Sequence record: SRR22947727_395
Reading direction: 5' to 3' (one strand)
DNA: 35,142 bases
The notes below the pieces were generated by a model, which saw only the letters and a list, made by a program, of their open reading frames with translations, searched no databases and had not been told where the DNA came from. A program made the position numbers and the translations under genes. Positions 1-35,142 of this stretch are shown here, piece after piece. How positions within the stretch are numbered: position 1 is the first letter of the stretch; every line of letters starts with the position of its first letter.

Positions 1-103
1 AAGTGGCTGTGATGTGATGGACCATGCGCTGACACAGATACCCTACGCTCTGATTGCTGGCGCCATATCCTGTATTGGATTAACCTTGTTAGCAGCGTTT
101 TAA
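1..103 (+). CDS. 3' end of a probable NhaC-family (Na+/H+ antiporter-like) transporter, cut by the window edge
   Basis: Frame from nt 2 reads SGCDVMDHALTQIPYALIAGAISCIGLTLLAAF* (TAA 101-103). This matches the GCDxxDHxxTQxPYAL C-terminal motif of NhaC-family membrane proteins. Confidence 0.7.
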   Translation, partial: SGCDVMDHALTQIPYALIAGAISCIGLTLLAAF

Positions 104-136
104 CCAGATCAAATCAATATTTACAGGTAGTTAATA

Positions 137-316
137 ATGAGTGGGGCCAATAGAGGAATTAATCGTCGTCAATCTTTAACCAAGACCTTGGGGCAGACAC
201 TTGCGCTAGCCATTCCGGTATCCGGTACGCTATCGACAAAACAGTTGCCCTCTGATATCACCCAGATGAGTGCTACTCAATTAAAGGACATCGACTATAA
301 AAACCATCTACAGTGA
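137..316 (+). pseudogene. 59-codon ORF, probable 5' remnant of a Tat-exported amidase-signature protein
   Basis: ATG 137 follows CAGGTAG and translates MSGANRGINRRQSLTKTLGQTLALAIPVSGTLSTKQLPSDITQMSATQLKDIDYKNHLQ*. It has a twin-Arg-like NRRQSL, a hydrophobic stretch, then SDITQMSATQL resembling amidase N-termini, and runs out of frame into the next gene. Confidence 0.4.
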
Positions 317-1328
317 CAAACATCGTTTGCGAGATGCTAAAACAGAACTCTATGGCGGCGAGTTAGTTACGCCTTTTGAGCGACCATCAAGGGCTGACAC
401 AGTTATCAAAGCAATCGCTCAATCGAATCTTGGCGAAATCTTAGAACCCGAGACCTTTACTATGGATCCTGTTAGAGCAGTCCATACCGACGATTTTATT
501 GCCTTTCTAGAAACCGCGTGGCAAGAGTGGCAAGATGCCGGGTTTACCGGTGAAGCAATTGCGAGCTCCTGGCCAGCGAGACGCATGCAGTCTCGGGTAC
601 CAGCTTCTATTGATGGTAAGGTTGGTTACTATGCATTGGCGGCGGAGACCTCAATTACTGAAGGGACCTGGGCCGCAGTATTGGCTTCTAAGGATGTGGC
701 ATTAACGGGCGCCAAAGCTTTGCACCAAGGTGAGCAGGGAGTATTTTCCCTTTGCCGCCCCCCTGGACATCATGCCGCCAGCGATATGTTTGGTGGCTAC
801 TGCTTTTTAAATAATGCCGCTATTGCGGCACAATATTTATGTGCTCAGGGCGCAAAGCGAGCCGCCATACTGGATATAGACTTCCATCATGGCAATGGCA
901 CTCAGGATATTTTTTATGACCGCGATGATGTAATGTTCTGTTCTCTCCATGGCGATCCGCAACAGGCCTTCCCTTATTTTCTCGGATATACCGATGAAAC
1001 AGGCTCAGGAAAGGGACTAGGCTACAATTTGAACTACCCCATGCCACGGGATACCGGTTTCACCCAGTGGCAGCAGTCGTTGACTGCTGCACTAGCAAAA
1101 CTCGATGAATTCTCACCACAGTATTTAATAGTGTCTCTGGGTGTAGACACCTTTGAAAATGACCCAATCAGTTTTTTTAAACTGACCACAGTAGATTACT
1201 TCACCACTGGCGCTATGATTGCTGAACTGCGGATACCCACTCTTTTCGTTATGGAAGGCGGCTACGACATTGATGAAGTGGGCATCAACGTGCTAGAAGT
1301 ACTAAAAGGCTTTGAATCAGTAAAATAA
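297..1328 (+). CDS. Acetylpolyamine amidohydrolase / histone-deacetylase-family Zn hydrolase
   Basis: Motifs RPPGHHA, GGYCFLNNAAIAA, LDIDFHHGNGTQDIFY, SLGVD and MEGGY. The conserved-looking N-terminus (I)KTIYSDKHRLRDAKTEL starts at ATA 297, 8 nt after AAAGGA. The track start is TTG 327. Confidence 0.9.
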   Translation: MKTIYSDKHRLRDAKTELYGGELVTPFERPSRADTVIKAIAQSNLGEILEPETFTMDPVRAVHTDDFIAFLETAWQEWQDAGFTGEAIASSWPARRMQSRVPASIDGKVGYYALAAETSITEGTWAAVLASKDVALTGAKALHQGEQGVFSLCRPPGHHAASDMFGGYCFLNNAAIAAQYLCAQGAKRAAILDIDFHHGNGTQDIFYDRDDVMFCSLHGDPQQAFPYFLGYTDETGSGKGLGYNLNYPMPRDTGFTQWQQSLTAALAKLDEFSPQYLIVSLGVDTFENDPISFFKLTTVDYFTTGAMIAELRIPTLFVMEGGYDIDEVGINVLEVLKGFESVK

Positions 1329-1355
1329 GGAGTCTTGCCTCAAGGTTGAATAGAT

Positions 1356-1943
1356 TTAGTTATCACCATGCATGACCGTTATTTTATCTACGTCAATGCT
1401 ATCTACAAATGCTCGCAGGACCTTGGCACCTTGCTCCCACCCTTCTGCCTTGGCAATCTGACTGGCTTCCAACTGAGCCTGCTCCTGAGCCACGATATAA
1501 GCAAAAAATGATTGATACCTAGGGTCTGCAAGATCTCTTAACTGCTCAAGTTTAGGAATATAAGGAACAATTACCTTAATTAATGACTCCGGACTAAAGG
1601 TAATAAAATGTGTGGCAAAGCCTGCGGCATGGCCCCTAAAACGGGTAAACCAATTGGCGCTATAATTGAAGTTGAGTGCAGCGGCATTGCGCTTGTAGAT
1701 CACCTGATTAACCACTTCAAGGTCATAATATGCCTGATAAAAAACCCCTGCCGGCTCACTTTTAAGGACATGTGCGGCTTTTTGCATGCTCAAGTAAGCA
1801 AATGTGCGATTATCAAATTCATATTTCAACCGCTTTATATATAACGTTTTATCTTCAGCTTCTATTGCATTTATAGGCATGGCCATCACCATCAATATGT
1901 ACGCTGTTAAAAGTATCAGCCCTGTTTGTAATCTAACTCTCAC
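1356..1943 (-). CDS. Hypothetical secreted all-helical protein
   Basis: Long ORF. GTG 1943 follows GGAG by 6 nt and gives a Sec-like signal MRVRLQTGLILLTAYILMVMAMPINA. No family motif was recognised with confidence. Confidence 0.65.
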   Translation of the reverse strand: MRVRLQTGLILLTAYILMVMAMPINAIEAEDKTLYIKRLKYEFDNRTFAYLSMQKAAHVLKSEPAGVFYQAYYDLEVVNQVIYKRNAAALNFNYSANWFTRFRGHAAGFATHFITFSPESLIKVIVPYIPKLEQLRDLADPRYQSFFAYIVAQEQAQLEASQIAKAEGWEQGAKVLRAFVDSIDVDKITVMHGDN

Positions 1944-2014
1944 ATGGGTCTCCCAATAATTTTTATACAAATCTGTTCATATATTTCATCATATCTGACC
2001 GCTAACCATCGCTG

Positions 2015-2941
2015 TCAATCTTGCTGAAGCACTCGGCGCATAAAAGTGAATACAGAATCCCAATGCGCTATTGAGGGAGAAGATTTTGGCATCACATCCT
2101 CAAAAGCATGGGGGCCGCCTTCAGTGACCAAAAGCTCACAATCCACACCGCTGTCATTAAGACGTTGAGCATAAGCAATACTCTCCTCATAAAATAAATC
2201 TATATCACCTATGCCTAACCATGCCTGAGGAAGCCCATACAACGATTGACGGCGAGCGGCCACAGCATAAGCCGGGGCCTCAAGCAAGCCTGGCGACTGC
2301 CCCAAATAACAGGCCCAACCACCCCAGTTATTATCGTTATTCCAAAGAAAATGTTGCTGCTTGGTTAAATCCATTCGAGTCGCCGTGCGATCATCTAGCA
2401 TCGGACACAGAAGGAGCTGCGCCACCGGTTGCTGACCACCCTCATCATGGAGTCGCTGAGCCAGCGTTGCTGCCAGCCCCCCACCTGCACTCTGACCACC
2501 AATTACCACCAGTTGTGGATCAACACCCAAGTCACTGGCATTACCCTGCAACCATTGCCAACTTACGACTATGTCATCCAACGCTGCAGGAAAAGGTTTT
2601 TCTGGTGCCAGTCTATAGTCAACTGAGACCACGATGATGCCCAACGCCTCTATTATTCTGCGGATGGAAAGGTCATCCGAATTGGCATCACCAAGGAGGT
2701 AACCACCACCGTGAATCCACAACAAAGCCCCATTACTTTTCGGTACTAAAGGCTGATAAATTTTACTTCGGGATTGATCATGATCAATCCAGCTTACCTT
2801 AATATTTTGATCACCCTTAAATTTGGGTATCAATTTCAACAGACAGCTCACAACCATTCTGGTTATTGATTTTTCATAAGATAACGCTGGTATCCACCGA
2901 GCATAACCGCGCAACTCTGGATGTACCTTATCTAGGTTCAT
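2015..2941 (-). CDS. Alpha/beta hydrolase, HSL-family (family IV) esterase/lipase
   Basis: HGGG oxyanion motif, VDYRLAPE, GQSAGG nucleophile elbow, catalytic Asp (DIDLF) and His (GPHAF). Likely start is ATG 2941 (MNLDKVHPEL). Confidence 0.9.
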   Translation of the reverse strand: MNLDKVHPELRGYARWIPALSYEKSITRMVVSCLLKLIPKFKGDQNIKVSWIDHDQSRSKIYQPLVPKSNGALLWIHGGGYLLGDANSDDLSIRRIIEALGIIVVSVDYRLAPEKPFPAALDDIVVSWQWLQGNASDLGVDPQLVVIGGQSAGGGLAATLAQRLHDEGGQQPVAQLLLCPMLDDRTATRMDLTKQQHFLWNNDNNWGGWACYLGQSPGLLEAPAYAVAARRQSLYGLPQAWLGIGDIDLFYEESIAYAQRLNDSGVDCELLVTEGGPHAFEDVMPKSSPSIAHWDSVFTFMRRVLQQD

Positions 2942-3030
2942 AATCCATTCTCTTAAATCTTCGTCGTTAATGTGGCTATATGAATAGCTTGCGTATTTTA
3001 TTTCACCACAGGAACCGACCTGATGGAGTT

Positions 3031-3062
3031 CTCTCACCGACACTTGATCAGGCCAGTGAGAG
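3031..3062 (-). other. Intergenic stem-loop after the aldehyde dehydrogenase gene (stabiliser or weak terminator)
   Basis: Minus strand reads CTCTCACTGGC...GTCGGTGAGAG, an 11-bp stem with G-U pairs. There is no U-tract. Confidence 0.35.
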
Positions 3063-3071
3063 GCTCAGCGC

Positions 3072-4502
3072 CTATACAGATACTTTATTCAGGGTTGTCG
3101 TTTGCCAGTTAGTATATTCCATCAATCCATGCAGAGAATTCTCGCAACCTAAGCCAGACTGTTTATGCCCTCCGAACGCTTGAAAAGGAGAATATTGATG
3201 AATCTCATTTAGCCAAACAGTGCCGGCTTCAAGTTGGCTACCAATCCGCTGGATAGCTTCAAGATCATTGCCCCAGACTGAGGCACCAAGCCCATAAATC
3301 GTGTCATTGGCACGGGCAATAACATCAGCTTCATCTGACCATTTCATCAAAGGCAAAATTGGTCCGAAGGGCTCTTCCCTTACAATTCGAGAATCTTCTG
3401 GAGGATTATCGACTAATGACACCGGCACAAACCAACCAGGAGCACTCTCATCGATCTCACCACCAAGGGCAAATTTGTAACCATTGGCGTGACAGTCTGA
3501 GAAGTAATCTTTCACCTTGTCATACTGCATGGAGTTCTGGATTGGCCCCAAATCAGTATCAGCCTCAGTGCCATCGCCTACTTTAATATTGGTCGCAATA
3601 AAATCGGCCAGTGCGTCACGCACTTCGTCATAGACATCCTCATGGATATACAAACGTTTGGTCACATTACAGAATTGCGCATTATTCTGGAACGCAGCCC
3701 AGAATAATTGCGGTGCAATAGCTTTGGCGTCGACATCTGCCATAACAATTGCCGGATCGTTACCACCCAACTCCAGGGTAACGCGCTTGATGGTATCTGC
3801 CGCTGAACGCATTACATGTCGTCCAGTTTCCGTTGACCCTGTAAAGGCAATTTTATTGATATCAGGATGCGCGGTCATCCATTTACCTAAATCATCACCA
3901 CCACTGACTGCACTTAGCACGCCCGCTGGAAAAGCTTGTTGCGCCAACTCAACGATTTTGAGATCACAGAGTGGCGTGTAGGGCGAAGGCTTTACAATAA
4001 TGGTGCAACCGGCCATCAGCGCTGGTGCAATTTTCCATATCGCCAATAGAATAGGGAAATTCCAAGGCACAATAGCCCCAACCACTCCCACCGGGGTCAT
4101 GCGAGTGACAACCCGTCGTTCATCGGTATCTTCAATCTGCTCGTCTGGCAACCGTTGAGTTGCTATCGCGCGCAACCATGCAGCAGAACCAAACACTTCC
4201 CACTCTGCTCCAGCTCTCGGCTTGCCCTGCTCTCTTGTCAAAAGGCTCATAATATCTTCGGCATTTGCTTCAATAAGATCAGCATACGCCTCTAAGGCTG
4301 CTTGGCGCTCATCAACTGAGGTCTTACTCCACAGATTAAAAGCCTGGCGTGCTGTGCTAACAGTCTCATCAAGCTGTGCTTTGGATGCGTCAGGCACCTG
4401 TGCAAATACCGATCTGGTCGCAGGGTTATATACCGGCAGTGTATTTTCAGTGATCACCATTTGGCCATTAATGGTCATGGCAAAATCTGTGTCTATTTTC
4501 AT
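3072..4502 (-). CDS. NAD(P)-dependent aldehyde dehydrogenase
   Basis: PWNFP, FTGSTETG, catalytic Glu LELGGND, catalytic Cys QFCNVTKR, EEPFGP and FGGHKQSGLG. AAGGGGA RBS lies before ATG 4502. Confidence 0.95.
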   Translation of the reverse strand: MKIDTDFAMTINGQMVITENTLPVYNPATRSVFAQVPDASKAQLDETVSTARQAFNLWSKTSVDERQAALEAYADLIEANAEDIMSLLTREQGKPRAGAEWEVFGSAAWLRAIATQRLPDEQIEDTDERRVVTRMTPVGVVGAIVPWNFPILLAIWKIAPALMAGCTIIVKPSPYTPLCDLKIVELAQQAFPAGVLSAVSGGDDLGKWMTAHPDINKIAFTGSTETGRHVMRSAADTIKRVTLELGGNDPAIVMADVDAKAIAPQLFWAAFQNNAQFCNVTKRLYIHEDVYDEVRDALADFIATNIKVGDGTEADTDLGPIQNSMQYDKVKDYFSDCHANGYKFALGGEIDESAPGWFVPVSLVDNPPEDSRIVREEPFGPILPLMKWSDEADVIARANDTIYGLGASVWGNDLEAIQRIGSQLEAGTVWLNEIHQYSPFQAFGGHKQSGLGCENSLHGLMEYTNWQTTTLNKVSV

Positions 4503-4589
4503 CTCAAATCCCCTTTTCATTTTTTTAGATTAGTCAATGTTCTGGGCTAGTTTTGTAGTCCCGTTTTGTTTATTTGTAAAAAAGTTCTG

Positions 4590-6113
4590 TCAAGCGTCTA
4601 GCTTCTTTAACTCTCTGCGCATTACCTTGCCAGTACTGGTTTTGGGTAAGTCATCGACAAACTGCACAGCTCTAGGCACCTTGTAAGCTGCCAAATGCTC
4701 ACGGCAATAGGCAATAATGCTATCGCTATCAGGACTAACACCGGTTTTGGGTACAATATAGGCCTTAGCCAGTTCGCCTTTAGTTTCATCGGCAATACTA
4801 CCCACCGCCACCAGAGCTACATCAGGATGACCGGCTACCACTCGCTCGATCTCTGCGGGATACACATTAAAGCCAGCGGTGAGAATCATGTCTTTTTTGC
4901 GATCCACAATAAAGATACAGCCATCTTCGTCGATGGAAGCCAAGTCCCCTGTATGCAGCCAACCATCTGGCTCAATGGTCTCTCTGGTTGCCTTCTCGTT
5001 ACCATAGTATTCCTGCATAACGATGCCGCCCTTGATCATTAGTTCACCCACTTCACCCACAGGCATAGTGGTGCTGGCATCCTCAGTATCGGCAATGCGA
5101 GCCTCTGTATAGGGCAAGGCAATACCAATAGAACCGTGCTTGACCAGACCGTTGGAAGCGAATGTTGATCCCAATCCACCAATTTCGGTCATTCCCCAAA
5201 GCTCAATCAATGGGCAACCGAATCTCTGCTCAACTTCTACCATTTTCGGCGTGGGCATCGTCTGACCACCAACCGTACAGCAGCGCAGTGATGACAGGTC
5301 ATAGTTATCAAAGTCTGGATGGTTGAGCATAAACATGTACATGGTCGGCACACCCTCGAAAAGCGTGGCACCGTGATCCTGGATACTCTGCATGATAGCT
5401 TTCTCTTCGAAAGCGGGATGCAGTACCAAAGTCATGCCGTTTTGAATTGCGCCGCTCATAACAACATTGCCGTAAACATGTGGACAGGGTAATGCGGTGA
5501 CCACCGTATCTCGCTCGTTGCGCTGATGCATTAGGGCGGTCATGGCTATGTTCAGCAAAATGCTTCGATGGGATAGGCAAGCGCCCTTGGGAAAACCGGT
5601 AGTTCCAGAGGTGTAGCAAATAGTAGAGCGGGAATCAGTATCAATATCGCCGATACTGAAATCATCACTGCTATTAGCCAGTATTTCATTAAAGGACAGC
5701 AGTCCTGCAGGAAGAGCTTCATCACCAAAGACGATAATCTCTTTTACCTCAGATTTGTCTTTCACTCCCTGAAGAGGTAATGCTTTTTCATGAGAGGCTA
5801 TAATGACTGAGGCGCCACAGTCGCTGGCAACAAATTCAACTTCCGCTGGCGTGAGCATGACATTAATCGGGTTGATCACCGCACCCATTTTAAGGGCACC
5901 GTAATAGCTAACCACCCACTCCCAACAGTTCCCTGAATACAGGGTTACCCGATCGCCAGACTTTACACCAAGACCTTCCAGCGCATTGGCACAGCGATTT
6001 GTAAGCGCTTCCAGCTCGTTGTAGGAAAGAGACCGATCCGGCAAGATGAGTGCTGTCTTATTCCCAAAGCGTTTCGATGCCTCGAGTGGGATACTACCAA
6101 TTGAACTAAGCAT
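4590..6113 (-). CDS. AMP-forming acyl-CoA synthetase (fatty/aryl acid-CoA ligase family)
   Basis: YTSGTTGFPKG P-loop, WGMTE, GWLHTGD, VDRKKDMI and LPKTSTGK. AAGGAG RBS present. Confidence 0.95.
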   Translation of the reverse strand: MLSSIGSIPLEASKRFGNKTALILPDRSLSYNELEALTNRCANALEGLGVKSGDRVTLYSGNCWEWVVSYYGALKMGAVINPINVMLTPAEVEFVASDCGASVIIASHEKALPLQGVKDKSEVKEIIVFGDEALPAGLLSFNEILANSSDDFSIGDIDTDSRSTICYTSGTTGFPKGACLSHRSILLNIAMTALMHQRNERDTVVTALPCPHVYGNVVMSGAIQNGMTLVLHPAFEEKAIMQSIQDHGATLFEGVPTMYMFMLNHPDFDNYDLSSLRCCTVGGQTMPTPKMVEVEQRFGCPLIELWGMTEIGGLGSTFASNGLVKHGSIGIALPYTEARIADTEDASTTMPVGEVGELMIKGGIVMQEYYGNEKATRETIEPDGWLHTGDLASIDEDGCIFIVDRKKDMILTAGFNVYPAEIERVVAGHPDVALVAVGSIADETKGELAKAYIVPKTGVSPDSDSIIAYCREHLAAYKVPRAVQFVDDLPKTSTGKVMRRELKKLDA

Positions 6114-6194
6114 GGTGCCAACTCCTTATTTTTTTATCCACTTGTGACGCACTTATAGTGCGCCTTGATAAAGCGGTTTATCTGTTTTCTATTC

Positions 6195-6941
6195 TCAGTC
6201 CTTCGCCTTTTTGAACTCAAAGGCCATGGCAATAATAGCCACGACCAGCAATACAGAGGCCCCTAGAAAAGAACCCTCTATATCCACCGAGCCTATTTCT
6301 CCCGCCCATAATGCCAACAGCGTTAATTGATAAATAACACCGAACAGGCCCAGAGAGACAGCGGCAATTTTTGTTGCCGTGGACGAGCTATACAATGGTA
6401 TTACTACAAGTAGTGCAAACAATGAGTACAGCCAGAAGCCTAAATAATCAAAAGAGGTGTACAGGGAAAAAGGTATGGATACATTCAAAATTCTCAACAG
6501 TGGATCGGCCAGCTCGCTCCCTACTGCGCCAGTTGAAATTGTGTTTGCAAGTAAAGGGATAGTCCACACGGCAATAAATTTGGGGATGATAAATGCCATT
6601 ACAGACATCAGCACCACCATGGCAGCAATGATGGCTCGCAATGGATTAGCACTGCCTATCCGCCAAGCAATAGCGAAAAACACCCCTGATAGACTCAGCA
6701 TAGCGACAATTTGATTTGCCCAGGCAGCAATAAATAGTTCTCTATTATTAATGAGCCAAGCCACCCGATCCGCGTGTTCCGCGTTATAACCGCCCGGTGC
6801 GTCCAGAGGGAGATAAACAGAAATGACGGCCGTCACAATGACAATAACGGCAGACCATAGGCCCAGCCTATTAATTTTTTCGTCCAGTGAAGTAAAAATA
6901 TCGATGATTGTCTCCCCATTGATTTCAAAGATTGTTTGCAT
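6195..6941 (-). CDS. Hypothetical integral membrane protein (about 6-7 TM helices)
   Basis: Multiple long hydrophobic segments. First gene of the leftward operon below the 7022 operator. Confidence 0.75.
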   Translation of the reverse strand: MQTIFEINGETIIDIFTSLDEKINRLGLWSAVIVIVTAVISVYLPLDAPGGYNAEHADRVAWLINNRELFIAAWANQIVAMLSLSGVFFAIAWRIGSANPLRAIIAAMVVLMSVMAFIIPKFIAVWTIPLLANTISTGAVGSELADPLLRILNVSIPFSLYTSFDYLGFWLYSLFALLVVIPLYSSSTATKIAAVSLGLFGVIYQLTLLALWAGEIGSVDIEGSFLGASVLLVVAIIAMAFEFKKAKD

Positions 6942-7013
6942 TGCCTACGGAAACGGCATCTTGACGATTATGCCAAGGGCTGTCGTACAACTGTAGAAAG
7001 CGTCTAAGCGGCT

Positions 7014-7042
7014 ATGCTAAAACATGTCTAGTGACATGTAAA
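7014..7042 (-). promoter_or_regulatory. Predicted sigma70 promoter containing perfect operator ACATGTC-TAGT-GACATGT (7022-7039)
   Basis: Minus strand reads TTTACA (7042-7037), 17 nt, TAGCAT (7019-7014). The palindrome fills the spacer. Confidence 0.75.
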
Positions 7043-7253
7043 GTGTCTGCAGAAATACGAATTCAGTTAAGACTGACTTGTCTTCATGGGCTTAGTAAAA
7101 AATAAATGCATAAGTTCTCATTCCCATAGGCATTCGCCAGATAGATAAGCCTGGCAAATAATCTAAGTCATAAATCTACGCAAAGTAAGTGAGGTATGAA
7201 TCCAGACTAGGAATCCATACCAAAGATAATGCCACGCATGCAAGGTGTAACGC

Positions 7254-7814
7254 TTAGGCGTCATCCCCATACGCATAGGTAATAAACTCATGAAATTTCT
7301 CTAGAACTTTGGACGAATCCTTTTCCCACCGCCTGCCGGATCCAACAAAAATTGTTGACCCCTCTGCCAAAGACAGCAGACAAAGCGCTTCAGCGCGGGG
7401 CGATGTGCTTCCAGATTTCTTAAGCAAATCTTCTAGTATTAATATGTACTCAGCGTATATGTCATCAACCAAGTCTGCCACTATAGGATGCACCTGCCCC
7501 ATCGCCCATAACTGCGGCCAAAGTTTGTCTACCTGTAAGTTTCCATCTGCCGGTTGGATCACAACAAGGTTCATCACCGCCTTAATACTGAGCTGCTGAT
7601 TAACTTTCATTAACTCAAACTTACTTCGATATGCCTCACTAGTATAAGCAACCAATGCTCGCAACATATCTTCCCAGGTGGGGAAATGGTATTGCAACCC
7701 ACCCAGCTGAATACCGTTTACGCGGGCCAGAGCTCGCATGGTCAGGTCGCCATAACCTTGATTTACTATAATCTCAATTGCAGCCTGCAGTATCTGTTGC
7801 TTGCGTTCACTCAT
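7254..7814 (-). CDS. TetR/AcrR family transcriptional regulator (paralog 1)
   Basis: N-terminal RKQQILQAA...GY..LTMRALAR..GI.LG.LQYHF helix-turn-helix; 186 aa. Confidence 0.93.
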   Translation of the reverse strand: MSERKQQILQAAIEIIVNQGYGDLTMRALARVNGIQLGGLQYHFPTWEDMLRALVAYTSEAYRSKFELMKVNQQLSIKAVMNLVVIQPADGNLQVDKLWPQLWAMGQVHPIVADLVDDIYAEYILILEDLLKKSGSTSPRAEALCLLSLAEGSTIFVGSGRRWEKDSSKVLEKFHEFITYAYGDDA

Positions 7815-7831
7815 TTAGTCTAGTCCCGTTG

Positions 7832-7874
7832 TTGACATAATAGCCAAAATAAACCAATATGTCGTATGACATGT
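7832..7874. promoter_or_regulatory. Overlapping divergent promoters with operator ATATGTC-GTAT-GACATGT (7857-7874)
   Basis: Minus strand toward tetR1: ACGACA (7865-7860), 17 nt, TATTAT (7842-7837). Plus strand toward the cupin: TTGACA (7832-7837), 17 nt, CAATAT (7855-7860). Operator is a 13/14 match. Confidence 0.7.
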
Positions 7875-8036
7875 TGTCATTGTTTGCCGCCGTAGAGCTC
7901 AGATAGCCGGCATCGGATTCTGAAAAATTTTGATTTGCCAGTCCTTAGTTGCTTTTTGCACGCTAGTTCATGCCTACCTACTCTCTGCCATCGATGCAGC
8001 AGAGCGGCCAATCAACGAAATCCAAGGATAATTATT

Positions 8037-8480
8037 ATGAAAAAATATCTCTTCTTACTCAGTGTACTTCTAAGCGCAACCAGTCTACATAGCCATGCCG
8101 CGCCTGAGGTCTTGCCACTTAAAACCAAAGCGATGCAGACGATGACACTCGACTCTATCCCTCCCTATCGTGCTGAAGATGTGCTTAAAGGAACAGGCGA
8201 GAATTGGCTCAATATTCTTCACCAGGGAGAAGTCATTGTAGCAATCTATGAAGCAAAGCCTGCACTGATCAATATTCAAAATCCATTTCCCTACGATGAG
8301 TTTGTTATGGTCCTTGAGGGTCAAGTGACGCTCACCCATATTAACGGGCAGGTACAAACCTATAACAAAGGTGACAACTTCCTGGTACCAAAGGGATTCC
8401 TGGGGACATGGGATATGCCAGAGCTCTATCGTGAAATGATCGTTATAGAGACCAAAGCATTCAATGCAACCAAAGATTAG
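8037..8480 (+). CDS. Secreted cupin (EutQ-like/DUF861 type)
   Basis: AAGGA RBS before ATG 8037. Signal MKKYLFLLSVLLSATSLHSHA. Cupin motifs FPYDEFVMVLEGQVTL and GDNFLVPKGFLGTW. Confidence 0.85.
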   Translation: MKKYLFLLSVLLSATSLHSHAAPEVLPLKTKAMQTMTLDSIPPYRAEDVLKGTGENWLNILHQGEVIVAIYEAKPALINIQNPFPYDEFVMVLEGQVTLTHINGQVQTYNKGDNFLVPKGFLGTWDMPELYREMIVIETKAFNATKD

Positions 8481-8554
8481 TTTTAGCGCTTATCCTGCGG
8501 ATCAACGTATGATCGAAGATCCCGCTAAAGCGAGCTTTTCCAATTACAGCATAT

Positions 8555-8589
8555 GGCGCTAATCTGATTTTAGTCTCAGATTAGTCGCC
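8555..8589. terminator. Inverted repeat between convergent cupin genes, probable bidirectional terminator
   Basis: GGCG-CTAATCTGA-TTTTAGTC-TCAGATTAG-T-CGCC. Confidence 0.55.
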
Positions 8590-8626
8590 TCCGTATATTT
8601 TAAAACCAAACCAACTTCAGCGACCT

Positions 8627-8995
8627 TTATTGCGCAGAGTAGGTGACGTGGATTTTCTTTATTGGGCTCAATTGACGCCAAGTACCATTAAAACCCTTTG
8701 GCATAACAATCGCGTCACCTCGGCCGTAGACTGTTGACTCCCCATCTTCATCGGTGATCTCGACCTGCCCCTCAAGGAAGTACATAAACTCGCTTGTCGG
8801 CCACTCGGTTAACTTCAGGCTGACCTTAGTATATGTAGACATACCAACTTGAAAATTATCATCAGTAGAAATGAAATGTGATAGACCTCCATGCTGAAGA
8901 TTATCGCCATCAATTACTTGCATAAATGTAAGATCTTCAACAGCTTTTAGCTCAACCTGTTCCACATCTGCTGCCTCTAGGTGAATAATCTTCAT
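8627..8995 (-). CDS. Cytoplasmic cupin (EutQ-like/DUF861 type)
   Basis: WPTSEFMYFLEGQVEITD and GDAIVMPKGFNGTW. No signal peptide. GAGGA RBS present. Confidence 0.85.
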   Translation of the reverse strand: MKIIHLEAADVEQVELKAVEDLTFMQVIDGDNLQHGGLSHFISTDDNFQVGMSTYTKVSLKLTEWPTSEFMYFLEGQVEITDEDGESTVYGRGDAIVMPKGFNGTWRQLSPIKKIHVTYSAQ

Positions 8996-9056
8996 GCGGC
9001 ATCCTCAGAGTAACTTAATTATGATCTACAAATGCCATAAGATTGGGCACCGGAGT

Positions 9057-11018
9057 CTATCGCTGCTCACTCGAGGCGTCTGACTCAACACTAAATGCAA
9101 GCAATACATTTCCTGGAGTAGTTCCGAGGATAGCGTAGCCAGATCCCCAGTAAACCATACCATTTACAACCGTAGGTCCTGGCCCACCAACCGATCCACC
9201 GCGACCTTCAATGCCATTAATGCTCTCGTAATCGCGCTTGGAATAATAATCCCATAGCACCCGGCCATCAGCGGTCGAGAAGGCGCGCATAGTCCCATCC
9301 ACTGAGCCCGTAAAAGCAACGCCCGGAATGACGGTAACGGCACCCTGGTTGGCGGAAGTGCAATATTTATTAGCGCTTACTTTAAGTTTGGGCTGATCTT
9401 CAGCGCACTTAGCCGGAGGCGGAATTATGGTTGTCCACACCGCCTCTCCTGTTTCCGGCTTTAGAGCGACTAATCCTCCCTCACCCTCAATGCCCTCGGT
9501 ACTCTCAAATTCCTGATCAGTAGCAAAAGCGAGGGGAACATATAACAGTCTTCCATCGGACGCAGGCCCCAGATTACCGCTGACTCCTGTCGACCGATCA
9601 GAAGGAATATCCTGCCAGATAATGGCACCCTTTTTATCTGGGTCAAGTACCGTCAGACGCCGACTTTCCTGTGATGCCAATAATACCTGTTTGCCGTTTG
9701 CCAAAGTATAAATAATCGGGGGTGCTGATACATCGTCATTGGGGCCTTGCTGTGCACCGGAACAGTATTGTTGTGAACTTTCAGAGCCATCGCAACTAAA
9801 GGCATTAGCATCCTCAGCAAGTAGCTGTTTCGACCAGAGCAATTCGCCTGAACTCAGGTCAAAGGAAAAAATGGCATCACTGGCACCACCATCAGGGACA
9901 GGCATATAGGCGTTCGCTGTACCGACATACACGGCATTGCGTTTTGTATCGATGGTCGGCGCACTCCACACAGCCGCGCCCGATGGGCCATATTGCTGCA
10001 CGCCCAGCTTATTTTTCCACAGCGGTTTAGCTTCCATTGCCAAGGTGGGTACTTTCCAAATTGTCTGCCCAGTGTTAACGTCAAGCACCGCCACACCGCC
10101 GGTCGATGTGCAGCACTCGTAACTGGGATGGGTACTTGCTACCTCTTCCCAAGAGCCAATGGGAACCACAAGACGCTCACCACTGGGATCAAGCACCACG
10201 GAACCACTGACTGCGGCAGCATGATGCTCACCTACCTCAGTGCTCCACAATAGCTTTCCAGTTTGCGCATCAAGGGCGTATACATTGGAGGCAAAATCGC
10301 CAAAATATAGGTTGTAGCGATCGGGTGCATTAGGTCGAGGACCGAGGGTGAGAGAACTGATAACGGGGCGTTTTGATTCAAAAGACCAATGAACACAACC
10401 GGTACTAGCATCCAGCGCATAGACCATACCGTTGTCACTACCCACCCAAAGCCACCCAGCACCGACTATCGGTTGACTGCGCAATGTCGCTGCGCCGGGC
10501 AATGCGAAGGCCCACTTAAGTTTTAAATTTGCAACATCGGCAGCATCCAAACCAGCCGCATCAGCCGCTTGAAAGCGCGCGCTGGTGGTGGGATCTGGAC
10601 TCCAACCAAGCCAATTCGACCCTGTTAATGGATTACCCAGTTTTACACCACTGGGGCAGGCATTGGTCATTGCAGCTGCAGAGCGGTCAGACTCCTCTAT
10701 GGGACGGCCACTTAGCCATTCAGCTATTCTGCGCTTTACATCATCGCCGAGACCCTGAGCAATCACCGACATCTTGCCCACCGTCAACGCATCATAGATC
10801 TTCGCCGCAGGCATTGCTTTGAGATCACTGCGACCGAGCGCTCTCGAACCAGGTTCAGGGCTTTCATGGCAACTAGCACAGTGTGCTTGAAACTCCATCA
10901 TGCCGCGATAATCTGAGGTCTGGGCAAAGCTGAGTGATGAGACCACTGAAAAGACCAATAGAGCAAGGCCTTTCCAGTAGCTATTACGTTGGCAACGAAC
11001 TGTCAGTAATGTTTTCAT
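9057..11018 (-). CDS. Quinohemoprotein dehydrogenase: N-terminal cytochrome c plus PQQ beta-propeller (polyvinyl-alcohol-dehydrogenase-like architecture)
   Basis: Sec signal, CASCH heme c motif, LKLKWAF, repeated ALDAxTGxxxW propeller blades, vicinal cysteines YECC, and GAAVWSAPTID. Confidence 0.88.
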   Translation of the reverse strand: MKTLLTVRCQRNSYWKGLALLVFSVVSSLSFAQTSDYRGMMEFQAHCASCHESPEPGSRALGRSDLKAMPAAKIYDALTVGKMSVIAQGLGDDVKRRIAEWLSGRPIEESDRSAAAMTNACPSGVKLGNPLTGSNWLGWSPDPTTSARFQAADAAGLDAADVANLKLKWAFALPGAATLRSQPIVGAGWLWVGSDNGMVYALDASTGCVHWSFESKRPVISSLTLGPRPNAPDRYNLYFGDFASNVYALDAQTGKLLWSTEVGEHHAAAVSGSVVLDPSGERLVVPIGSWEEVASTHPSYECCTSTGGVAVLDVNTGQTIWKVPTLAMEAKPLWKNKLGVQQYGPSGAAVWSAPTIDTKRNAVYVGTANAYMPVPDGGASDAIFSFDLSSGELLWSKQLLAEDANAFSCDGSESSQQYCSGAQQGPNDDVSAPPIIYTLANGKQVLLASQESRRLTVLDPDKKGAIIWQDIPSDRSTGVSGNLGPASDGRLLYVPLAFATDQEFESTEGIEGEGGLVALKPETGEAVWTTIIPPPAKCAEDQPKLKVSANKYCTSANQGAVTVIPGVAFTGSVDGTMRAFSTADGRVLWDYYSKRDYESINGIEGRGGSVGGPGPTVVNGMVYWGSGYAILGTTPGNVLLAFSVESDASSEQR

Positions 11019-11119
11019 AATGCATCCTAATATATCGATACAATTTTAATTTGGATGAACAATAAAAAATCAATTACCTCTCTCATTACTACTTCATCCG
11101 TTGCACAACTTGGGTTAGA

Positions 11120-13339
11120 TTAGAAGTTCATTCCAACCTTTATACCAGCCCAGCGCGGCATACCCATATTGCCATACACAAAGTCGAGATCCGCTATTCC
11201 GTAGGTGTTGTCAATGTATTCTGTCTCGAAGACATTTTTAACATAGGCTTGCACTTCCCATTTCTCTGAGGCTGACACCCAGAATACCCGCGCATTGACT
11301 AGCGTTTTGGCCTCGCTGTAGTTATATTCATTACCTCCAGCGCCGACACCTTCACTATGGTAAGAAAAGTCGGTTTGCAACGTAACCACAGCGCCATCAT
11401 TTAAAGGAATATTGTAGCTAACCACACCATTAACCATTAAGTCAGGTGATCCAAGCTCTGAACCATCTAGAGTGCGTTCAACACCGTCTGAGGATGTGAT
11501 GACATAGCCTGAATCGGCGCTGATTTCGCTATCCAACCAGCCTATACCCAAGCTCAACTCCAAATTATCTGTTGGCACTGCGAGTAGCTCAAGTTCTACA
11601 CCATAGATATCCGCATCACCAAGACTGATCAAGCGACTGACTGGTGCTGCCGCGTTTGAGTCATAGGTAATGCCCTGCTTATCGGAAACATCCTGATAAA
11701 ACAGTGCCGCATTTAACTGCAGTCGTCCGTCCATTAGTGTGGACTTGCTACCCAGTTCAAACGCAGTTACTTCCTCTGGATCCACTGACGTCATTGCGCT
11801 CAGATCACCAAACAACAAGTCACTGTTGAAATTTCCTGAACGGAAGCCGGTGGACAGGCTAGCATAAATCATCATCTCATCGCGGGGACGCCACTCTAGC
11901 CCCAGTTTACCGGAGAGGTTTTCACTGGTAAGACGATCTGCGCCCGGAAGCCCCTGCGTGGTGAGCTGCACTTTCTTTTCTTCGTCGGTATAACGAAAAC
12001 CAGCCAGCATACTCAGCGTATCGCTTAAAGAGCGGTTAATTTCACCAAACAGCGCATAGGACTTGGTATCGATGTTAGCCATCGTGTCCGGGTTACCGTC
12101 CCCCCATTCATATCCTGCCACACCAGAGGTGGAGCTCCTATCATCATCTAGATAAAACAAACCAATCAGCCAGTTCCTACCTTCATCGCCACCAGATAAA
12201 TGAAACTCTTGTGAAAATTGATCAGCGTCTACTGTGTAGGTATCGTTGTACTGGTATAAGCCGAACATTCCAACTGCGGTGCCATCTTCATCAGCATTGA
12301 AATAACGATCTAGACTATCCAAGGCACTGATTGAAACAAGCTCCATATCGTTATTTAACTGCCAGGTTAGCTTGGCTATTACCGTCTCAGTTTCCAGGGT
12401 ATATCGACCATCGCCCGCACTCGGATCATGCTCAGTATAGGGTTTAGTCACGTCGGGGTTAGGATCGCTAAATTCTGTCAGTCCGAATAGTGCACCACCA
12501 CCAACACATTGGCTGGCTAAGACACGCTTCGCGTCACATACTTCATATGTCTGTGGATCTAGAAGACCCCAGTAGTTAAACGCCTTACCAATATCATCTG
12601 CATCACTGGCTTCCAATGAAAGCAAAAGATTCATGTCATCATTGATATCAATATCCAAATGAGCACGGCCCATTATTCTATCGGTAACGCCCAACTTACC
12701 GCCTGCGGGACCCTGATTGTCTTGGAAGCCATCATCTTGATGATACTTTAACGCCAAGCGGCCACGCACCTGATCACTTATTGGTCCACTAATGGCAGTT
12801 TCAACAATATTGGTGCCATATGAACCATACTCAAAATTGAGATAGCCTTCTTGTTCTTCAGTAGGTTTGCGGGAGATAAAATGCACCAGTCCAGCGGTGG
12901 AATTACGCCCAAATAATGTGCCTTGCGGTCCACGCAAAACCTCGGCACGTTCCAAATCCATCATCACACCACCGCCAAAGAAGGCAGCGGGTCGATACAC
13001 TTCATCAAAATACAAAGCAACGTTATCCTCTCCCGCAAGTGTGGGGTTTAATGTTGAGTTGCCGCGTATGGTGATGTCCGCAGAAAATGAACCCTCGTTA
13101 GAGGAGACATTGGGTATTTGCGAAAAAATATCTCGCGTATCCTCAAAACCAAAGGCATCAATCTTATCGCCACTCAAGGCAGTCATAGAGACGGAGATAT
13201 CTTGCAGACTCTGCGTCCGTTTTGTTGCCGTCACTAGGATTTCTTCAATACCATTGAAGCTTTCTTCTGCGGTAGCTGGAACGTTCACAGCCAATAGCGC
13301 AGCAAAAACTCCCGTCAGAGCCAATTTATTGTTAGTCAT
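11120..13339 (-). CDS. TonB-dependent receptor 1
   Basis: Signal peptide, TonB box IEEILVTATKR, plug motif ERAEVLRGPQGTLFGRN and C-terminal Phe. GAGGGG RBS before ATG 13339. Confidence 0.95.
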   Translation of the reverse strand: MTNNKLALTGVFAALLAVNVPATAEESFNGIEEILVTATKRTQSLQDISVSMTALSGDKIDAFGFEDTRDIFSQIPNVSSNEGSFSADITIRGNSTLNPTLAGEDNVALYFDEVYRPAAFFGGGVMMDLERAEVLRGPQGTLFGRNSTAGLVHFISRKPTEEQEGYLNFEYGSYGTNIVETAISGPISDQVRGRLALKYHQDDGFQDNQGPAGGKLGVTDRIMGRAHLDIDINDDMNLLLSLEASDADDIGKAFNYWGLLDPQTYEVCDAKRVLASQCVGGGALFGLTEFSDPNPDVTKPYTEHDPSAGDGRYTLETETVIAKLTWQLNNDMELVSISALDSLDRYFNADEDGTAVGMFGLYQYNDTYTVDADQFSQEFHLSGGDEGRNWLIGLFYLDDDRSSTSGVAGYEWGDGNPDTMANIDTKSYALFGEINRSLSDTLSMLAGFRYTDEEKKVQLTTQGLPGADRLTSENLSGKLGLEWRPRDEMMIYASLSTGFRSGNFNSDLLFGDLSAMTSVDPEEVTAFELGSKSTLMDGRLQLNAALFYQDVSDKQGITYDSNAAAPVSRLISLGDADIYGVELELLAVPTDNLELSLGIGWLDSEISADSGYVITSSDGVERTLDGSELGSPDLMVNGVVSYNIPLNDGAVVTLQTDFSYHSEGVGAGGNEYNYSEAKTLVNARVFWVSASEKWEVQAYVKNVFETEYIDNTYGIADLDFVYGNMGMPRWAGIKVGMNF

Positions 13340-13398
13340 AGATTTCCCCTCATAATCTAAAATTTTGATTGCTATAGTAAGCACAGTCCAAATACGCG

Positions 13399-13450
13399 AG
13401 CCTATTCAAAGCACTCCGACATGTCAAATGACATATGTCACGTGACATGC
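13399..13450 (-). promoter_or_regulatory. Sigma70 promoter of TBDR1 with two overlapping operators (13419-13436 and 13433-13450)
   Basis: Minus strand reads TTGACA (13427-13422), 17 nt, TAGGCT (13404-13399). Operators are ACATGTC-AAAT-GACATAT and ATATGTC-ACGT-GACATGC. Confidence 0.8.
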
Positions 13451-13746
13451 TACACGGTTTTATAACCCTTTTGCAACAACTAAAACTTGCCGGATTCGAT
13501 GCAAAAAAAGCACGATTATTCCCTCAATGCCTGCACAAGCTCATCATTCTTTGGACCACAGTAAAGCAGCAGGGCTATAGGGTAAGTCAAGCAGTGTCAT
13601 ACCAGTCGTTTTCTAACTTTGGCACTGTCCTTATTGGGTAGAGTTGTGCTTTATGGATATGTTTATCTCGCTCACGAGATGTCTACTAAGTATCCATCAC
13701 TCAGCGCGTTGAGCTCCCTAAACGTTAAGTCACGATGAGGATCTAC

Positions 13747-13775
13747 AGGCCACGTCGGTCACATCGACATGGCCT
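13747..13775 (-). terminator. Stem-loop just after the TBDR2 stop
   Basis: Minus strand reads AGGCCATGTCG-ATGTGAC-CGACGTGGCCT (11-bp stem, one G-U pair), 16 nt after the stop. The U-tract is weak. Confidence 0.45.
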
Positions 13776-13791
13776 TAAGATTGCTACCGGC

Positions 13792-16059
13792 CTAGTTGAA
13801 GTTATAGTTAAAAGTCAACCCGACAGTTCGTGGTTGATTTATCGCCACGGCCCTAGTATTGGGCAGATTTACCGATGTATTTGAGCCGAACAACCCAGAC
13901 TCGGAGACGTCATTAAGAACATTGTGTGCGAATAATGTAATCTCCCAAAGATCCTCCTGGAAAGCTCCAACCCGCAAATCAAGCCGCTTATTCGGAGAAA
14001 CACTATTAAAAGGGCTTGTCGGATCGTAGAGGCGCGTGACCTCATCCACAAAATTGTAGCTGACTCGCACAAATCCATCCCAATCGGACGTTAGCGATAG
14101 TAAATAATCTGCAGTTACAGAATATGCCCACTCAGGTACGTTGAGCAGAGGAGCGCCCACATACCCTTGTGCCCCCGGGGCGAGCGAGGTCAACTTTGCA
14201 TCCGTGTAACTAACCATCGCTGATAAAGAAAGCGCCTCGGTAGCTGCAAAGTTCCACTCGACTTCAGCTCCTTTGACCTCTGCGTCACCGTTATTAACGG
14301 AGAAAGGCCAACCGCAAAATAGCGAAACGCTCTGCTGAATGTCCGTCCAGTCTAGAAAATAAACCGCACCGTTTAATCTCATCCGTTGATCCATCATCCG
14401 CATTTTGGCACCCAGTTCGTAACTCGAAACTGAATCGGATCCCACGCCCTTAGGAGTTTCAGACAGACCCAGTGCTGCCAAATCATCCGCACAAGCCGCC
14501 TCAGGGACTGGTGAGATTGCCGCACCACTTCTGAATCCCTCCGCCACCGTTGCGAACAGCATTGTGTCATCGTTCATTTGATACGAAACATTAAGCTTAG
14601 GTGTAATATCATCATCCTTATATTCGCCCTCTTGGTATACGGGCTCGTTGGACCCAGTGAATAACCCCACCTCGGCATCTGTAAAACTTGACTCGAATTC
14701 AAAGGCACGCAGGCCAACAGTAACCGCAAGGGCATTGGTCACGTTATATGTAGCTTCTGCAAAAATAGCCTTTTCCGTAAGTTTGTAACGCGGGTCTGAT
14801 TCATATGAGGTATCAAAACCGAATATCTGCCCTTCTTCCCCAAAGAGCTCAAGGGCTTCAGCACTGTACGGATTGATATCTGGGAGATGCCTCTTTTGAT
14901 CGCTGTAGTAAATACCGACTAGGTAGTCCAGTGAATCCTTCGAACCCACCAAACGTAATTCCTGAATAAACGTTTCGGTTTTGTTATCATCAAGCTGCTC
15001 CCATGGCACGTTGGTGGGTAGTTCAAGCAGCGCCGTAGCGATTTTAGTATAATCTTCAATTCCGGGGGTCTCGCGTTTGAAGTAGGAGGTAGACGACGTC
15101 ACCCCCAATAGATCACGCTCCCAGTTCACTGTCAGATTTGCAATAGTCACCTCGTCCTCGCGGTCCTCGCGAGTTAAGCGTGTCTGAATATATTTCTTAT
15201 CTTCTAGAGATCCTGGCGGCACATCAATCAGGTACGGTGCGTCGACCTCAAGCTTCTGATGCATTAGCGATGGCGTAATCGTCAGGTTTTCATTGGGAAC
15301 ATACTCGAGAATCGCTCGGAATCCGTTCTGTGTCATCGAGTTCGCACCAGGTTTTACAGGAACTGTAGGATCAATTCCTGCCAAATCTGATGGATGAATT
15401 GCGTAGCGGTCGATGAAACCTTTGTCAGATTGATGGGATCCAAGCAAACGTAAACCAAGCTTTTCGTCCTGTAGGGGGATATTGAGAACGACATTAGCTT
15501 TTCGGCTCAGTCCGCTACTACCATCGATATGCGACAGGGTAGTCTCTGCGCGGCCCTCAAATTGGGACAAATTCGGCCTTTTCCCAACATACTTAACAGT
15601 ACCACCCATTGAACCGGCGCCATACAGCGTGCCTTGTGGCCCTCGCAAAACCTCAACCCGCTCCAGATCGAACATCATCACATCGAGATTGCGAGTAGTG
15701 GAGGATATTGGCACTTCATCGAGGTAGTAGCCGATGGTGGGCGAATTACCAGACCTTCCTGGCATGCCTCGGACAATCACTTCCGTCTGCCCGGGTCCAG
15801 TGCTTGTTACTGCAAGACCCGGCACGCCGAGAGCAAGATCCGAGACATTCTTAATTCCCGCATGCTCTAGATCTTCCCCGGATACCGCAGTGATACTAAT
15901 CGGGACTTTTTGTAAAATCTGAGAGCGTTTCCGTGCTGTGACAATGATTTCTTCCAGTGTATTGTTGAGAATTTTTTGTCCCGCCTCTTCTTTTGCAGAA
16001 ACATCTGCAGCAATCAGCGCGGCAAAAATACCGAGCAAACTCAATCTATTCTTTTTCAT
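13792..16059 (-). CDS. TonB-dependent receptor 2
   Basis: Signal peptide, LEEIIVTARKR TonB box, ERVEVLRGPQGTLYGAGSMGG plug and PRTVGLTFNYNF terminus. AAGGGG RBS present. Confidence 0.95.
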   Translation of the reverse strand: MKKNRLSLLGIFAALIAADVSAKEEAGQKILNNTLEEIIVTARKRSQILQKVPISITAVSGEDLEHAGIKNVSDLALGVPGLAVTSTGPGQTEVIVRGMPGRSGNSPTIGYYLDEVPISSTTRNLDVMMFDLERVEVLRGPQGTLYGAGSMGGTVKYVGKRPNLSQFEGRAETTLSHIDGSSGLSRKANVVLNIPLQDEKLGLRLLGSHQSDKGFIDRYAIHPSDLAGIDPTVPVKPGANSMTQNGFRAILEYVPNENLTITPSLMHQKLEVDAPYLIDVPPGSLEDKKYIQTRLTREDREDEVTIANLTVNWERDLLGVTSSTSYFKRETPGIEDYTKIATALLELPTNVPWEQLDDNKTETFIQELRLVGSKDSLDYLVGIYYSDQKRHLPDINPYSAEALELFGEEGQIFGFDTSYESDPRYKLTEKAIFAEATYNVTNALAVTVGLRAFEFESSFTDAEVGLFTGSNEPVYQEGEYKDDDITPKLNVSYQMNDDTMLFATVAEGFRSGAAISPVPEAACADDLAALGLSETPKGVGSDSVSSYELGAKMRMMDQRMRLNGAVYFLDWTDIQQSVSLFCGWPFSVNNGDAEVKGAEVEWNFAATEALSLSAMVSYTDAKLTSLAPGAQGYVGAPLLNVPEWAYSVTADYLLSLTSDWDGFVRVSYNFVDEVTRLYDPTSPFNSVSPNKRLDLRVGAFQEDLWEITLFAHNVLNDVSESGLFGSNTSVNLPNTRAVAINQPRTVGLTFNYNFN

Positions 16060-16111
16060 AGTCTTCCCCTTTTGATTTACACATGGTTATTTTTTGTATA
16101 CACCAAAGAAA

Positions 16112-16233
16112 GCTTGTCATATGACTGTTTAGCGTGTCAAGTGACATGTATGCTAGGTAAGACTAAGCAGATCTGTGAGACAGTGAAAACTCAAGGGGGG
16201 GGCGAACCAACACTAACATGTCAATTGACATTC
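16112..16233. promoter_or_regulatory. Three operator copies in the divergent TBDR2 / ldi-like intergenic region
   Basis: GCTTGTC-ATAT-GACTGTT (16112-16129, degenerate), GCGTGTC-AAGT-GACATGT (16132-16149) and ACATGTC-AATT-GACATTC (16216-16233). Confidence 0.7.
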
Positions 16234-16285
16234 TGTATTACTTCATGACAGTATTTACGCTAACCATGTTTGTGTGAGCTGACTT

Positions 16286-17947
16286 ATGACAAGTAAATAC
16301 CGCTTTATTATTCCTTTCCTAGTTGGATTAAAGGTCCTCTCTGTAACCGCGGCAGAGCCATTGGTTATTCCTGACCCGACAAATTACCCATCCCTCTCCA
16401 CTAAGAAGATGGGCCATGTTCGTCATATGGTTAATCTGGCAAACCAACTTGATGGCGATTTCTCGCTGATGGGTGAGACCGATCCCGTCTACAATATGAG
16501 TTTCCATGCCTACCAGTTTCAAATTGCGTTTGCTCAATATGCACTGGCGTCTACCCACTACCACTATACGCCCGCCCACCGTGATCTCTATCAGAAAGCA
16601 TCGGCAAGGCTGATTCAGAGGATGATCTACAAAGATGTGTGGGATTATTGGGCACATGTTAGTAAGTTCGATCTAACGGATAGAACTGGAAGTGAGAGTG
16701 GTGAAGAGAGGATGATCAACTATACCGAAGATGACTGGTACGGTTGGATCGATCCCAATATTAAGAAGAACATTATGTATAGCGGCCATCTTTTGCAAAT
16801 GGTGGGTCTGCATCAGAACCTTTTCAACGACAACCGCTACGATGAGCCCGGCTCTCTTACATTTCGTTACGCACCGATTGAGTATGGTCAAGGTCCTGTC
16901 GAAATGAAATACGATTATCATCGATTGGCCAAGGTTATCTACGATCAATTTGTCGAAGATCATTACCGCGGAATTGAGTGTGAGCGCAATGCGGTCTACG
17001 CGGAGTGTAACCAACATCCCATTCTTGGCCTTATGTCTTATGACTTCAAGAATGGTACAAACCTTTCGGTAGACGTCCGCAAAGAATTCAAGAAAGTTAT
17101 GCGCAAGCGCAAATATATTGACCCTAAAACCAACACCACGATGTACTTCTTGAAAGTGAACGAGGACGAGGTTGTCCCCGCGACCTATGCTTGGGCTGAT
17201 GGTTGGAATGGTCATGCCCAACATGTATGGGACAAGGAATATATCGAGAGCATTTATCCCGACCAGAAAAAACGCTACATCCCATCGATGCTTAGAGGGT
17301 GGCCCTTCGAGAACATGGGCTGGACTGCATCATTCGACTTTGGTTGGTTCGCCCTGCTAGCGTCCGAGGTTGGTGATACAGAAACTGTGCAGACAATGAC
17401 TGACTATGCGGATGCGCACTTCGAGCCGACCTGGAGAGATGGGGGCTACTATTACCCGAATACTACCTATTATCAGTATAACTTCCGCCGGGACTGGAAA
17501 GGGTTTATCCATAACGTCGGCCCTGCGACGGGTAACGTTCTAGTTGGCTTTGCCCGCATCAATCCGAAAGACGGACTGTGGCAGATCTATAATCGCCCTT
17601 GGGATGATACCCACTATTCGCAACCCTACATTACCAACGTCGAATATTTGCAAGCGAGTGTCACCCAGGCGGTCTATGACCCAGAGGAGGACGCTCTGAT
17701 TGTCACTTTGGTGCCTGGGCCAGTGGCTAGTGCATCCACCTCCTTTACCGTGCATCAATTGGATCATGATAAGAGCTATGCATTGATCAGGGATGGGCAA
17801 GTGTTGGGCGAAGTCAATGCGCAAACAGGTTCGGCTCTACCAAATACTCAGTGGCAGGCTGATGGCTCTCTTCTTATCAGTACTGAATTAGCAGAGCCAC
17901 AGTCTTTTGTATTGAAGGCAATGGCGGCCACGCTAGCTGCACGCTAA
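16286..17947 (+). CDS. Secreted linalool dehydratase/isomerase (LinD/Ldi)-family protein with C-terminal beta-rich extension
   Basis: Blocks QFQIAFAQYALAS, RMIYKDVWDYW, DPNIKKNIMYSGHL, IECERNAVYAECN and LLASEVGD are colinear with recalled Castellaniella LinD blocks KYSIAFYAYGLAS, KMKCKRVWGDW, DPIEKENIMYKGHL, VCEPDNYFVQCN and LLAREMGD. Confidence 0.82.
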   Translation: MTSKYRFIIPFLVGLKVLSVTAAEPLVIPDPTNYPSLSTKKMGHVRHMVNLANQLDGDFSLMGETDPVYNMSFHAYQFQIAFAQYALASTHYHYTPAHRDLYQKASARLIQRMIYKDVWDYWAHVSKFDLTDRTGSESGEERMINYTEDDWYGWIDPNIKKNIMYSGHLLQMVGLHQNLFNDNRYDEPGSLTFRYAPIEYGQGPVEMKYDYHRLAKVIYDQFVEDHYRGIECERNAVYAECNQHPILGLMSYDFKNGTNLSVDVRKEFKKVMRKRKYIDPKTNTTMYFLKVNEDEVVPATYAWADGWNGHAQHVWDKEYIESIYPDQKKRYIPSMLRGWPFENMGWTASFDFGWFALLASEVGDTETVQTMTDYADAHFEPTWRDGGYYYPNTTYYQYNFRRDWKGFIHNVGPATGNVLVGFARINPKDGLWQIYNRPWDDTHYSQPYITNVEYLQASVTQAVYDPEEDALIVTLVPGPVASASTSFTVHQLDHDKSYALIRDGQVLGEVNAQTGSALPNTQWQADGSLLISTELAEPQSFVLKAMAATLAAR

Positions 17948-18771
17948 TGAGGGTAACTCGAGACAAAACTGCCGGCGAACGAGTCGCGAAACATCTGCGT
18001 AGAATCGCGCAAACTGTGTTTGTCCTTGCATTTGGATTAGCTATAACCGCATGCTCAGATACTGACAGGGCAAATACCTTGAGCGAAGGGATTACCAACA
18101 AGAAGGTACGTCAGTACCTTCTGGAGCACCCGGAACTTGTTCTTGATGATCCAGAAATTGCCCGCGCCATAAGTTCAGCCCGCTCAGCGCGGCAGCAGCA
18201 GGCTAGCGCCTTATGGCGCAAATCTATCCTTGCAGAAAACGCCAGCCTACTAGACTCCACTCTCACCCCAGTCTCTGGGGATGTTGGATCCCAAGTCACG
18301 ATTATCGAGTTCTATGATTATCAATGTATGCCTTGCAAGGCCAGTTACCCAGAACTTGAACAGATCAAAAAAACAGAGGCAGATATTCGTATTGTTTATG
18401 CCCAGCTGCCTGTTTTCGGGAGCTATTCGATCCTAGCTGCACGGGCCGCTATCGGCGCTCACCGGCAGGGCCTGTTTCAGGCTTATCACGATGCATTAAT
18501 GACTACCGATATCCGTCTTGATGCGGACTCTATTTTTGCCATGGCAGCCGATATAGGGCTCGACACTGAAAGGTTACAGGCTGATATGCGTGATCCACAA
18601 GTTATTCACTATTTAGAGCAGATGCGGCTTCTCGCCGATGAACTTGATGTGACCGGCACGCCAGCATTTGTAATAGGAGATGCCATTCTGCTAGGGGGCA
18701 CTAGGGTAAACGAACTTAAAGCAGTGCTCGACCAACAGCGTAGTCGAAGCCATCAGTCCAGTGGAGGTTGA
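17947..18771 (+). CDS. DsbA-family thioredoxin-fold lipoprotein (ScsC/Com1-like)
   Basis: Lipobox-like ITAC, VRQYLLEHPELV helical N-domain, EFYDYQCMPCK active site and GTPAF cis-Pro loop. Its ATG overlaps the upstream stop (TAATG 17945-17949). Confidence 0.9.
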   Translation: MRVTRDKTAGERVAKHLRRIAQTVFVLAFGLAITACSDTDRANTLSEGITNKKVRQYLLEHPELVLDDPEIARAISSARSARQQQASALWRKSILAENASLLDSTLTPVSGDVGSQVTIIEFYDYQCMPCKASYPELEQIKKTEADIRIVYAQLPVFGSYSILAARAAIGAHRQGLFQAYHDALMTTDIRLDADSIFAMAADIGLDTERLQADMRDPQVIHYLEQMRLLADELDVTGTPAFVIGDAILLGGTRVNELKAVLDQQRSRSHQSSGG

Positions 18772-18914
18772 CAGCTTATTTGGGTGGGAATGAATATCAA
18801 AATATTAAAAATAAAATCGAGAACAGCGTCTCTATAAAGGCCTTTTAAGCTCTGTAAAGACTTGAGCTGGACTCAAAAAGCGTTTTCTTTAGAATAGATG
18901 AGGAGATAATTATA

Positions 18915-20015
18915 ATGAAAATTCAAGCTGCAGTAGTCCGCGAACAATCAGGGCCCTTTGACGTATCCGAACTGGATCTGGCTGAACCTAAAGACGATGA
19001 GGTATTGGTTAAGATCGTTGGCGTAGGTATATGCCACACTGATCTTGTTTGCCGCGATCAGTATTTTCCGGTGCCTTTGCCCTGTGTTTTTGGTCACGAG
19101 GGTAGCGGCATTATCGAGAAAGTAGGCCGCCAGGTCGTCGGCTTTGAGAAAGGTGATCATGTTGCGGTTTCATATAAAACATGTGGTAGCTGCGAACCCT
19201 GTTTGCAGGGACAAATTGGTTATTGTCATGGCCTCTATGAGCACAACTTTAACGGCACCCGGCCTGACGGCAGTAGTGCCCTGAGTGAGAATGGTGAGAC
19301 CGTGCACGGGCATTTCTTTGCCCAGAGTTCCTTTGCCTCCCACGCCCTCTGTCATGCTTCAAATCTGGTTAAGGTCGATCACAGTCTACCCCTAGAACTA
19401 CTCGGCCCACTGGGCTGTGGAATACAGACGGGCGCTGGGGCAGTAATGAATGCCCTTAAACCACAGGCGGGCACATCTATTGCGATTTTCGGCGCCGGTA
19501 CGGTTGGTCTAAGTGCTGTGATGGCTGCTCATATCGTAGGTTGCGGCACTATCATAGCGATCGATCTGAAGGATGATCGGTTGGCTACAGCAACTGAACT
19601 GGGTGCAACACATACAATCAATGCCAGTGATAACGATGTAGTCACCAAAATTCATGAAATAACTGGTTCAGGTACCCATTTCTCTCTCGAATGTACGGGT
19701 ATACCCCAGGTTGCACGTCAGGCTGTAGATTGCCTGACACTAACCGGTGTTTGTGGCGTTATGGGCGTGTCGCCAGCCGGTACCGAATTCAATCTGGATA
19801 TGAACTCGGTACTCTTCGGTCGCTCGGTGCGCGGCATTATTGAAGGCGACAGTGTGCCTAGAGTTTTTATACCGCGGCTGATTGACCTGTACCAGCAGGG
19901 TCGATTCCCTTTCGATAAATTGATCAGCACCTATTCGTTTGCCGACATCAACCAGGCGGTTGAGGACGTTGAATCTGGAAAAGTTATCAAGCCGGTACTC
20001 CTAATGGACGCATGA
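18915..20015 (+). CDS. Zn-dependent aryl/allylic alcohol dehydrogenase (XylB/AreB/GeoA group)
   Basis: CHTDLVCRDQ, GHEGSG, structural Zn CGSCEPC...C, LLGPLGCGIQTGAGAV, GAGTVG and FPFDKLI; 366 aa. AGGAG RBS present. Confidence 0.92.
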   Translation: MKIQAAVVREQSGPFDVSELDLAEPKDDEVLVKIVGVGICHTDLVCRDQYFPVPLPCVFGHEGSGIIEKVGRQVVGFEKGDHVAVSYKTCGSCEPCLQGQIGYCHGLYEHNFNGTRPDGSSALSENGETVHGHFFAQSSFASHALCHASNLVKVDHSLPLELLGPLGCGIQTGAGAVMNALKPQAGTSIAIFGAGTVGLSAVMAAHIVGCGTIIAIDLKDDRLATATELGATHTINASDNDVVTKIHEITGSGTHFSLECTGIPQVARQAVDCLTLTGVCGVMGVSPAGTEFNLDMNSVLFGRSVRGIIEGDSVPRVFIPRLIDLYQQGRFPFDKLISTYSFADINQAVEDVESGKVIKPVLLMDA

Positions 20016-20138
20016 CTTTTTGAGTTTTCATTAAATCTTGCTGATGCCCATTTGCTGTTTTGCGAGTGGGTTGTTCTAAACCTATCGTCCTGAAAACAAC
20101 ACTTTAGTCCCACAAAAAAATCGAAGCGCCATGGAACG

Positions 20139-21509
20139 CTACCGCGCTGGTAATTTTTTACGAGTGACTAAAAAGAGCAGAGCCCCTAGCAATGACCATC
20201 CAATAATAATGATCCATTCCTGTGGCCAAAGCAGCGCTGACGGGCTGCCAGGCATATAGAGAAAAGCCAAACATATAGAGAGTATCAAGGCGAGTATTCC
20301 TATAAAGTACCCAAACGGTACTTTATAAGGTCGCTCTAAATCTGGCTCTTTGAAACGCAAAATCAGGAAAGACAGCGCAACCATGGCATAGGCAACGACA
20401 ATACCCAGACCTCCTGCATTTACCAACCATACCAGTACCGGTCGACCGAAAAAAGGCCCAATGATTGACAGGGCACCTATCAGTAAGATCGCATTGTAAG
20501 GAGTGCGATATTTTGGATGTAACTTGCCAAGAGCTGCAGGTAATAGGTTTGCACGTGCCAAAGCATAGATCGCCCTGCTACCCCCGATAATAAATGCATT
20601 CCAACTAGTCAGTATACCTGCGAGACCTGCGCCTAACATGGCCAAGCGGCCAGCTTCGCCAAACACCACGGAATTGGCTTCCGCTACTATAATCTCTGAA
20701 GTTGCAAATTCCTCTTTATTGAGTACCAAGCTTACACCTAGAACCATTAGCACATACCAAGCAACAGCCATTGCAACTGATAACATCAAAACCGACCCTA
20801 TTTCCCTATAAGGTAAATCAATTTCTTCTGCCGCCTGAGGAATAGTATCGAAACCGACGAACATAAAAGGAACCATAACCAATACCAGGGTAATGCCCGA
20901 TAAGCCATCAACAAAAAGTGGTTCCATGTTGGCAGTATCGCCATTGGCCAGAGATCCTAATACAAACAAACCGCCAACTAAAAGGATAACAATGACTACT
21001 GCTGATTGAACGACGGCAGCCATACGGACACCACGTACATTTAATATGGTCATGGTAACCGCGCCTGCAACACCTACTAACACCCAGCTAAGGTAAACAT
21101 CCCACCCCGCGATTTGCCAGAGAAAGATTTTATCCAGCCCTGGTAATAGAGCATCGAGAACTGTAGGCAAGGCTACTGCCTCAAATGTAACCACAGAGAC
21201 ATAACCAAGAATAACTGCCCAGGTACAGATAAAGGAGCAGCCTGCTCCCATAGCGCGATGACTATAGACATGCTCCCCTCCGGCAAAGGGTAGTGCAGAA
21301 GCAAGCTCAGCATAGGTAAGGCCAATGACTAGCATAATACCGCCGCCAATAAGAAAAGCAGTAATAGCTCCAATGGCACCGGCTGATTCAATCCAAACGC
21401 CAGACAGCACGACCCAGCTCCAGCCGATCATCGCGCCAAAGGCTAAAGCTAAAGCGTCTCGCCGACCAAGTACGCGTAAAAAATTTTGTTGTTCGCCAAA
21501 TGAACCCAT
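20139..21509 (-). CDS. APC-family amino acid/amine permease
   Basis: About 12 TM helices, GAMIGWSW, YAELASALPFAGGE, FVGFD and RPYKVP. Probable start is ATG 21509, because the track start at 21533 lies inside the operator. Confidence 0.92.
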   Translation of the reverse strand: MGSFGEQQNFLRVLGRRDALALAFGAMIGWSWVVLSGVWIESAGAIGAITAFLIGGGIMLVIGLTYAELASALPFAGGEHVYSHRAMGAGCSFICTWAVILGYVSVVTFEAVALPTVLDALLPGLDKIFLWQIAGWDVYLSWVLVGVAGAVTMTILNVRGVRMAAVVQSAVVIVILLVGGLFVLGSLANGDTANMEPLFVDGLSGITLVLVMVPFMFVGFDTIPQAAEEIDLPYREIGSVLMLSVAMAVAWYVLMVLGVSLVLNKEEFATSEIIVAEANSVVFGEAGRLAMLGAGLAGILTSWNAFIIGGSRAIYALARANLLPAALGKLHPKYRTPYNAILLIGALSIIGPFFGRPVLVWLVNAGGLGIVVAYAMVALSFLILRFKEPDLERPYKVPFGYFIGILALILSICLAFLYMPGSPSALLWPQEWIIIIGWSLLGALLFLVTRKKLPAR

Positions 21510-21516
21510 AGCGCAA

Positions 21517-21545
21517 AGAATAGCACATGTCACTCGACATGTTCA
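21517..21545 (-). promoter_or_regulatory. Permease promoter with perfect operator ACATGTC-ACTC-GACATGT (21525-21542)
   Basis: Minus strand reads TGAACA, 17 nt ending TGC, then TATTCT (extended -10), 7 nt before the ATG. Confidence 0.75.
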
Positions 21546-21707
21546 ATTATTCAAATCTGAATTTGCCCGCGCAACTTTGCCAGACTGTCTGAATTGCTGG
21601 CTGCATTTAATATCAGCGCTTCAGCCGGCATAACAAGGTTGATTTATATTGGCACCTTCCACCATCGGATGACTCCATGTCACGGGCAGAGAAGCAGCAC
21701 AGAGGTG

Positions 21708-22268
21708 TTAGGCGTCACCACCATAGAGTTTATCGACCAGATCATAGACTACCGAGCGAATCTTAGCGCTATCATTTTCCCAACGTTTGCCCGGGGCTAC
21801 AAAAACGGTTGTTCCCTCTATGAAAGACATTAGAGTAACAGATTCAATGCGAGGGTTCTTACTTCCAGCCTTGTGGAGTAAACCCTCCAGAATCTGCAAA
21901 TATTCAGCATAGATATCGTCAACCAGATCGGCCACTAATGGCTCCACCTGACCCATGGCCCAGAGTTGTGGCCAAAGTTTATCCGCCTGTAACCTTCCAT
22001 CTGCTGGTTCCGACGAAGCGAATTCCAAGAACCCTTTGATAGTTAGCGGCTCATTAGCTTTTACAGCATCAAAATTGCTGTGGTATATGTCAGCAATATA
22101 AGCCACCAATGCACGCAACATATCTTCCGAGGTTCGAAAATGATACTGCAAAGCACCTAGCTTAATACCGCTAGCTCGAGCTAGGGCCCGCATGCTTAGG
22201 CTGCCATAGCCCTCATCAATAATAATATCAACCGCTGCCTGTAATATCTGCTGTTTGCGCTCACTCAT
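21708..22268 (-). CDS. TetR/AcrR family transcriptional regulator (paralog 2)
   Basis: Same 186-aa length as 7254-7814, with HTH LSMRALARASGIKLGALQYHF. About 60% identical by manual ungapped count. Confidence 0.93.
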   Translation of the reverse strand: MSERKQQILQAAVDIIIDEGYGSLSMRALARASGIKLGALQYHFRTSEDMLRALVAYIADIYHSNFDAVKANEPLTIKGFLEFASSEPADGRLQADKLWPQLWAMGQVEPLVADLVDDIYAEYLQILEGLLHKAGSKNPRIESVTLMSFIEGTTVFVAPGKRWENDSAKIRSVVYDLVDKLYGGDA

Positions 22269-22375
22269 CGATCATAGAATCCGTAACTTTTCCGACTGAG
22301 TAGTGAGTTTACAGAAAAGGATAGCCAGAGTCTCCCAAGATAGGATTATCTAGGTTTTTTAAATGGCTATGCGTG

Positions 22376-23011
22376 CTAAGTCAATTTTCGGTCAGCTGTA
22401 ACGCCGCGAGACTTAATATTGGCAGCCAGGCGCAAAATAAGTGCCAGCAAGCCCAAGACAGCAAAGACAACATCTATTGTCTTTGCATTTTGACTTAGGG
22501 CCTGCTCGGTATAACTCACCCAGATCGCCGCCCAGAAGTACCAGATACCTACCCAATGCAGCCAACTCCATTGGGCGCGACTTAATTTTCGACGCATTGG
22601 ATAAAATGAAGTAACGGTTAGTGCCAATAAAAGGACATAGCTAAGGCTTCGCCCCACAAGATCGCTGGTCTTATGCAACTCATCCCAGTAATAGGCGGGG
22701 TATAAATCCAGTAGCACTGCGATAAAGACCGCCTGCCAGGCAAATCCAGCTGCAAAGGATAAACCGGTATAACGGCGGTTTCTTAACAACCACTGTGAAA
22801 TAGCACCTGGAAAAAGCGTTACCAGGGCTGATGTCACAAAGGCGATAAGTATCCAGGGAGAGGCAAACTGCACAGATAGACGTATCAATTTGACTGTGGC
22901 TTCAGGCGAGGAGATACCTATGATCAGCATCCCGGCAACCATGCCGCCAAGGGTCAACAGCGCAATCAGGTAAAAAAGCGGCCAACCATTCAATACCCTG
23001 TATTGGAGCAA
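22376..23011 (-). CDS. Ferric-reductase-like / MsrQ(YedZ)-like transmembrane protein
   Basis: Six hydrophobic helices with NRRYTGLSF, LALTVTS and WSWLHWVGIWY motifs typical of this domain. TTG start is 2 nt after the upstream stop. Confidence 0.7.
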   Translation of the reverse strand: MLQYRVLNGWPLFYLIALLTLGGMVAGMLIIGISSPEATVKLIRLSVQFASPWILIAFVTSALVTLFPGAISQWLLRNRRYTGLSFAAGFAWQAVFIAVLLDLYPAYYWDELHKTSDLVGRSLSYVLLLALTVTSFYPMRRKLSRAQWSWLHWVGIWYFWAAIWVSYTEQALSQNAKTIDVVFAVLGLLALILRLAANIKSRGVTADRKLT

Positions 23012-23013
23012 GG

Positions 23014-24885
23014 TCAGCTGACTACCTCCCCCACAGCACGAATCGACGCATCAATCGCCGACTGCACATAGGCATAGGCCTCGGAGTCAGAATTGGCAAT
23101 GCTGATTCGGCCAAAGGGCTGTCGTCCAAGCTCGTGAGGTGCCTGCCCTGGTTCCCAACGCGGGTCATGAAGATCCATATATTCATAGGCATAGCCATGG
23201 GACCAACGATTAATGGTAATGGCCTCAATATCCCTATCAGCATCAAAACCGGCCTCACCAAACATACCGGTAAGCTGATGTCGAATTTCTCGCTCATAGT
23301 CAGCAAATGAGGTGGCCATTATTTTGTGCCTGCCAAGCCGACAGAGATCGCGCCCAGATTGTTTACCATCACCCTCTGGTGCAGGCATATGCAGCATATA
23401 CATCACCATGGGGTCGTTCGGTTTGGTTGAAACCTGGTAAGCCCCCAAATTCACGGGCGGTGCGTGGGTGACCAACTCAAAAAAGGTATCAGCACAGACA
23501 TAGAGGGATGCACCACTTTTTCGCACGGGCGCACTGGTTTTAAGCACCACATTGGCACTGATAAAAGGAACTTTGGAACCATAGGCCAGATTTTGTTTCT
23601 GCGTCTCAGGTAGGTCTGGGCAGAGATGTGGAATCATGCCGTTGTATCCGGCAAGGATGCAATGCCTTCCCTGCACCCTAAAGGCACGATCGCCAGACAC
23701 ATAGGAAATATCGACCAGGTCTGAGCCCCTATTGGCAACATTAACCACCGTGCTATTTAAACGAATGCGCACTGGAGCATCTTGCAAATCCAATTGGGAA
23801 TAATCAAAACGACTGGCAACCAACTCCTCCATTGAATCGGCGCCCGCCACCTGAGGGATAAGTTTATTCACAAATAGTCTTGCCACAGAGGCATTACCAT
23901 CGGGGAAAATAGGTGAGCGGTACGCGTTGGGGTCCTCTGGCACATCAGACTCCCCATCTGATTCTGGGAAGCCCATGGCGTTGGCCCCAGGTGCTCCCAA
24001 CTCGATTGCTTCCATAATTGATGCACTGTTAATACCTACGCCCCATATAGCTCGAACCCAGGGTTCTGTTAATTTGGCGCCCTGCTTGGAGAGGCCAACT
24101 CGTTCATTGAGAAACCTGGCATATGAAGTGCTGCGCATATAGGTTTCTTTATCGGACAGGGGAATATCCGGCAAATAGTCTTTCTCACCACTGACCAGAG
24201 CAATCAGACGGCTAGTATCAGTGTTCGATAAATCCAGTGACTTAATCATCGCTTTATAGTCACCAGCACCCGCCCATGTGGACCCCCAATCACCTGAGAT
24301 AATAGTATCTTTGCCATACAGATTTTTATTCAAATAGATACCATAGGGCGCGGCTGCATTTGACAGCGGATAGTCATCTGGCCCTGCATCTTGCAGTGCT
24401 TTAAAGTCAACACCAATATCTTCAAGAACCTGATAGGCGCCGGCACTAAAAGCAGACTGCTCGAGGTTGAGACTACCGCCAGGACCCAGCAACATTTTGC
24501 CCGAAGACTCAAATTCGTTGCGCTTTGCATGGCCACCGAAATCATCATGGTTATCCAGCACTAGAATCTTTACATCGGGTCCCATTTGCTCCTTGTAGAG
24601 ATAAGCCGCAGACAGACCGCTTATGCCGCCGCCCACAATCACCAGATCATAAAGTTCATCTACTGGCTCATACTGTTCAGGTCTCTGCCCCCCCATAACC
24701 AGTGCGTGAGCTACTTCAAAGGACCCTTTGTGACTTCCGCGCATGCCTGTCAGCAGCGGTGGATAATACTCTGTGCCCTTAGCTGTGGTGCTGAATGCAA
24801 GAGAACTGTAAGGCGCAAGGGCGGTGGCCGCCACAGATAAGGCGGCACCATTTAAAAAATCTCGTCTGGTTATTTTATCTCTCAT
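23014..24885 (-). CDS. Tat-exported FAD oxidoreductase, spermidine dehydrogenase (SpdH)-like, paralog 2
   Basis: ITRRDFLNG Tat signal, YYPP.LTGMRGSH.GSFEVAH, DLVIVGGGISG, NHDDFGGHAKRNEF, FPDGNASVAR, NRWSHGYAY and GRISIANSDS. Confidence 0.88.
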   Translation of the reverse strand: MRDKITRRDFLNGAALSVAATALAPYSSLAFSTTAKGTEYYPPLLTGMRGSHKGSFEVAHALVMGGQRPEQYEPVDELYDLVIVGGGISGLSAAYLYKEQMGPDVKILVLDNHDDFGGHAKRNEFESSGKMLLGPGGSLNLEQSAFSAGAYQVLEDIGVDFKALQDAGPDDYPLSNAAAPYGIYLNKNLYGKDTIISGDWGSTWAGAGDYKAMIKSLDLSNTDTSRLIALVSGEKDYLPDIPLSDKETYMRSTSYARFLNERVGLSKQGAKLTEPWVRAIWGVGINSASIMEAIELGAPGANAMGFPESDGESDVPEDPNAYRSPIFPDGNASVARLFVNKLIPQVAGADSMEELVASRFDYSQLDLQDAPVRIRLNSTVVNVANRGSDLVDISYVSGDRAFRVQGRHCILAGYNGMIPHLCPDLPETQKQNLAYGSKVPFISANVVLKTSAPVRKSGASLYVCADTFFELVTHAPPVNLGAYQVSTKPNDPMVMYMLHMPAPEGDGKQSGRDLCRLGRHKIMATSFADYEREIRHQLTGMFGEAGFDADRDIEAITINRWSHGYAYEYMDLHDPRWEPGQAPHELGRQPFGRISIANSDSEAYAYVQSAIDASIRAVGEVVS

Positions 24886-24891
24886 TAATAA

Positions 24892-25335
24892 TTACTCTTC
24901 GCCTGCTACCCAGGCTTTGGTTTCAATAATAATCATCTCGCGAAACTTAACGGGCATATCCCAGGTTCCCTGCCAACCTTTTGGCACAAGAAAGCTATCT
25001 CCCACATCATAAGTCTGCTTTTCACCAGATAGAGAAGTAAGAATAACCTTGCCTTCCAAGACCGTCACAAACTCATCATAGGCAAACGGATAGCTCACAT
25101 CTATCAGAGCGGCCTCGGACTCATAAAGTGCGACCACAAAATCACCTTTATGCACCACTTTTTGCCAGTGCTCATTGGCGCCTGATAGGACCACCCCTTT
25201 TGGCCAAGGCGGAATAGACTCCAGCTCAGTCATCCTGAAGGCGTCCTTATCTAAGGGCAAAACGTCAATCACGGGTTGCGCCGATATTTGCATCGCAGCC
25301 ATAAATAAGGCTGCTAATAAATAAAATTTTTTCAT
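24892..25335 (-). CDS. Secreted cupin (EutQ-like/DUF861 type), paralog of 8037-8480
   Basis: Signal MKKFYLLAALFMAAMQISA; FAYDEFVTVLEGKVIL and GDSFLVPKGWQGTWDMP. Confidence 0.87.
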   Translation of the reverse strand: MKKFYLLAALFMAAMQISAQPVIDVLPLDKDAFRMTELESIPPWPKGVVLSGANEHWQKVVHKGDFVVALYESEAALIDVSYPFAYDEFVTVLEGKVILTSLSGEKQTYDVGDSFLVPKGWQGTWDMPVKFREMIIIETKAWVAGEE

Positions 25336-25380
25336 TGTTTACTCCATTTTCAGTTTTTGTCAGTGTTTTTATCAATCGGC

Positions 25381-27294
25381 TCAAGAGGGTTTTGCCGTTT
25401 GTTCTTCTACTGCCCGCCAAGCCGCGTCAAAAGCGGCTTGCATTAGGGGCATGGCCTCTGAATCAGAATTGGCAATTGAGATACGTCCAAATTGTGCCCG
25501 GCCAATCTCATGGGGTGCATGCCCCTCATCCCAGTCGGGATCATCAAGCCCCAGATAAGAGTAGGCATAACCATGGGGAATCCGATTAACTGTAATTGCC
25601 GTTATATCAGTCTTGTGATTAAAGCCATACTGACCCAGCATTCCCTGAAGCTGATCGCGAATCTGCTGCTCATAGTCTTTAAATGATGTGCCATAAATCT
25701 TGTAGCGACCCAGCCTAAATAGCTCACGCGCAGGCATATCTTTAATATCTGCTGGCGCAGGTGAGGCCATCATAAAGACAGCCATTGGATCGTCCTCGGT
25801 CTGAGGTGGCTGATAGCCCCCTGATGTTACTGTGGGCGCAGCGCTCACCCATTGAAAAGGATCATAGGGACATTGAGTAAAAGTCGTCTCAAGGCCAGCA
25901 AAGGCTCGACCATTTTTTAGCAGCACATTGGCATAGACAAAGGGCACCTTCACGCCATAGCTCAAACCGTCTTTTTGCTCTTGGCTCATGTCGGGGCAAA
26001 GATGTGGAATAAGCCCGTTATAACAAGCCAGAACACAGTGGTCTGCACTGACGCTAAAGGGCTGGCCTTGCTGAACATAATCGACCTTTACATGGTTTAC
26101 ATCTGTCTCTTTTACCCCTACCACTGTGCTATTGAGTCTCAAACGAGTCGGATTACTGTCAAGGTCCAAAGCTGCGTAGTTAAAGTCCGAAATGGCAACA
26201 TCTTCAAAGCCCTTCATAGCCGGTGCAACATCAGGAATTAACTTATGGACCAATAATCGGGCAACCGACGCATCGCCATCAGGAAACATATAGGCCACGG
26301 GAGCGTCCCCTAAAACAAAAGCGCCGGCGAGATCGCTGAGTCGATTGGTCAGCCAGCCCATAGCTTTTAGACCGGGGCAACCAGTACTCAGGGCTTCCAG
26401 GACTGTAAGGCTCCACCCCGCCGGGCCTAATAAAACACTGGTAAAAGCCCCCAGTATGGGCAAGGTTTCCTCAGCTAAACCAACGCGCTCGGTCAAAAAT
26501 TGGTTGTAACTGACGGACTTCACGTATCTGTATTGCTCCAAGAGAGACAAATCATCGAGGAAGTCTCGATCACCACCGAAAAAGGCAATCAACTTAGTCT
26601 GCTCTTCCTCAGGTATGGGCAACTCTTTAACCGCCGCCTCATATCCTTGACCCCCATGGATAAACCCTAACCAGTTGCCACTTAGGGTTTTATGGCCATC
26701 CGTAGTAGGAATCGTCATACCATTATTGGCGCTAATTTTGCCACCGAGCATATAATCATCAGGCGTATTGGCTGTCATTGCAGCTAGAGCCTGATCGTCA
26801 ATACCTATATCTTTTAATAATTCAACCGCCATTGCGCTATATGACGACATAGGCTCGATATTTTGAGCCCCACCCAAACCAAGTACCATATTCCCATCTT
26901 GATGAAATTCATTGCGCTTTGCATGCCCTCCAAAGTCATCGTGGTTGTCCAACAATAGTATCTTTGCGGTAGGGCCCATTTTCTTTCGGTAATACCAGGC
27001 AGCGGCCAGACCGCTCTGTCCTGCGCCTACAACTATTAGGTCATAGTGCTCATCTAATTCTTCATAACTGGACGGTTTTTGTCCATTCCAAGCTAGTGCA
27101 TGAGCAACCTCATAGGATCCCTCATGACTTCCGCGCATACCGGTCAGAGTCGGGGGATAATAATCACCGGGAGATTTTTTAGCGGCTATCGATCCAGCAG
27201 GTTGCGCGATAAGTTGTCCCGGCATCAAAAGGCTTGCACCGGCACCAATAGCGACACCATTAAGAAAATCCCTTCGCGTTATTTTAGAAGTCAT
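25381..27294 (-). CDS. Tat-exported FAD oxidoreductase, spermidine dehydrogenase (SpdH)-like, paralog 1
   Basis: ITRRDFLNG, YYPPTLTGMRGSHEGSYEVAH, VVGAGQSG, NHDDFGGHAKRNEF, NRIPHGYAY and GRISIANSDS. Confidence 0.88.
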   Translation of the reverse strand: MTSKITRRDFLNGVAIGAGASLLMPGQLIAQPAGSIAAKKSPGDYYPPTLTGMRGSHEGSYEVAHALAWNGQKPSSYEELDEHYDLIVVGAGQSGLAAAWYYRKKMGPTAKILLLDNHDDFGGHAKRNEFHQDGNMVLGLGGAQNIEPMSSYSAMAVELLKDIGIDDQALAAMTANTPDDYMLGGKISANNGMTIPTTDGHKTLSGNWLGFIHGGQGYEAAVKELPIPEEEQTKLIAFFGGDRDFLDDLSLLEQYRYVKSVSYNQFLTERVGLAEETLPILGAFTSVLLGPAGWSLTVLEALSTGCPGLKAMGWLTNRLSDLAGAFVLGDAPVAYMFPDGDASVARLLVHKLIPDVAPAMKGFEDVAISDFNYAALDLDSNPTRLRLNSTVVGVKETDVNHVKVDYVQQGQPFSVSADHCVLACYNGLIPHLCPDMSQEQKDGLSYGVKVPFVYANVLLKNGRAFAGLETTFTQCPYDPFQWVSAAPTVTSGGYQPPQTEDDPMAVFMMASPAPADIKDMPARELFRLGRYKIYGTSFKDYEQQIRDQLQGMLGQYGFNHKTDITAITVNRIPHGYAYSYLGLDDPDWDEGHAPHEIGRAQFGRISIANSDSEAMPLMQAAFDAAWRAVEEQTAKPS

Positions 27295-27353
27295 CTTTTA
27301 CCAGCCCTTATTGTTGGTTTATTAGTGCTCTGCATTTATTTTGCCTTTTTTGC

Positions 27354-27382
27354 ATTACATGTCGAATGACATGTGTTACGTT
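27354..27382 (+). promoter_or_regulatory. Perfect operator ACATGTC-GAAT-GACATGT (27357-27374) between the divergent spdH-like and iorAB-like operons, within a predicted iorA promoter
   Basis: Plus strand reads ATTACA (27354-27359), 17 nt ending TGT, then TACGTT (27377-27382). Confidence 0.78.
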
Positions 27383-27438
27383 AACACAGTAGAGAACCAC
27401 AAGTCGAGAACAGTTAAAGTCAGCTCCAAGGGATCAAT

Positions 27439-27960
27439 ATGATTAGCTTTGAATTAAACGGTAAAACAACAGAGGTGAGCGCAGCACCCGACACTCCCCT
27501 TTTATGGGTGATTAGAGATCACCTCAAACTTAAGGGCTCTAAGTTTGGCTGTGGCATGGGCCTATGCGGGGCCTGTAGTATGTTGGTTGATGGCGAATCT
27601 ACCCGCACATGTTTACTACCACTAGCCGCCATTCAAGGACGAAAAGTCACCACTATTGAAGGCATTGGTAATCCTGACATGTTATCGACACTTCAATCGG
27701 CATGGGTTGAAGCCAGCGTAGCGCAATGTGGCTATTGCCAAAGCGGCCAGTTAGTAAGTGCCACCGCTTTATTGAGTAAAAATAGCAACCCTAGCGACAA
27801 TGATATCGACCAGGCTATGAGTGGAAATATTTGCCGCTGCGGTACTTATCCCAATATCAAGAAAGCCATTAAACAGGCTGCAAAAAACTTGAGGAAGGAG
27901 AACGGCCAGTTACAGATCGTCGCTTATTTTGACCCTAATTCGATACAGCAAGAGGCTTAA
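27439..27960 (+). CDS. iorA: 2x[2Fe-2S] subunit of an isoquinoline-1-oxidoreductase/aldehyde oxidoreductase-type molybdoenzyme
   Basis: KFGCGMGLCGAC, TCLLP, QCGYCQSGQ and GNICRCGTY. Confidence 0.9.
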   Translation: MISFELNGKTTEVSAAPDTPLLWVIRDHLKLKGSKFGCGMGLCGACSMLVDGESTRTCLLPLAAIQGRKVTTIEGIGNPDMLSTLQSAWVEASVAQCGYCQSGQLVSATALLSKNSNPSDNDIDQAMSGNICRCGTYPNIKKAIKQAAKNLRKENGQLQIVAYFDPNSIQQEA

Positions 27961-30221
27961 TGATGGCAACTTCCCGCTCTACAGATATCGCTTTAAAAAC
28001 TGAAGGTGTCAATACCTCACGCCGTAGCTTTCTTAAAAACATGTCATTGGCCGGAGGCGGTTTGGTGGTTGGACTGCCATTAACCGCCTGTGCCAACATT
28101 TCACTGCCCAATGCAAGCGAATCAGCGTTACAGCCTAATGCTCTACTGCAGATTACCCGCGACAACGTAGTTAACTTCTACCTCCCTCGATCTGAAATGG
28201 GACAGGGCATCTATACGGGCCTAACTACTATTGTGGCAGAGGAATTGGACATCCACCCCGAGCGCATTAACGTCATTAATGCTGGACTACACGAGGACTA
28301 TAAAAATCTTGAATTCGAACTCCAGGTCACTGGTGGTAGCAATAGCATACGCACGCATTTTTTGCCCCTACGTCACCTCGCGGCCAATGCTCGCTTAGCT
28401 ATTCGACAAGCGGCTGGGCAACAGCTAAATCGTAATCTAGCTGATATACAGACCGATAACGGCAAAATCATAATTGATGGCAAAGCGGTTGATTATGGCG
28501 AATTCGCAGATTATGCCAATACACTGCCTTTTCCTGAAGACGCACCACTTAAAGATAAGCTCCAATTTAAATATATCGGCAAAGATAATCCAAGGCTCGA
28601 TGGAGTAGCCAAGGCGACAGGTACAGCACAATTTGGTATTGATGTTGACTTTGAAGGATTGTTTAGGGCGGCATTAAAACGATGCCCTGTTATGGGTGGC
28701 ACGGTAAAATCATTTGATGATACAGATGCCAAAGGAATGCCGGGCGTGAAGTCTATTGTTAAAATTCATAATGGCGTAGCAGTGATCGCAGATCATTATT
28801 ACCAAGCAAAAAATGCCCTTCCTAAGCTTAAGATACAATGGAATCTACCAGAGACTCTTTCAAAATTCAGTTCTGATTCAACAGCACCTGATAACGGCAA
28901 GGGCTTATTTAAAACAGCCTTAGATAGCGATAATGCTACCAATGTATTTGAAAAAGGTGAGGGGCTAAGTGCATTACAAAATGCACATGCAGTCATTTCA
29001 GCTGAATACTGGGCACCCTACTTGGCGCACGCCACCATGGAACCCATGAACTGTACGGCTAAATTAACCGACAACAGATTAGAATTGTGGGTCGGCTGCC
29101 AATCACCCGAGCTTGCCAAGAATTTAGCAGCTTACTATGCCGATGTACCGGCAGACAATATCATTATTCGCAGTACCTTTTTAGGGGGTGGTTTCGGCCG
29201 ACGTAGCGAATCTGATTTTGTGGCGGAAGCTGCGGCAATTGCAAAGGTATCTAACCTGCCGATTCAATTATGCTGGAGTCGAGAAGATGATATGCAAAAC
29301 GATAATTATCGTCCAGCGTCAATGGCAAGGTTTACAGTAGGTCTAAACAAAGCAGGCCTAATTGACAGCTGGACAGTGAAGCGTGCTGGGCCCCAACTGA
29401 TGCCCTATGTTATAGATAATTTAGTGGACGGTATCATGCCCAGCATACTACCCAACGCCTTTGTGGATTGGATGAGTAAAGTCGGCTACAGTCTTTATGA
29501 CAGTCTGCTTGTGGATCATACAAGCGTTGAAGGGCTATATGAAGACTATGACGCGCCCAATAAATCCTCTGATCATATCACCGCAGATCCTGGCCTGCCT
29601 GTTGGCGCTTGGCGCAGTGTTGGCCATTCTTATAGTGGGTTCTTTAAAGAAAGCATGATGGACGAAATCGCGGCCATTCAAAACCAAGATAGTGTTGAGT
29701 TTCGCCTTAAGCATTTAAAAAACAACCCTAAATTGGCTAACGTATTAAGCGTAGTTGCTGAAAAGTCAGGCTGGAATAAACCCTTACCCAAAGGCCATTA
29801 TCAGGGCGTGGCAGTCCACGCGTCCTTCAGTTCATTTGTCGCACAAGTTGCTCAAGTATCAGTTGTCGACAATCAGCTTTTTGTCCATAAAGTTACATGT
29901 GCAATTGACTGTGGCCTCGCGATTAATCCAGGCATCGTAAAAGCGCAAATGGAAAGTGGCATTATTGATGGATTAAGTGCCGCGTTGTATGGCGAAATTA
30001 CATTGAAAAATGGCGTCATCCAGCAAAGTAACTTCCATGATTATCCGGCCCTGCGCATCAATGAATCCCCTGAAATAGACGTAGTTATCATCGACAGCGA
30101 TGAGGCACCTACAGGTGTTGGCGAGCCGGGTTTACCCCCTATTGCGGCGGCCGTTGCCAATGCCATATTCGCGGCAACCGGAACGCGGTTGAGAAGCTTA
30201 CCCCTAAAACTGGAGGGTTAG
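27960..30221 (+). CDS. iorB: Molybdopterin-binding subunit, IorB-like, with Tat signal
   Basis: SRRSFLK Tat motif, RSEMGQG, TGGSNS, HATMEPMNC, GGGFGRR, WRSVGHS and GVGEPG. Start overlaps the iorA stop. The symbol denotes the family; the substrate is unknown. Confidence 0.88.
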   Translation: MMATSRSTDIALKTEGVNTSRRSFLKNMSLAGGGLVVGLPLTACANISLPNASESALQPNALLQITRDNVVNFYLPRSEMGQGIYTGLTTIVAEELDIHPERINVINAGLHEDYKNLEFELQVTGGSNSIRTHFLPLRHLAANARLAIRQAAGQQLNRNLADIQTDNGKIIIDGKAVDYGEFADYANTLPFPEDAPLKDKLQFKYIGKDNPRLDGVAKATGTAQFGIDVDFEGLFRAALKRCPVMGGTVKSFDDTDAKGMPGVKSIVKIHNGVAVIADHYYQAKNALPKLKIQWNLPETLSKFSSDSTAPDNGKGLFKTALDSDNATNVFEKGEGLSALQNAHAVISAEYWAPYLAHATMEPMNCTAKLTDNRLELWVGCQSPELAKNLAAYYADVPADNIIIRSTFLGGGFGRRSESDFVAEAAAIAKVSNLPIQLCWSREDDMQNDNYRPASMARFTVGLNKAGLIDSWTVKRAGPQLMPYVIDNLVDGIMPSILPNAFVDWMSKVGYSLYDSLLVDHTSVEGLYEDYDAPNKSSDHITADPGLPVGAWRSVGHSYSGFFKESMMDEIAAIQNQDSVEFRLKHLKNNPKLANVLSVVAEKSGWNKPLPKGHYQGVAVHASFSSFVAQVAQVSVVDNQLFVHKVTCAIDCGLAINPGIVKAQMESGIIDGLSAALYGEITLKNGVIQQSNFHDYPALRINESPEIDVVIIDSDEAPTGVGEPGLPPIAAAVANAIFAATGTRLRSLPLKLEG

Positions 30222-30276
30222 GTGCTAATAAACCTAGGCTGATTTTAAGCAACAATAATATAACTGAATAACTATT

Positions 30277-31926
30277 ATGCTTTCCACCTACACAGATTAC
30301 CTTAACCAATGGAATAGTCAGTATCCGAATCAAGTATGGCTGCGCGAGCGAAACGGAGATGCAGATACTGACTGGAGTTGGCATCAGGCTCACACTGAAA
30401 TCAATGCTATTGCCTGCTGGCTCGAATCTCGCTTTGAGACCACTGGACATCGTATCGGACTGCTATCACGCAACCGTGCCCACTGGTATTTTGCCGACCT
30501 AGGCGCCTGCGCCGCCGGCCATGTGGTAGTGCCCATGTTCACTACCGCGTCAAGCGAAACTGCTGACTATGTAATGAACTTTACCGAGATGAAGGTGCTG
30601 TTTGTTGGCGAGACAGAGAATTGGGATCAGGTGCGGCGTGTACTGCCTGAAGGTATTCTTCTGATTGCTCTGCCCGGCGTCGAACTTGCTGAGGAGCATT
30701 TGCGCTGGGAAGATCTAGCGGCCCCCTTTAGAGGCAGTATGCCCGCTTATCAGTGCCAGGCCGATGACCTGGTGTCTCTGGTGTTTACTTCGGGAACCAC
30801 TGGAGCACCCAAAGGGGTCATGCAGACCCACAGTTCTAATCTGATTCCAATCGCGCGCTTTAGCAGCACGTTCTCCATGAAAGTAGGTGCAAGATTCTTT
30901 TCCTATCTTCCACTGGCACACATCGCCGAAAGACAGGTAGTAGAGGGCAGCTCTCTGGTCAACTGCGGTGAAGTCCACTTCAATGAAAACCTTGGCACCC
31001 TGCTACGCGATCTGCCCCTCTGCCGCCCAGGCTTTATGTTTGGTCCACCGCGAGTCTGGGAGCAACTGCAACAGGGTATTATTGCTCAGTTTGGGTCGCA
31101 GGATGCGGTGGATGCAGCCCTTGAAGCAGATGCCGAGGCCGTAGGAAAAATGATTCGCGAGAAGCTTGGCCTGGATCAGGCTGAGTATCTGCTGACGGCC
31201 GCCGCACCCACACCTCCAGCTCTGATTCACTGGTATGACCGCTTTGGTATCTGCCTGATGGAAGGCTTTGGGCAAACGGAATGCATGGGGCCCATTGTGT
31301 CTCGCAAAGAGGAGCGGCGCATTGGTTCAATCGGCAAACCAACCAGCGGTATTGAAGTCCGTGTGACTGAGGACGATGAGCTTCTGGTAAAAGCCCCAGG
31401 CTGCTCTCCGGGCTACTACAATATGCCAGATAAAACCGCTGAGACCTTTGTCGATGGATGGGTTCATACTGGGGATAAAGTACGAATAGATGAAGATGGA
31501 TTTTACTATATTACCGGGCGAGTCAAAGATTACTTTAAAACCATTCAGGGTAAATTTGTAGCACCAACTCCAATAGAAAACATCTTCGCCGAGAACCCCT
31601 TTACTGAACAATTATGCCTTCTGGGCAGGGGCTACTCTAAAACAACAATGACCTGTGTGCTCAGTGCCATAGCACTTGAACAATCCAGAGACGTGGTGGA
31701 AGCTGCTCTTCTGGAACGAGTTAAGGCTGTCGATATTGAAGTGGAAAAGCATGCGAGGATTGGGGCTGTGATGATATCTGCAGAGCCTTGGTCTATAGAT
31801 AATAATGTGCTTACCCCAACCATGAAGATTCGCCGGGACATGGTAGAAGAACTGTTTGGAGAGAAAGCCCGCGAGCTGGCGCAGAAATCCGCTGAAACTA
31901 AACAAATTTTGTTTCACTGGTGCTAG
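30277..31926 (+). CDS. AMP-forming long-chain acyl-CoA synthetase
   Basis: FTSGTTGAPKG, SYLPLAHIAER, GFGQTE, GWVHTGD, GRVKDYFKT and LTPTMKIRR. Confidence 0.93.
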   Translation: MLSTYTDYLNQWNSQYPNQVWLRERNGDADTDWSWHQAHTEINAIACWLESRFETTGHRIGLLSRNRAHWYFADLGACAAGHVVVPMFTTASSETADYVMNFTEMKVLFVGETENWDQVRRVLPEGILLIALPGVELAEEHLRWEDLAAPFRGSMPAYQCQADDLVSLVFTSGTTGAPKGVMQTHSSNLIPIARFSSTFSMKVGARFFSYLPLAHIAERQVVEGSSLVNCGEVHFNENLGTLLRDLPLCRPGFMFGPPRVWEQLQQGIIAQFGSQDAVDAALEADAEAVGKMIREKLGLDQAEYLLTAAAPTPPALIHWYDRFGICLMEGFGQTECMGPIVSRKEERRIGSIGKPTSGIEVRVTEDDELLVKAPGCSPGYYNMPDKTAETFVDGWVHTGDKVRIDEDGFYYITGRVKDYFKTIQGKFVAPTPIENIFAENPFTEQLCLLGRGYSKTTMTCVLSAIALEQSRDVVEAALLERVKAVDIEVEKHARIGAVMISAEPWSIDNNVLTPTMKIRRDMVEELFGEKARELAQKSAETKQILFHWC

Positions 31927-31988
31927 CGAAAATCTGCAACTGCTACTTATGAAATGCAGTAATCGCAAACAGCTGTAACTTTGCTGAT

Positions 31989-32009
31989 AAAAACCCCTGT
32001 TTTAGGGGT
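31989..32009 (-). terminator. Probable rho-independent terminator of guaBA
   Basis: Minus strand reads ACCCCT-AAAAC-AGGGGT followed by a T-run, located between convergent genes. Confidence 0.6.
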
Positions 32010-32010
32010 G

Positions 32011-32060
32011 GTTTGTAACAAGTTTGTAACTCCCAACTCTATATAAATCAATGGGTTACA
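32011..32060. other. att-like junction signature at the guaA 3' end: IHF consensus plus direct repeats
   Basis: GTTTGTAAC at 32011-32019 and 32022-32030. AATCAATGGGTTA (32046-32058) fits WATCAAnnnnTTR exactly. Inverted GTTACA at 32055-32060. Confidence 0.55.
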
Positions 32061-32069
32061 CCTACCCGA

Positions 32070-33647
32070 CTACTCCCACTCAATAGTAGCTGGCGGCTTA
32101 CTGGATACATCGTAAGTCACCCGAGAAACCTCGGTAATTTCATTGATAATACGGTTGGATACCTTCTCTAACAGCTCATAGGGAAGGTGCGCCCAACGTG
32201 CAGTCATAAAGTCGATAGTCTCTACAGCACGCAGTGCAATCACCCATTCATAGCGGCGCGCATCACCCACTACACCCACAGATTTAATGGGCAGGAATAC
32301 AGCAAAGGCCTGACTGGTTTTATGGTACCAGCCGGAGTTGTGCAGCTCTTCGATAAAGATGGCGTCAGCTTCGCGGAGAATATCAGCATATTCTTTCTTA
32401 ACTTCACCGAGAATACGCACGCCCAGACCGGGACCGGGGAACGGATGGCGGTAAACCATATCGTAGGGCAGACCCAGCTCAACACCGATTTTGCGCACTT
32501 CGTCTTTAAACAGTTCCCGCAGTGGCTCAACCAGATCCAGGGCCATATCATCAGGCAGGCCGCCTACATTGTGATGGGACTTAATGACATGGGCCTTGCC
32601 GGTTTTAGAGGCAGCAGACTCAATTACATCCGGGTAGATCGTGCCCTGCGCAAGGAATTTTACATTGTCGATTTTATGGGACTCTTCATCGAAGACTTCG
32701 ATAAAGGTATTGCCTATCACTTTGCGCTTGGCTTCCGGGTCACTAACACCCACCAGGCCGCCGAGAAATTTATCCTGGGCATTGGCGCGAATAACTTTTA
32801 CGCCCATATTTTTGGCGAACATTTCCATCACCATATCGCCTTCATTTTTGCGCAGCAGGCCATTGTCCACAAACACACAGGTCAGCTGGTCGCCAATAGC
32901 TTTGTGCAACAGCGCTGCAACCACGGAGGAATCAACACCCCCGGAGAGGCCCAACAGCACATGGCTATCGCCAACCTGCTCCTGAACACGGGCAATCTGA
33001 TCTTCAATAATAGCGGCTGCATTCCACAGGGCATCACAGCCACAGATTTGCAGGGCGAAATGTTCAAATATACGCTGCCCCTGAAGGGTGTGAGTCACCT
33101 CAGGGTGGAACTGAATGCCGTAGAATTTTTTGTCTTCATTGACCATGCCGGCAATTGGGCAGGATGGGGTTGAGGCCATCAGGCTAAAGCCCTCGGGCAT
33201 GGCCACTACCTTGTCACCATGGCTCATCCACACATCCAGCAGTGACTCACCATTGTGCCCTACATGGTCTTTAATATCCTGCAGCAGAGCGGATTCGCTC
33301 TCTACCTGCACCTGGGCGTATCCAAACTCGCGCACATCTGAGGTATCAACCTTGCCTCCCAACTGGCTAGCCATGGTCTGCATGCCGTAGCAAATACCCA
33401 ACACCGGCAGGCCCATGGTGAATACGCAGTCTGGCGCGCTGGGTGCATCTGCCCCACCGGTAACCGACTCCGGACCACCGGAGAGAATAATGCCCATAGG
33501 ATCAAACTCGCGAATTTCTTCTTCAGTTATATCCCAGGCACGAATTTCAGAGAAGACGCCAATCTCGCGTACACGGCGGGCAATTAACTGGGTGTACTGA
33601 GACCCGAAGTCGAGAATAAGAATTTTTTGCGAATGTAGATCTGACAT
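32070..33647 (-). CDS. guaA: GMP synthase (glutamine-hydrolysing)
   Basis: [48 protein letters not shown] and KPPATIEWE. Confidence 0.99.
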
Positions 33648-33665
33648 TGATTAACCCTAAAAAAC

Positions 33666-33697
33666 AAAGGCTGCGATATTGTTTGAACGCAGCCTTT
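33666..33697 (-). terminator. Stem-loop between guaB and guaA (partial terminator or mRNA stabiliser)
   Basis: AAAGGCTGCG-12 nt-CGCAGCCTTT flanked by A/T runs. Confidence 0.5.
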
Positions 33698-33725
33698 TTT
33701 AAAACACAGTGACAGCATCAATAGC

Positions 33726-35142
<1,417 letters not shown>

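Follow-up and report, generated by a model that had tools for sequence, protein, structure and literature searches.

The 35,142-nucleotide stretch of record SRR22947727_395 analysed here (the window), which most likely derives from a marine Porticoccaceae genome, carries about 30 genes that on balance appear to form a mobile, TetR-repressed regulon for importing amines of the polyamine type and cleaving them by oxidation in the periplasm. The operons are tied together by a shared operator, as an earlier note on this DNA had proposed for six promoter regions, and both the regions and the operons listed there were recovered. Across 52 distinct sites from the window and the other loci compared, the operator consensus is an 18-bp palindrome, RCATGTCA-NN-TGACATGY. 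Its core, TGTC-N4-GACA, has eight exact matches in the window (7025, 7860, 13422, 13436, 16135, 16219, 21528 and 27360), where shuffled sequence yields 0.36 on average and never more than 2, and the 16-mer CATGTC-N4-GACATG, with up to two mismatches, has nine matches against 1.71 expected. An unbiased repeat finder recovered the same sites as repeats D7, I12, I13 and I20. All eight cores fall in intergenic DNA, which makes up 8.6% of the window (chance ~3e-9 if randomly placed).

The operators lie 44–166 nt upstream of start codons, except at the permease, where the site overlaps the listed GTG start. O1 (7022–7039), in the region upstream of the memb248 operon (6942–7253), overlaps a promoter-like site at 7042–7014, and O2 (7857–7874), in the tetR1–cupinA gap (7815–7934), overlaps one at 7865–7837. 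O3 and O4 overlap each other (13419–13450; repeat I20) upstream of TonB-dependent receptor 1 (TBDR1) in region 13385–13791, and the same double operator stands upstream of the TBDR1–PQQ pair in genome G005 (L025). The gap between TBDR2 and the Ldi gene (16060–16285) holds O5 (16132–16149), O6 (16216–16233) and a third site with one mismatch at 16115, together spanning 16112–16233; eight related loci also have an operator immediately before the Ldi gene, and L002 has one there with a single mismatch. O7 (21525–21542; region 21534–21707) and O8 (27357–27374), in the spdH1–iorA gap (27295–27438), are perfect 16-mers, and O8 overlaps a promoter-like site at 27365–27338. Promoter-like matches overall are no commoner than chance, with 20 found and 23.7 expected.

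The operator adjoins tetR1 (7254–7814, minus strand; TetR_N 5.4e-07), and the operator-controlled spdH operon ends with the core gene tetR2 (21708–22268, minus strand; TetR_N 8.6e-10); the two repressors are 61% identical. TetR and SpdH were counted in 151 sampled genomes of the family. A TetR orthologue occurs in six of these, all within the eight that have a close SpdH1 orthologue (Fisher 1.9e-9, shared ancestry ignored), and it adjoins spdH in 6/6. Among 19 Ldi-bearing genomes, 12 encode a TetR of at least 37% identity, and the operator is present in 11 of them and a one-mismatch site in the other; of the seven with a TetR of at most 32% identity or none, only one has the operator. We infer that the TetRs repress the regulon through the palindrome.

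A single regulon would be in doubt, as the earlier note recognised, if its gene families failed to co-occur in other genomes. They do co-occur: the palindrome, a TetR orthologue and the gene families recur jointly in marine bacteria as distant as Porticoccaceae, Halieaceae, Myxococcota and Planctomycetota, even with the genes scattered over several contigs, and this comparison therefore does not refute the proposal that one TetR-type regulon links the operons. In G005 the families lie on four contigs with an operator at each block, while G244 and G305 have the core with operators, as do Planctomycetia, Myxococcota and other MAGs. Carriers in culture include Luminiphilus sp. nBUS_07 and Pseudohalioglobus sediminis NY5. 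The invariant core comprises two SpdH proteins, a cupin, the MsrQ-like protein, a TetR, the DUF4386-like membrane protein, the CoA ligase and the aldehyde dehydrogenase (ALDH). The accessory part comprises Ldi–Dsb–ADH, the PQQ protein, IorAB, the second TetR and extra receptors, and close relatives having the operator-controlled SpdH core yielded no Ldi homologue. Contigs from four metatranscriptome runs (four studies) match 29–30 of the 30 bins of 8000–27999 at ≥95% identity, which reports presence in RNA libraries, with DNA carry-over uncontrolled, rather than expression level.

Searches of Pfam, NCBIfam and the PDB bore out the gene identities that had been read from the sequence. The core includes two twin-arginine-exported FAD/heme b amine dehydrogenases, SpdH1 (25381–27294, minus strand; 7d9i match 1.6e-125) and SpdH2 (23014–24885, minus strand; 7d9i match 1e-136, full length). 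They are 47% identical to each other with the heme-ligand His kept; both heme ligands of SpdH2 align with those of 7d9i, and the ligands named in PMC12564564 are kept in both proteins. SpdH homologues occur in 19/19 Ldi-bearing genomes, in 2–10 copies, compared with 22/151 of the family sample. Between the two spdH genes, here and in G244 and G305, sits cupinC, a secreted core Cupin_3 protein (24892–25335, minus strand; 1e-10; signal peptide seen by eye).

The core MsrQ/ferric-reductase-like membrane protein (22376–23011, minus strand) has a weak MsrQ match (E 0.0089) and an atlas score of 0.98 to a Ferric_reduct cluster, taken as a lead; H113 and H152 are invariant in 7/7 sequences. Its gene adjoins spdH in the window, G244, G305, G002 (L030) and G356 (L038), and in G355 the two are neighbours on opposite strands. 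A complex prediction for SpdH and the MsrQ-like protein scored 0.50, against 0.02 for the best of three controls. This mark is reached by 51/78 solved complexes and 2/108 mismatched pairs; with scores no higher than 0.60 it is reached by only 5 of the 78 and by all four mismatches that passed. Three runs share at least 70% of contacts, with partner pLDDT of at least 80. The prediction hints that SpdH might pass electrons to the MsrQ-like protein.

The core carbon branch is headed, in every relative examined, by memb248, a 248-aa DUF4386-like membrane protein (6195–6941, minus strand) with no Pfam match and an atlas score of 0.98 to DUF4386 clusters, again a lead. It precedes an acyl/aryl-CoA ligase (4590–6113, minus strand; AMP-binding 2.3e-87; PRK06187 472.8 against a cut-off of 476; nearest structures FadD13 and feruloyl-CoA synthetase, ~1e-76) and an NAD(P)-dependent ALDH (3072–4520, minus strand; Aldedh 6.1e-148), whose nearest NCBIfam models, phenylacetaldehyde and aminobutyraldehyde dehydrogenase, are all below cut-off. 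Farther along lie a hormone-sensitive-lipase-type esterase (2015–3043, minus strand; Abhydrolase_3 2.5e-55; LipP1/HSL models below cut-offs) and a 204-aa protein (1356–1970, minus strand) with an N-terminal hydrophobic signal, seen by eye, and no match in Pfam or NCBIfam, whose orthologues adjoin a TBDR and an esterase in G005 and G244.

Uptake is represented by TBDR1 (11120–13384, minus strand) and TBDR2 (13792–16059, minus strand), both with plug and barrel domains and similar to each other only in patches (24–36% identity), and by an APC-family amino acid/amine permease (20139–21533, minus strand; AA_permease_2 1.2e-41) that probably starts at an ATG 24 nt inside its listed start. TBDR1 reached the cut-off of no specific NCBIfam model, and the ALDH, ADH, PQQ and receptor proteins alike fall below the curated cut-off of every such model. 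The secreted PQQ-type beta-propeller protein (9057–11018, minus strand; PQQ_2, PQQ) has an N-terminal cytochrome c domain (Cytochrome_CBB3); TIGR03075 scores just 88 bits, well under its cut-off of 480, and the protein's best structure is PQQ alcohol dehydrogenase 7wmd (5.2e-13). Two further Cupin_3 proteins are secreted cupinA (7935–8480, plus strand; 5.1e-10), which likely starts at the ATG at 8037, the internal Met that its signal peptide follows, and cytoplasmic cupinB (8627–8995, minus strand; 1.2e-14). The iorA and iorB genes encode a molybdenum aldehyde oxidoreductase: IorA (27439–27960, plus strand; Fer2_2 7.5e-29; PaoA-like below cut-off) is its 2Fe-2S small subunit, and IorB (27960–30221, plus strand; MoCoBD_1, MoCoBD_2 and TAT model) its twin-arginine-exported molybdopterin large subunit, matching full length the membrane-bound aldehyde dehydrogenase large subunit 8gy3_C (5.1e-73).

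The accessory Ldi module begins with a secreted Ldi-family protein bearing an extra C-terminal beta-sandwich (16286–17947, plus strand; PF18566 2.6e-79). Overlapping its stop codon is the gene of a DsbA-like thioredoxin-fold lipoprotein (17947–18771, plus strand; DSBA 5.4e-19; lipobox and CMPC motif), which lies directly downstream of Ldi in 18/21 loci, the remaining three ending at or inside the Ldi gene. A Zn-dependent alcohol dehydrogenase (18915–20015, plus strand; ADH_N and ADH_zinc_N; class III-like models below cut-off) is near Ldi in 11/21 loci. Judged by eye from N-termini, nine non-receptor products carry export signals, in line with the at least nine counted previously: cupinA, the PQQ protein, Ldi, Dsb (lipobox), SpdH1, SpdH2, cupinC, IorB and the 204-aa protein, with the twin-arginine model also scoring on SpdH1, SpdH2 and IorB.

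The range first assigned to the system, 1356–30221, proved too short on the left, and on the right an extension is only possible. An acetylpolyamine amidohydrolase (APAH; 327–1328, plus strand; Hist_deacetyl 2.8e-70) matches solved APAHs full length (6phr, 2.8e-131; 3q9b, 3.8e-128) and occurs in 12/19 Ldi-bearing genomes. Upstream of it are the 3′-terminal part of a gene for an NhaC-family transporter (2–103, plus strand), whose translation corresponds to NhaC-like C-termini in G005 (L024) and G244 (L034), where the NhaC-like gene likewise precedes the amidohydrolase gene, and a 59-codon remnant of a twin-arginine-signal amidase (137–316, plus strand). The remnant aligns with roughly residues 1–47 of the intact G005 amidase, which is 516 aa long (L024:11294–12844; PRK07486 711.9 bits), and then diverges and stops. 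This operon begins outside the window, to its left. A second acyl-CoA ligase (30277–31926, plus strand; AMP-binding 5.2e-56), 55 nt downstream of iorB, possibly shares its operon, and its membership of the regulon is uncertain because its position is not conserved in G005.

The substrate may be an aryl-, acyl- or prenyl-amine, as the earlier note suggested alongside alkaloid-like compounds. The core CoA ligase is similar to ligases acting on fatty and aryl acids, a mismatch with the GABA and beta-alanine formed from ordinary polyamines. Small polyamines do not need TonB receptors, and to our knowledge polyamine chemistry needs no Ldi-type enzyme, esterase or PQQ dehydrogenase. A true APAH, which the note had missed, and two real SpdH homologues favour polyamines, including acetylated or extended forms, over alkaloid-like compounds. 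The idea of a single bulky substrate requiring every enzyme is weaker than presented, since the accessory part takes in Ldi–Dsb–ADH, the PQQ protein, IorAB and the second TetR. Free and acetylated polyamines are the likely substrates, probably together with larger or substituted ones.

The gene content fits the periplasmic SpdH C–N cleavage, IorAB-like aldehyde oxidation and ALDH/CoA-ligase carbon branch already envisaged. TetR1 and TetR2 would bind the palindrome overlapping the −35 region of six promoters until some ligand releases them. The substrate would enter the periplasm through the TonB-dependent receptors, where SpdH1 and SpdH2 would cut C–N bonds to give an aldehyde and an amine, with electrons perhaps passing from the SpdH surface heme via the MsrQ-like membrane protein to the respiratory chain. 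Aldehydes could follow two routes: periplasmic oxidation by the IorAB-like Mo enzyme, or oxidation by the cytoplasmic ALDH followed by activation by the CoA ligase. Amine and amino-acid fragments would be imported via APC and NhaC-type carriers, and APAH would deacetylate acetylated amines. Alcohol- or alkene-bearing fragments would be handled by accessory modules, namely the Ldi-like hydratase/isomerase and its DsbA-like partner, the Zn-ADH and the PQQ/cytochrome c protein. The window apparently holds an expanded copy of a horizontally mobile regulon.

The literature searches made turned up no published account of this regulon and no described pathway with this combination, in keeping with the earlier note, which knew of none. 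The SpdH paralogues are, by estimate, only ~40% identical to characterised SpdH, and PMC12564564 gives substrates as not known for homologues below 50% identity. For the Ldi-like protein, a structure model (pLDDT 90.7) returned LinD as the top 27 hits of a fold search (E ~3e-14; TM by target 0.70–0.74). The protein retains the catalytic Cys pair and lacks the structural disulfide.

The core of the operator, TGTC-N4-GACA, occurs eight times in the window, compared with a shuffle mean of 0.36 and a maximum of 2, and the extended form CATGTC-N4-GACATG, with up to two mismatches allowed, occurs nine times versus 1.71 expected. The same sites were recovered by a motif-blind repeat finder (D7, I12, I13 and I20). 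All eight cores are intergenic and lie 44–166 nt 5' of start codons; intergenic DNA makes up 8.6% of the window, and the chance of such a placement at random is ~3e-9. An extra copy with one mismatch was found at 16115, in the TBDR2/Ldi intergenic region. At the permease gene the operator runs across the listed GTG start; the true start codon is more likely an ATG 24 nt inside the frame. An earlier note on this DNA had claimed that six promoter regions share the operator, and each was found to head exactly the operon named there; its family assignments likewise agree across the 26 long open reading frames of the window.

Among the eight sites are those 5' of tetR1 and at the front of the operon whose last gene is tetR2. 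At three places an operator coincides in part with a promoter-like -35/-10 match, aimed at tetR1, spdH1 and memb248 (the gene for a 248-residue membrane protein), and over the whole scan promoter-like matches were not enriched (20 found vs 23.7 expected). TetR1 and TetR2 each match the N-terminal HTH domain model TetR_N (5.4e-07 and 8.6e-10, respectively). They are paralogues with 61% identity and nearly alike HTH regions, neither reaches the cut-off of any NCBIfam equivalog model, and they are the sole regulators found within the window.

In the window and the fetched loci together, 52 distinct sites yielded the consensus RCATGTCA-NN-TGACATGY. In scans that mostly covered fetched loci, the operator was present in 11 of the 12 genomes with a TetR of at least 37% identity (the twelfth has a one-mismatch site), and in one of the seven genomes that lack such a TetR. 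The exact core is found in 13 of the 21 loci that carry an Ldi gene, directly 5' of that gene in eight of these; locus L002 has a copy there with one mismatch. Genome-wide, perfect 16-mers among the matches listed occupy at least four places in a complete Luminiphilus genome, at least four in Pseudohalioglobus and at least five in the Porticoccaceae MAG G005, and none was among the matches listed for two genomes with a weak or missing TetR homologue. Operator and TetR orthologue go together from genome to genome.

RNA libraries contain closely similar sequence. Six metatranscriptome runs hold 22–69% of the sampled words of 16000–25999, and contigs from four runs (four studies) cover 29–30 of 30 bins of 8000–27999 at 95% identity or higher. 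Near-identical sequence is present in these libraries, which falls short of proving transcription, levels or transcript ends. In one RNA-library contig (run X14, record 1), 8000–9946 is joined to 22097–22208 across 245 letters of other sequence, which points to a different gene order in a related strain, with the cupinB/PQQ block next to the tetR2 region.

Judged by alignment, SpdH1 and SpdH2 are true homologues of spermidine dehydrogenase. SpdH1 matches the solved P. aeruginosa SpdH (7d9i) at 1.6e-125 (residues 5–631 against 3–618) and SpdH2 matches it at 1e-136 (5–620 against 3–618); the two are 47% identical to each other. Both have the N-terminal FAD-binding Rossmann motif NAD_binding_8 (2.2e-10 in SpdH1, 1.5e-10 in SpdH2), and both N-termini bear a twin-arginine motif. 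According to passages of PMC12564564, the surface-exposed heme b of SpdH is held by His54 and His562, and substrates are unknown for SpdH homologues below 50% identity. Equivalents of both histidines align in SpdH2, and in SpdH1 via pairwise alignment. Multiplication of SpdH is seen in relatives, with 10 matches in a Woeseia MAG (G364) and 6 in a Luminiphilus genome (G001) at E <=1e-50, and suggests a family of amine dehydrogenases with differing substrates. In two Luminiphilus genomes an SpdH2-like gene is split (L003:17830-19742 and G353:C6:716745-718624) into frames of ~221 and ~432 residues; the cause may be a frameshift that both have retained, or the gene may truly consist of two parts.

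The gene that adjoins spdH2 in most relatives encodes the MsrQ-like protein, a 211-residue membrane protein with two invariant histidines. It is matched weakly by the MsrQ profile (E 0.0089). Language-model features provide a lead for both small membrane proteins, placing the 211-residue protein near the ferric-reductase/MsrQ type and the 248-residue protein near DUF4386. A predicted complex of SpdH with the MsrQ-like protein scored 0.50, compared with 0.02 for the best of three controls, with contacts that agree by at least 70% between runs and a partner pLDDT of at least 80. The mark used for these predictions is reached by 51 of 78 solved complexes and 2 of 108 mismatched pairs; scores at or below 0.60 were reached by only 5 of the 78 solved complexes and by all four mismatches that passed. 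The prediction lends weak support to a putative SpdH/MsrQ-like contact.

The acetylpolyamine amidohydrolase (APAH) gene, at 327–1328 and so just to the left of the range given in the earlier note, encodes a protein that matches 6phr at 2.8e-131 (residues 2–331 against 17–346) and 3q9b at 3.8e-128. The window begins within the terminal (3') part of an NhaC-type carrier gene. A 59-codon frame (137–316) separates this gene from APAH and matches the first ~47 residues of a 516-residue amidase, twin-arginine motif included. An intact copy of that amidase gene lies between the NhaC-type carrier and APAH in G005 (L024:11294-12844), and the window has lost its own amidase gene except for the 59-codon stub. 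The opposite border, 32070–35084, consists of guaA and guaB. In G005 (L023), guaBA is likewise found ~7 kb away from spdH1-cupin, and this border is therefore conserved.

We scanned the relatives with one genome per species and with taxa taken from record titles, and found 21 Ldi loci in 19 genomes. Gene calls in these relatives, which are mostly incomplete MAGs, came from a simple ORF picker and BLAST against the window proteins. The Ldi loci belong to Porticoccaceae MAGs (90–95% identity), Luminiphilus, Halioglobus, Pseudohalioglobus and other Halieaceae (75–80%), Pseudomonadales MAGs (73%), Myxococcota and "Deltaproteobacteria" MAGs (74–76%), Planctomycetota (74–75%) and a Woeseia MAG (58%). 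Among 1.84 billion representatives, the Ldi family comprises 660 clusters (50% identity) at E <=0.001 and 93 at <=1e-30; the subfamily of the window forms one cluster, and the nearest others are 38–43% identical. The Ldi-like proteins of Gammaproteobacteria are 73–76% identical to those of the Myxococcota, Deltaproteobacteria and Planctomycetota MAGs (L005, L006, L011, L012, L020). Such high identity across phyla, with the next relatives at 38–43%, points to a probable recent horizontal spread of this one subfamily together with its operator.

Within 10 kb of the Ldi gene, the Zn-ADH gene is found at 11 of the 21 loci, APAH at 8, SpdH at 7 and the PQQ protein at 5; receptors, cupins, the core CoA ligase, the esterase and the DUF4386-like gene are also recurrent there. 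SpdH homologues are present in 19 of 19 Ldi-bearing genomes (2–10 matches each) versus 22 of the 151 genomes sampled from the family, APAH is present in 12 of the 19, and a TetR homologue in 15 (E <=1e-15), with 6 of 151 in the family sample (E <=1e-25). These co-occurrence counts use the 19 Ldi-bearing genomes, the carriers sampled from the order and family being too few: random samples contained an Ldi-like gene in 2 of 201 order genomes and 1 of 151 family genomes. Of the family genomes sampled, the six with a TetR orthologue all belong to the eight with a close SpdH1 orthologue, and TetR adjoins spdH each time (Fisher 1.9e-9, shared ancestry ignored). In the two SpdH1 genomes without TetR, the gene lies at a contig end.

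Comparison of individual relatives separates a core from accessory parts. G005 has the families on four contigs, with an operator for every block: spdH2-cupin-iorAB divergent from tetR; memb248-CoA ligase-ALDH; spdH1-cupin; the MsrQ-like gene divergent from NhaC-amidase-APAH; receptor-esterase-204 aa; TBDR1-PQQ behind a double operator site; and Ldi-Dsb-ADH. Two relatives from the family sample, G244 (complete, 2.69 Mb) and G305, are 87–95% identical in regulon proteins and carry just spdH1-cupin-spdH2-MsrQ-like-tetR and memb248-CoA ligase-ALDH, all with operators; G244 additionally has receptor/204 aa and NhaC-APAH blocks, again with operators. An Ldi homologue was not found in either genome (1 of 151 has one in that sample), and neither PQQ nor IorAB genes occur within the core regions fetched from them. 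The association of TetR, operator, SpdH, memb248 and ALDH also appears in a Planctomycetia contig, a Myxococcota contig and two other MAGs. The invariant unit consists of two SpdHs, a secreted cupin, the MsrQ-like protein, TetR, the DUF4386-like protein, the CoA ligase and ALDH. Frequent parts are APAH with its carriers, the receptors and the esterase, and the additions are Ldi-Dsb-ADH, the PQQ protein, IorAB and the second TetR. From this split, the window is an unusually complete and contiguous version of the regulon. Planctomycetia and "Deltaproteobacteria" loci (L012:14473-16002, L006:16472-17887 and neighbours) contain an operator-bearing long receptor-like gene followed by a sulfatase gene and one for a large TPR protein, and in L012 a DAO-type FAD oxidase gene lies 5' of the Ldi gene.

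The Ldi-like protein of the window belongs to PF18566 (267.5 bits, cut-off 26.1, E 2.6e-79) and matches solved LinD by sequence at only 7e-12. A structure model from 52 family members (pLDDT 90.7) has the predicted form of an (alpha/alpha)6 barrel, as in LinD; a model from 10 close homologues was discarded (pLDDT 47). The best 27 Foldseek matches of the retained model were LinD chains (E ~3e-14, TM by target 0.70–0.74, identity 20–21%). GH127 cysteine glycosidases, considered as closer fold relatives, ranked after LinD with TM 0.2–0.3 and were ruled out. Equivalents of LinD Met125 and His129 are kept. C232 and C241 align with LinD C171 and C180 (PDB numbering; Cys170/179 in PMC6600392), a pair that must stay reduced for all LinD reactions (PMC6600392). 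Both cysteines are invariant in 10 of 10 close homologues, and in the 52 wider members C241 is invariant and C232 is kept in at least 90%. The protein has only these two cysteines, and the active-site-capping disulfide Cys48-Cys101 of LinD is therefore absent, with a Tyr at the position of its second Cys. At 553 residues it is not of the single-domain form of ~370–400 residues and includes a conserved C-terminal beta-sandwich of ~100 residues (~448–545). It has a signal peptide of apparent Sec type; signal peptides were called by eye.

A gene for a DsbA-like lipoprotein with a CMPC motif overlaps the Ldi stop codon. The DsbA-like gene is directly 3' of the Ldi gene in 18 of 21 loci, and the remaining three loci stop at or within the Ldi gene. 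Since there is no structural disulfide to form, we infer that the DsbA-like partner may manage the redox state of the catalytic cysteine pair. The natural guess for the Ldi-like substrate is an unsaturated alcohol or aldehyde fragment, and no compelling role was found. Of all promoter-like matches in the scan, the highest-scoring one (10 of 12) is immediately 5' of the neighboring Zn-ADH gene, at 18888–18916, with no operator near it, so the ADH may also be transcribed alone, outside TetR control.

The molybdenum enzyme pair termed IorAB (27439–30221) has both a Mo large subunit and a 2Fe-2S small subunit. IorB matches the large subunit of a membrane-bound aldehyde dehydrogenase (8gy3) over its full length (5.1e-73) and carries a twin-arginine signal. 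In three-subunit membrane-bound Mo-aldehyde dehydrogenases, the cytochrome c subunit is encoded with the other two; the window contains no such gene beside iorAB, and its sole cytochrome c domain is on the PQQ protein. The latter is, from its profile and structure matches, a probable distant propeller (TIGR03075, 88 bits vs a cut-off of 480; best structure match E 5.2e-13). Its cytochrome c domain is N-terminal (residues 39–102), and that of type II quinohemoprotein PQQ alcohol dehydrogenases, which have a propeller of the methanol/ethanol family, is C-terminal.

Both TBDR1 and TBDR2 match Plug and TonB_dep_Rec_b-barrel, the plug and 22-strand barrel domains of TonB-dependent receptors, and no substrate-specific NCBIfam model reached its cut-off for either. 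Siderophore uptake by these receptors was considered; they scored 161 and 134 bits vs the cut-off of 223.5 for a siderophore-receptor subfamily, and this reading was rejected because there is no iron-related or biosynthesis gene in the window. The receptors, ALDH, Zn-ADH, esterase, permease and both CoA ligases have superfamily matches and no specific curated model, and NCBIfam gave no name above cut-off that would narrow the substrate of the receptors, cupins, ALDH, ADH or CoA ligases. Among solved structures, fatty- and aryl-acid ligases come nearest to the core CoA ligase. Three Cupin_3 proteins (7935–8480, 8627–8995 and 24892–25335; two secreted, one cytoplasmic) have few histidines and no metal-binding motif evident by eye, and in relatives a Cupin_3 gene is nearly always beside SpdH or the PQQ protein. 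Rfam had no match in the window, which leaves a riboswitch explanation of the long leaders unsupported.

A narrower reading, along the lines of the earlier note, is that the regulon serves one class of bulky substituted amine (an acyl-, aryl-, alkyl- or prenyl-amine, or a long-chain polyamine) that is imported through TonB receptors and cut in the periplasm, its amine half going to the permease and its hydrophobic carbon half to ADH, ALDH and CoA ligase, with the Ldi-like protein acting on an allylic alcohol within this molecule. This fits the operator control of TonB receptors in the window and in relatives, an invariant core in which SpdH is accompanied by a membrane protein, an ALDH and a fatty- or aryl-acid-type CoA ligase, the sharing of this control by the esterase and by the periplasmic amidase of G005, and the 2–10 copies of SpdH per genome. 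Ldi, Zn-ADH, ALDH and CoA ligase also resemble the order of steps by which Castellaniella breaks down monoterpene alcohols. Nonetheless, close relatives keep the operator-controlled core and no Ldi homologue was found in them (1 of 151 family genomes for Ldi vs 6 for TetR), the core regions fetched from G244 and G305 contain neither PQQ nor IorAB genes, APAH is orthologous to enzymes for small acetylpolyamines, and we know of no compound abundant in sea water that combines all of the required groups. We consider this single-substrate account possible but doubtful. A LinD/GeoA/GeoB-type pathway for isoprenoid or monoterpene alcohols, with the amine enzymes as incidental neighbors, would explain the LinD fold and catalytic cysteines of the Ldi-like protein, the Zn-ADH gene after it, and the ALDH and CoA ligase in the regulon. 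It is very improbable, given that spdH genes are under the same operator and SpdH occurs in all 19 Ldi-bearing genomes, that the Ldi module is the dispensable part, and that the Ldi-like protein is ~20% identical to LinD and misses its structural disulfide.

Alternatively, the blocks could each be a periplasmic oxidation module in its own right, the set serving amines, alcohols and aldehydes, with one TetR sensing a shared toxic intermediate such as an aldehyde. Blocks are indeed lost, gained and rearranged among relatives, each with its own operator, the RNA-library contig that joins 8000–9946 to 22097–22208 shows another gene order, and aldehydes are the common product of SpdH, PQQ and ADH reactions. 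Against this, the families travel together over three phyla and the SpdH/TetR/ALDH/CoA-ligase core is invariant. These two observations favor a shared substrate class over loose co-regulation, and we regard independent modules as rather unlikely. Binding of the palindrome by the TetRs is itself a prediction, and a simple scan scores the palindrome as a terminator-like hairpin at 7855–7876 and 21542–21525. That it is bound by another regulator, or is no protein-binding site at all, is very improbable: every site is 5' of genes and none is downstream, site presence tracks the TetR orthologue across genomes, no regulators other than the TetRs were found in the window, and an 18-bp palindrome is the usual form of TetR-family operators.

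SpdH and APAH point to a polyamine-like class of substrates, and larger or substituted amines are suggested by the receptors, the fatty/aryl-type CoA ligase, the esterase, the amidase of relatives and the multiplication of SpdH. From the gene families, signals, operator and conservation observed here, we infer the following functional steps as the most likely ones. The TetRs would hold the six promoters off until ligand release, and the receptors would let the substrate into the periplasm. There, the SpdH paralogues would cut C-N bonds to give an aldehyde and an amine, with electrons leaving through the SpdH surface heme to the MsrQ-like protein. Oxidation of the aldehydes would take place either in the periplasm, by the Mo enzyme, or in the cytoplasm, by ALDH, with CoA ligation as the next step. 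The APC and NhaC-type carriers would import the amine fragments, and APAH would release acetylated amines.

In a bolder form, which we advance only tentatively and consider unlikely, the regulon would encode a TonB-dependent, respiration-coupled route for large or substituted polyamines, in which the SpdHs strip off units in the periplasm, an MsrQ-like cytochrome carries the electrons into the membrane, and the Ldi-like protein processes an unsaturated alcohol or aldehyde fragment set free by this cleavage. Silica-forming algae could supply such substrates as long-chain polyamines; polyamines with alkyl, acyl or prenyl groups are other candidates. The DsbA-like lipoprotein would keep the two catalytic cysteines of the Ldi-like protein in the right redox state in an aerobic periplasm. 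If true, this would be the first physiological role of the Ldi family outside anaerobic monoterpene degradation.

No publication was found in searches that combined linalool dehydratase with spermidine dehydrogenase, or linalool dehydratase with marine and TonB-dependent. For spermidine dehydrogenase with TonB-dependent, the matches were a paper and its preprint, in which the term was carboxyspermidine dehydrogenase, and a work that by its entry concerns the Pseudomonas aeruginosa transcriptome. The combination of spermidine dehydrogenase, acetylpolyamine and marine gave only a review, and the carrier taxa with spermidine gave nothing pertinent among the matches listed. By titles and abstracts, the linalool dehydratase/PF18566 literature is all on terpene, flavour or biocatalysis topics, and the SpdH literature has no such cluster. 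The regulon is undescribed in the literature searched; it builds on SpdH-based polyamine catabolism and TetR regulons and introduces no new principle. Polyamines are part of marine dissolved organic nitrogen, as stated in the abstract of PMC8437039, and the bacterial polyamine routes covered in sections of PMC9397018 are cytoplasmic or use a single SpdH. The regulon would add an outer-membrane-to-respiratory-chain route for polyamines. Its own cis-element makes it predictable in any TetR-bearing genome, and the genomic context offers testable substrates for the multiplied SpdH paralogues, the Ldi family (which has only two characterised members; PMC6600392) and the DUF4386-like and MsrQ-like proteins. 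Two cultured carriers exist, Luminiphilus sp. nBUS_07 and Pseudohalioglobus sediminis NY5, so these predictions are directly testable.

Set against known systems, the regulators resemble TetR-family catabolic repressors in having an N-terminal HTH and an 18-bp palindrome in their own and target-gene promoters, and differ in being two paralogues (61%) with no NCBIfam equivalog model at cut-off. APAH matches the solved enzymes 6phr and 3q9b over its full length; unlike these, it is found in relatives under the TetR operator with NhaC-type carriers, and in G005 also with an amidase that has a twin-arginine signal. The Mo enzyme shares with the membrane-bound molybdopterin aldehyde dehydrogenase of acetic acid bacteria (8gy3) and with IorAB-type oxidoreductases a Mo large subunit that aligns over its full length, a 2Fe-2S small subunit and a twin-arginine signal on the large subunit, but the pair in the window has no adjoining cytochrome c subunit gene. 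With LinD of Castellaniella defragrans, the Ldi-like protein has in common the Pfam family, the predicted (alpha/alpha)6 fold, an apparent Sec signal, the cysteine pair and the Met125/His129 positions. It differs in its ~20% identity, its length of 553 residues with an extra beta-sandwich, the absence of Cys48-Cys101, its pairing with a DsbA-like lipoprotein, and its setting in aerobic marine bacteria within a regulon that includes amine dehydrogenases.

A close parallel is the P. aeruginosa pathway, in which, according to portions of PMC9397018, SpdH cuts a C-N bond to give an aminoaldehyde and an amine before an aldehyde dehydrogenase (KauB) acts. The likeness lies in an FAD/heme b SpdH that aligns over its full length with both heme ligands kept, and the difference in the presence of two paralogues per operon in the window and up to 10 per genome in relatives. 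Unlike the Pseudomonas pathway as described in those portions, the SpdHs of the window are set in a TetR regulon with TonB receptors, cupins, MsrQ-like and DUF4386-like proteins, a CoA ligase, APAH, a periplasmic Mo-aldehyde dehydrogenase and an Ldi-like protein.

Follow-up and report, generated by a model that had tools for sequence, protein, structure and literature searches.

In Pseudomonas aeruginosa, the regulators of polyamine metabolism include PauR and, for agmatine, AguR. This organism also provides the SpdH pathway as a described system of spermidine cleavage (PDB 7d9f-7d9j). Outside polyamine metabolism, the closest descriptions concern the TetR family, whose TetR/tetO paradigm is represented by regulators such as QacR and EilR, the latter with eilO DNA (PDB 5vl9), while BetI and a TetR regulator of Saccharomonospora viridis (PDB 4kwa, 4ich, 4nel, and 4jnn) sense small cationic amines, a property that fits an amine inducer for the locus considered here. 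For SCO3201, a TetR/AcrR-type regulator of Streptomyces coelicolor, a "reverse" induction mechanism has been proposed, and spermidine was only tentatively modelled as its ligand, with the true ligand unknown in that work (PMC10087246).

The window, that is, the whole stretch of 35,142 nucleotides analysed (SRR22947727_395), comes from a marine SAR92-type bacterium, in which the palindrome ACATGTC-N4-GACATGT is most likely a docking site for two related TetR repressors. The palindrome is probably the operator of a conserved TetR subfamily, represented here by two paralogs, through which an island of approximately 31 kb (1356-31926) would be switched. Within the island, each gene belongs to a same-strand run, taken as an operon, that has a site at its head (Table 1).

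Table 1. Candidate operators, regulators, and gene runs of the island, in window coordinates
Feature	Position	Strand	Remark
Acetylpolyamine amidohydrolase homolog, island edge	327..1328	+	promoter beyond left window edge
DUF4386-like membrane protein, acyl-CoA ligase, aldehyde dehydrogenase, alpha/beta hydrolase, 204-aa protein	1356..6941	-	headed by O1
O1, perfect operator	7022..7039	.	81 bp upstream of DUF4386-like membrane gene
TetR1, 186 aa	7254..7814	-	TetR_N domain; recognition helix K36Q and A39G vs family consensus
O2, 1-mismatch operator	7857..7874	.	divergent TetR1/cupin promoter region
Cupin A	7935..8480	+	likely true start is internal ATG preceding signal peptide
TonB-dependent receptor 1, PQQ/cytochrome c dehydrogenase, cupin	8627..13384	-	
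Operator pair 13419-13436 and 13433-13450, 4-base overlap	13419..13450	.	upstream of TonB-dependent receptor 1
TonB-dependent receptor 2	13792..16059	-	
Weak auxiliary copy, 7.6 bits	16112..16129	.	beside strong 16132 site
Operator	16132..16149	.	73 bp upstream of TonB-dependent receptor 2
Operator	16216..16233	.	53 bp upstream of Ldi-family gene
Ldi-family protein (signal peptide), DsbA-like protein, Zn alcohol dehydrogenase	16286..20015	+	
APC-family amino-acid/amine permease	20139..21509	-	
Perfect operator	21525..21542	.	16 bp upstream of likely permease ATG (21509)
TetR2, 186 aa, last gene of SpdH operon	21708..22268	-	TetR_N domain; nine-helix model
SpdH operon: SpdH-like 2 (Tat), periplasmic cupin, SpdH-like 1 (Tat), 211-aa membrane protein; then TetR2	22376..27294	-	
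Perfect operator	27357..27374	.	divergent region: SpdH operon (-) / 2Fe-2S-molybdopterin oxidoreductase operon (+)
2Fe-2S subunit, molybdopterin subunit (Tat signal), acyl-CoA ligase-like gene	27439..31926	+	

The sequence-only reading had counted nine copies of the palindrome, a tally that is better given as eight strong copies and one weak copy, since the ninth, at 16112, carries five mismatches and scores only 7.6 bits. The three perfect copies (7022, 21525, and 27357) were recovered against an expectation of 0.00 in 100 dinucleotide shuffles of the window, and the estimate that a match of this kind arises by chance about 1e-4 times per 35 kb is arithmetically correct. The five copies described as near-perfect are indeed so, with one mismatch at 7857 and at 13419 and two each at 13433, 16132, and 16216. 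When up to three mismatches were allowed, the window scan returned nine matches (shuffle mean 1.46, maximum 5). The only genic one, at 5464 inside the acyl-CoA ligase gene, has three mismatches and stands at chance level (-1.1 bits), and all eight strong copies are intergenic, as had been observed, and spread over seven promoter regions, with an intergenic share of the window of about 7.5% by summed lengths. At 21525, the mechanical open reading frame 20139-21533 overlaps the site by 9 bases, but translation probably begins at the ATG at 21509, which leaves 16 bp between site and start. Under a matrix built from those same sites, the eight strong sites score 25-27.6 bits. The best independent position outside the training set is 16112, 20 bp from the strong 16132 site; position 13426 reaches 10.0 bits but falls within the overlapping 13419/13433 pair and is hence not independent.

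Conservation beyond the window refines the motif. Among 35 sites from relatives in several bacterial families, conservation of each half-site letter is 95-100%, compensatory changes are absent, and the spacer begins with A (67%) or G (31%) and ends with T (67%) or C (31%). The tendency of the spacer towards A-N-N-T is therefore real and widens to R-N-N-Y, giving the family consensus aCATGTC-R-N-N-Y-GACATGt. This pattern bears on a very improbable reading, in which the palindromes are hairpin terminators, REP-like repeats, or binding sites for PhoB or another global regulator. A simple scan did mark two copies as terminator-like hairpins, and the half-site contains TGTCA, which resembles a Pho-box repeat. 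A Pho box, however, consists of direct repeats of a 7-base unit with an 11-bp period, whereas the units here are inverted without exception, both in the 8 window sites and in the 35 from relatives, and the PhoB site was rejected. The intrinsic terminator and the REP-like hairpin were also rejected: the sites precede genes or occupy divergent promoter regions rather than gene ends, their letters are fixed, and in a complete relative genome (G001) all five matches fall in one locus, unlike REP elements or a global regulon. The structural or global reading is disfavoured.

The overlap of the sites with predicted -35 and -10 boxes suggests repression, the promoter hexamer matches themselves being weak (9/12) and no commoner than in shuffles. 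O1 lies within the spacer of a predicted minus-strand promoter, TTTACA-N17-TAGCAT, and a frame of the form TTTACA-N17-TAG(C/G/T)AT surrounds the operator 5' of the DUF4386-like gene in six of seven aligned loci. Hexamers resembling a -35 box occur inside the operators at 7857 (ACGACA) and 27357 (TCGACA); the former is the right half of O2 and the predicted -35 box. The far end of O2 is 60 bp upstream of the ATG of TetR1, which upholds the earlier placement of a copy on the tetR1 promoter, and the copy at 27357 does head the operon that ends in tetR2. Downstream of the TetR2 stop, at a distance of 166 bp, comes the site at 21525..21542.

By domain, predicted fold, and operator position, the two regulators of the window are putative TetR-family transcriptional repressors. 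They are paralogs with 61% identity, match PF00440 (TetR_N) with 29.7 bits for TetR1 and 38.7 bits for TetR2 (cut-off 24), and are the only proteins of the cluster with a recognisable DNA-binding domain; a search for a helix-turn-helix in the three cupins gave none, even at E up to 5. Among motif-carrying orthologs, the recognition helix KLGALQYH(F/Y) is near-invariant. Because the recognition helices of these paralogs are nearly alike, TetR1 and TetR2 probably read the same site, although the two substitutions of TetR1 in an otherwise near-invariant helix mean that its binding may be different or weaker. The AlphaFold2 model of TetR2 (pLDDT 90.4) contains nine helices, and all the structural neighbours listed by Foldseek are TetR-type regulators, with TM values up to 0.79; the best full-length ones (TM 0.76-0.79) represent a TetR regulator crystallised with choline, benzamidine, and a dimethylamine compound. 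Sequence relatives in the PDB extending past the helix-turn-helix region were not found, the best match (E 4.9e-8) covering residues 3-66, and a BetI-type C-terminal domain is matched weakly (E 4.5e-4), under the Pfam cut-off. A pocket of the amine type may be taken from these models as a lead only.

The association between regulator and motif was evaluated in 30 loci (415,123 bases) fetched by TetR2 homology alone. In 23 of these loci, 37 sites of at least 18 bits were found, compared with 0 for the reversed matrix, and at a threshold of at least 15 bits there were 41 real sites compared with 0-1 in ten shuffles. The geometry is also fixed: 12 loci have a site whose start precedes the TetR ATG by 35-77 bp, often paired near 62 and 40 bp, and ten site pairs are spaced exactly 22 bp; the 60-bp position of the TetR1 site in the window matches that of its closest orthologs. 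Sites were absent from L029 and L026, whose TetR homologs are complete but only 31-38% identical, in the former of which the recognition helix differs, and from a locus with a TetR match of only 50 residues (L030, 42% identity). Two further loci (L017 and L018) encode TetR orthologs, and no site of at least 18 bits was present on the locus DNA scanned. All computational tests, including the co-occurrence in 23/30 loci and the fixed geometry in 12, agree with the earlier proposal that the motif is the operator of the local TetRs.

The scan of relatives that had been suggested with the motif found matches confined to the orthologous locus and not scattered. In G001, all 5/5 matches to CATGTCRNNYGACATG with at most one mismatch lie within 504827-520744, the 16-kb orthologous locus (control, 1), and in a second genome (G002) 4/4 genome-wide matches lie within the orthologous locus. 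Across 121 genomes of the family, the exact motif occurs in 10, with 18 sites, against 1 site for the control. Genomes with at least two sites (5/121) are exactly those that encode an SpdH ortholog at 80% identity or more, and a TetR ortholog (E <=1e-30) is present in 4/5 of these multi-site genomes and in 0/116 others; sites are lacking in the 11 genomes of this sample whose sole SpdH relative is a distant paralog (37-41% identity). Direct observation covers the sites, where they lie, how they are conserved, and that they occur together with TetR and SpdH orthologs.

Some genomes depart from this linkage and are relevant to a different, very unlikely reading, in which the palindrome is a real operator of another regulator encoded outside the window and the TetRs control other targets or only themselves. 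In a third genome (G003), the two exact matches precede an SpdH homolog by 29 bp and a DUF4386-like homolog by 7 bp, the other 4/17 matches being intragenic and scoring at most 15.6 bits. About 1 Mb separates both sites from the TetR homolog of this genome (52% identity), which is without a site of its own, which means that the linkage between TetR and site is not universal. In G115, a fragmented draft, three sites are present and a TetR was not found with the query used. Against an outside regulator stand the fixed position upstream of the TetR start codon, the conservation of the recognition helix along with the motif, the restriction of TetR orthologs in the family sample to genomes with at least two sites, and the lack of any further DNA-binding domain found in the cluster. 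It is likely, judged from sequence, that the motif marks a real local TetR regulon. The word "local" in the earlier description holds for related whole genomes, the only ones in which locality was shown.

The function of the island is putatively polyamine uptake and oxidation, an assignment based on 3 of approximately 24 genes. SpdH-like 2 matches 7d9i with E 1.6e-125 over residues 5-631 of 637, and SpdH-like 1 is its paralog, with 45-49% identity (tblastn) to the SpdH-like 2 orthologs of relatives; by homology both are of the SpdH type and would be putative enzymes of spermidine or spermine cleavage. The product of 327..1328 is, by full-length homology (6phr, E 2.8e-131; 3q9b, E 3.8e-128), a putative acetylpolyamine amidohydrolase, and its counterpart in G001 stands behind a gene for an NhaC-like transporter that has a site at its head. 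The core conserved across families comprises SpdH, a cupin, the DUF4386-like protein, a CoA ligase, and an aldehyde dehydrogenase.

An alternative that deserves some weight, while being unlikely, is that the TetRs bind the site and the island serves another amine or amide, for example one derived from algae or terpenoids, which would then be the inducer. The Ldi-family protein (Pfam E 2.6e-79), the DsbA-like protein, the PQQ and Zn alcohol dehydrogenases, the alpha/beta hydrolase, and two CoA ligases fall outside known polyamine routes, and TonB-dependent receptors are not known to import polyamines. A pathway of this kind is also absent from the available portion of a polyamine review. On the other side are the two full-length SpdH homologs, the amidohydrolase homolog, and the conserved core, and the Ldi/PQQ/TonB module, which G001 and G002 lack, is an add-on.

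With a polyamine-type island as the preferred reading, we infer binding, repression, inducer, and substrate as follows. Each 7-base half-site would be contacted by one helix-turn-helix of a TetR dimer, as the two centres are 11 bp, or about one helical turn, apart. Bound at operators that coincide in part with the -35 box, the -10 box, or the spacer between them at seven promoter regions, the repressor would block RNA polymerase, and both TetR genes would be under their own control, TetR1 through its own operator and TetR2 through the SpdH operon. Release would follow the binding of an inducer in the C-terminal pocket, presumably an amine substrate or intermediate such as spermidine, spermine, an acetylated or longer polyamine, or a breakdown product. 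The products then made would include two TonB-dependent receptors, a permease, two Tat-exported SpdH-type spermidine dehydrogenases, and periplasmic cupins, together with a PQQ dehydrogenase, a molybdopterin aldehyde oxidoreductase, an aldehyde dehydrogenase, and CoA ligases.

Compared with known systems, this would be an ordinary type of switch placed on a little-studied pathway. With the TetR/tetO paradigm, the locus shares the TetR_N helix-turn-helix, the nine-helix fold, and what appears to be a palindromic operator overlapping the promoter of own or adjacent genes in a pattern of autoregulation; that paradigm usually involves a single divergent promoter, whereas here one operator type is found at seven promoter regions with two paralogous repressors. 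The consensus was not met in literature searches made by topic. BetI and the S. viridis regulator are the best full-length structural neighbours, and the window TetRs share with BetI a weak C-terminal domain match and weak NCBIfam matches. Identity of TetR2 to the solved choline-type regulators is only 19-21%, the target genes differ, and the choline-responsive BetI itself (NCBIfam TIGR03384) was rejected because 27.2-27.9 bits is far under the equivalog cut-off of 201.3. SCO3201 offers a precedent for the possible accommodation of an aliphatic polyamine in a TetR-family pocket (PMC10087246); its targets are unrelated and it is not among the PDB sequence matches of the window TetR. TetR control of spdH was not found in the literature searched. 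The P. aeruginosa SpdH pathway resembles the island in its SpdH enzyme, present here as two full-length homologs, and in an aldehyde dehydrogenase for the aminoaldehyde product, as given in the available portion of the review. It differs in that SpdH is duplicated here amid TonB-dependent receptors, cupins, a DUF4386-like protein, and a molybdopterin oxidoreductase, with the whole set under a putative TetR operator.

The 18-bp palindrome ACATGTC-N4-GACATGT, which recurs in the island of putative polyamine uptake and oxidation genes at 1356-31926, is very probably the operator of the two TetR repressors predicted there and, judged by sequence comparison, would define a local regulon. Its occurrence, as described in the sequence-only reading, is confirmed by counting: three copies are perfect, compared with none in 100 dinucleotide-preserving shuffles, and nine matches with at most three mismatches are present in the window, compared with an average of 1.46 and at most 5 in shuffles. 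Eight of these nine matches belong to the copies listed in that reading, and the ninth, at 5464, lies within the acyl-CoA ligase gene and scores -1.1 bits, which is at chance level. Using a symmetrised matrix of 22 columns trained on the eight window copies, a scan of the whole window assigned 25.3-27.6 bits to these copies, followed by 7.6 bits for the best other independent position, the 'degenerate' copy at 16112 (20 bp from the strong 16132 site), and by 4.6 and 3.4 bits for two intragenic positions; since the eight copies were also the training set, this score gap is in part circular. The nine copies originally counted are better described as eight strong ones and a weak one.

All eight strong sites are located in intergenic DNA, which accounts for ~7.5% of the window by summed lengths. 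The mechanically called ORF of the permease overlaps the site at 21525 by nine bases, and its start is more plausibly the in-frame ATG at 21509, 16 bp past the site. Same-strand gene runs, presumably corresponding to operons, cover every gene between 1356 and 31926, with a site preceding the first gene of each run. Two other mechanical starts, TTG 7935 of cupin A (7935-8480) and GTG 13384 of receptor 1 (start region 13339-13384), are probably too early, and signal-peptide-like sequences (MKKYLFLL... and MTNNKLAL..., respectively) follow internal ATGs. In the intergenic region between receptor 2 and the Ldi-family gene, a run of eight G occupies 16195-16202; contigs from two RNA libraries show insertions of C after 16202 and of TT after 16089 that presumably reflect strain variation.

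Genes and palindrome copies of the window, with gene identities based on Pfam and NCBIfam scans and on comparison with solved structures
Feature	Position	Strand	Placement or remark
NhaC-like transporter gene, 3' end	2 to about 100		left edge of the window
Acetylpolyamine amidohydrolase homolog			after the NhaC-like transporter gene; E 2.8e-131 to 6phr
Run: DUF4386-like membrane protein (248 aa), acyl-CoA ligase, aldehyde dehydrogenase, alpha/beta hydrolase, 204-aa protein	6195-6941 (DUF4386-like gene)	minus	DUF4386-like label is a protein-atlas lead only
TetR1, then a cupin	7254-7814 (TetR1)	minus (TetR1)	right of the DUF4386-like run; TetR1 186 aa
Run: TonB-dependent receptor 1, PQQ/cytochrome c dehydrogenase, cupin		minus	
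TonB-dependent receptor 2			right of the receptor 1 run
Run: Ldi-family protein, DsbA-like protein, Zn alcohol dehydrogenase		plus	
APC-family permease			between the Ldi run and the SpdH operon
TetR2	21708-22268	minus	186 aa; end of the SpdH operon
Operon: SpdH-like dehydrogenase 2, cupin, SpdH-like dehydrogenase 1, 211-aa membrane protein, TetR2	22376-27294 up to the 211-aa gene (22376-23011), TetR2 as above	minus	SpdH-like: spermidine dehydrogenase homolog
Run: 2Fe-2S subunit, molybdopterin subunit, second CoA-ligase-like gene		plus	
guaA, guaB	32070-35084		beside the island end
Palindrome, perfect copies	7022, 21525, 27357		
Palindrome, other strong copies	7857, 13419, 13433, 16132, 16216		

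Among the products of these genes, SpdH-like 2 is a full-length match to the spermidine dehydrogenase of Pseudomonas aeruginosa (E 1.6e-125). As read by eye, twin-arginine motifs stand at the start of the molybdopterin subunit and of both SpdH-like proteins, and the cupins, like the PQQ enzyme and the Ldi-family protein, have N-termini that resemble signal peptides, so that the oxidative steps are predicted to be periplasmic. The two multi-pass membrane proteins of 248 and 211 residues found no match in a sequence search of solved structures and nothing in Pfam at E up to 1, except that the 211-aa protein gave a sub-threshold ECF_trnsprt match (E 0.0095; 16.4 bits, cut-off 30.7). Their genes adjoin SpdH genes across bacterial families, and the proteins could be electron acceptors or product transporters of the periplasmic dehydrogenases.

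The conservation of the site can be assessed at 30 loci obtained by scanning with TetR2 against one genome per prokaryotic species, for which the selection criterion was protein homology and not the motif, and which belong by record titles to Porticoccaceae/SAR92, Halieaceae, Spongiibacteraceae, and Pseudomonadales. In 415,123 bases, 37 sites of at least 18 bits were found in 23 of the 30 loci, compared with none for the reversed matrix; at 15 bits or more there were 41 real sites, compared with 0-1 in each of ten block-shuffles. The seven loci with no strong site comprise L029 and L026, with complete TetR homologs at 31-38% identity, L030, where the match covers 50 residues at 42% identity, the 1.8-kb fragment L024, L017 and L018, whose TetR orthologs are 53-55% identical, and L020, which has sites elsewhere in its genome. 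The recurrent neighbours of the sites encode SpdH-like, cupin, DUF4386-like, CoA ligase, aldehyde dehydrogenase, and TonB-dependent receptor proteins and the 2Fe-2S/molybdopterin pair. The TetR start codon is preceded at 12 loci by a site that starts 35-77 bp upstream of it, frequently one of two at about 62 and 40 bp, and a spacing of exactly 22 bp is observed in ten site pairs across loci. The 35 sites of the more distant loci yield the consensus aCATGTC-R-N-N-Y-GACATGt, in which six core letters per half-site are 95-100% fixed with no compensatory changes, a pattern with the look of a protein-read site, not of a hairpin.

Whether the motif is local was assessed in related genomes. In G001, a complete genome of 2.69 Mb whose TetR2 is 92% identical, the 10-base core ATGTC-N4-GACAT occurs seven times, five of them within 504828-520743, compared with one occurrence of the control. 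With at most one mismatch, CATGTCRNNYGACATG occurs five times in G001, all within the 16-kb locus stretch, four times in the draft genome G002, all in two locus-bearing contig ends, and four times each in the relatives G003 and G004. Both exact matches in G003, which served as a blind test of prediction, lie upstream of homologs of island genes, 29 bp from SpdH (66% identity) and 7 bp from DUF4386-like (68%); the TetR homolog of this genome is ~1 Mb away from them and lacks its own site. The four off-locus matches in G003 and G004, considered as regulon members, were rejected, all being inside long ORFs and scoring at most 15.6 bits. In a sample of 121 genomes of the family of G001, the exact 16-mer gave 18 sites in 10 genomes, and the backwards control gave one. 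Five genomes (G001, G002, G107, G115, and G119) have at least two sites, and SpdH orthologs of at least 80% identity occur in precisely these five; a TetR ortholog (E <=1e-30) was found in four of them and in none of the other 116. The exception, G115, is fragmented, and two of its three sites lie directly upstream of the SpdH and 2Fe-2S/molybdopterin genes. Sites are absent from all 11 genomes whose sole SpdH homolog is a distant paralog (37-41% identity); G001 itself encodes a third SpdH paralog of 39% identity (C1:577447-579336), 57 kb from the locus and with no operator. The matches of the five single-site genomes were likewise discarded as regulon members, as no homolog of a window protein adjoins any of them; the scores are 13.8-20.0 bits for three and below 12 for one, and the fifth, at a contig end, has no score. 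This distribution indicates that the motif is confined to, or tracks, the orthologous locus with this TetR and SpdH subfamily and is not scattered, which supports the earlier interpretation of an operator bound by the local TetRs and defining a local regulon.

Comparison of window 6942-21700 with the corresponding locus (L002, G001 509943-511501) reveals a mosaic organization. Both G001 and G002 are devoid of ~6942-21700, namely TetR1, cupins, the PQQ dehydrogenase, both receptors, the Ldi/DsbA/alcohol dehydrogenase genes, and the permease, and in them a site comes immediately after TetR2, together with the DUF4386-like, CoA ligase, and aldehyde dehydrogenase genes; the window can thus be regarded as combining two modules, both with operators and each with a different TetR paralog. 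At G001 519311-520744, a 26.4-bit site heads an NhaC-like transporter gene, in a divergent promoter region common with a MatE gene. Because window 1-326 starts inside the 3' end of such a transporter gene, ahead of the acetylpolyamine amidohydrolase gene, there may be an additional operator just beyond the left edge of the window. The SpdH operon of G001 is flanked by rhodanese-like, amidohydrolase, and homocysteine S-methyltransferase genes, and in the window the island ends beside guaA/guaB, so the neighbourhood of the island differs in close relatives.

As to the candidate binder, Pfam and NCBIfam scans recognise a DNA-binding domain in the two TetRs only; a cupin acting as a PuuR-like regulator was ruled out, with no HTH in the cupins even at E up to 5. 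TetR1 and TetR2 are 61% identical across all 186 residues, and the recognition helix KLGALQYH(F/Y) is near-invariant in motif-bearing orthologs and differs in L029, whose homolog is 31% identical. Within residues 32-39, helix 2 of TetR1 carries VN in place of AS, and its recognition helix carries K36Q and A39G, two substitutions at positions 90% or more conserved among 26 orthologs and unchanged even in the closest ones (L006-L008). The binding of TetR1 may differ from, or be weaker than, that of TetR2. Operator variants specific to the TetR1 module, with imperfect outer bases, were rejected because G001 and G002, each with one TetR, have TATGTC-type sites at the receptor promoter.

With its half-site centres 11 bp apart, the palindrome spans about one helical turn between them, a spacing that suits one TetR dimer contacting successive major grooves. 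This mode of contact is also treated in PMC10087246. At the promoter of the DUF4386-like gene, TTTACA-N17-TAG(C/G/T)AT frames the operator in six of seven aligned loci, the window included, and the spacer of a sigma-70-like promoter is thus taken up by the site. In the sites at 7857 and 27357, a -35-like hexamer (ACGACA and TCGACA, respectively) is contributed by the right half-site; in TetR1-type promoters, as read by eye, there is a conserved TA(T/G)TAT 17 bases downstream, which another half-site, ATGTCAA, overlaps. The hexamer matches are weak and, in simple promoter scans, alone no commoner than in shuffles, and they were used only where conserved across loci. Both regulator placements proposed from sequence hold: the site on the TetR1 promoter (7857) has its far end 60 bp from the TetR1 ATG, a distance identical in the three closest TetR1-type orthologs, and the operon headed by 27357 has TetR2 as its last gene, with no site detected by the matrix scan in the 107-bp gap before TetR2. 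We infer that the TetRs would repress by promoter occlusion at the operators and regulate themselves, TetR1 through its own site and TetR2 as a member of the operon. In six RNA libraries, 40-74% of the sampled words of 6900-16300 are present, and contigs from four of these (three studies) cover 26-29 of 30 bins, spanning operators and divergent promoters, although such contigs carry no transcript start, strand, or level and DNA can be present in RNA libraries.

Several features provide a lead towards an amine as the presumed inducer. The predicted TetR2 model (pLDDT 90.4, nine helices) has as its best full-length structural neighbours (TM 0.76-0.79, 19-21% identity) a TetR regulator crystallised with choline, benzamidine, and a dimethylamine compound; BetI-type matches of the TetRs are sub-threshold; and the ligand domain contains an invariant motif rich in aromatic and acidic residues, D-x-LWPQLWAM. 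We consider it fairly likely that the substrate of the pathway is a polyamine or a derivative, and evenly balanced whether such a compound is also the inducer. A broader proposal is doubtful, namely that the TetRs are polyamine sensors of abundant coastal marine gammaproteobacteria (SAR92/Porticoccaceae, Halieaceae, and Spongiibacteraceae), gating an undescribed route by which polyamines, perhaps long-chain or acetylated and derived from phytoplankton, would cross the outer membrane via TonB-dependent receptors and be oxidised in the periplasm by Tat-exported SpdH paralogs with cupin, DUF4386-like, and molybdopterin partners. If it is true, the operator-repressor pair would be a metagenomic marker of the pathway and might be usable as a polyamine biosensor.

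A single operator of 18 bases and two predicted repressors would tie ~24 genes, many of them with no assigned role, into one unit centred on spermidine dehydrogenases in bacteria common in coastal blooms, which offers a handle on the marine consumption of dissolved organic nitrogen as polyamines, a working context for uncharacterised families (DUF4386-like, periplasmic cupins, Ldi-family, and TonB-dependent receptors), and a compact pair for reporter or biosensor work. Even if the substrate is not a polyamine, the operator still defines genes that work together.

In the literature accessible without subscription, no TetR controlling spdH and no account of this regulator or operator was found, Porticoccaceae included. 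A sequence search of solved structures gave no relatives of the TetRs past the HTH region, and their scores of 27-28 bits against a cut-off of 201 distinguish them from BetI. According to the available portion of a review, the P. aeruginosa SpdH route converts spermidine to 1,3-diaminopropane and 4-aminobutanal, followed by aldehyde dehydrogenases; as far as that portion goes, this route leaves the receptors, cupins, Ldi-family protein, and CoA ligases of the window unexplained, whereas its core of SpdH and aldehyde dehydrogenase matches that of the window. With the TetR family, the predicted repressor/operator system shares domain, fold, and operator placement; the switch is of a textbook type, and the added value lies in a precise, testable map.

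Follow-up and report, generated by a model that had tools for sequence, protein, structure and literature searches.

The window, which is the whole 35,142-nucleotide stretch of DNA analysed here (from sequence record SRR22947727_395), carries a gene of the linalool dehydratase/isomerase (Ldi) family, set between a divergent receptor gene on one side and a thioredoxin-fold gene on the other. The features on which the argument below depends are:

327..1328, plus strand: homologue of acetylpolyamine amidohydrolase (HDAC-like; full-length matches to PDB 6phr, 2.8e-131, and 3q9b, 3.8e-128)
2015..7036, minus strand: membrane protein, CoA ligase, aldehyde dehydrogenase and esterase, a candidate co-regulated operon with an operator at 7025 (Pfam, NCBIfam)
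11120..13447, minus strand: second TonB-dependent receptor, with operator copies upstream at 13422 and 13436 (Pfam, motif)
13792..16059, minus strand: TonB-dependent receptor, divergent from the Ldi-family gene (Pfam Plug and TonB_dep_Rec_b-barrel)
16115..16230, no strand: three operator-like palindrome copies in the divergent promoter region between that receptor and the Ldi-family gene (motif search)
16286..17947 (stop included), plus strand: Ldi-family gene, 553 residues from an ATG start (open reading frame, Pfam PF18566)
17947..18771, plus strand: ScsC-like thioredoxin-fold lipoprotein, 274 residues (Pfam DSBA and Thioredoxin_4, PDB matches)
18915..20015, plus strand: Zn-dependent alcohol dehydrogenase, benzyl-alcohol-dehydrogenase type (Pfam; PDB 5tnx, 3.5e-124, and 1f8f, 7.6e-113)
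22376..27371, minus strand: the flavoenzymes FAD637 and FAD623, a periplasmic cupin and a membrane protein, a candidate co-regulated operon with an operator at 27360

An earlier note on this DNA had described the Ldi-family product as a divergent and apparently exported homologue of LinD, and had proposed a profile search and the superposition of a predicted structure on LinD as checks. Both bear the description out, as do the alignments. Residues 77-392 match positions 1-314 of the 318 in the Pfam Ldi profile (PF18566) at E 2.6e-79, scoring 267.5 bits where the cut-off is 26.1, and LinD (Ldi) from Castellaniella defragrans 65Phen (EC 4.2.1.127 / 5.4.4.4; PDB 5g1u, 5hlr, 5i3t) is the sole solved relative by sequence search, at approximately 22% identity; NCBIfam returned no model for the enzyme. 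Export was judged by eye, from basic residues, a hydrophobic core and the sequence V-T-A/A-E, which together read as a Sec signal peptide, and a hydrophobic N-terminus stands at the start of every aligned homologue. The protein is apparently a soluble, exported enzyme; LinD, too, carries an export signal at its N-terminus. Its subfamily comprises 660 representative clusters at E <= 0.001 across many phyla, and the system to which it may belong is widespread among Porticoccaceae and Halieaceae of the sea and among Acidobacteriota of soils. Cultured carriers include Luminiphilus sp. nBUS_07 (locus L005), Pseudohalioglobus sediminis NY5 (L018), Sphingomonas colocasiae JCM 31229 (L028) and Sphingobium phenoxybenzoativorans SC_3 (L045). 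Within the gene, the following parts can be placed:

16286..16354, plus strand: putative Sec signal peptide, residues 1-23 (by eye; cleavage inferred after V-T-A)
16385..17617, plus strand: (alpha/alpha)6 barrel, residues 34-444, which superposes on LinD
16517..16519, plus strand: F78, at the Tyr of LinD KYSIAF (profile alignment)
16775..16789, plus strand: M164-Y165-S166-G167-H168, equivalent to LinD M125...H129 (sequence and profile alignments)
16979..17008, plus strand: C232-E233-x7-C241, equivalent to LinD C171/C180 and the sole two cysteines of the protein (alignments)
17627..17920, plus strand: C-terminal beta-sandwich, residues 448-545, which LinD lacks (predicted strands)

The AlphaFold2 model (pLDDT 88.3, pTM 0.89) is helical up to around residue 436, with beta strands at 448-545. 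VIA-align places model residues 34-444 on LinD 21-365 with Z 36.1 and an rmsd of 2.5 A over 327 residues, the next-best fold reaching only Z 19.8, and Foldseek likewise returns LinD (E 7e-12, TM 0.70 on the target). LinD is a cyclic homopentamer with its active site at the subunit interface, where Tyr45 and, from the neighbouring subunit, Asp39 make the site complete. The corresponding N-terminal segment lies inside the structural alignment (which begins at model residue 34 and LinD residue 21) and carries a conserved D-G-D at 56-58 and M62; when the first 96 residues were searched by themselves against the PDB for equivalents of D39 and Y45, LinD was not matched. The insertions and the beta-rich C-terminal extension of roughly 110 residues claimed previously are present in the model, as an insertion of approximately 25 residues relative to LinD, modelled at low confidence at around 126-150, and a domain of some 100-110 residues.

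Modelled alone, this C-terminal domain retains a pLDDT of 88.2, and its top structural match (Z 7.9) is to the C-terminal sandwiches of glycosidases and lyases; a wide structure search with the domain alone found no specific relative, 7.9 being again the best Z. Protein-atlas leads to the heparinase II C-terminal domain (0.84) and DUF5695 (0.85) both fell below the 0.9 mark and were set aside. A barrel followed by a sandwich is also the arrangement of GH105, GH76, GH127 HypBA1 and chondroitin AC lyase, and GH127 also catalyses with a cysteine. Given that GH105, GH76, GH127 and sugar epimerases form the second tier of structural matches, and that a small number of relatives have GH20 or GH3 genes in their vicinity, the protein could be conceived of as a carbohydrate-active, or merely binding, (alpha/alpha)6 plus beta-sandwich protein rather than a LinD-like catalyst. 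We consider this very improbable, the least credible of the readings weighed here, as no glycosidase exceeds Z 19.8 against 36 for LinD, no glycosidase family was matched by sequence in Pfam, and the glycosidases and lyases use other catalytic residues, whereas those of LinD are conserved across the present family.

That conservation includes the two motifs which the earlier note had read as intact. The M-Y-x-G-H stretch aligns to LinD NIMYKGHL and the C-E-x7-C pair to LinD GIVCEPDNYFVQCN, such that the Met/His/Cys/Cys set of LinD is retained as M164, H168, C232 and C241, together with the Glu that follows the first Cys; the codons of the two cysteines begin at 16979 and at 17006, in full agreement with the earlier note. 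Judged by this alignment to LinD, the cysteines would lie in the barrel pocket, where the earlier reading requires them. Among family members, M164 is kept in 200/210, H168 in 184/210, C232 in 214/219 and C241 in 216/217, and the Cys pair is the best-conserved feature of the family. Key residues of LinD include H128, C170 and C179 in the numbering of 5HLR (PMC12455561), and the catalytic role given here to the Met/His/Cys/Cys set of LinD draws on that paper and on the titles of the LinD mutant structures 6t9h, 6tfr, 6tft and 6thm. The reported replacement of the KYSIAF Tyr by Phe is real in the profile alignment, where QFQIAF lies against KYSIAF; as Phe occupies this position in 89 of the 198 family proteins with a residue there (Tyr in 103), it is a clade trait rather than an oddity. 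LinD has four cysteines in all, and an essential disulfide caps its substrate channel (PMC6013536). As the entire present translation holds two, the two extra disulfide cysteines of LinD are absent, in keeping with the earlier reading. Further, family-specific polar residues Q79, E231, Q243, H244 and D305 take the places of S, V, S, V and T in LinD, so that the two pockets may be less alike than their common catalytic set would imply.

The most distinctive feature of the locus, which the earlier note had passed over, is a dedicated thioredoxin-fold partner, whose start codon shares 1 nt with the stop codon of the Ldi gene (TAATG). The partner has a predicted lipobox (ITAC, with Cys36) and a CxPC motif (C127-M-P-C130) that is invariant in 22/22 partners, along with a conserved cis-Pro loop at T238-P239. 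It matches PDB entries 3gyk (1.2e-33), CcScsC 7rgv (1.2e-28, residues 51-267 on 12-219, the N-terminal helix included) and Proteus PmScsC 4xvw (1.9e-18). Its closest solved relatives of studied function are thus the ScsC isomerases (7rgv; 4xvw/5id4), with which it shares a DsbA-like thioredoxin fold, a long N-terminal helix, a CxxC motif and the cis-Pro; it differs from them in being a predicted lipoprotein with an invariant CxPC, encoded beside an Ldi-family gene, whereas ScsC belongs to the scsABCD copper-tolerance locus. In 72 related loci, which were retrieved by the peptide patterns NIMYSGH and CNQHP and are therefore biased towards members keeping these motifs, 33 have a match to the partner profile as the next gene downstream in the same orientation; these are all 24 clade-A and all nine clade-B loci for which downstream DNA is available. 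A TlpA-like redoxin with C(A/G)PC and/or a SCO1-like gene with CxxxC flanks the Ldi gene in 12 further loci (both together in 10), bringing loci with a thioredoxin-fold neighbour from one of three unrelated families to 45/72. On a quick tree, each partner label requires at least two gains or losses. A complex prediction for mature enzyme and mature partner scored 0.00, a 'no answer' outcome which speaks neither for nor against an interaction.

Both LinD and the linalool isomerase Lis require a reductant for activity (PMC6013536, PMC4791888). In this context, the translationally coupled ScsC-like CxPC lipoprotein may serve to keep the active-site cysteines reduced in the oxidising periplasm. 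Repeated recruitment of unrelated thioredoxin-fold families beside the gene, each with at least two gains or losses of its label, and the exceptional conservation of the Cys pair would also be expected if C232/C241 cycled between dithiol and disulfide at each turnover, with the neighbour as dedicated electron donor; such a thiol-redox enzyme might reduce or detoxify a reactive product of periplasmic polyamine oxidation, for example an enal such as acrolein arising from 3-aminopropanal. This alternative seems unlikely to us: the cysteines of LinD are assigned acid/base or covalent roles in a reaction with no net redox (PMC6013536), the pairing of the genes is accounted for just as well by a partner that does no more than reverse adventitious oxidation, and no DsbD/ScsB-like domain that could act as electron source was found by Pfam among the 25 window proteins scanned, ScsC itself being kept reduced by ScsB (PMC8900818).

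The same neighbours admit of a further interpretation, in which the Met/His/Cys/Cys set would bind copper, with the ScsC-like, SCO1-like and TlpA-like proteins serving as its metallochaperones or as reductants of the site, by analogy with the assembly of CuA. Cys2-His-Met is a typical copper ligand set, to which the conserved residues correspond, and SCO1-like and TlpA-like genes flank jointly in the 10 loci mentioned above; CcScsC, moreover, binds Cu(I) with sub-picomolar affinity (PMC8900818). Against this, LinD is described as free of any cofactor (PMC6013536) and other copper-related genes or motifs were not seen, which leaves a copper-dependent enzyme quite improbable.

What the enzyme may act upon is suggested by its regulatory context. 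An 18-bp palindrome, (ACA)TGTCA-NN-TGACA(TGT), with half-sites ACATGTCA-NN-TGACATGT, occurs nine times in the window against 1.17 expected, a number reached by none of 100 shuffles, and eight of the nine sites fall in the intergenic 8.6% of the sequence. Copies precede the Ldi operon, the two TonB receptor genes, the operon that carries both homologues of spermidine dehydrogenase (SpdH), the second of them within it, a permease gene and the aldehyde dehydrogenase/CoA-ligase operon. An exact copy also lies upstream of the Ldi gene in eight related loci (L002, L003, L004, L005, L007, L009, L018 and L048). Judging from these sites, this marine bacterium seems to induce the Ldi operon along with genes of polyamine degradation, and the proteins that recognise the palindrome are probably the island's two TetR paralogues.

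The amine-oxidation context proposed in the earlier note is upheld by the genes under this shared operator and by the acetylpolyamine amidohydrolase homologue, counterparts of which lie near the Ldi gene in 5/72 loci. FAD623 is a full-length homologue of SpdH (7d9i, E 1e-136), a match which rules out a carotenoid-type desaturase, and FAD637 is its paralogue, placed by clustering only; both carry RRDFL motifs and predicted Tat signals. More broadly, Tat or Sec signals are predicted for SpdH homologues, cupins, a PQQ dehydrogenase and a Mo-hydroxylase. In clade B, a one-strand array comprises an SpdH homologue, a PQQ dehydrogenase, the Ldi gene, its partner, an amine oxidase-like gene and a CoA ligase. 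Amine-type flavoenzymes were not found in the sequenced flanks of alpha- and betaproteobacterial loci, and the amine link may therefore be specific to two clades. Neighbours in the c10 cluster, likewise 'amine oxidases' by Pfam, gave FAD-motif matches only and may be carotenoid-type desaturases instead, and lenient Pfam scans of three unannotated island proteins yielded nothing useful.

A second and overlapping context is that of alcohol oxidation. The alcohol dehydrogenase gene downstream of the partner matches a benzyl alcohol dehydrogenase (1f8f), and across the 72 loci a Zn-dependent alcohol dehydrogenase recurs beside the Ldi gene in 21, a CoA ligase in 21 (44-81% identity) and an aldehyde dehydrogenase in 10; in sphingomonad loci these three make up the entire Ldi context. 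The locus of LinD itself includes the CoA ligase GeoC, the allyl-alcohol dehydrogenase GeoA and LDI within eight genes (PMC4109377), so that both loci contain a dehydrogenase of the same broad allyl/benzyl-alcohol type and a CoA ligase. As these conserved neighbours mirror the LinD locus, a LinD-type reaction that yields an alcohol is no less likely than C-N cleavage, which the earlier note had put forward as one possibility along with a different substrate. Linalyl amine is not accepted by LinD (PMC6013536).

If the likeness to the LinD locus is taken at face value, then the protein may be a terpenoid or isoprenoid alkenol enzyme, whose hydration or isomerisation of myrcene, linalool, geraniol or a longer isoprenoid alcohol would supply an allyl-alcohol dehydrogenase, an aldehyde dehydrogenase and a CoA ligase, with amine genes that merely share its island. 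LinD itself turns over linalool, geraniol or myrcene (alpha-methylallyl alcohol motif). The intact catalytic set, the standing of LinD as the only characterised structural relative, and the dehydrogenase/CoA-ligase trio, which is found at the LinD locus also, are all in keeping with such a role. We nevertheless hold it to be distinctly unlikely. The operator ties the Ldi operon to SpdH-like, permease and receptor genes, the clade-B array sets the gene among an SpdH homologue, a PQQ dehydrogenase and an amine oxidase-like gene, and scans of the window with Pfam and NCBIfam revealed no acyclic terpene utilisation genes. The low identity to LinD, the loss of the disulfide and the polar family-specific residues likewise speak against it.

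Together, these findings favour, at a probability of about 0.5, a periplasmic, cofactor-free hydro-lyase or isomerase that operates within a catabolic regulon for polyamine-type amines, and the cysteines of which are kept reduced by the partner. Import of the amine would fall to the TonB receptors and the permease, and its degradation to the two SpdH-like dehydrogenases and the acetylpolyamine amidohydrolase. The exported two-domain enzyme, a LinD-like (alpha/alpha)6 barrel with a C-terminal beta-sandwich, would then act on an unsaturated intermediate, adding or removing a heteroatom (water, or possibly ammonia or an amine) at an allylic or beta position, with the reduced C232/C241 pair and H168 as acid/base groups, in a hydration, dehydration or allylic shift of the LinD type. 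An alcohol or aldehyde product could be passed to the adjacent benzyl/allyl-alcohol-type dehydrogenase, and onwards to aldehyde dehydrogenase and CoA ligase. A rather different proposal, which we entertain only tentatively, is that the wider Ldi family is no collection of stand-alone terpene hydratases but one member of a two-component system of the periplasm, the barrel with its Cys-Cys-His-Met site being serviced by a dedicated thioredoxin-fold protein (ScsC-like, TlpA-like or SCO1-like). In the present locus such a system would perform a hitherto unrecognised step of polyamine catabolism, one candidate being the conversion, dependent on thiols or copper, of reactive C3 aminoaldehydes or enals that arise from SpdH-type cleavage.

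According to a review from 2018, just one further enzyme resembling LinD in sequence was then known (PMC6013536). Lis of Thauera linaloolentis 47Lol is a distant relative of LinD (20% identity) that, compared by description, resembles the present protein in exceeding 500 residues and in having extra parts beyond the barrel; however, Lis starts with four transmembrane helices, has its catalytic domain in the cytosol and lacks a signal peptide (PMC4791888), whereas the present protein is predicted to be exported and soluble, with its extension at the C-terminus. The present locus departs from that of LinD, a monoterpene degradation island with geoA, geoB and geoC, both in its dedicated thioredoxin-fold partner and in its predicted polyamine-catabolic regulon. 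New here are the ScsC-like partner gene with its 1-nt overlap, the candidate regulon marked by the palindrome, and the recurrence of alcohol dehydrogenase and CoA ligase as at the LinD locus. LinD is of value in the biocatalysis of alkenes and alcohols, and a large subfamily spanning many phyla, which keeps the catalytic set with more polar conserved residues, is a source of possibly new substrate scope. Recurrent thioredoxin-fold partners provide a testable explanation for the long-known reductant need of LinD and Lis, and suggest co-expression of the partner as a means of obtaining active enzyme. The predicted regulon would also make an Ldi-family enzyme part of polyamine breakdown in marine bacteria that are abundant and for which the course taken by polyamine carbon has been mapped only in part. 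In the RNA libraries of three studies the operon is covered by contigs, which may contain DNA, and one of these contigs spans the junction between the Ldi-family gene and its partner.

The long ORF at 16286-17947 (+ strand; 553 codons, ATG start) encodes a member of the Pfam Ldi family, as PF18566 matches residues 77-392 with 267.5 bits (E 2.6e-79) against a cut-off of 26.1 bits. Among solved proteins its sequence matches only entries for linalool dehydratase/isomerase (LinD) of Castellaniella defragrans, at E ~7e-12 when searched singly and 3e-34 when a profile of 36 sequences is used. The AlphaFold2 model, based on 36 family sequences (mean pLDDT 88.3, pTM 0.89) is helical to about residue 436 and is placed closest to LinD by Foldseek (E 7e-12, TM 0.70 on target); in VIA, model residues 34-444 superpose on LinD 21-365 over 327 residues (Z 36.1, rmsd 2.5 Å, 22-23% identity), and the next folds, GH105 and GH76, reach Z 19.8 at most. 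The earlier note had proposed, from sequence, a homologue of the (alpha/alpha)6 enzyme LinD, an observation upheld by the HMM match together with the predicted fold, and its statements on the ORF, motifs, cysteine codons and alignments were all borne out. In both single-sequence and profile alignments NIMYSGHL pairs with NIMYKGHL of LinD and GIECERNAVYAECN with GIVCEPDNYFVQCN, equating H168 with LinD H129, M164 with M125, C232 with C171 and C241 with C180; it is through this alignment that the two cysteines would be positioned in the pocket. Key LinD residues named in PMC12455561 are H128, Y44, D38, C179 and C170 (5HLR numbering), and PDB entry titles include LinD mutants at M125, C171 and C180. 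Sequence similarity to LinD was sought but not detected in the N-terminal segment, where LinD Y45 and D39 lie, and equivalents of these two residues are therefore not assigned.

Conservation was counted among 267 family proteins from two homologue searches, each column being scored over the rows not gapped there. Cysteine holds the C232 position in 214/219 and the C241 position in 216/217, with Met at M164 in 200/210, Glu at E233 in 209/219, and His at H168 in 184/210 (Tyr in 18). Conservation across the 72 related loci recovered (72/72) is partly circular, as the peptides NIMYSGH and CNQHP had served to retrieve these loci. QFQIAF aligns with KYSIAF of LinD, confirming the proposed Tyr-to-Phe exchange; the position is held by Tyr in 103 of 198 family proteins and by Phe in 89, which marks the Phe as a clade trait. 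In LinD an essential disulfide between two of its four cysteines caps the substrate channel, as described in PMC6013536, whereas the translation studied here has only C232 and C241 (codons starting at 16979 and 17006, as reported before). The structural-disulfide cysteines are thus absent, as had been claimed, which is one reason not to class the enzyme as a LinD orthologue. Further, the family-conserved polar residues Q79, E231, Q243, H244 and D305 replace S, V, S, V and T of LinD; if these face the pocket, the substrate would be more polar than linalool.

The beta-rich C-terminal extension anticipated by the earlier note is seen in the model as strands at 448-545. Modelled alone on 23 sequences, this domain is a confident beta-sandwich (pLDDT 88.2), for which a wide structural search gave Z 7.9 at best, with glycoside hydrolases, an endoglycoceramidase and chondroitin AC lyase supplying the top matches through their C-terminal sandwiches; a language-model look-alike, the heparinase II C-terminal domain, scored 0.84, under the trust mark. 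A carbohydrate-type protein could be read from these matches and from the GH105 and GH76 folds, the latter ranking below LinD for the whole model. The domain is predicted to be an accessory sandwich of generic type, such as other (alpha/alpha)6 enzymes carry as an appendage.

One base (TAATG) is shared between the stop codon of the enzyme gene and the start codon of the next gene, which we call the partner:

17947-18771 (+): predicted thioredoxin-fold lipoprotein of 274 aa; its lipobox reads ITAC, and besides a long helical segment it has a DSBA/Thioredoxin_4 domain carrying C127-M-P-C130

Its closest solved relative is a '27 kDa outer membrane protein' (3gyk, 1.2e-33), and CcScsC (7rgv, 1.2e-28, helical stem covered), PmScsC (4xvw, 1.9e-18) and Salmonella ScsC (4gxz) are likewise among the closest. 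ScsC proteins are described as disulfide isomerases whose active-site cysteines are held reduced by ScsB, and CcScsC as a trimer formed via its N-terminal helix that binds Cu(I) tightly (PMC8900818). A profile of 22 partner sequences, among which CxPC is invariant, matches the next ORF downstream, in the same orientation, in 33/72 loci; among loci with downstream DNA these are 24/24 of clade A (that of the window) and 9/9 of clade B, a second gammaproteobacterial clade (36-43% identity). Another 12 loci, from alpha- or betaproteobacteria only, have beside the enzyme gene and in its orientation a redoxin/TlpA-like gene (CAPC or CGPC), a SCO1/SenC-like gene (CxxxC) or, in ten cases, both. A thioredoxin-fold neighbour thus occurs at 45/72 loci; with these queries none was detected at 22, one of which (L059) does carry an ORF with a DSBA domain, but on the other strand, and five more are truncated at the enzyme gene. 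A quick maximum-likelihood tree implies two or more gains or losses for every partner label and includes a clade of 17 rows without any partner. LinD requires a reductant for activity according to PMC6013536, and the linalool isomerase Lis is likewise described as active only with reductant (PMC4791888). By analogy, the partner would most simply serve to keep the two catalytic cysteines reduced in the periplasm. The same gene pairing could be expected of a thiol-redox enzyme in which the cysteines are coupled to turnover, and the Cu(I) binding of CcScsC brings a copper site into consideration. The CAPC motif is common to DsbA/ScsC-like partners and the unrelated redoxin/TlpA-like partners of other clades, and may reflect convergence on one redox property.

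The earlier note had placed the gene in an amine-oxidation context, correctly so because homologues of spermidine dehydrogenase (SpdH) and acetylpolyamine amidohydrolase surround it.

Principal features of the catabolic island (strand where assigned)
327-1328: acetylpolyamine amidohydrolase homologue, full length versus 6phr (2.8e-131)
7254-7814 and 21708-22268: near-identical TetR paralogues
9057-11018 (-): PQQ-propeller dehydrogenase, heme c motif CASCH near the N-terminus
22376-23011 (-): multi-pass membrane protein of no known family, after the FAD623/FAD637 flavoproteins
23014-24885 (-): FAD623, full-length SpdH homologue (7d9i, E 1e-136)
25381-27294 (-): FAD637, paralogue of FAD623 by clustering alone
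27439-30221: IorAB-like Mo-hydroxylase (2Fe-2S subunit and Tat-signal molybdopterin subunit), preceded by the shared operator and divergent from the operon of the SpdH homologues
32070-35084: guaA and guaB housekeeping genes, right-hand edge of the island

The island also encodes two TonB-dependent receptors, three cupins (two with signal peptides), an APC-family permease, an aldehyde dehydrogenase (ALDH), two acyl-CoA ligases and an esterase, and its PQQ dehydrogenase bears a CxxCH motif. Mo-hydroxylases of the IorAB-like type oxidise aldehydes or cyclic imines. Both FAD623 and FAD637 carry twin-arginine signals; in this tandem (22376-27294, -) a cupin with a signal peptide separates the two, and the membrane protein that follows them might accept their electrons. 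SpdH is described as a FAD/heme b enzyme that converts spermidine to 1,3-diaminopropane and 1-pyrroline (PMC12564564).

The promoter region of the enzyme gene holds three copies of TGTCA-NN-TGACA, which its flanks lengthen to an 18-bp palindrome, ACATGTCA-NN-TGACATGT. With one mismatch allowed, TGTCA-NN-TGACA occurs nine times in the window versus 1.17 expected, a number reached in 0/100 shuffles; eight of the nine are intergenic, where intergenic DNA makes up 3029/35142 bases of the ORF map, and the ninth runs across the start called for the permease gene.

Operator copies and the genes they precede
7025: membrane-protein/CoA-ligase/ALDH/esterase operon
7860: TetR1 and a cupin
13422, 13436: TonB receptor 1
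16115, 16135, 16219: TonB receptor 2 and the operon of enzyme, partner and Zn-dependent alcohol dehydrogenase (ADH)
21528: permease
27360: divergent SpdH-homologue and Mo-hydroxylase operons

At L002, L003, L004, L005, L007, L009, L018 and L048, too, the enzyme gene has an exact copy a short way upstream. The palindrome marks at least six island promoter regions and on this pattern defines a regulon, probably run by the two TetR paralogues as its putative binders. The shared operator offers the strongest evidence that the enzyme and the polyamine enzymes may work in the same pathway.

Recurrent neighbours, counted within flanks of at most 6 kb and hence as lower bounds, include at the 72 loci a Zn-ADH, a CoA ligase and a TonB receptor (at least 21 each), a PQQ dehydrogenase (at least 15), a cupin (at least 11), an ALDH and a SpdH homologue (at least ten each), other amine-oxidase-like flavoproteins (at least nine), a sarcosine/glycine-oxidase-like DAO protein (at least eight) and an acetylpolyamine amidohydrolase (at least five). 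Clade B has a same-strand array of receptor, SpdH homologue, PQQ quinohemoprotein, Ldi, partner, amine-oxidase-like, CoA ligase and cupin genes, in which the cytochrome c domain of the quinohemoprotein is C-terminal, whereas CASCH lies on the N-terminal side in the PQQ dehydrogenase of the window. The sphingomonad array comprises Zn-ADH, CoA ligase, ALDH, redoxin, Ldi, receptor and SCO1 genes, with no amine enzyme in the flanks. In C. defragrans, GeoA ('an allyl-alcohol dehydrogenase'), the CoA ligase GeoC and LDI are reported within eight genes (PMC4109377; PMC3490891), and at part of the loci studied here an alcohol dehydrogenase and a CoA ligase likewise recur close to the Ldi-family gene. 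From this arrangement and the benzyl-alcohol-dehydrogenase type of the window ADH (1f8f, 7.6e-113), the enzyme, like LinD, seems to feed an alcohol-to-acid-to-CoA funnel, a role which a plain terpenoid enzyme would share.

We give about even odds to LinD-type catalysis on a polyamine-derived intermediate. The reduced cysteine pair and His168 would perform acid/base addition-elimination on an unsaturated intermediate, formed while an imported polyamine-type compound is broken down in the periplasm; the reaction may be a hydration, dehydration or allylic shift, possibly with an amine as leaving group. The ScsC-like lipoprotein would mend oxidation of the cysteine pair, and the product would be handed to ADH, ALDH and CoA ligase. 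This proposal starts from the fold, residues, gene coupling, operator and neighbour counts established above, and from them infers the reaction class, the direction in which the partner acts, the regulator and the tie to polyamine products. Rival readings, each rated less likely, are a plain terpenoid enzyme, a thiol-redox enzyme with turnover-coupled cysteines, a copper site and a carbohydrate-type protein.

Four metatranscriptome runs, belonging to three studies, have contigs with ≥95% identity that cover the genes for receptor, Ldi protein, partner and ADH, a 623-nt contig spanning the Ldi/partner junction and two the partner/ADH gap; metatranscriptome libraries can contain DNA and contigs are no proof of a single transcript, so these lend weak support to expression of the operon genes. 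At 15985 contigs of all four runs leave the window sequence with the same loose sequence, and at L007:326-2774, a Porticoccaceae assembly, the Ldi gene adjoins an orthologue of receptor 1 rather than receptor 2. For these two reasons receptor 2 (13792-16059) looks like a strain-specific insertion or swap.

The Ldi gene of the window is 95% identical to that of this assembly. A word-indexed homologue search returned 174 proteins; among the matches listed, all 120 carry PF18566, and most are 510-600 aa, i.e. with the extension included. Exhaustive searching found 660 representatives at E ≤0.001, 332 at 1e-10 and 93 at 1e-30, and the few named relatives are called 'hypothetical protein' or 'linalool dehydratase/isomerase domain-containing protein'. 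Full-text literature searches, with subscription journals and patents outside their coverage, returned no paper on this subfamily. The 72 loci, one genome per species, derive from Porticoccaceae, Halieaceae, Woeseia, Acidobacteriota, Myxococcota, sphingomonads, Caulobacteraceae, Comamonadaceae, Hydrogenedentota, Sumerlaeota and Desulfomonilia. One Desulfomonilia assembly has at least five family paralogues (L067:3783-9574; L058, L060, L066), including a tandem pair behind a neutral/alkaline ceramidase-like gene and another behind an amine-oxidase gene. On a single Myxococcota contig, a ten-gene neighbourhood occurs twice, about 15 kb apart (L008 and L017), with identical Ldi proteins, either through recent duplication or as an assembly artefact.
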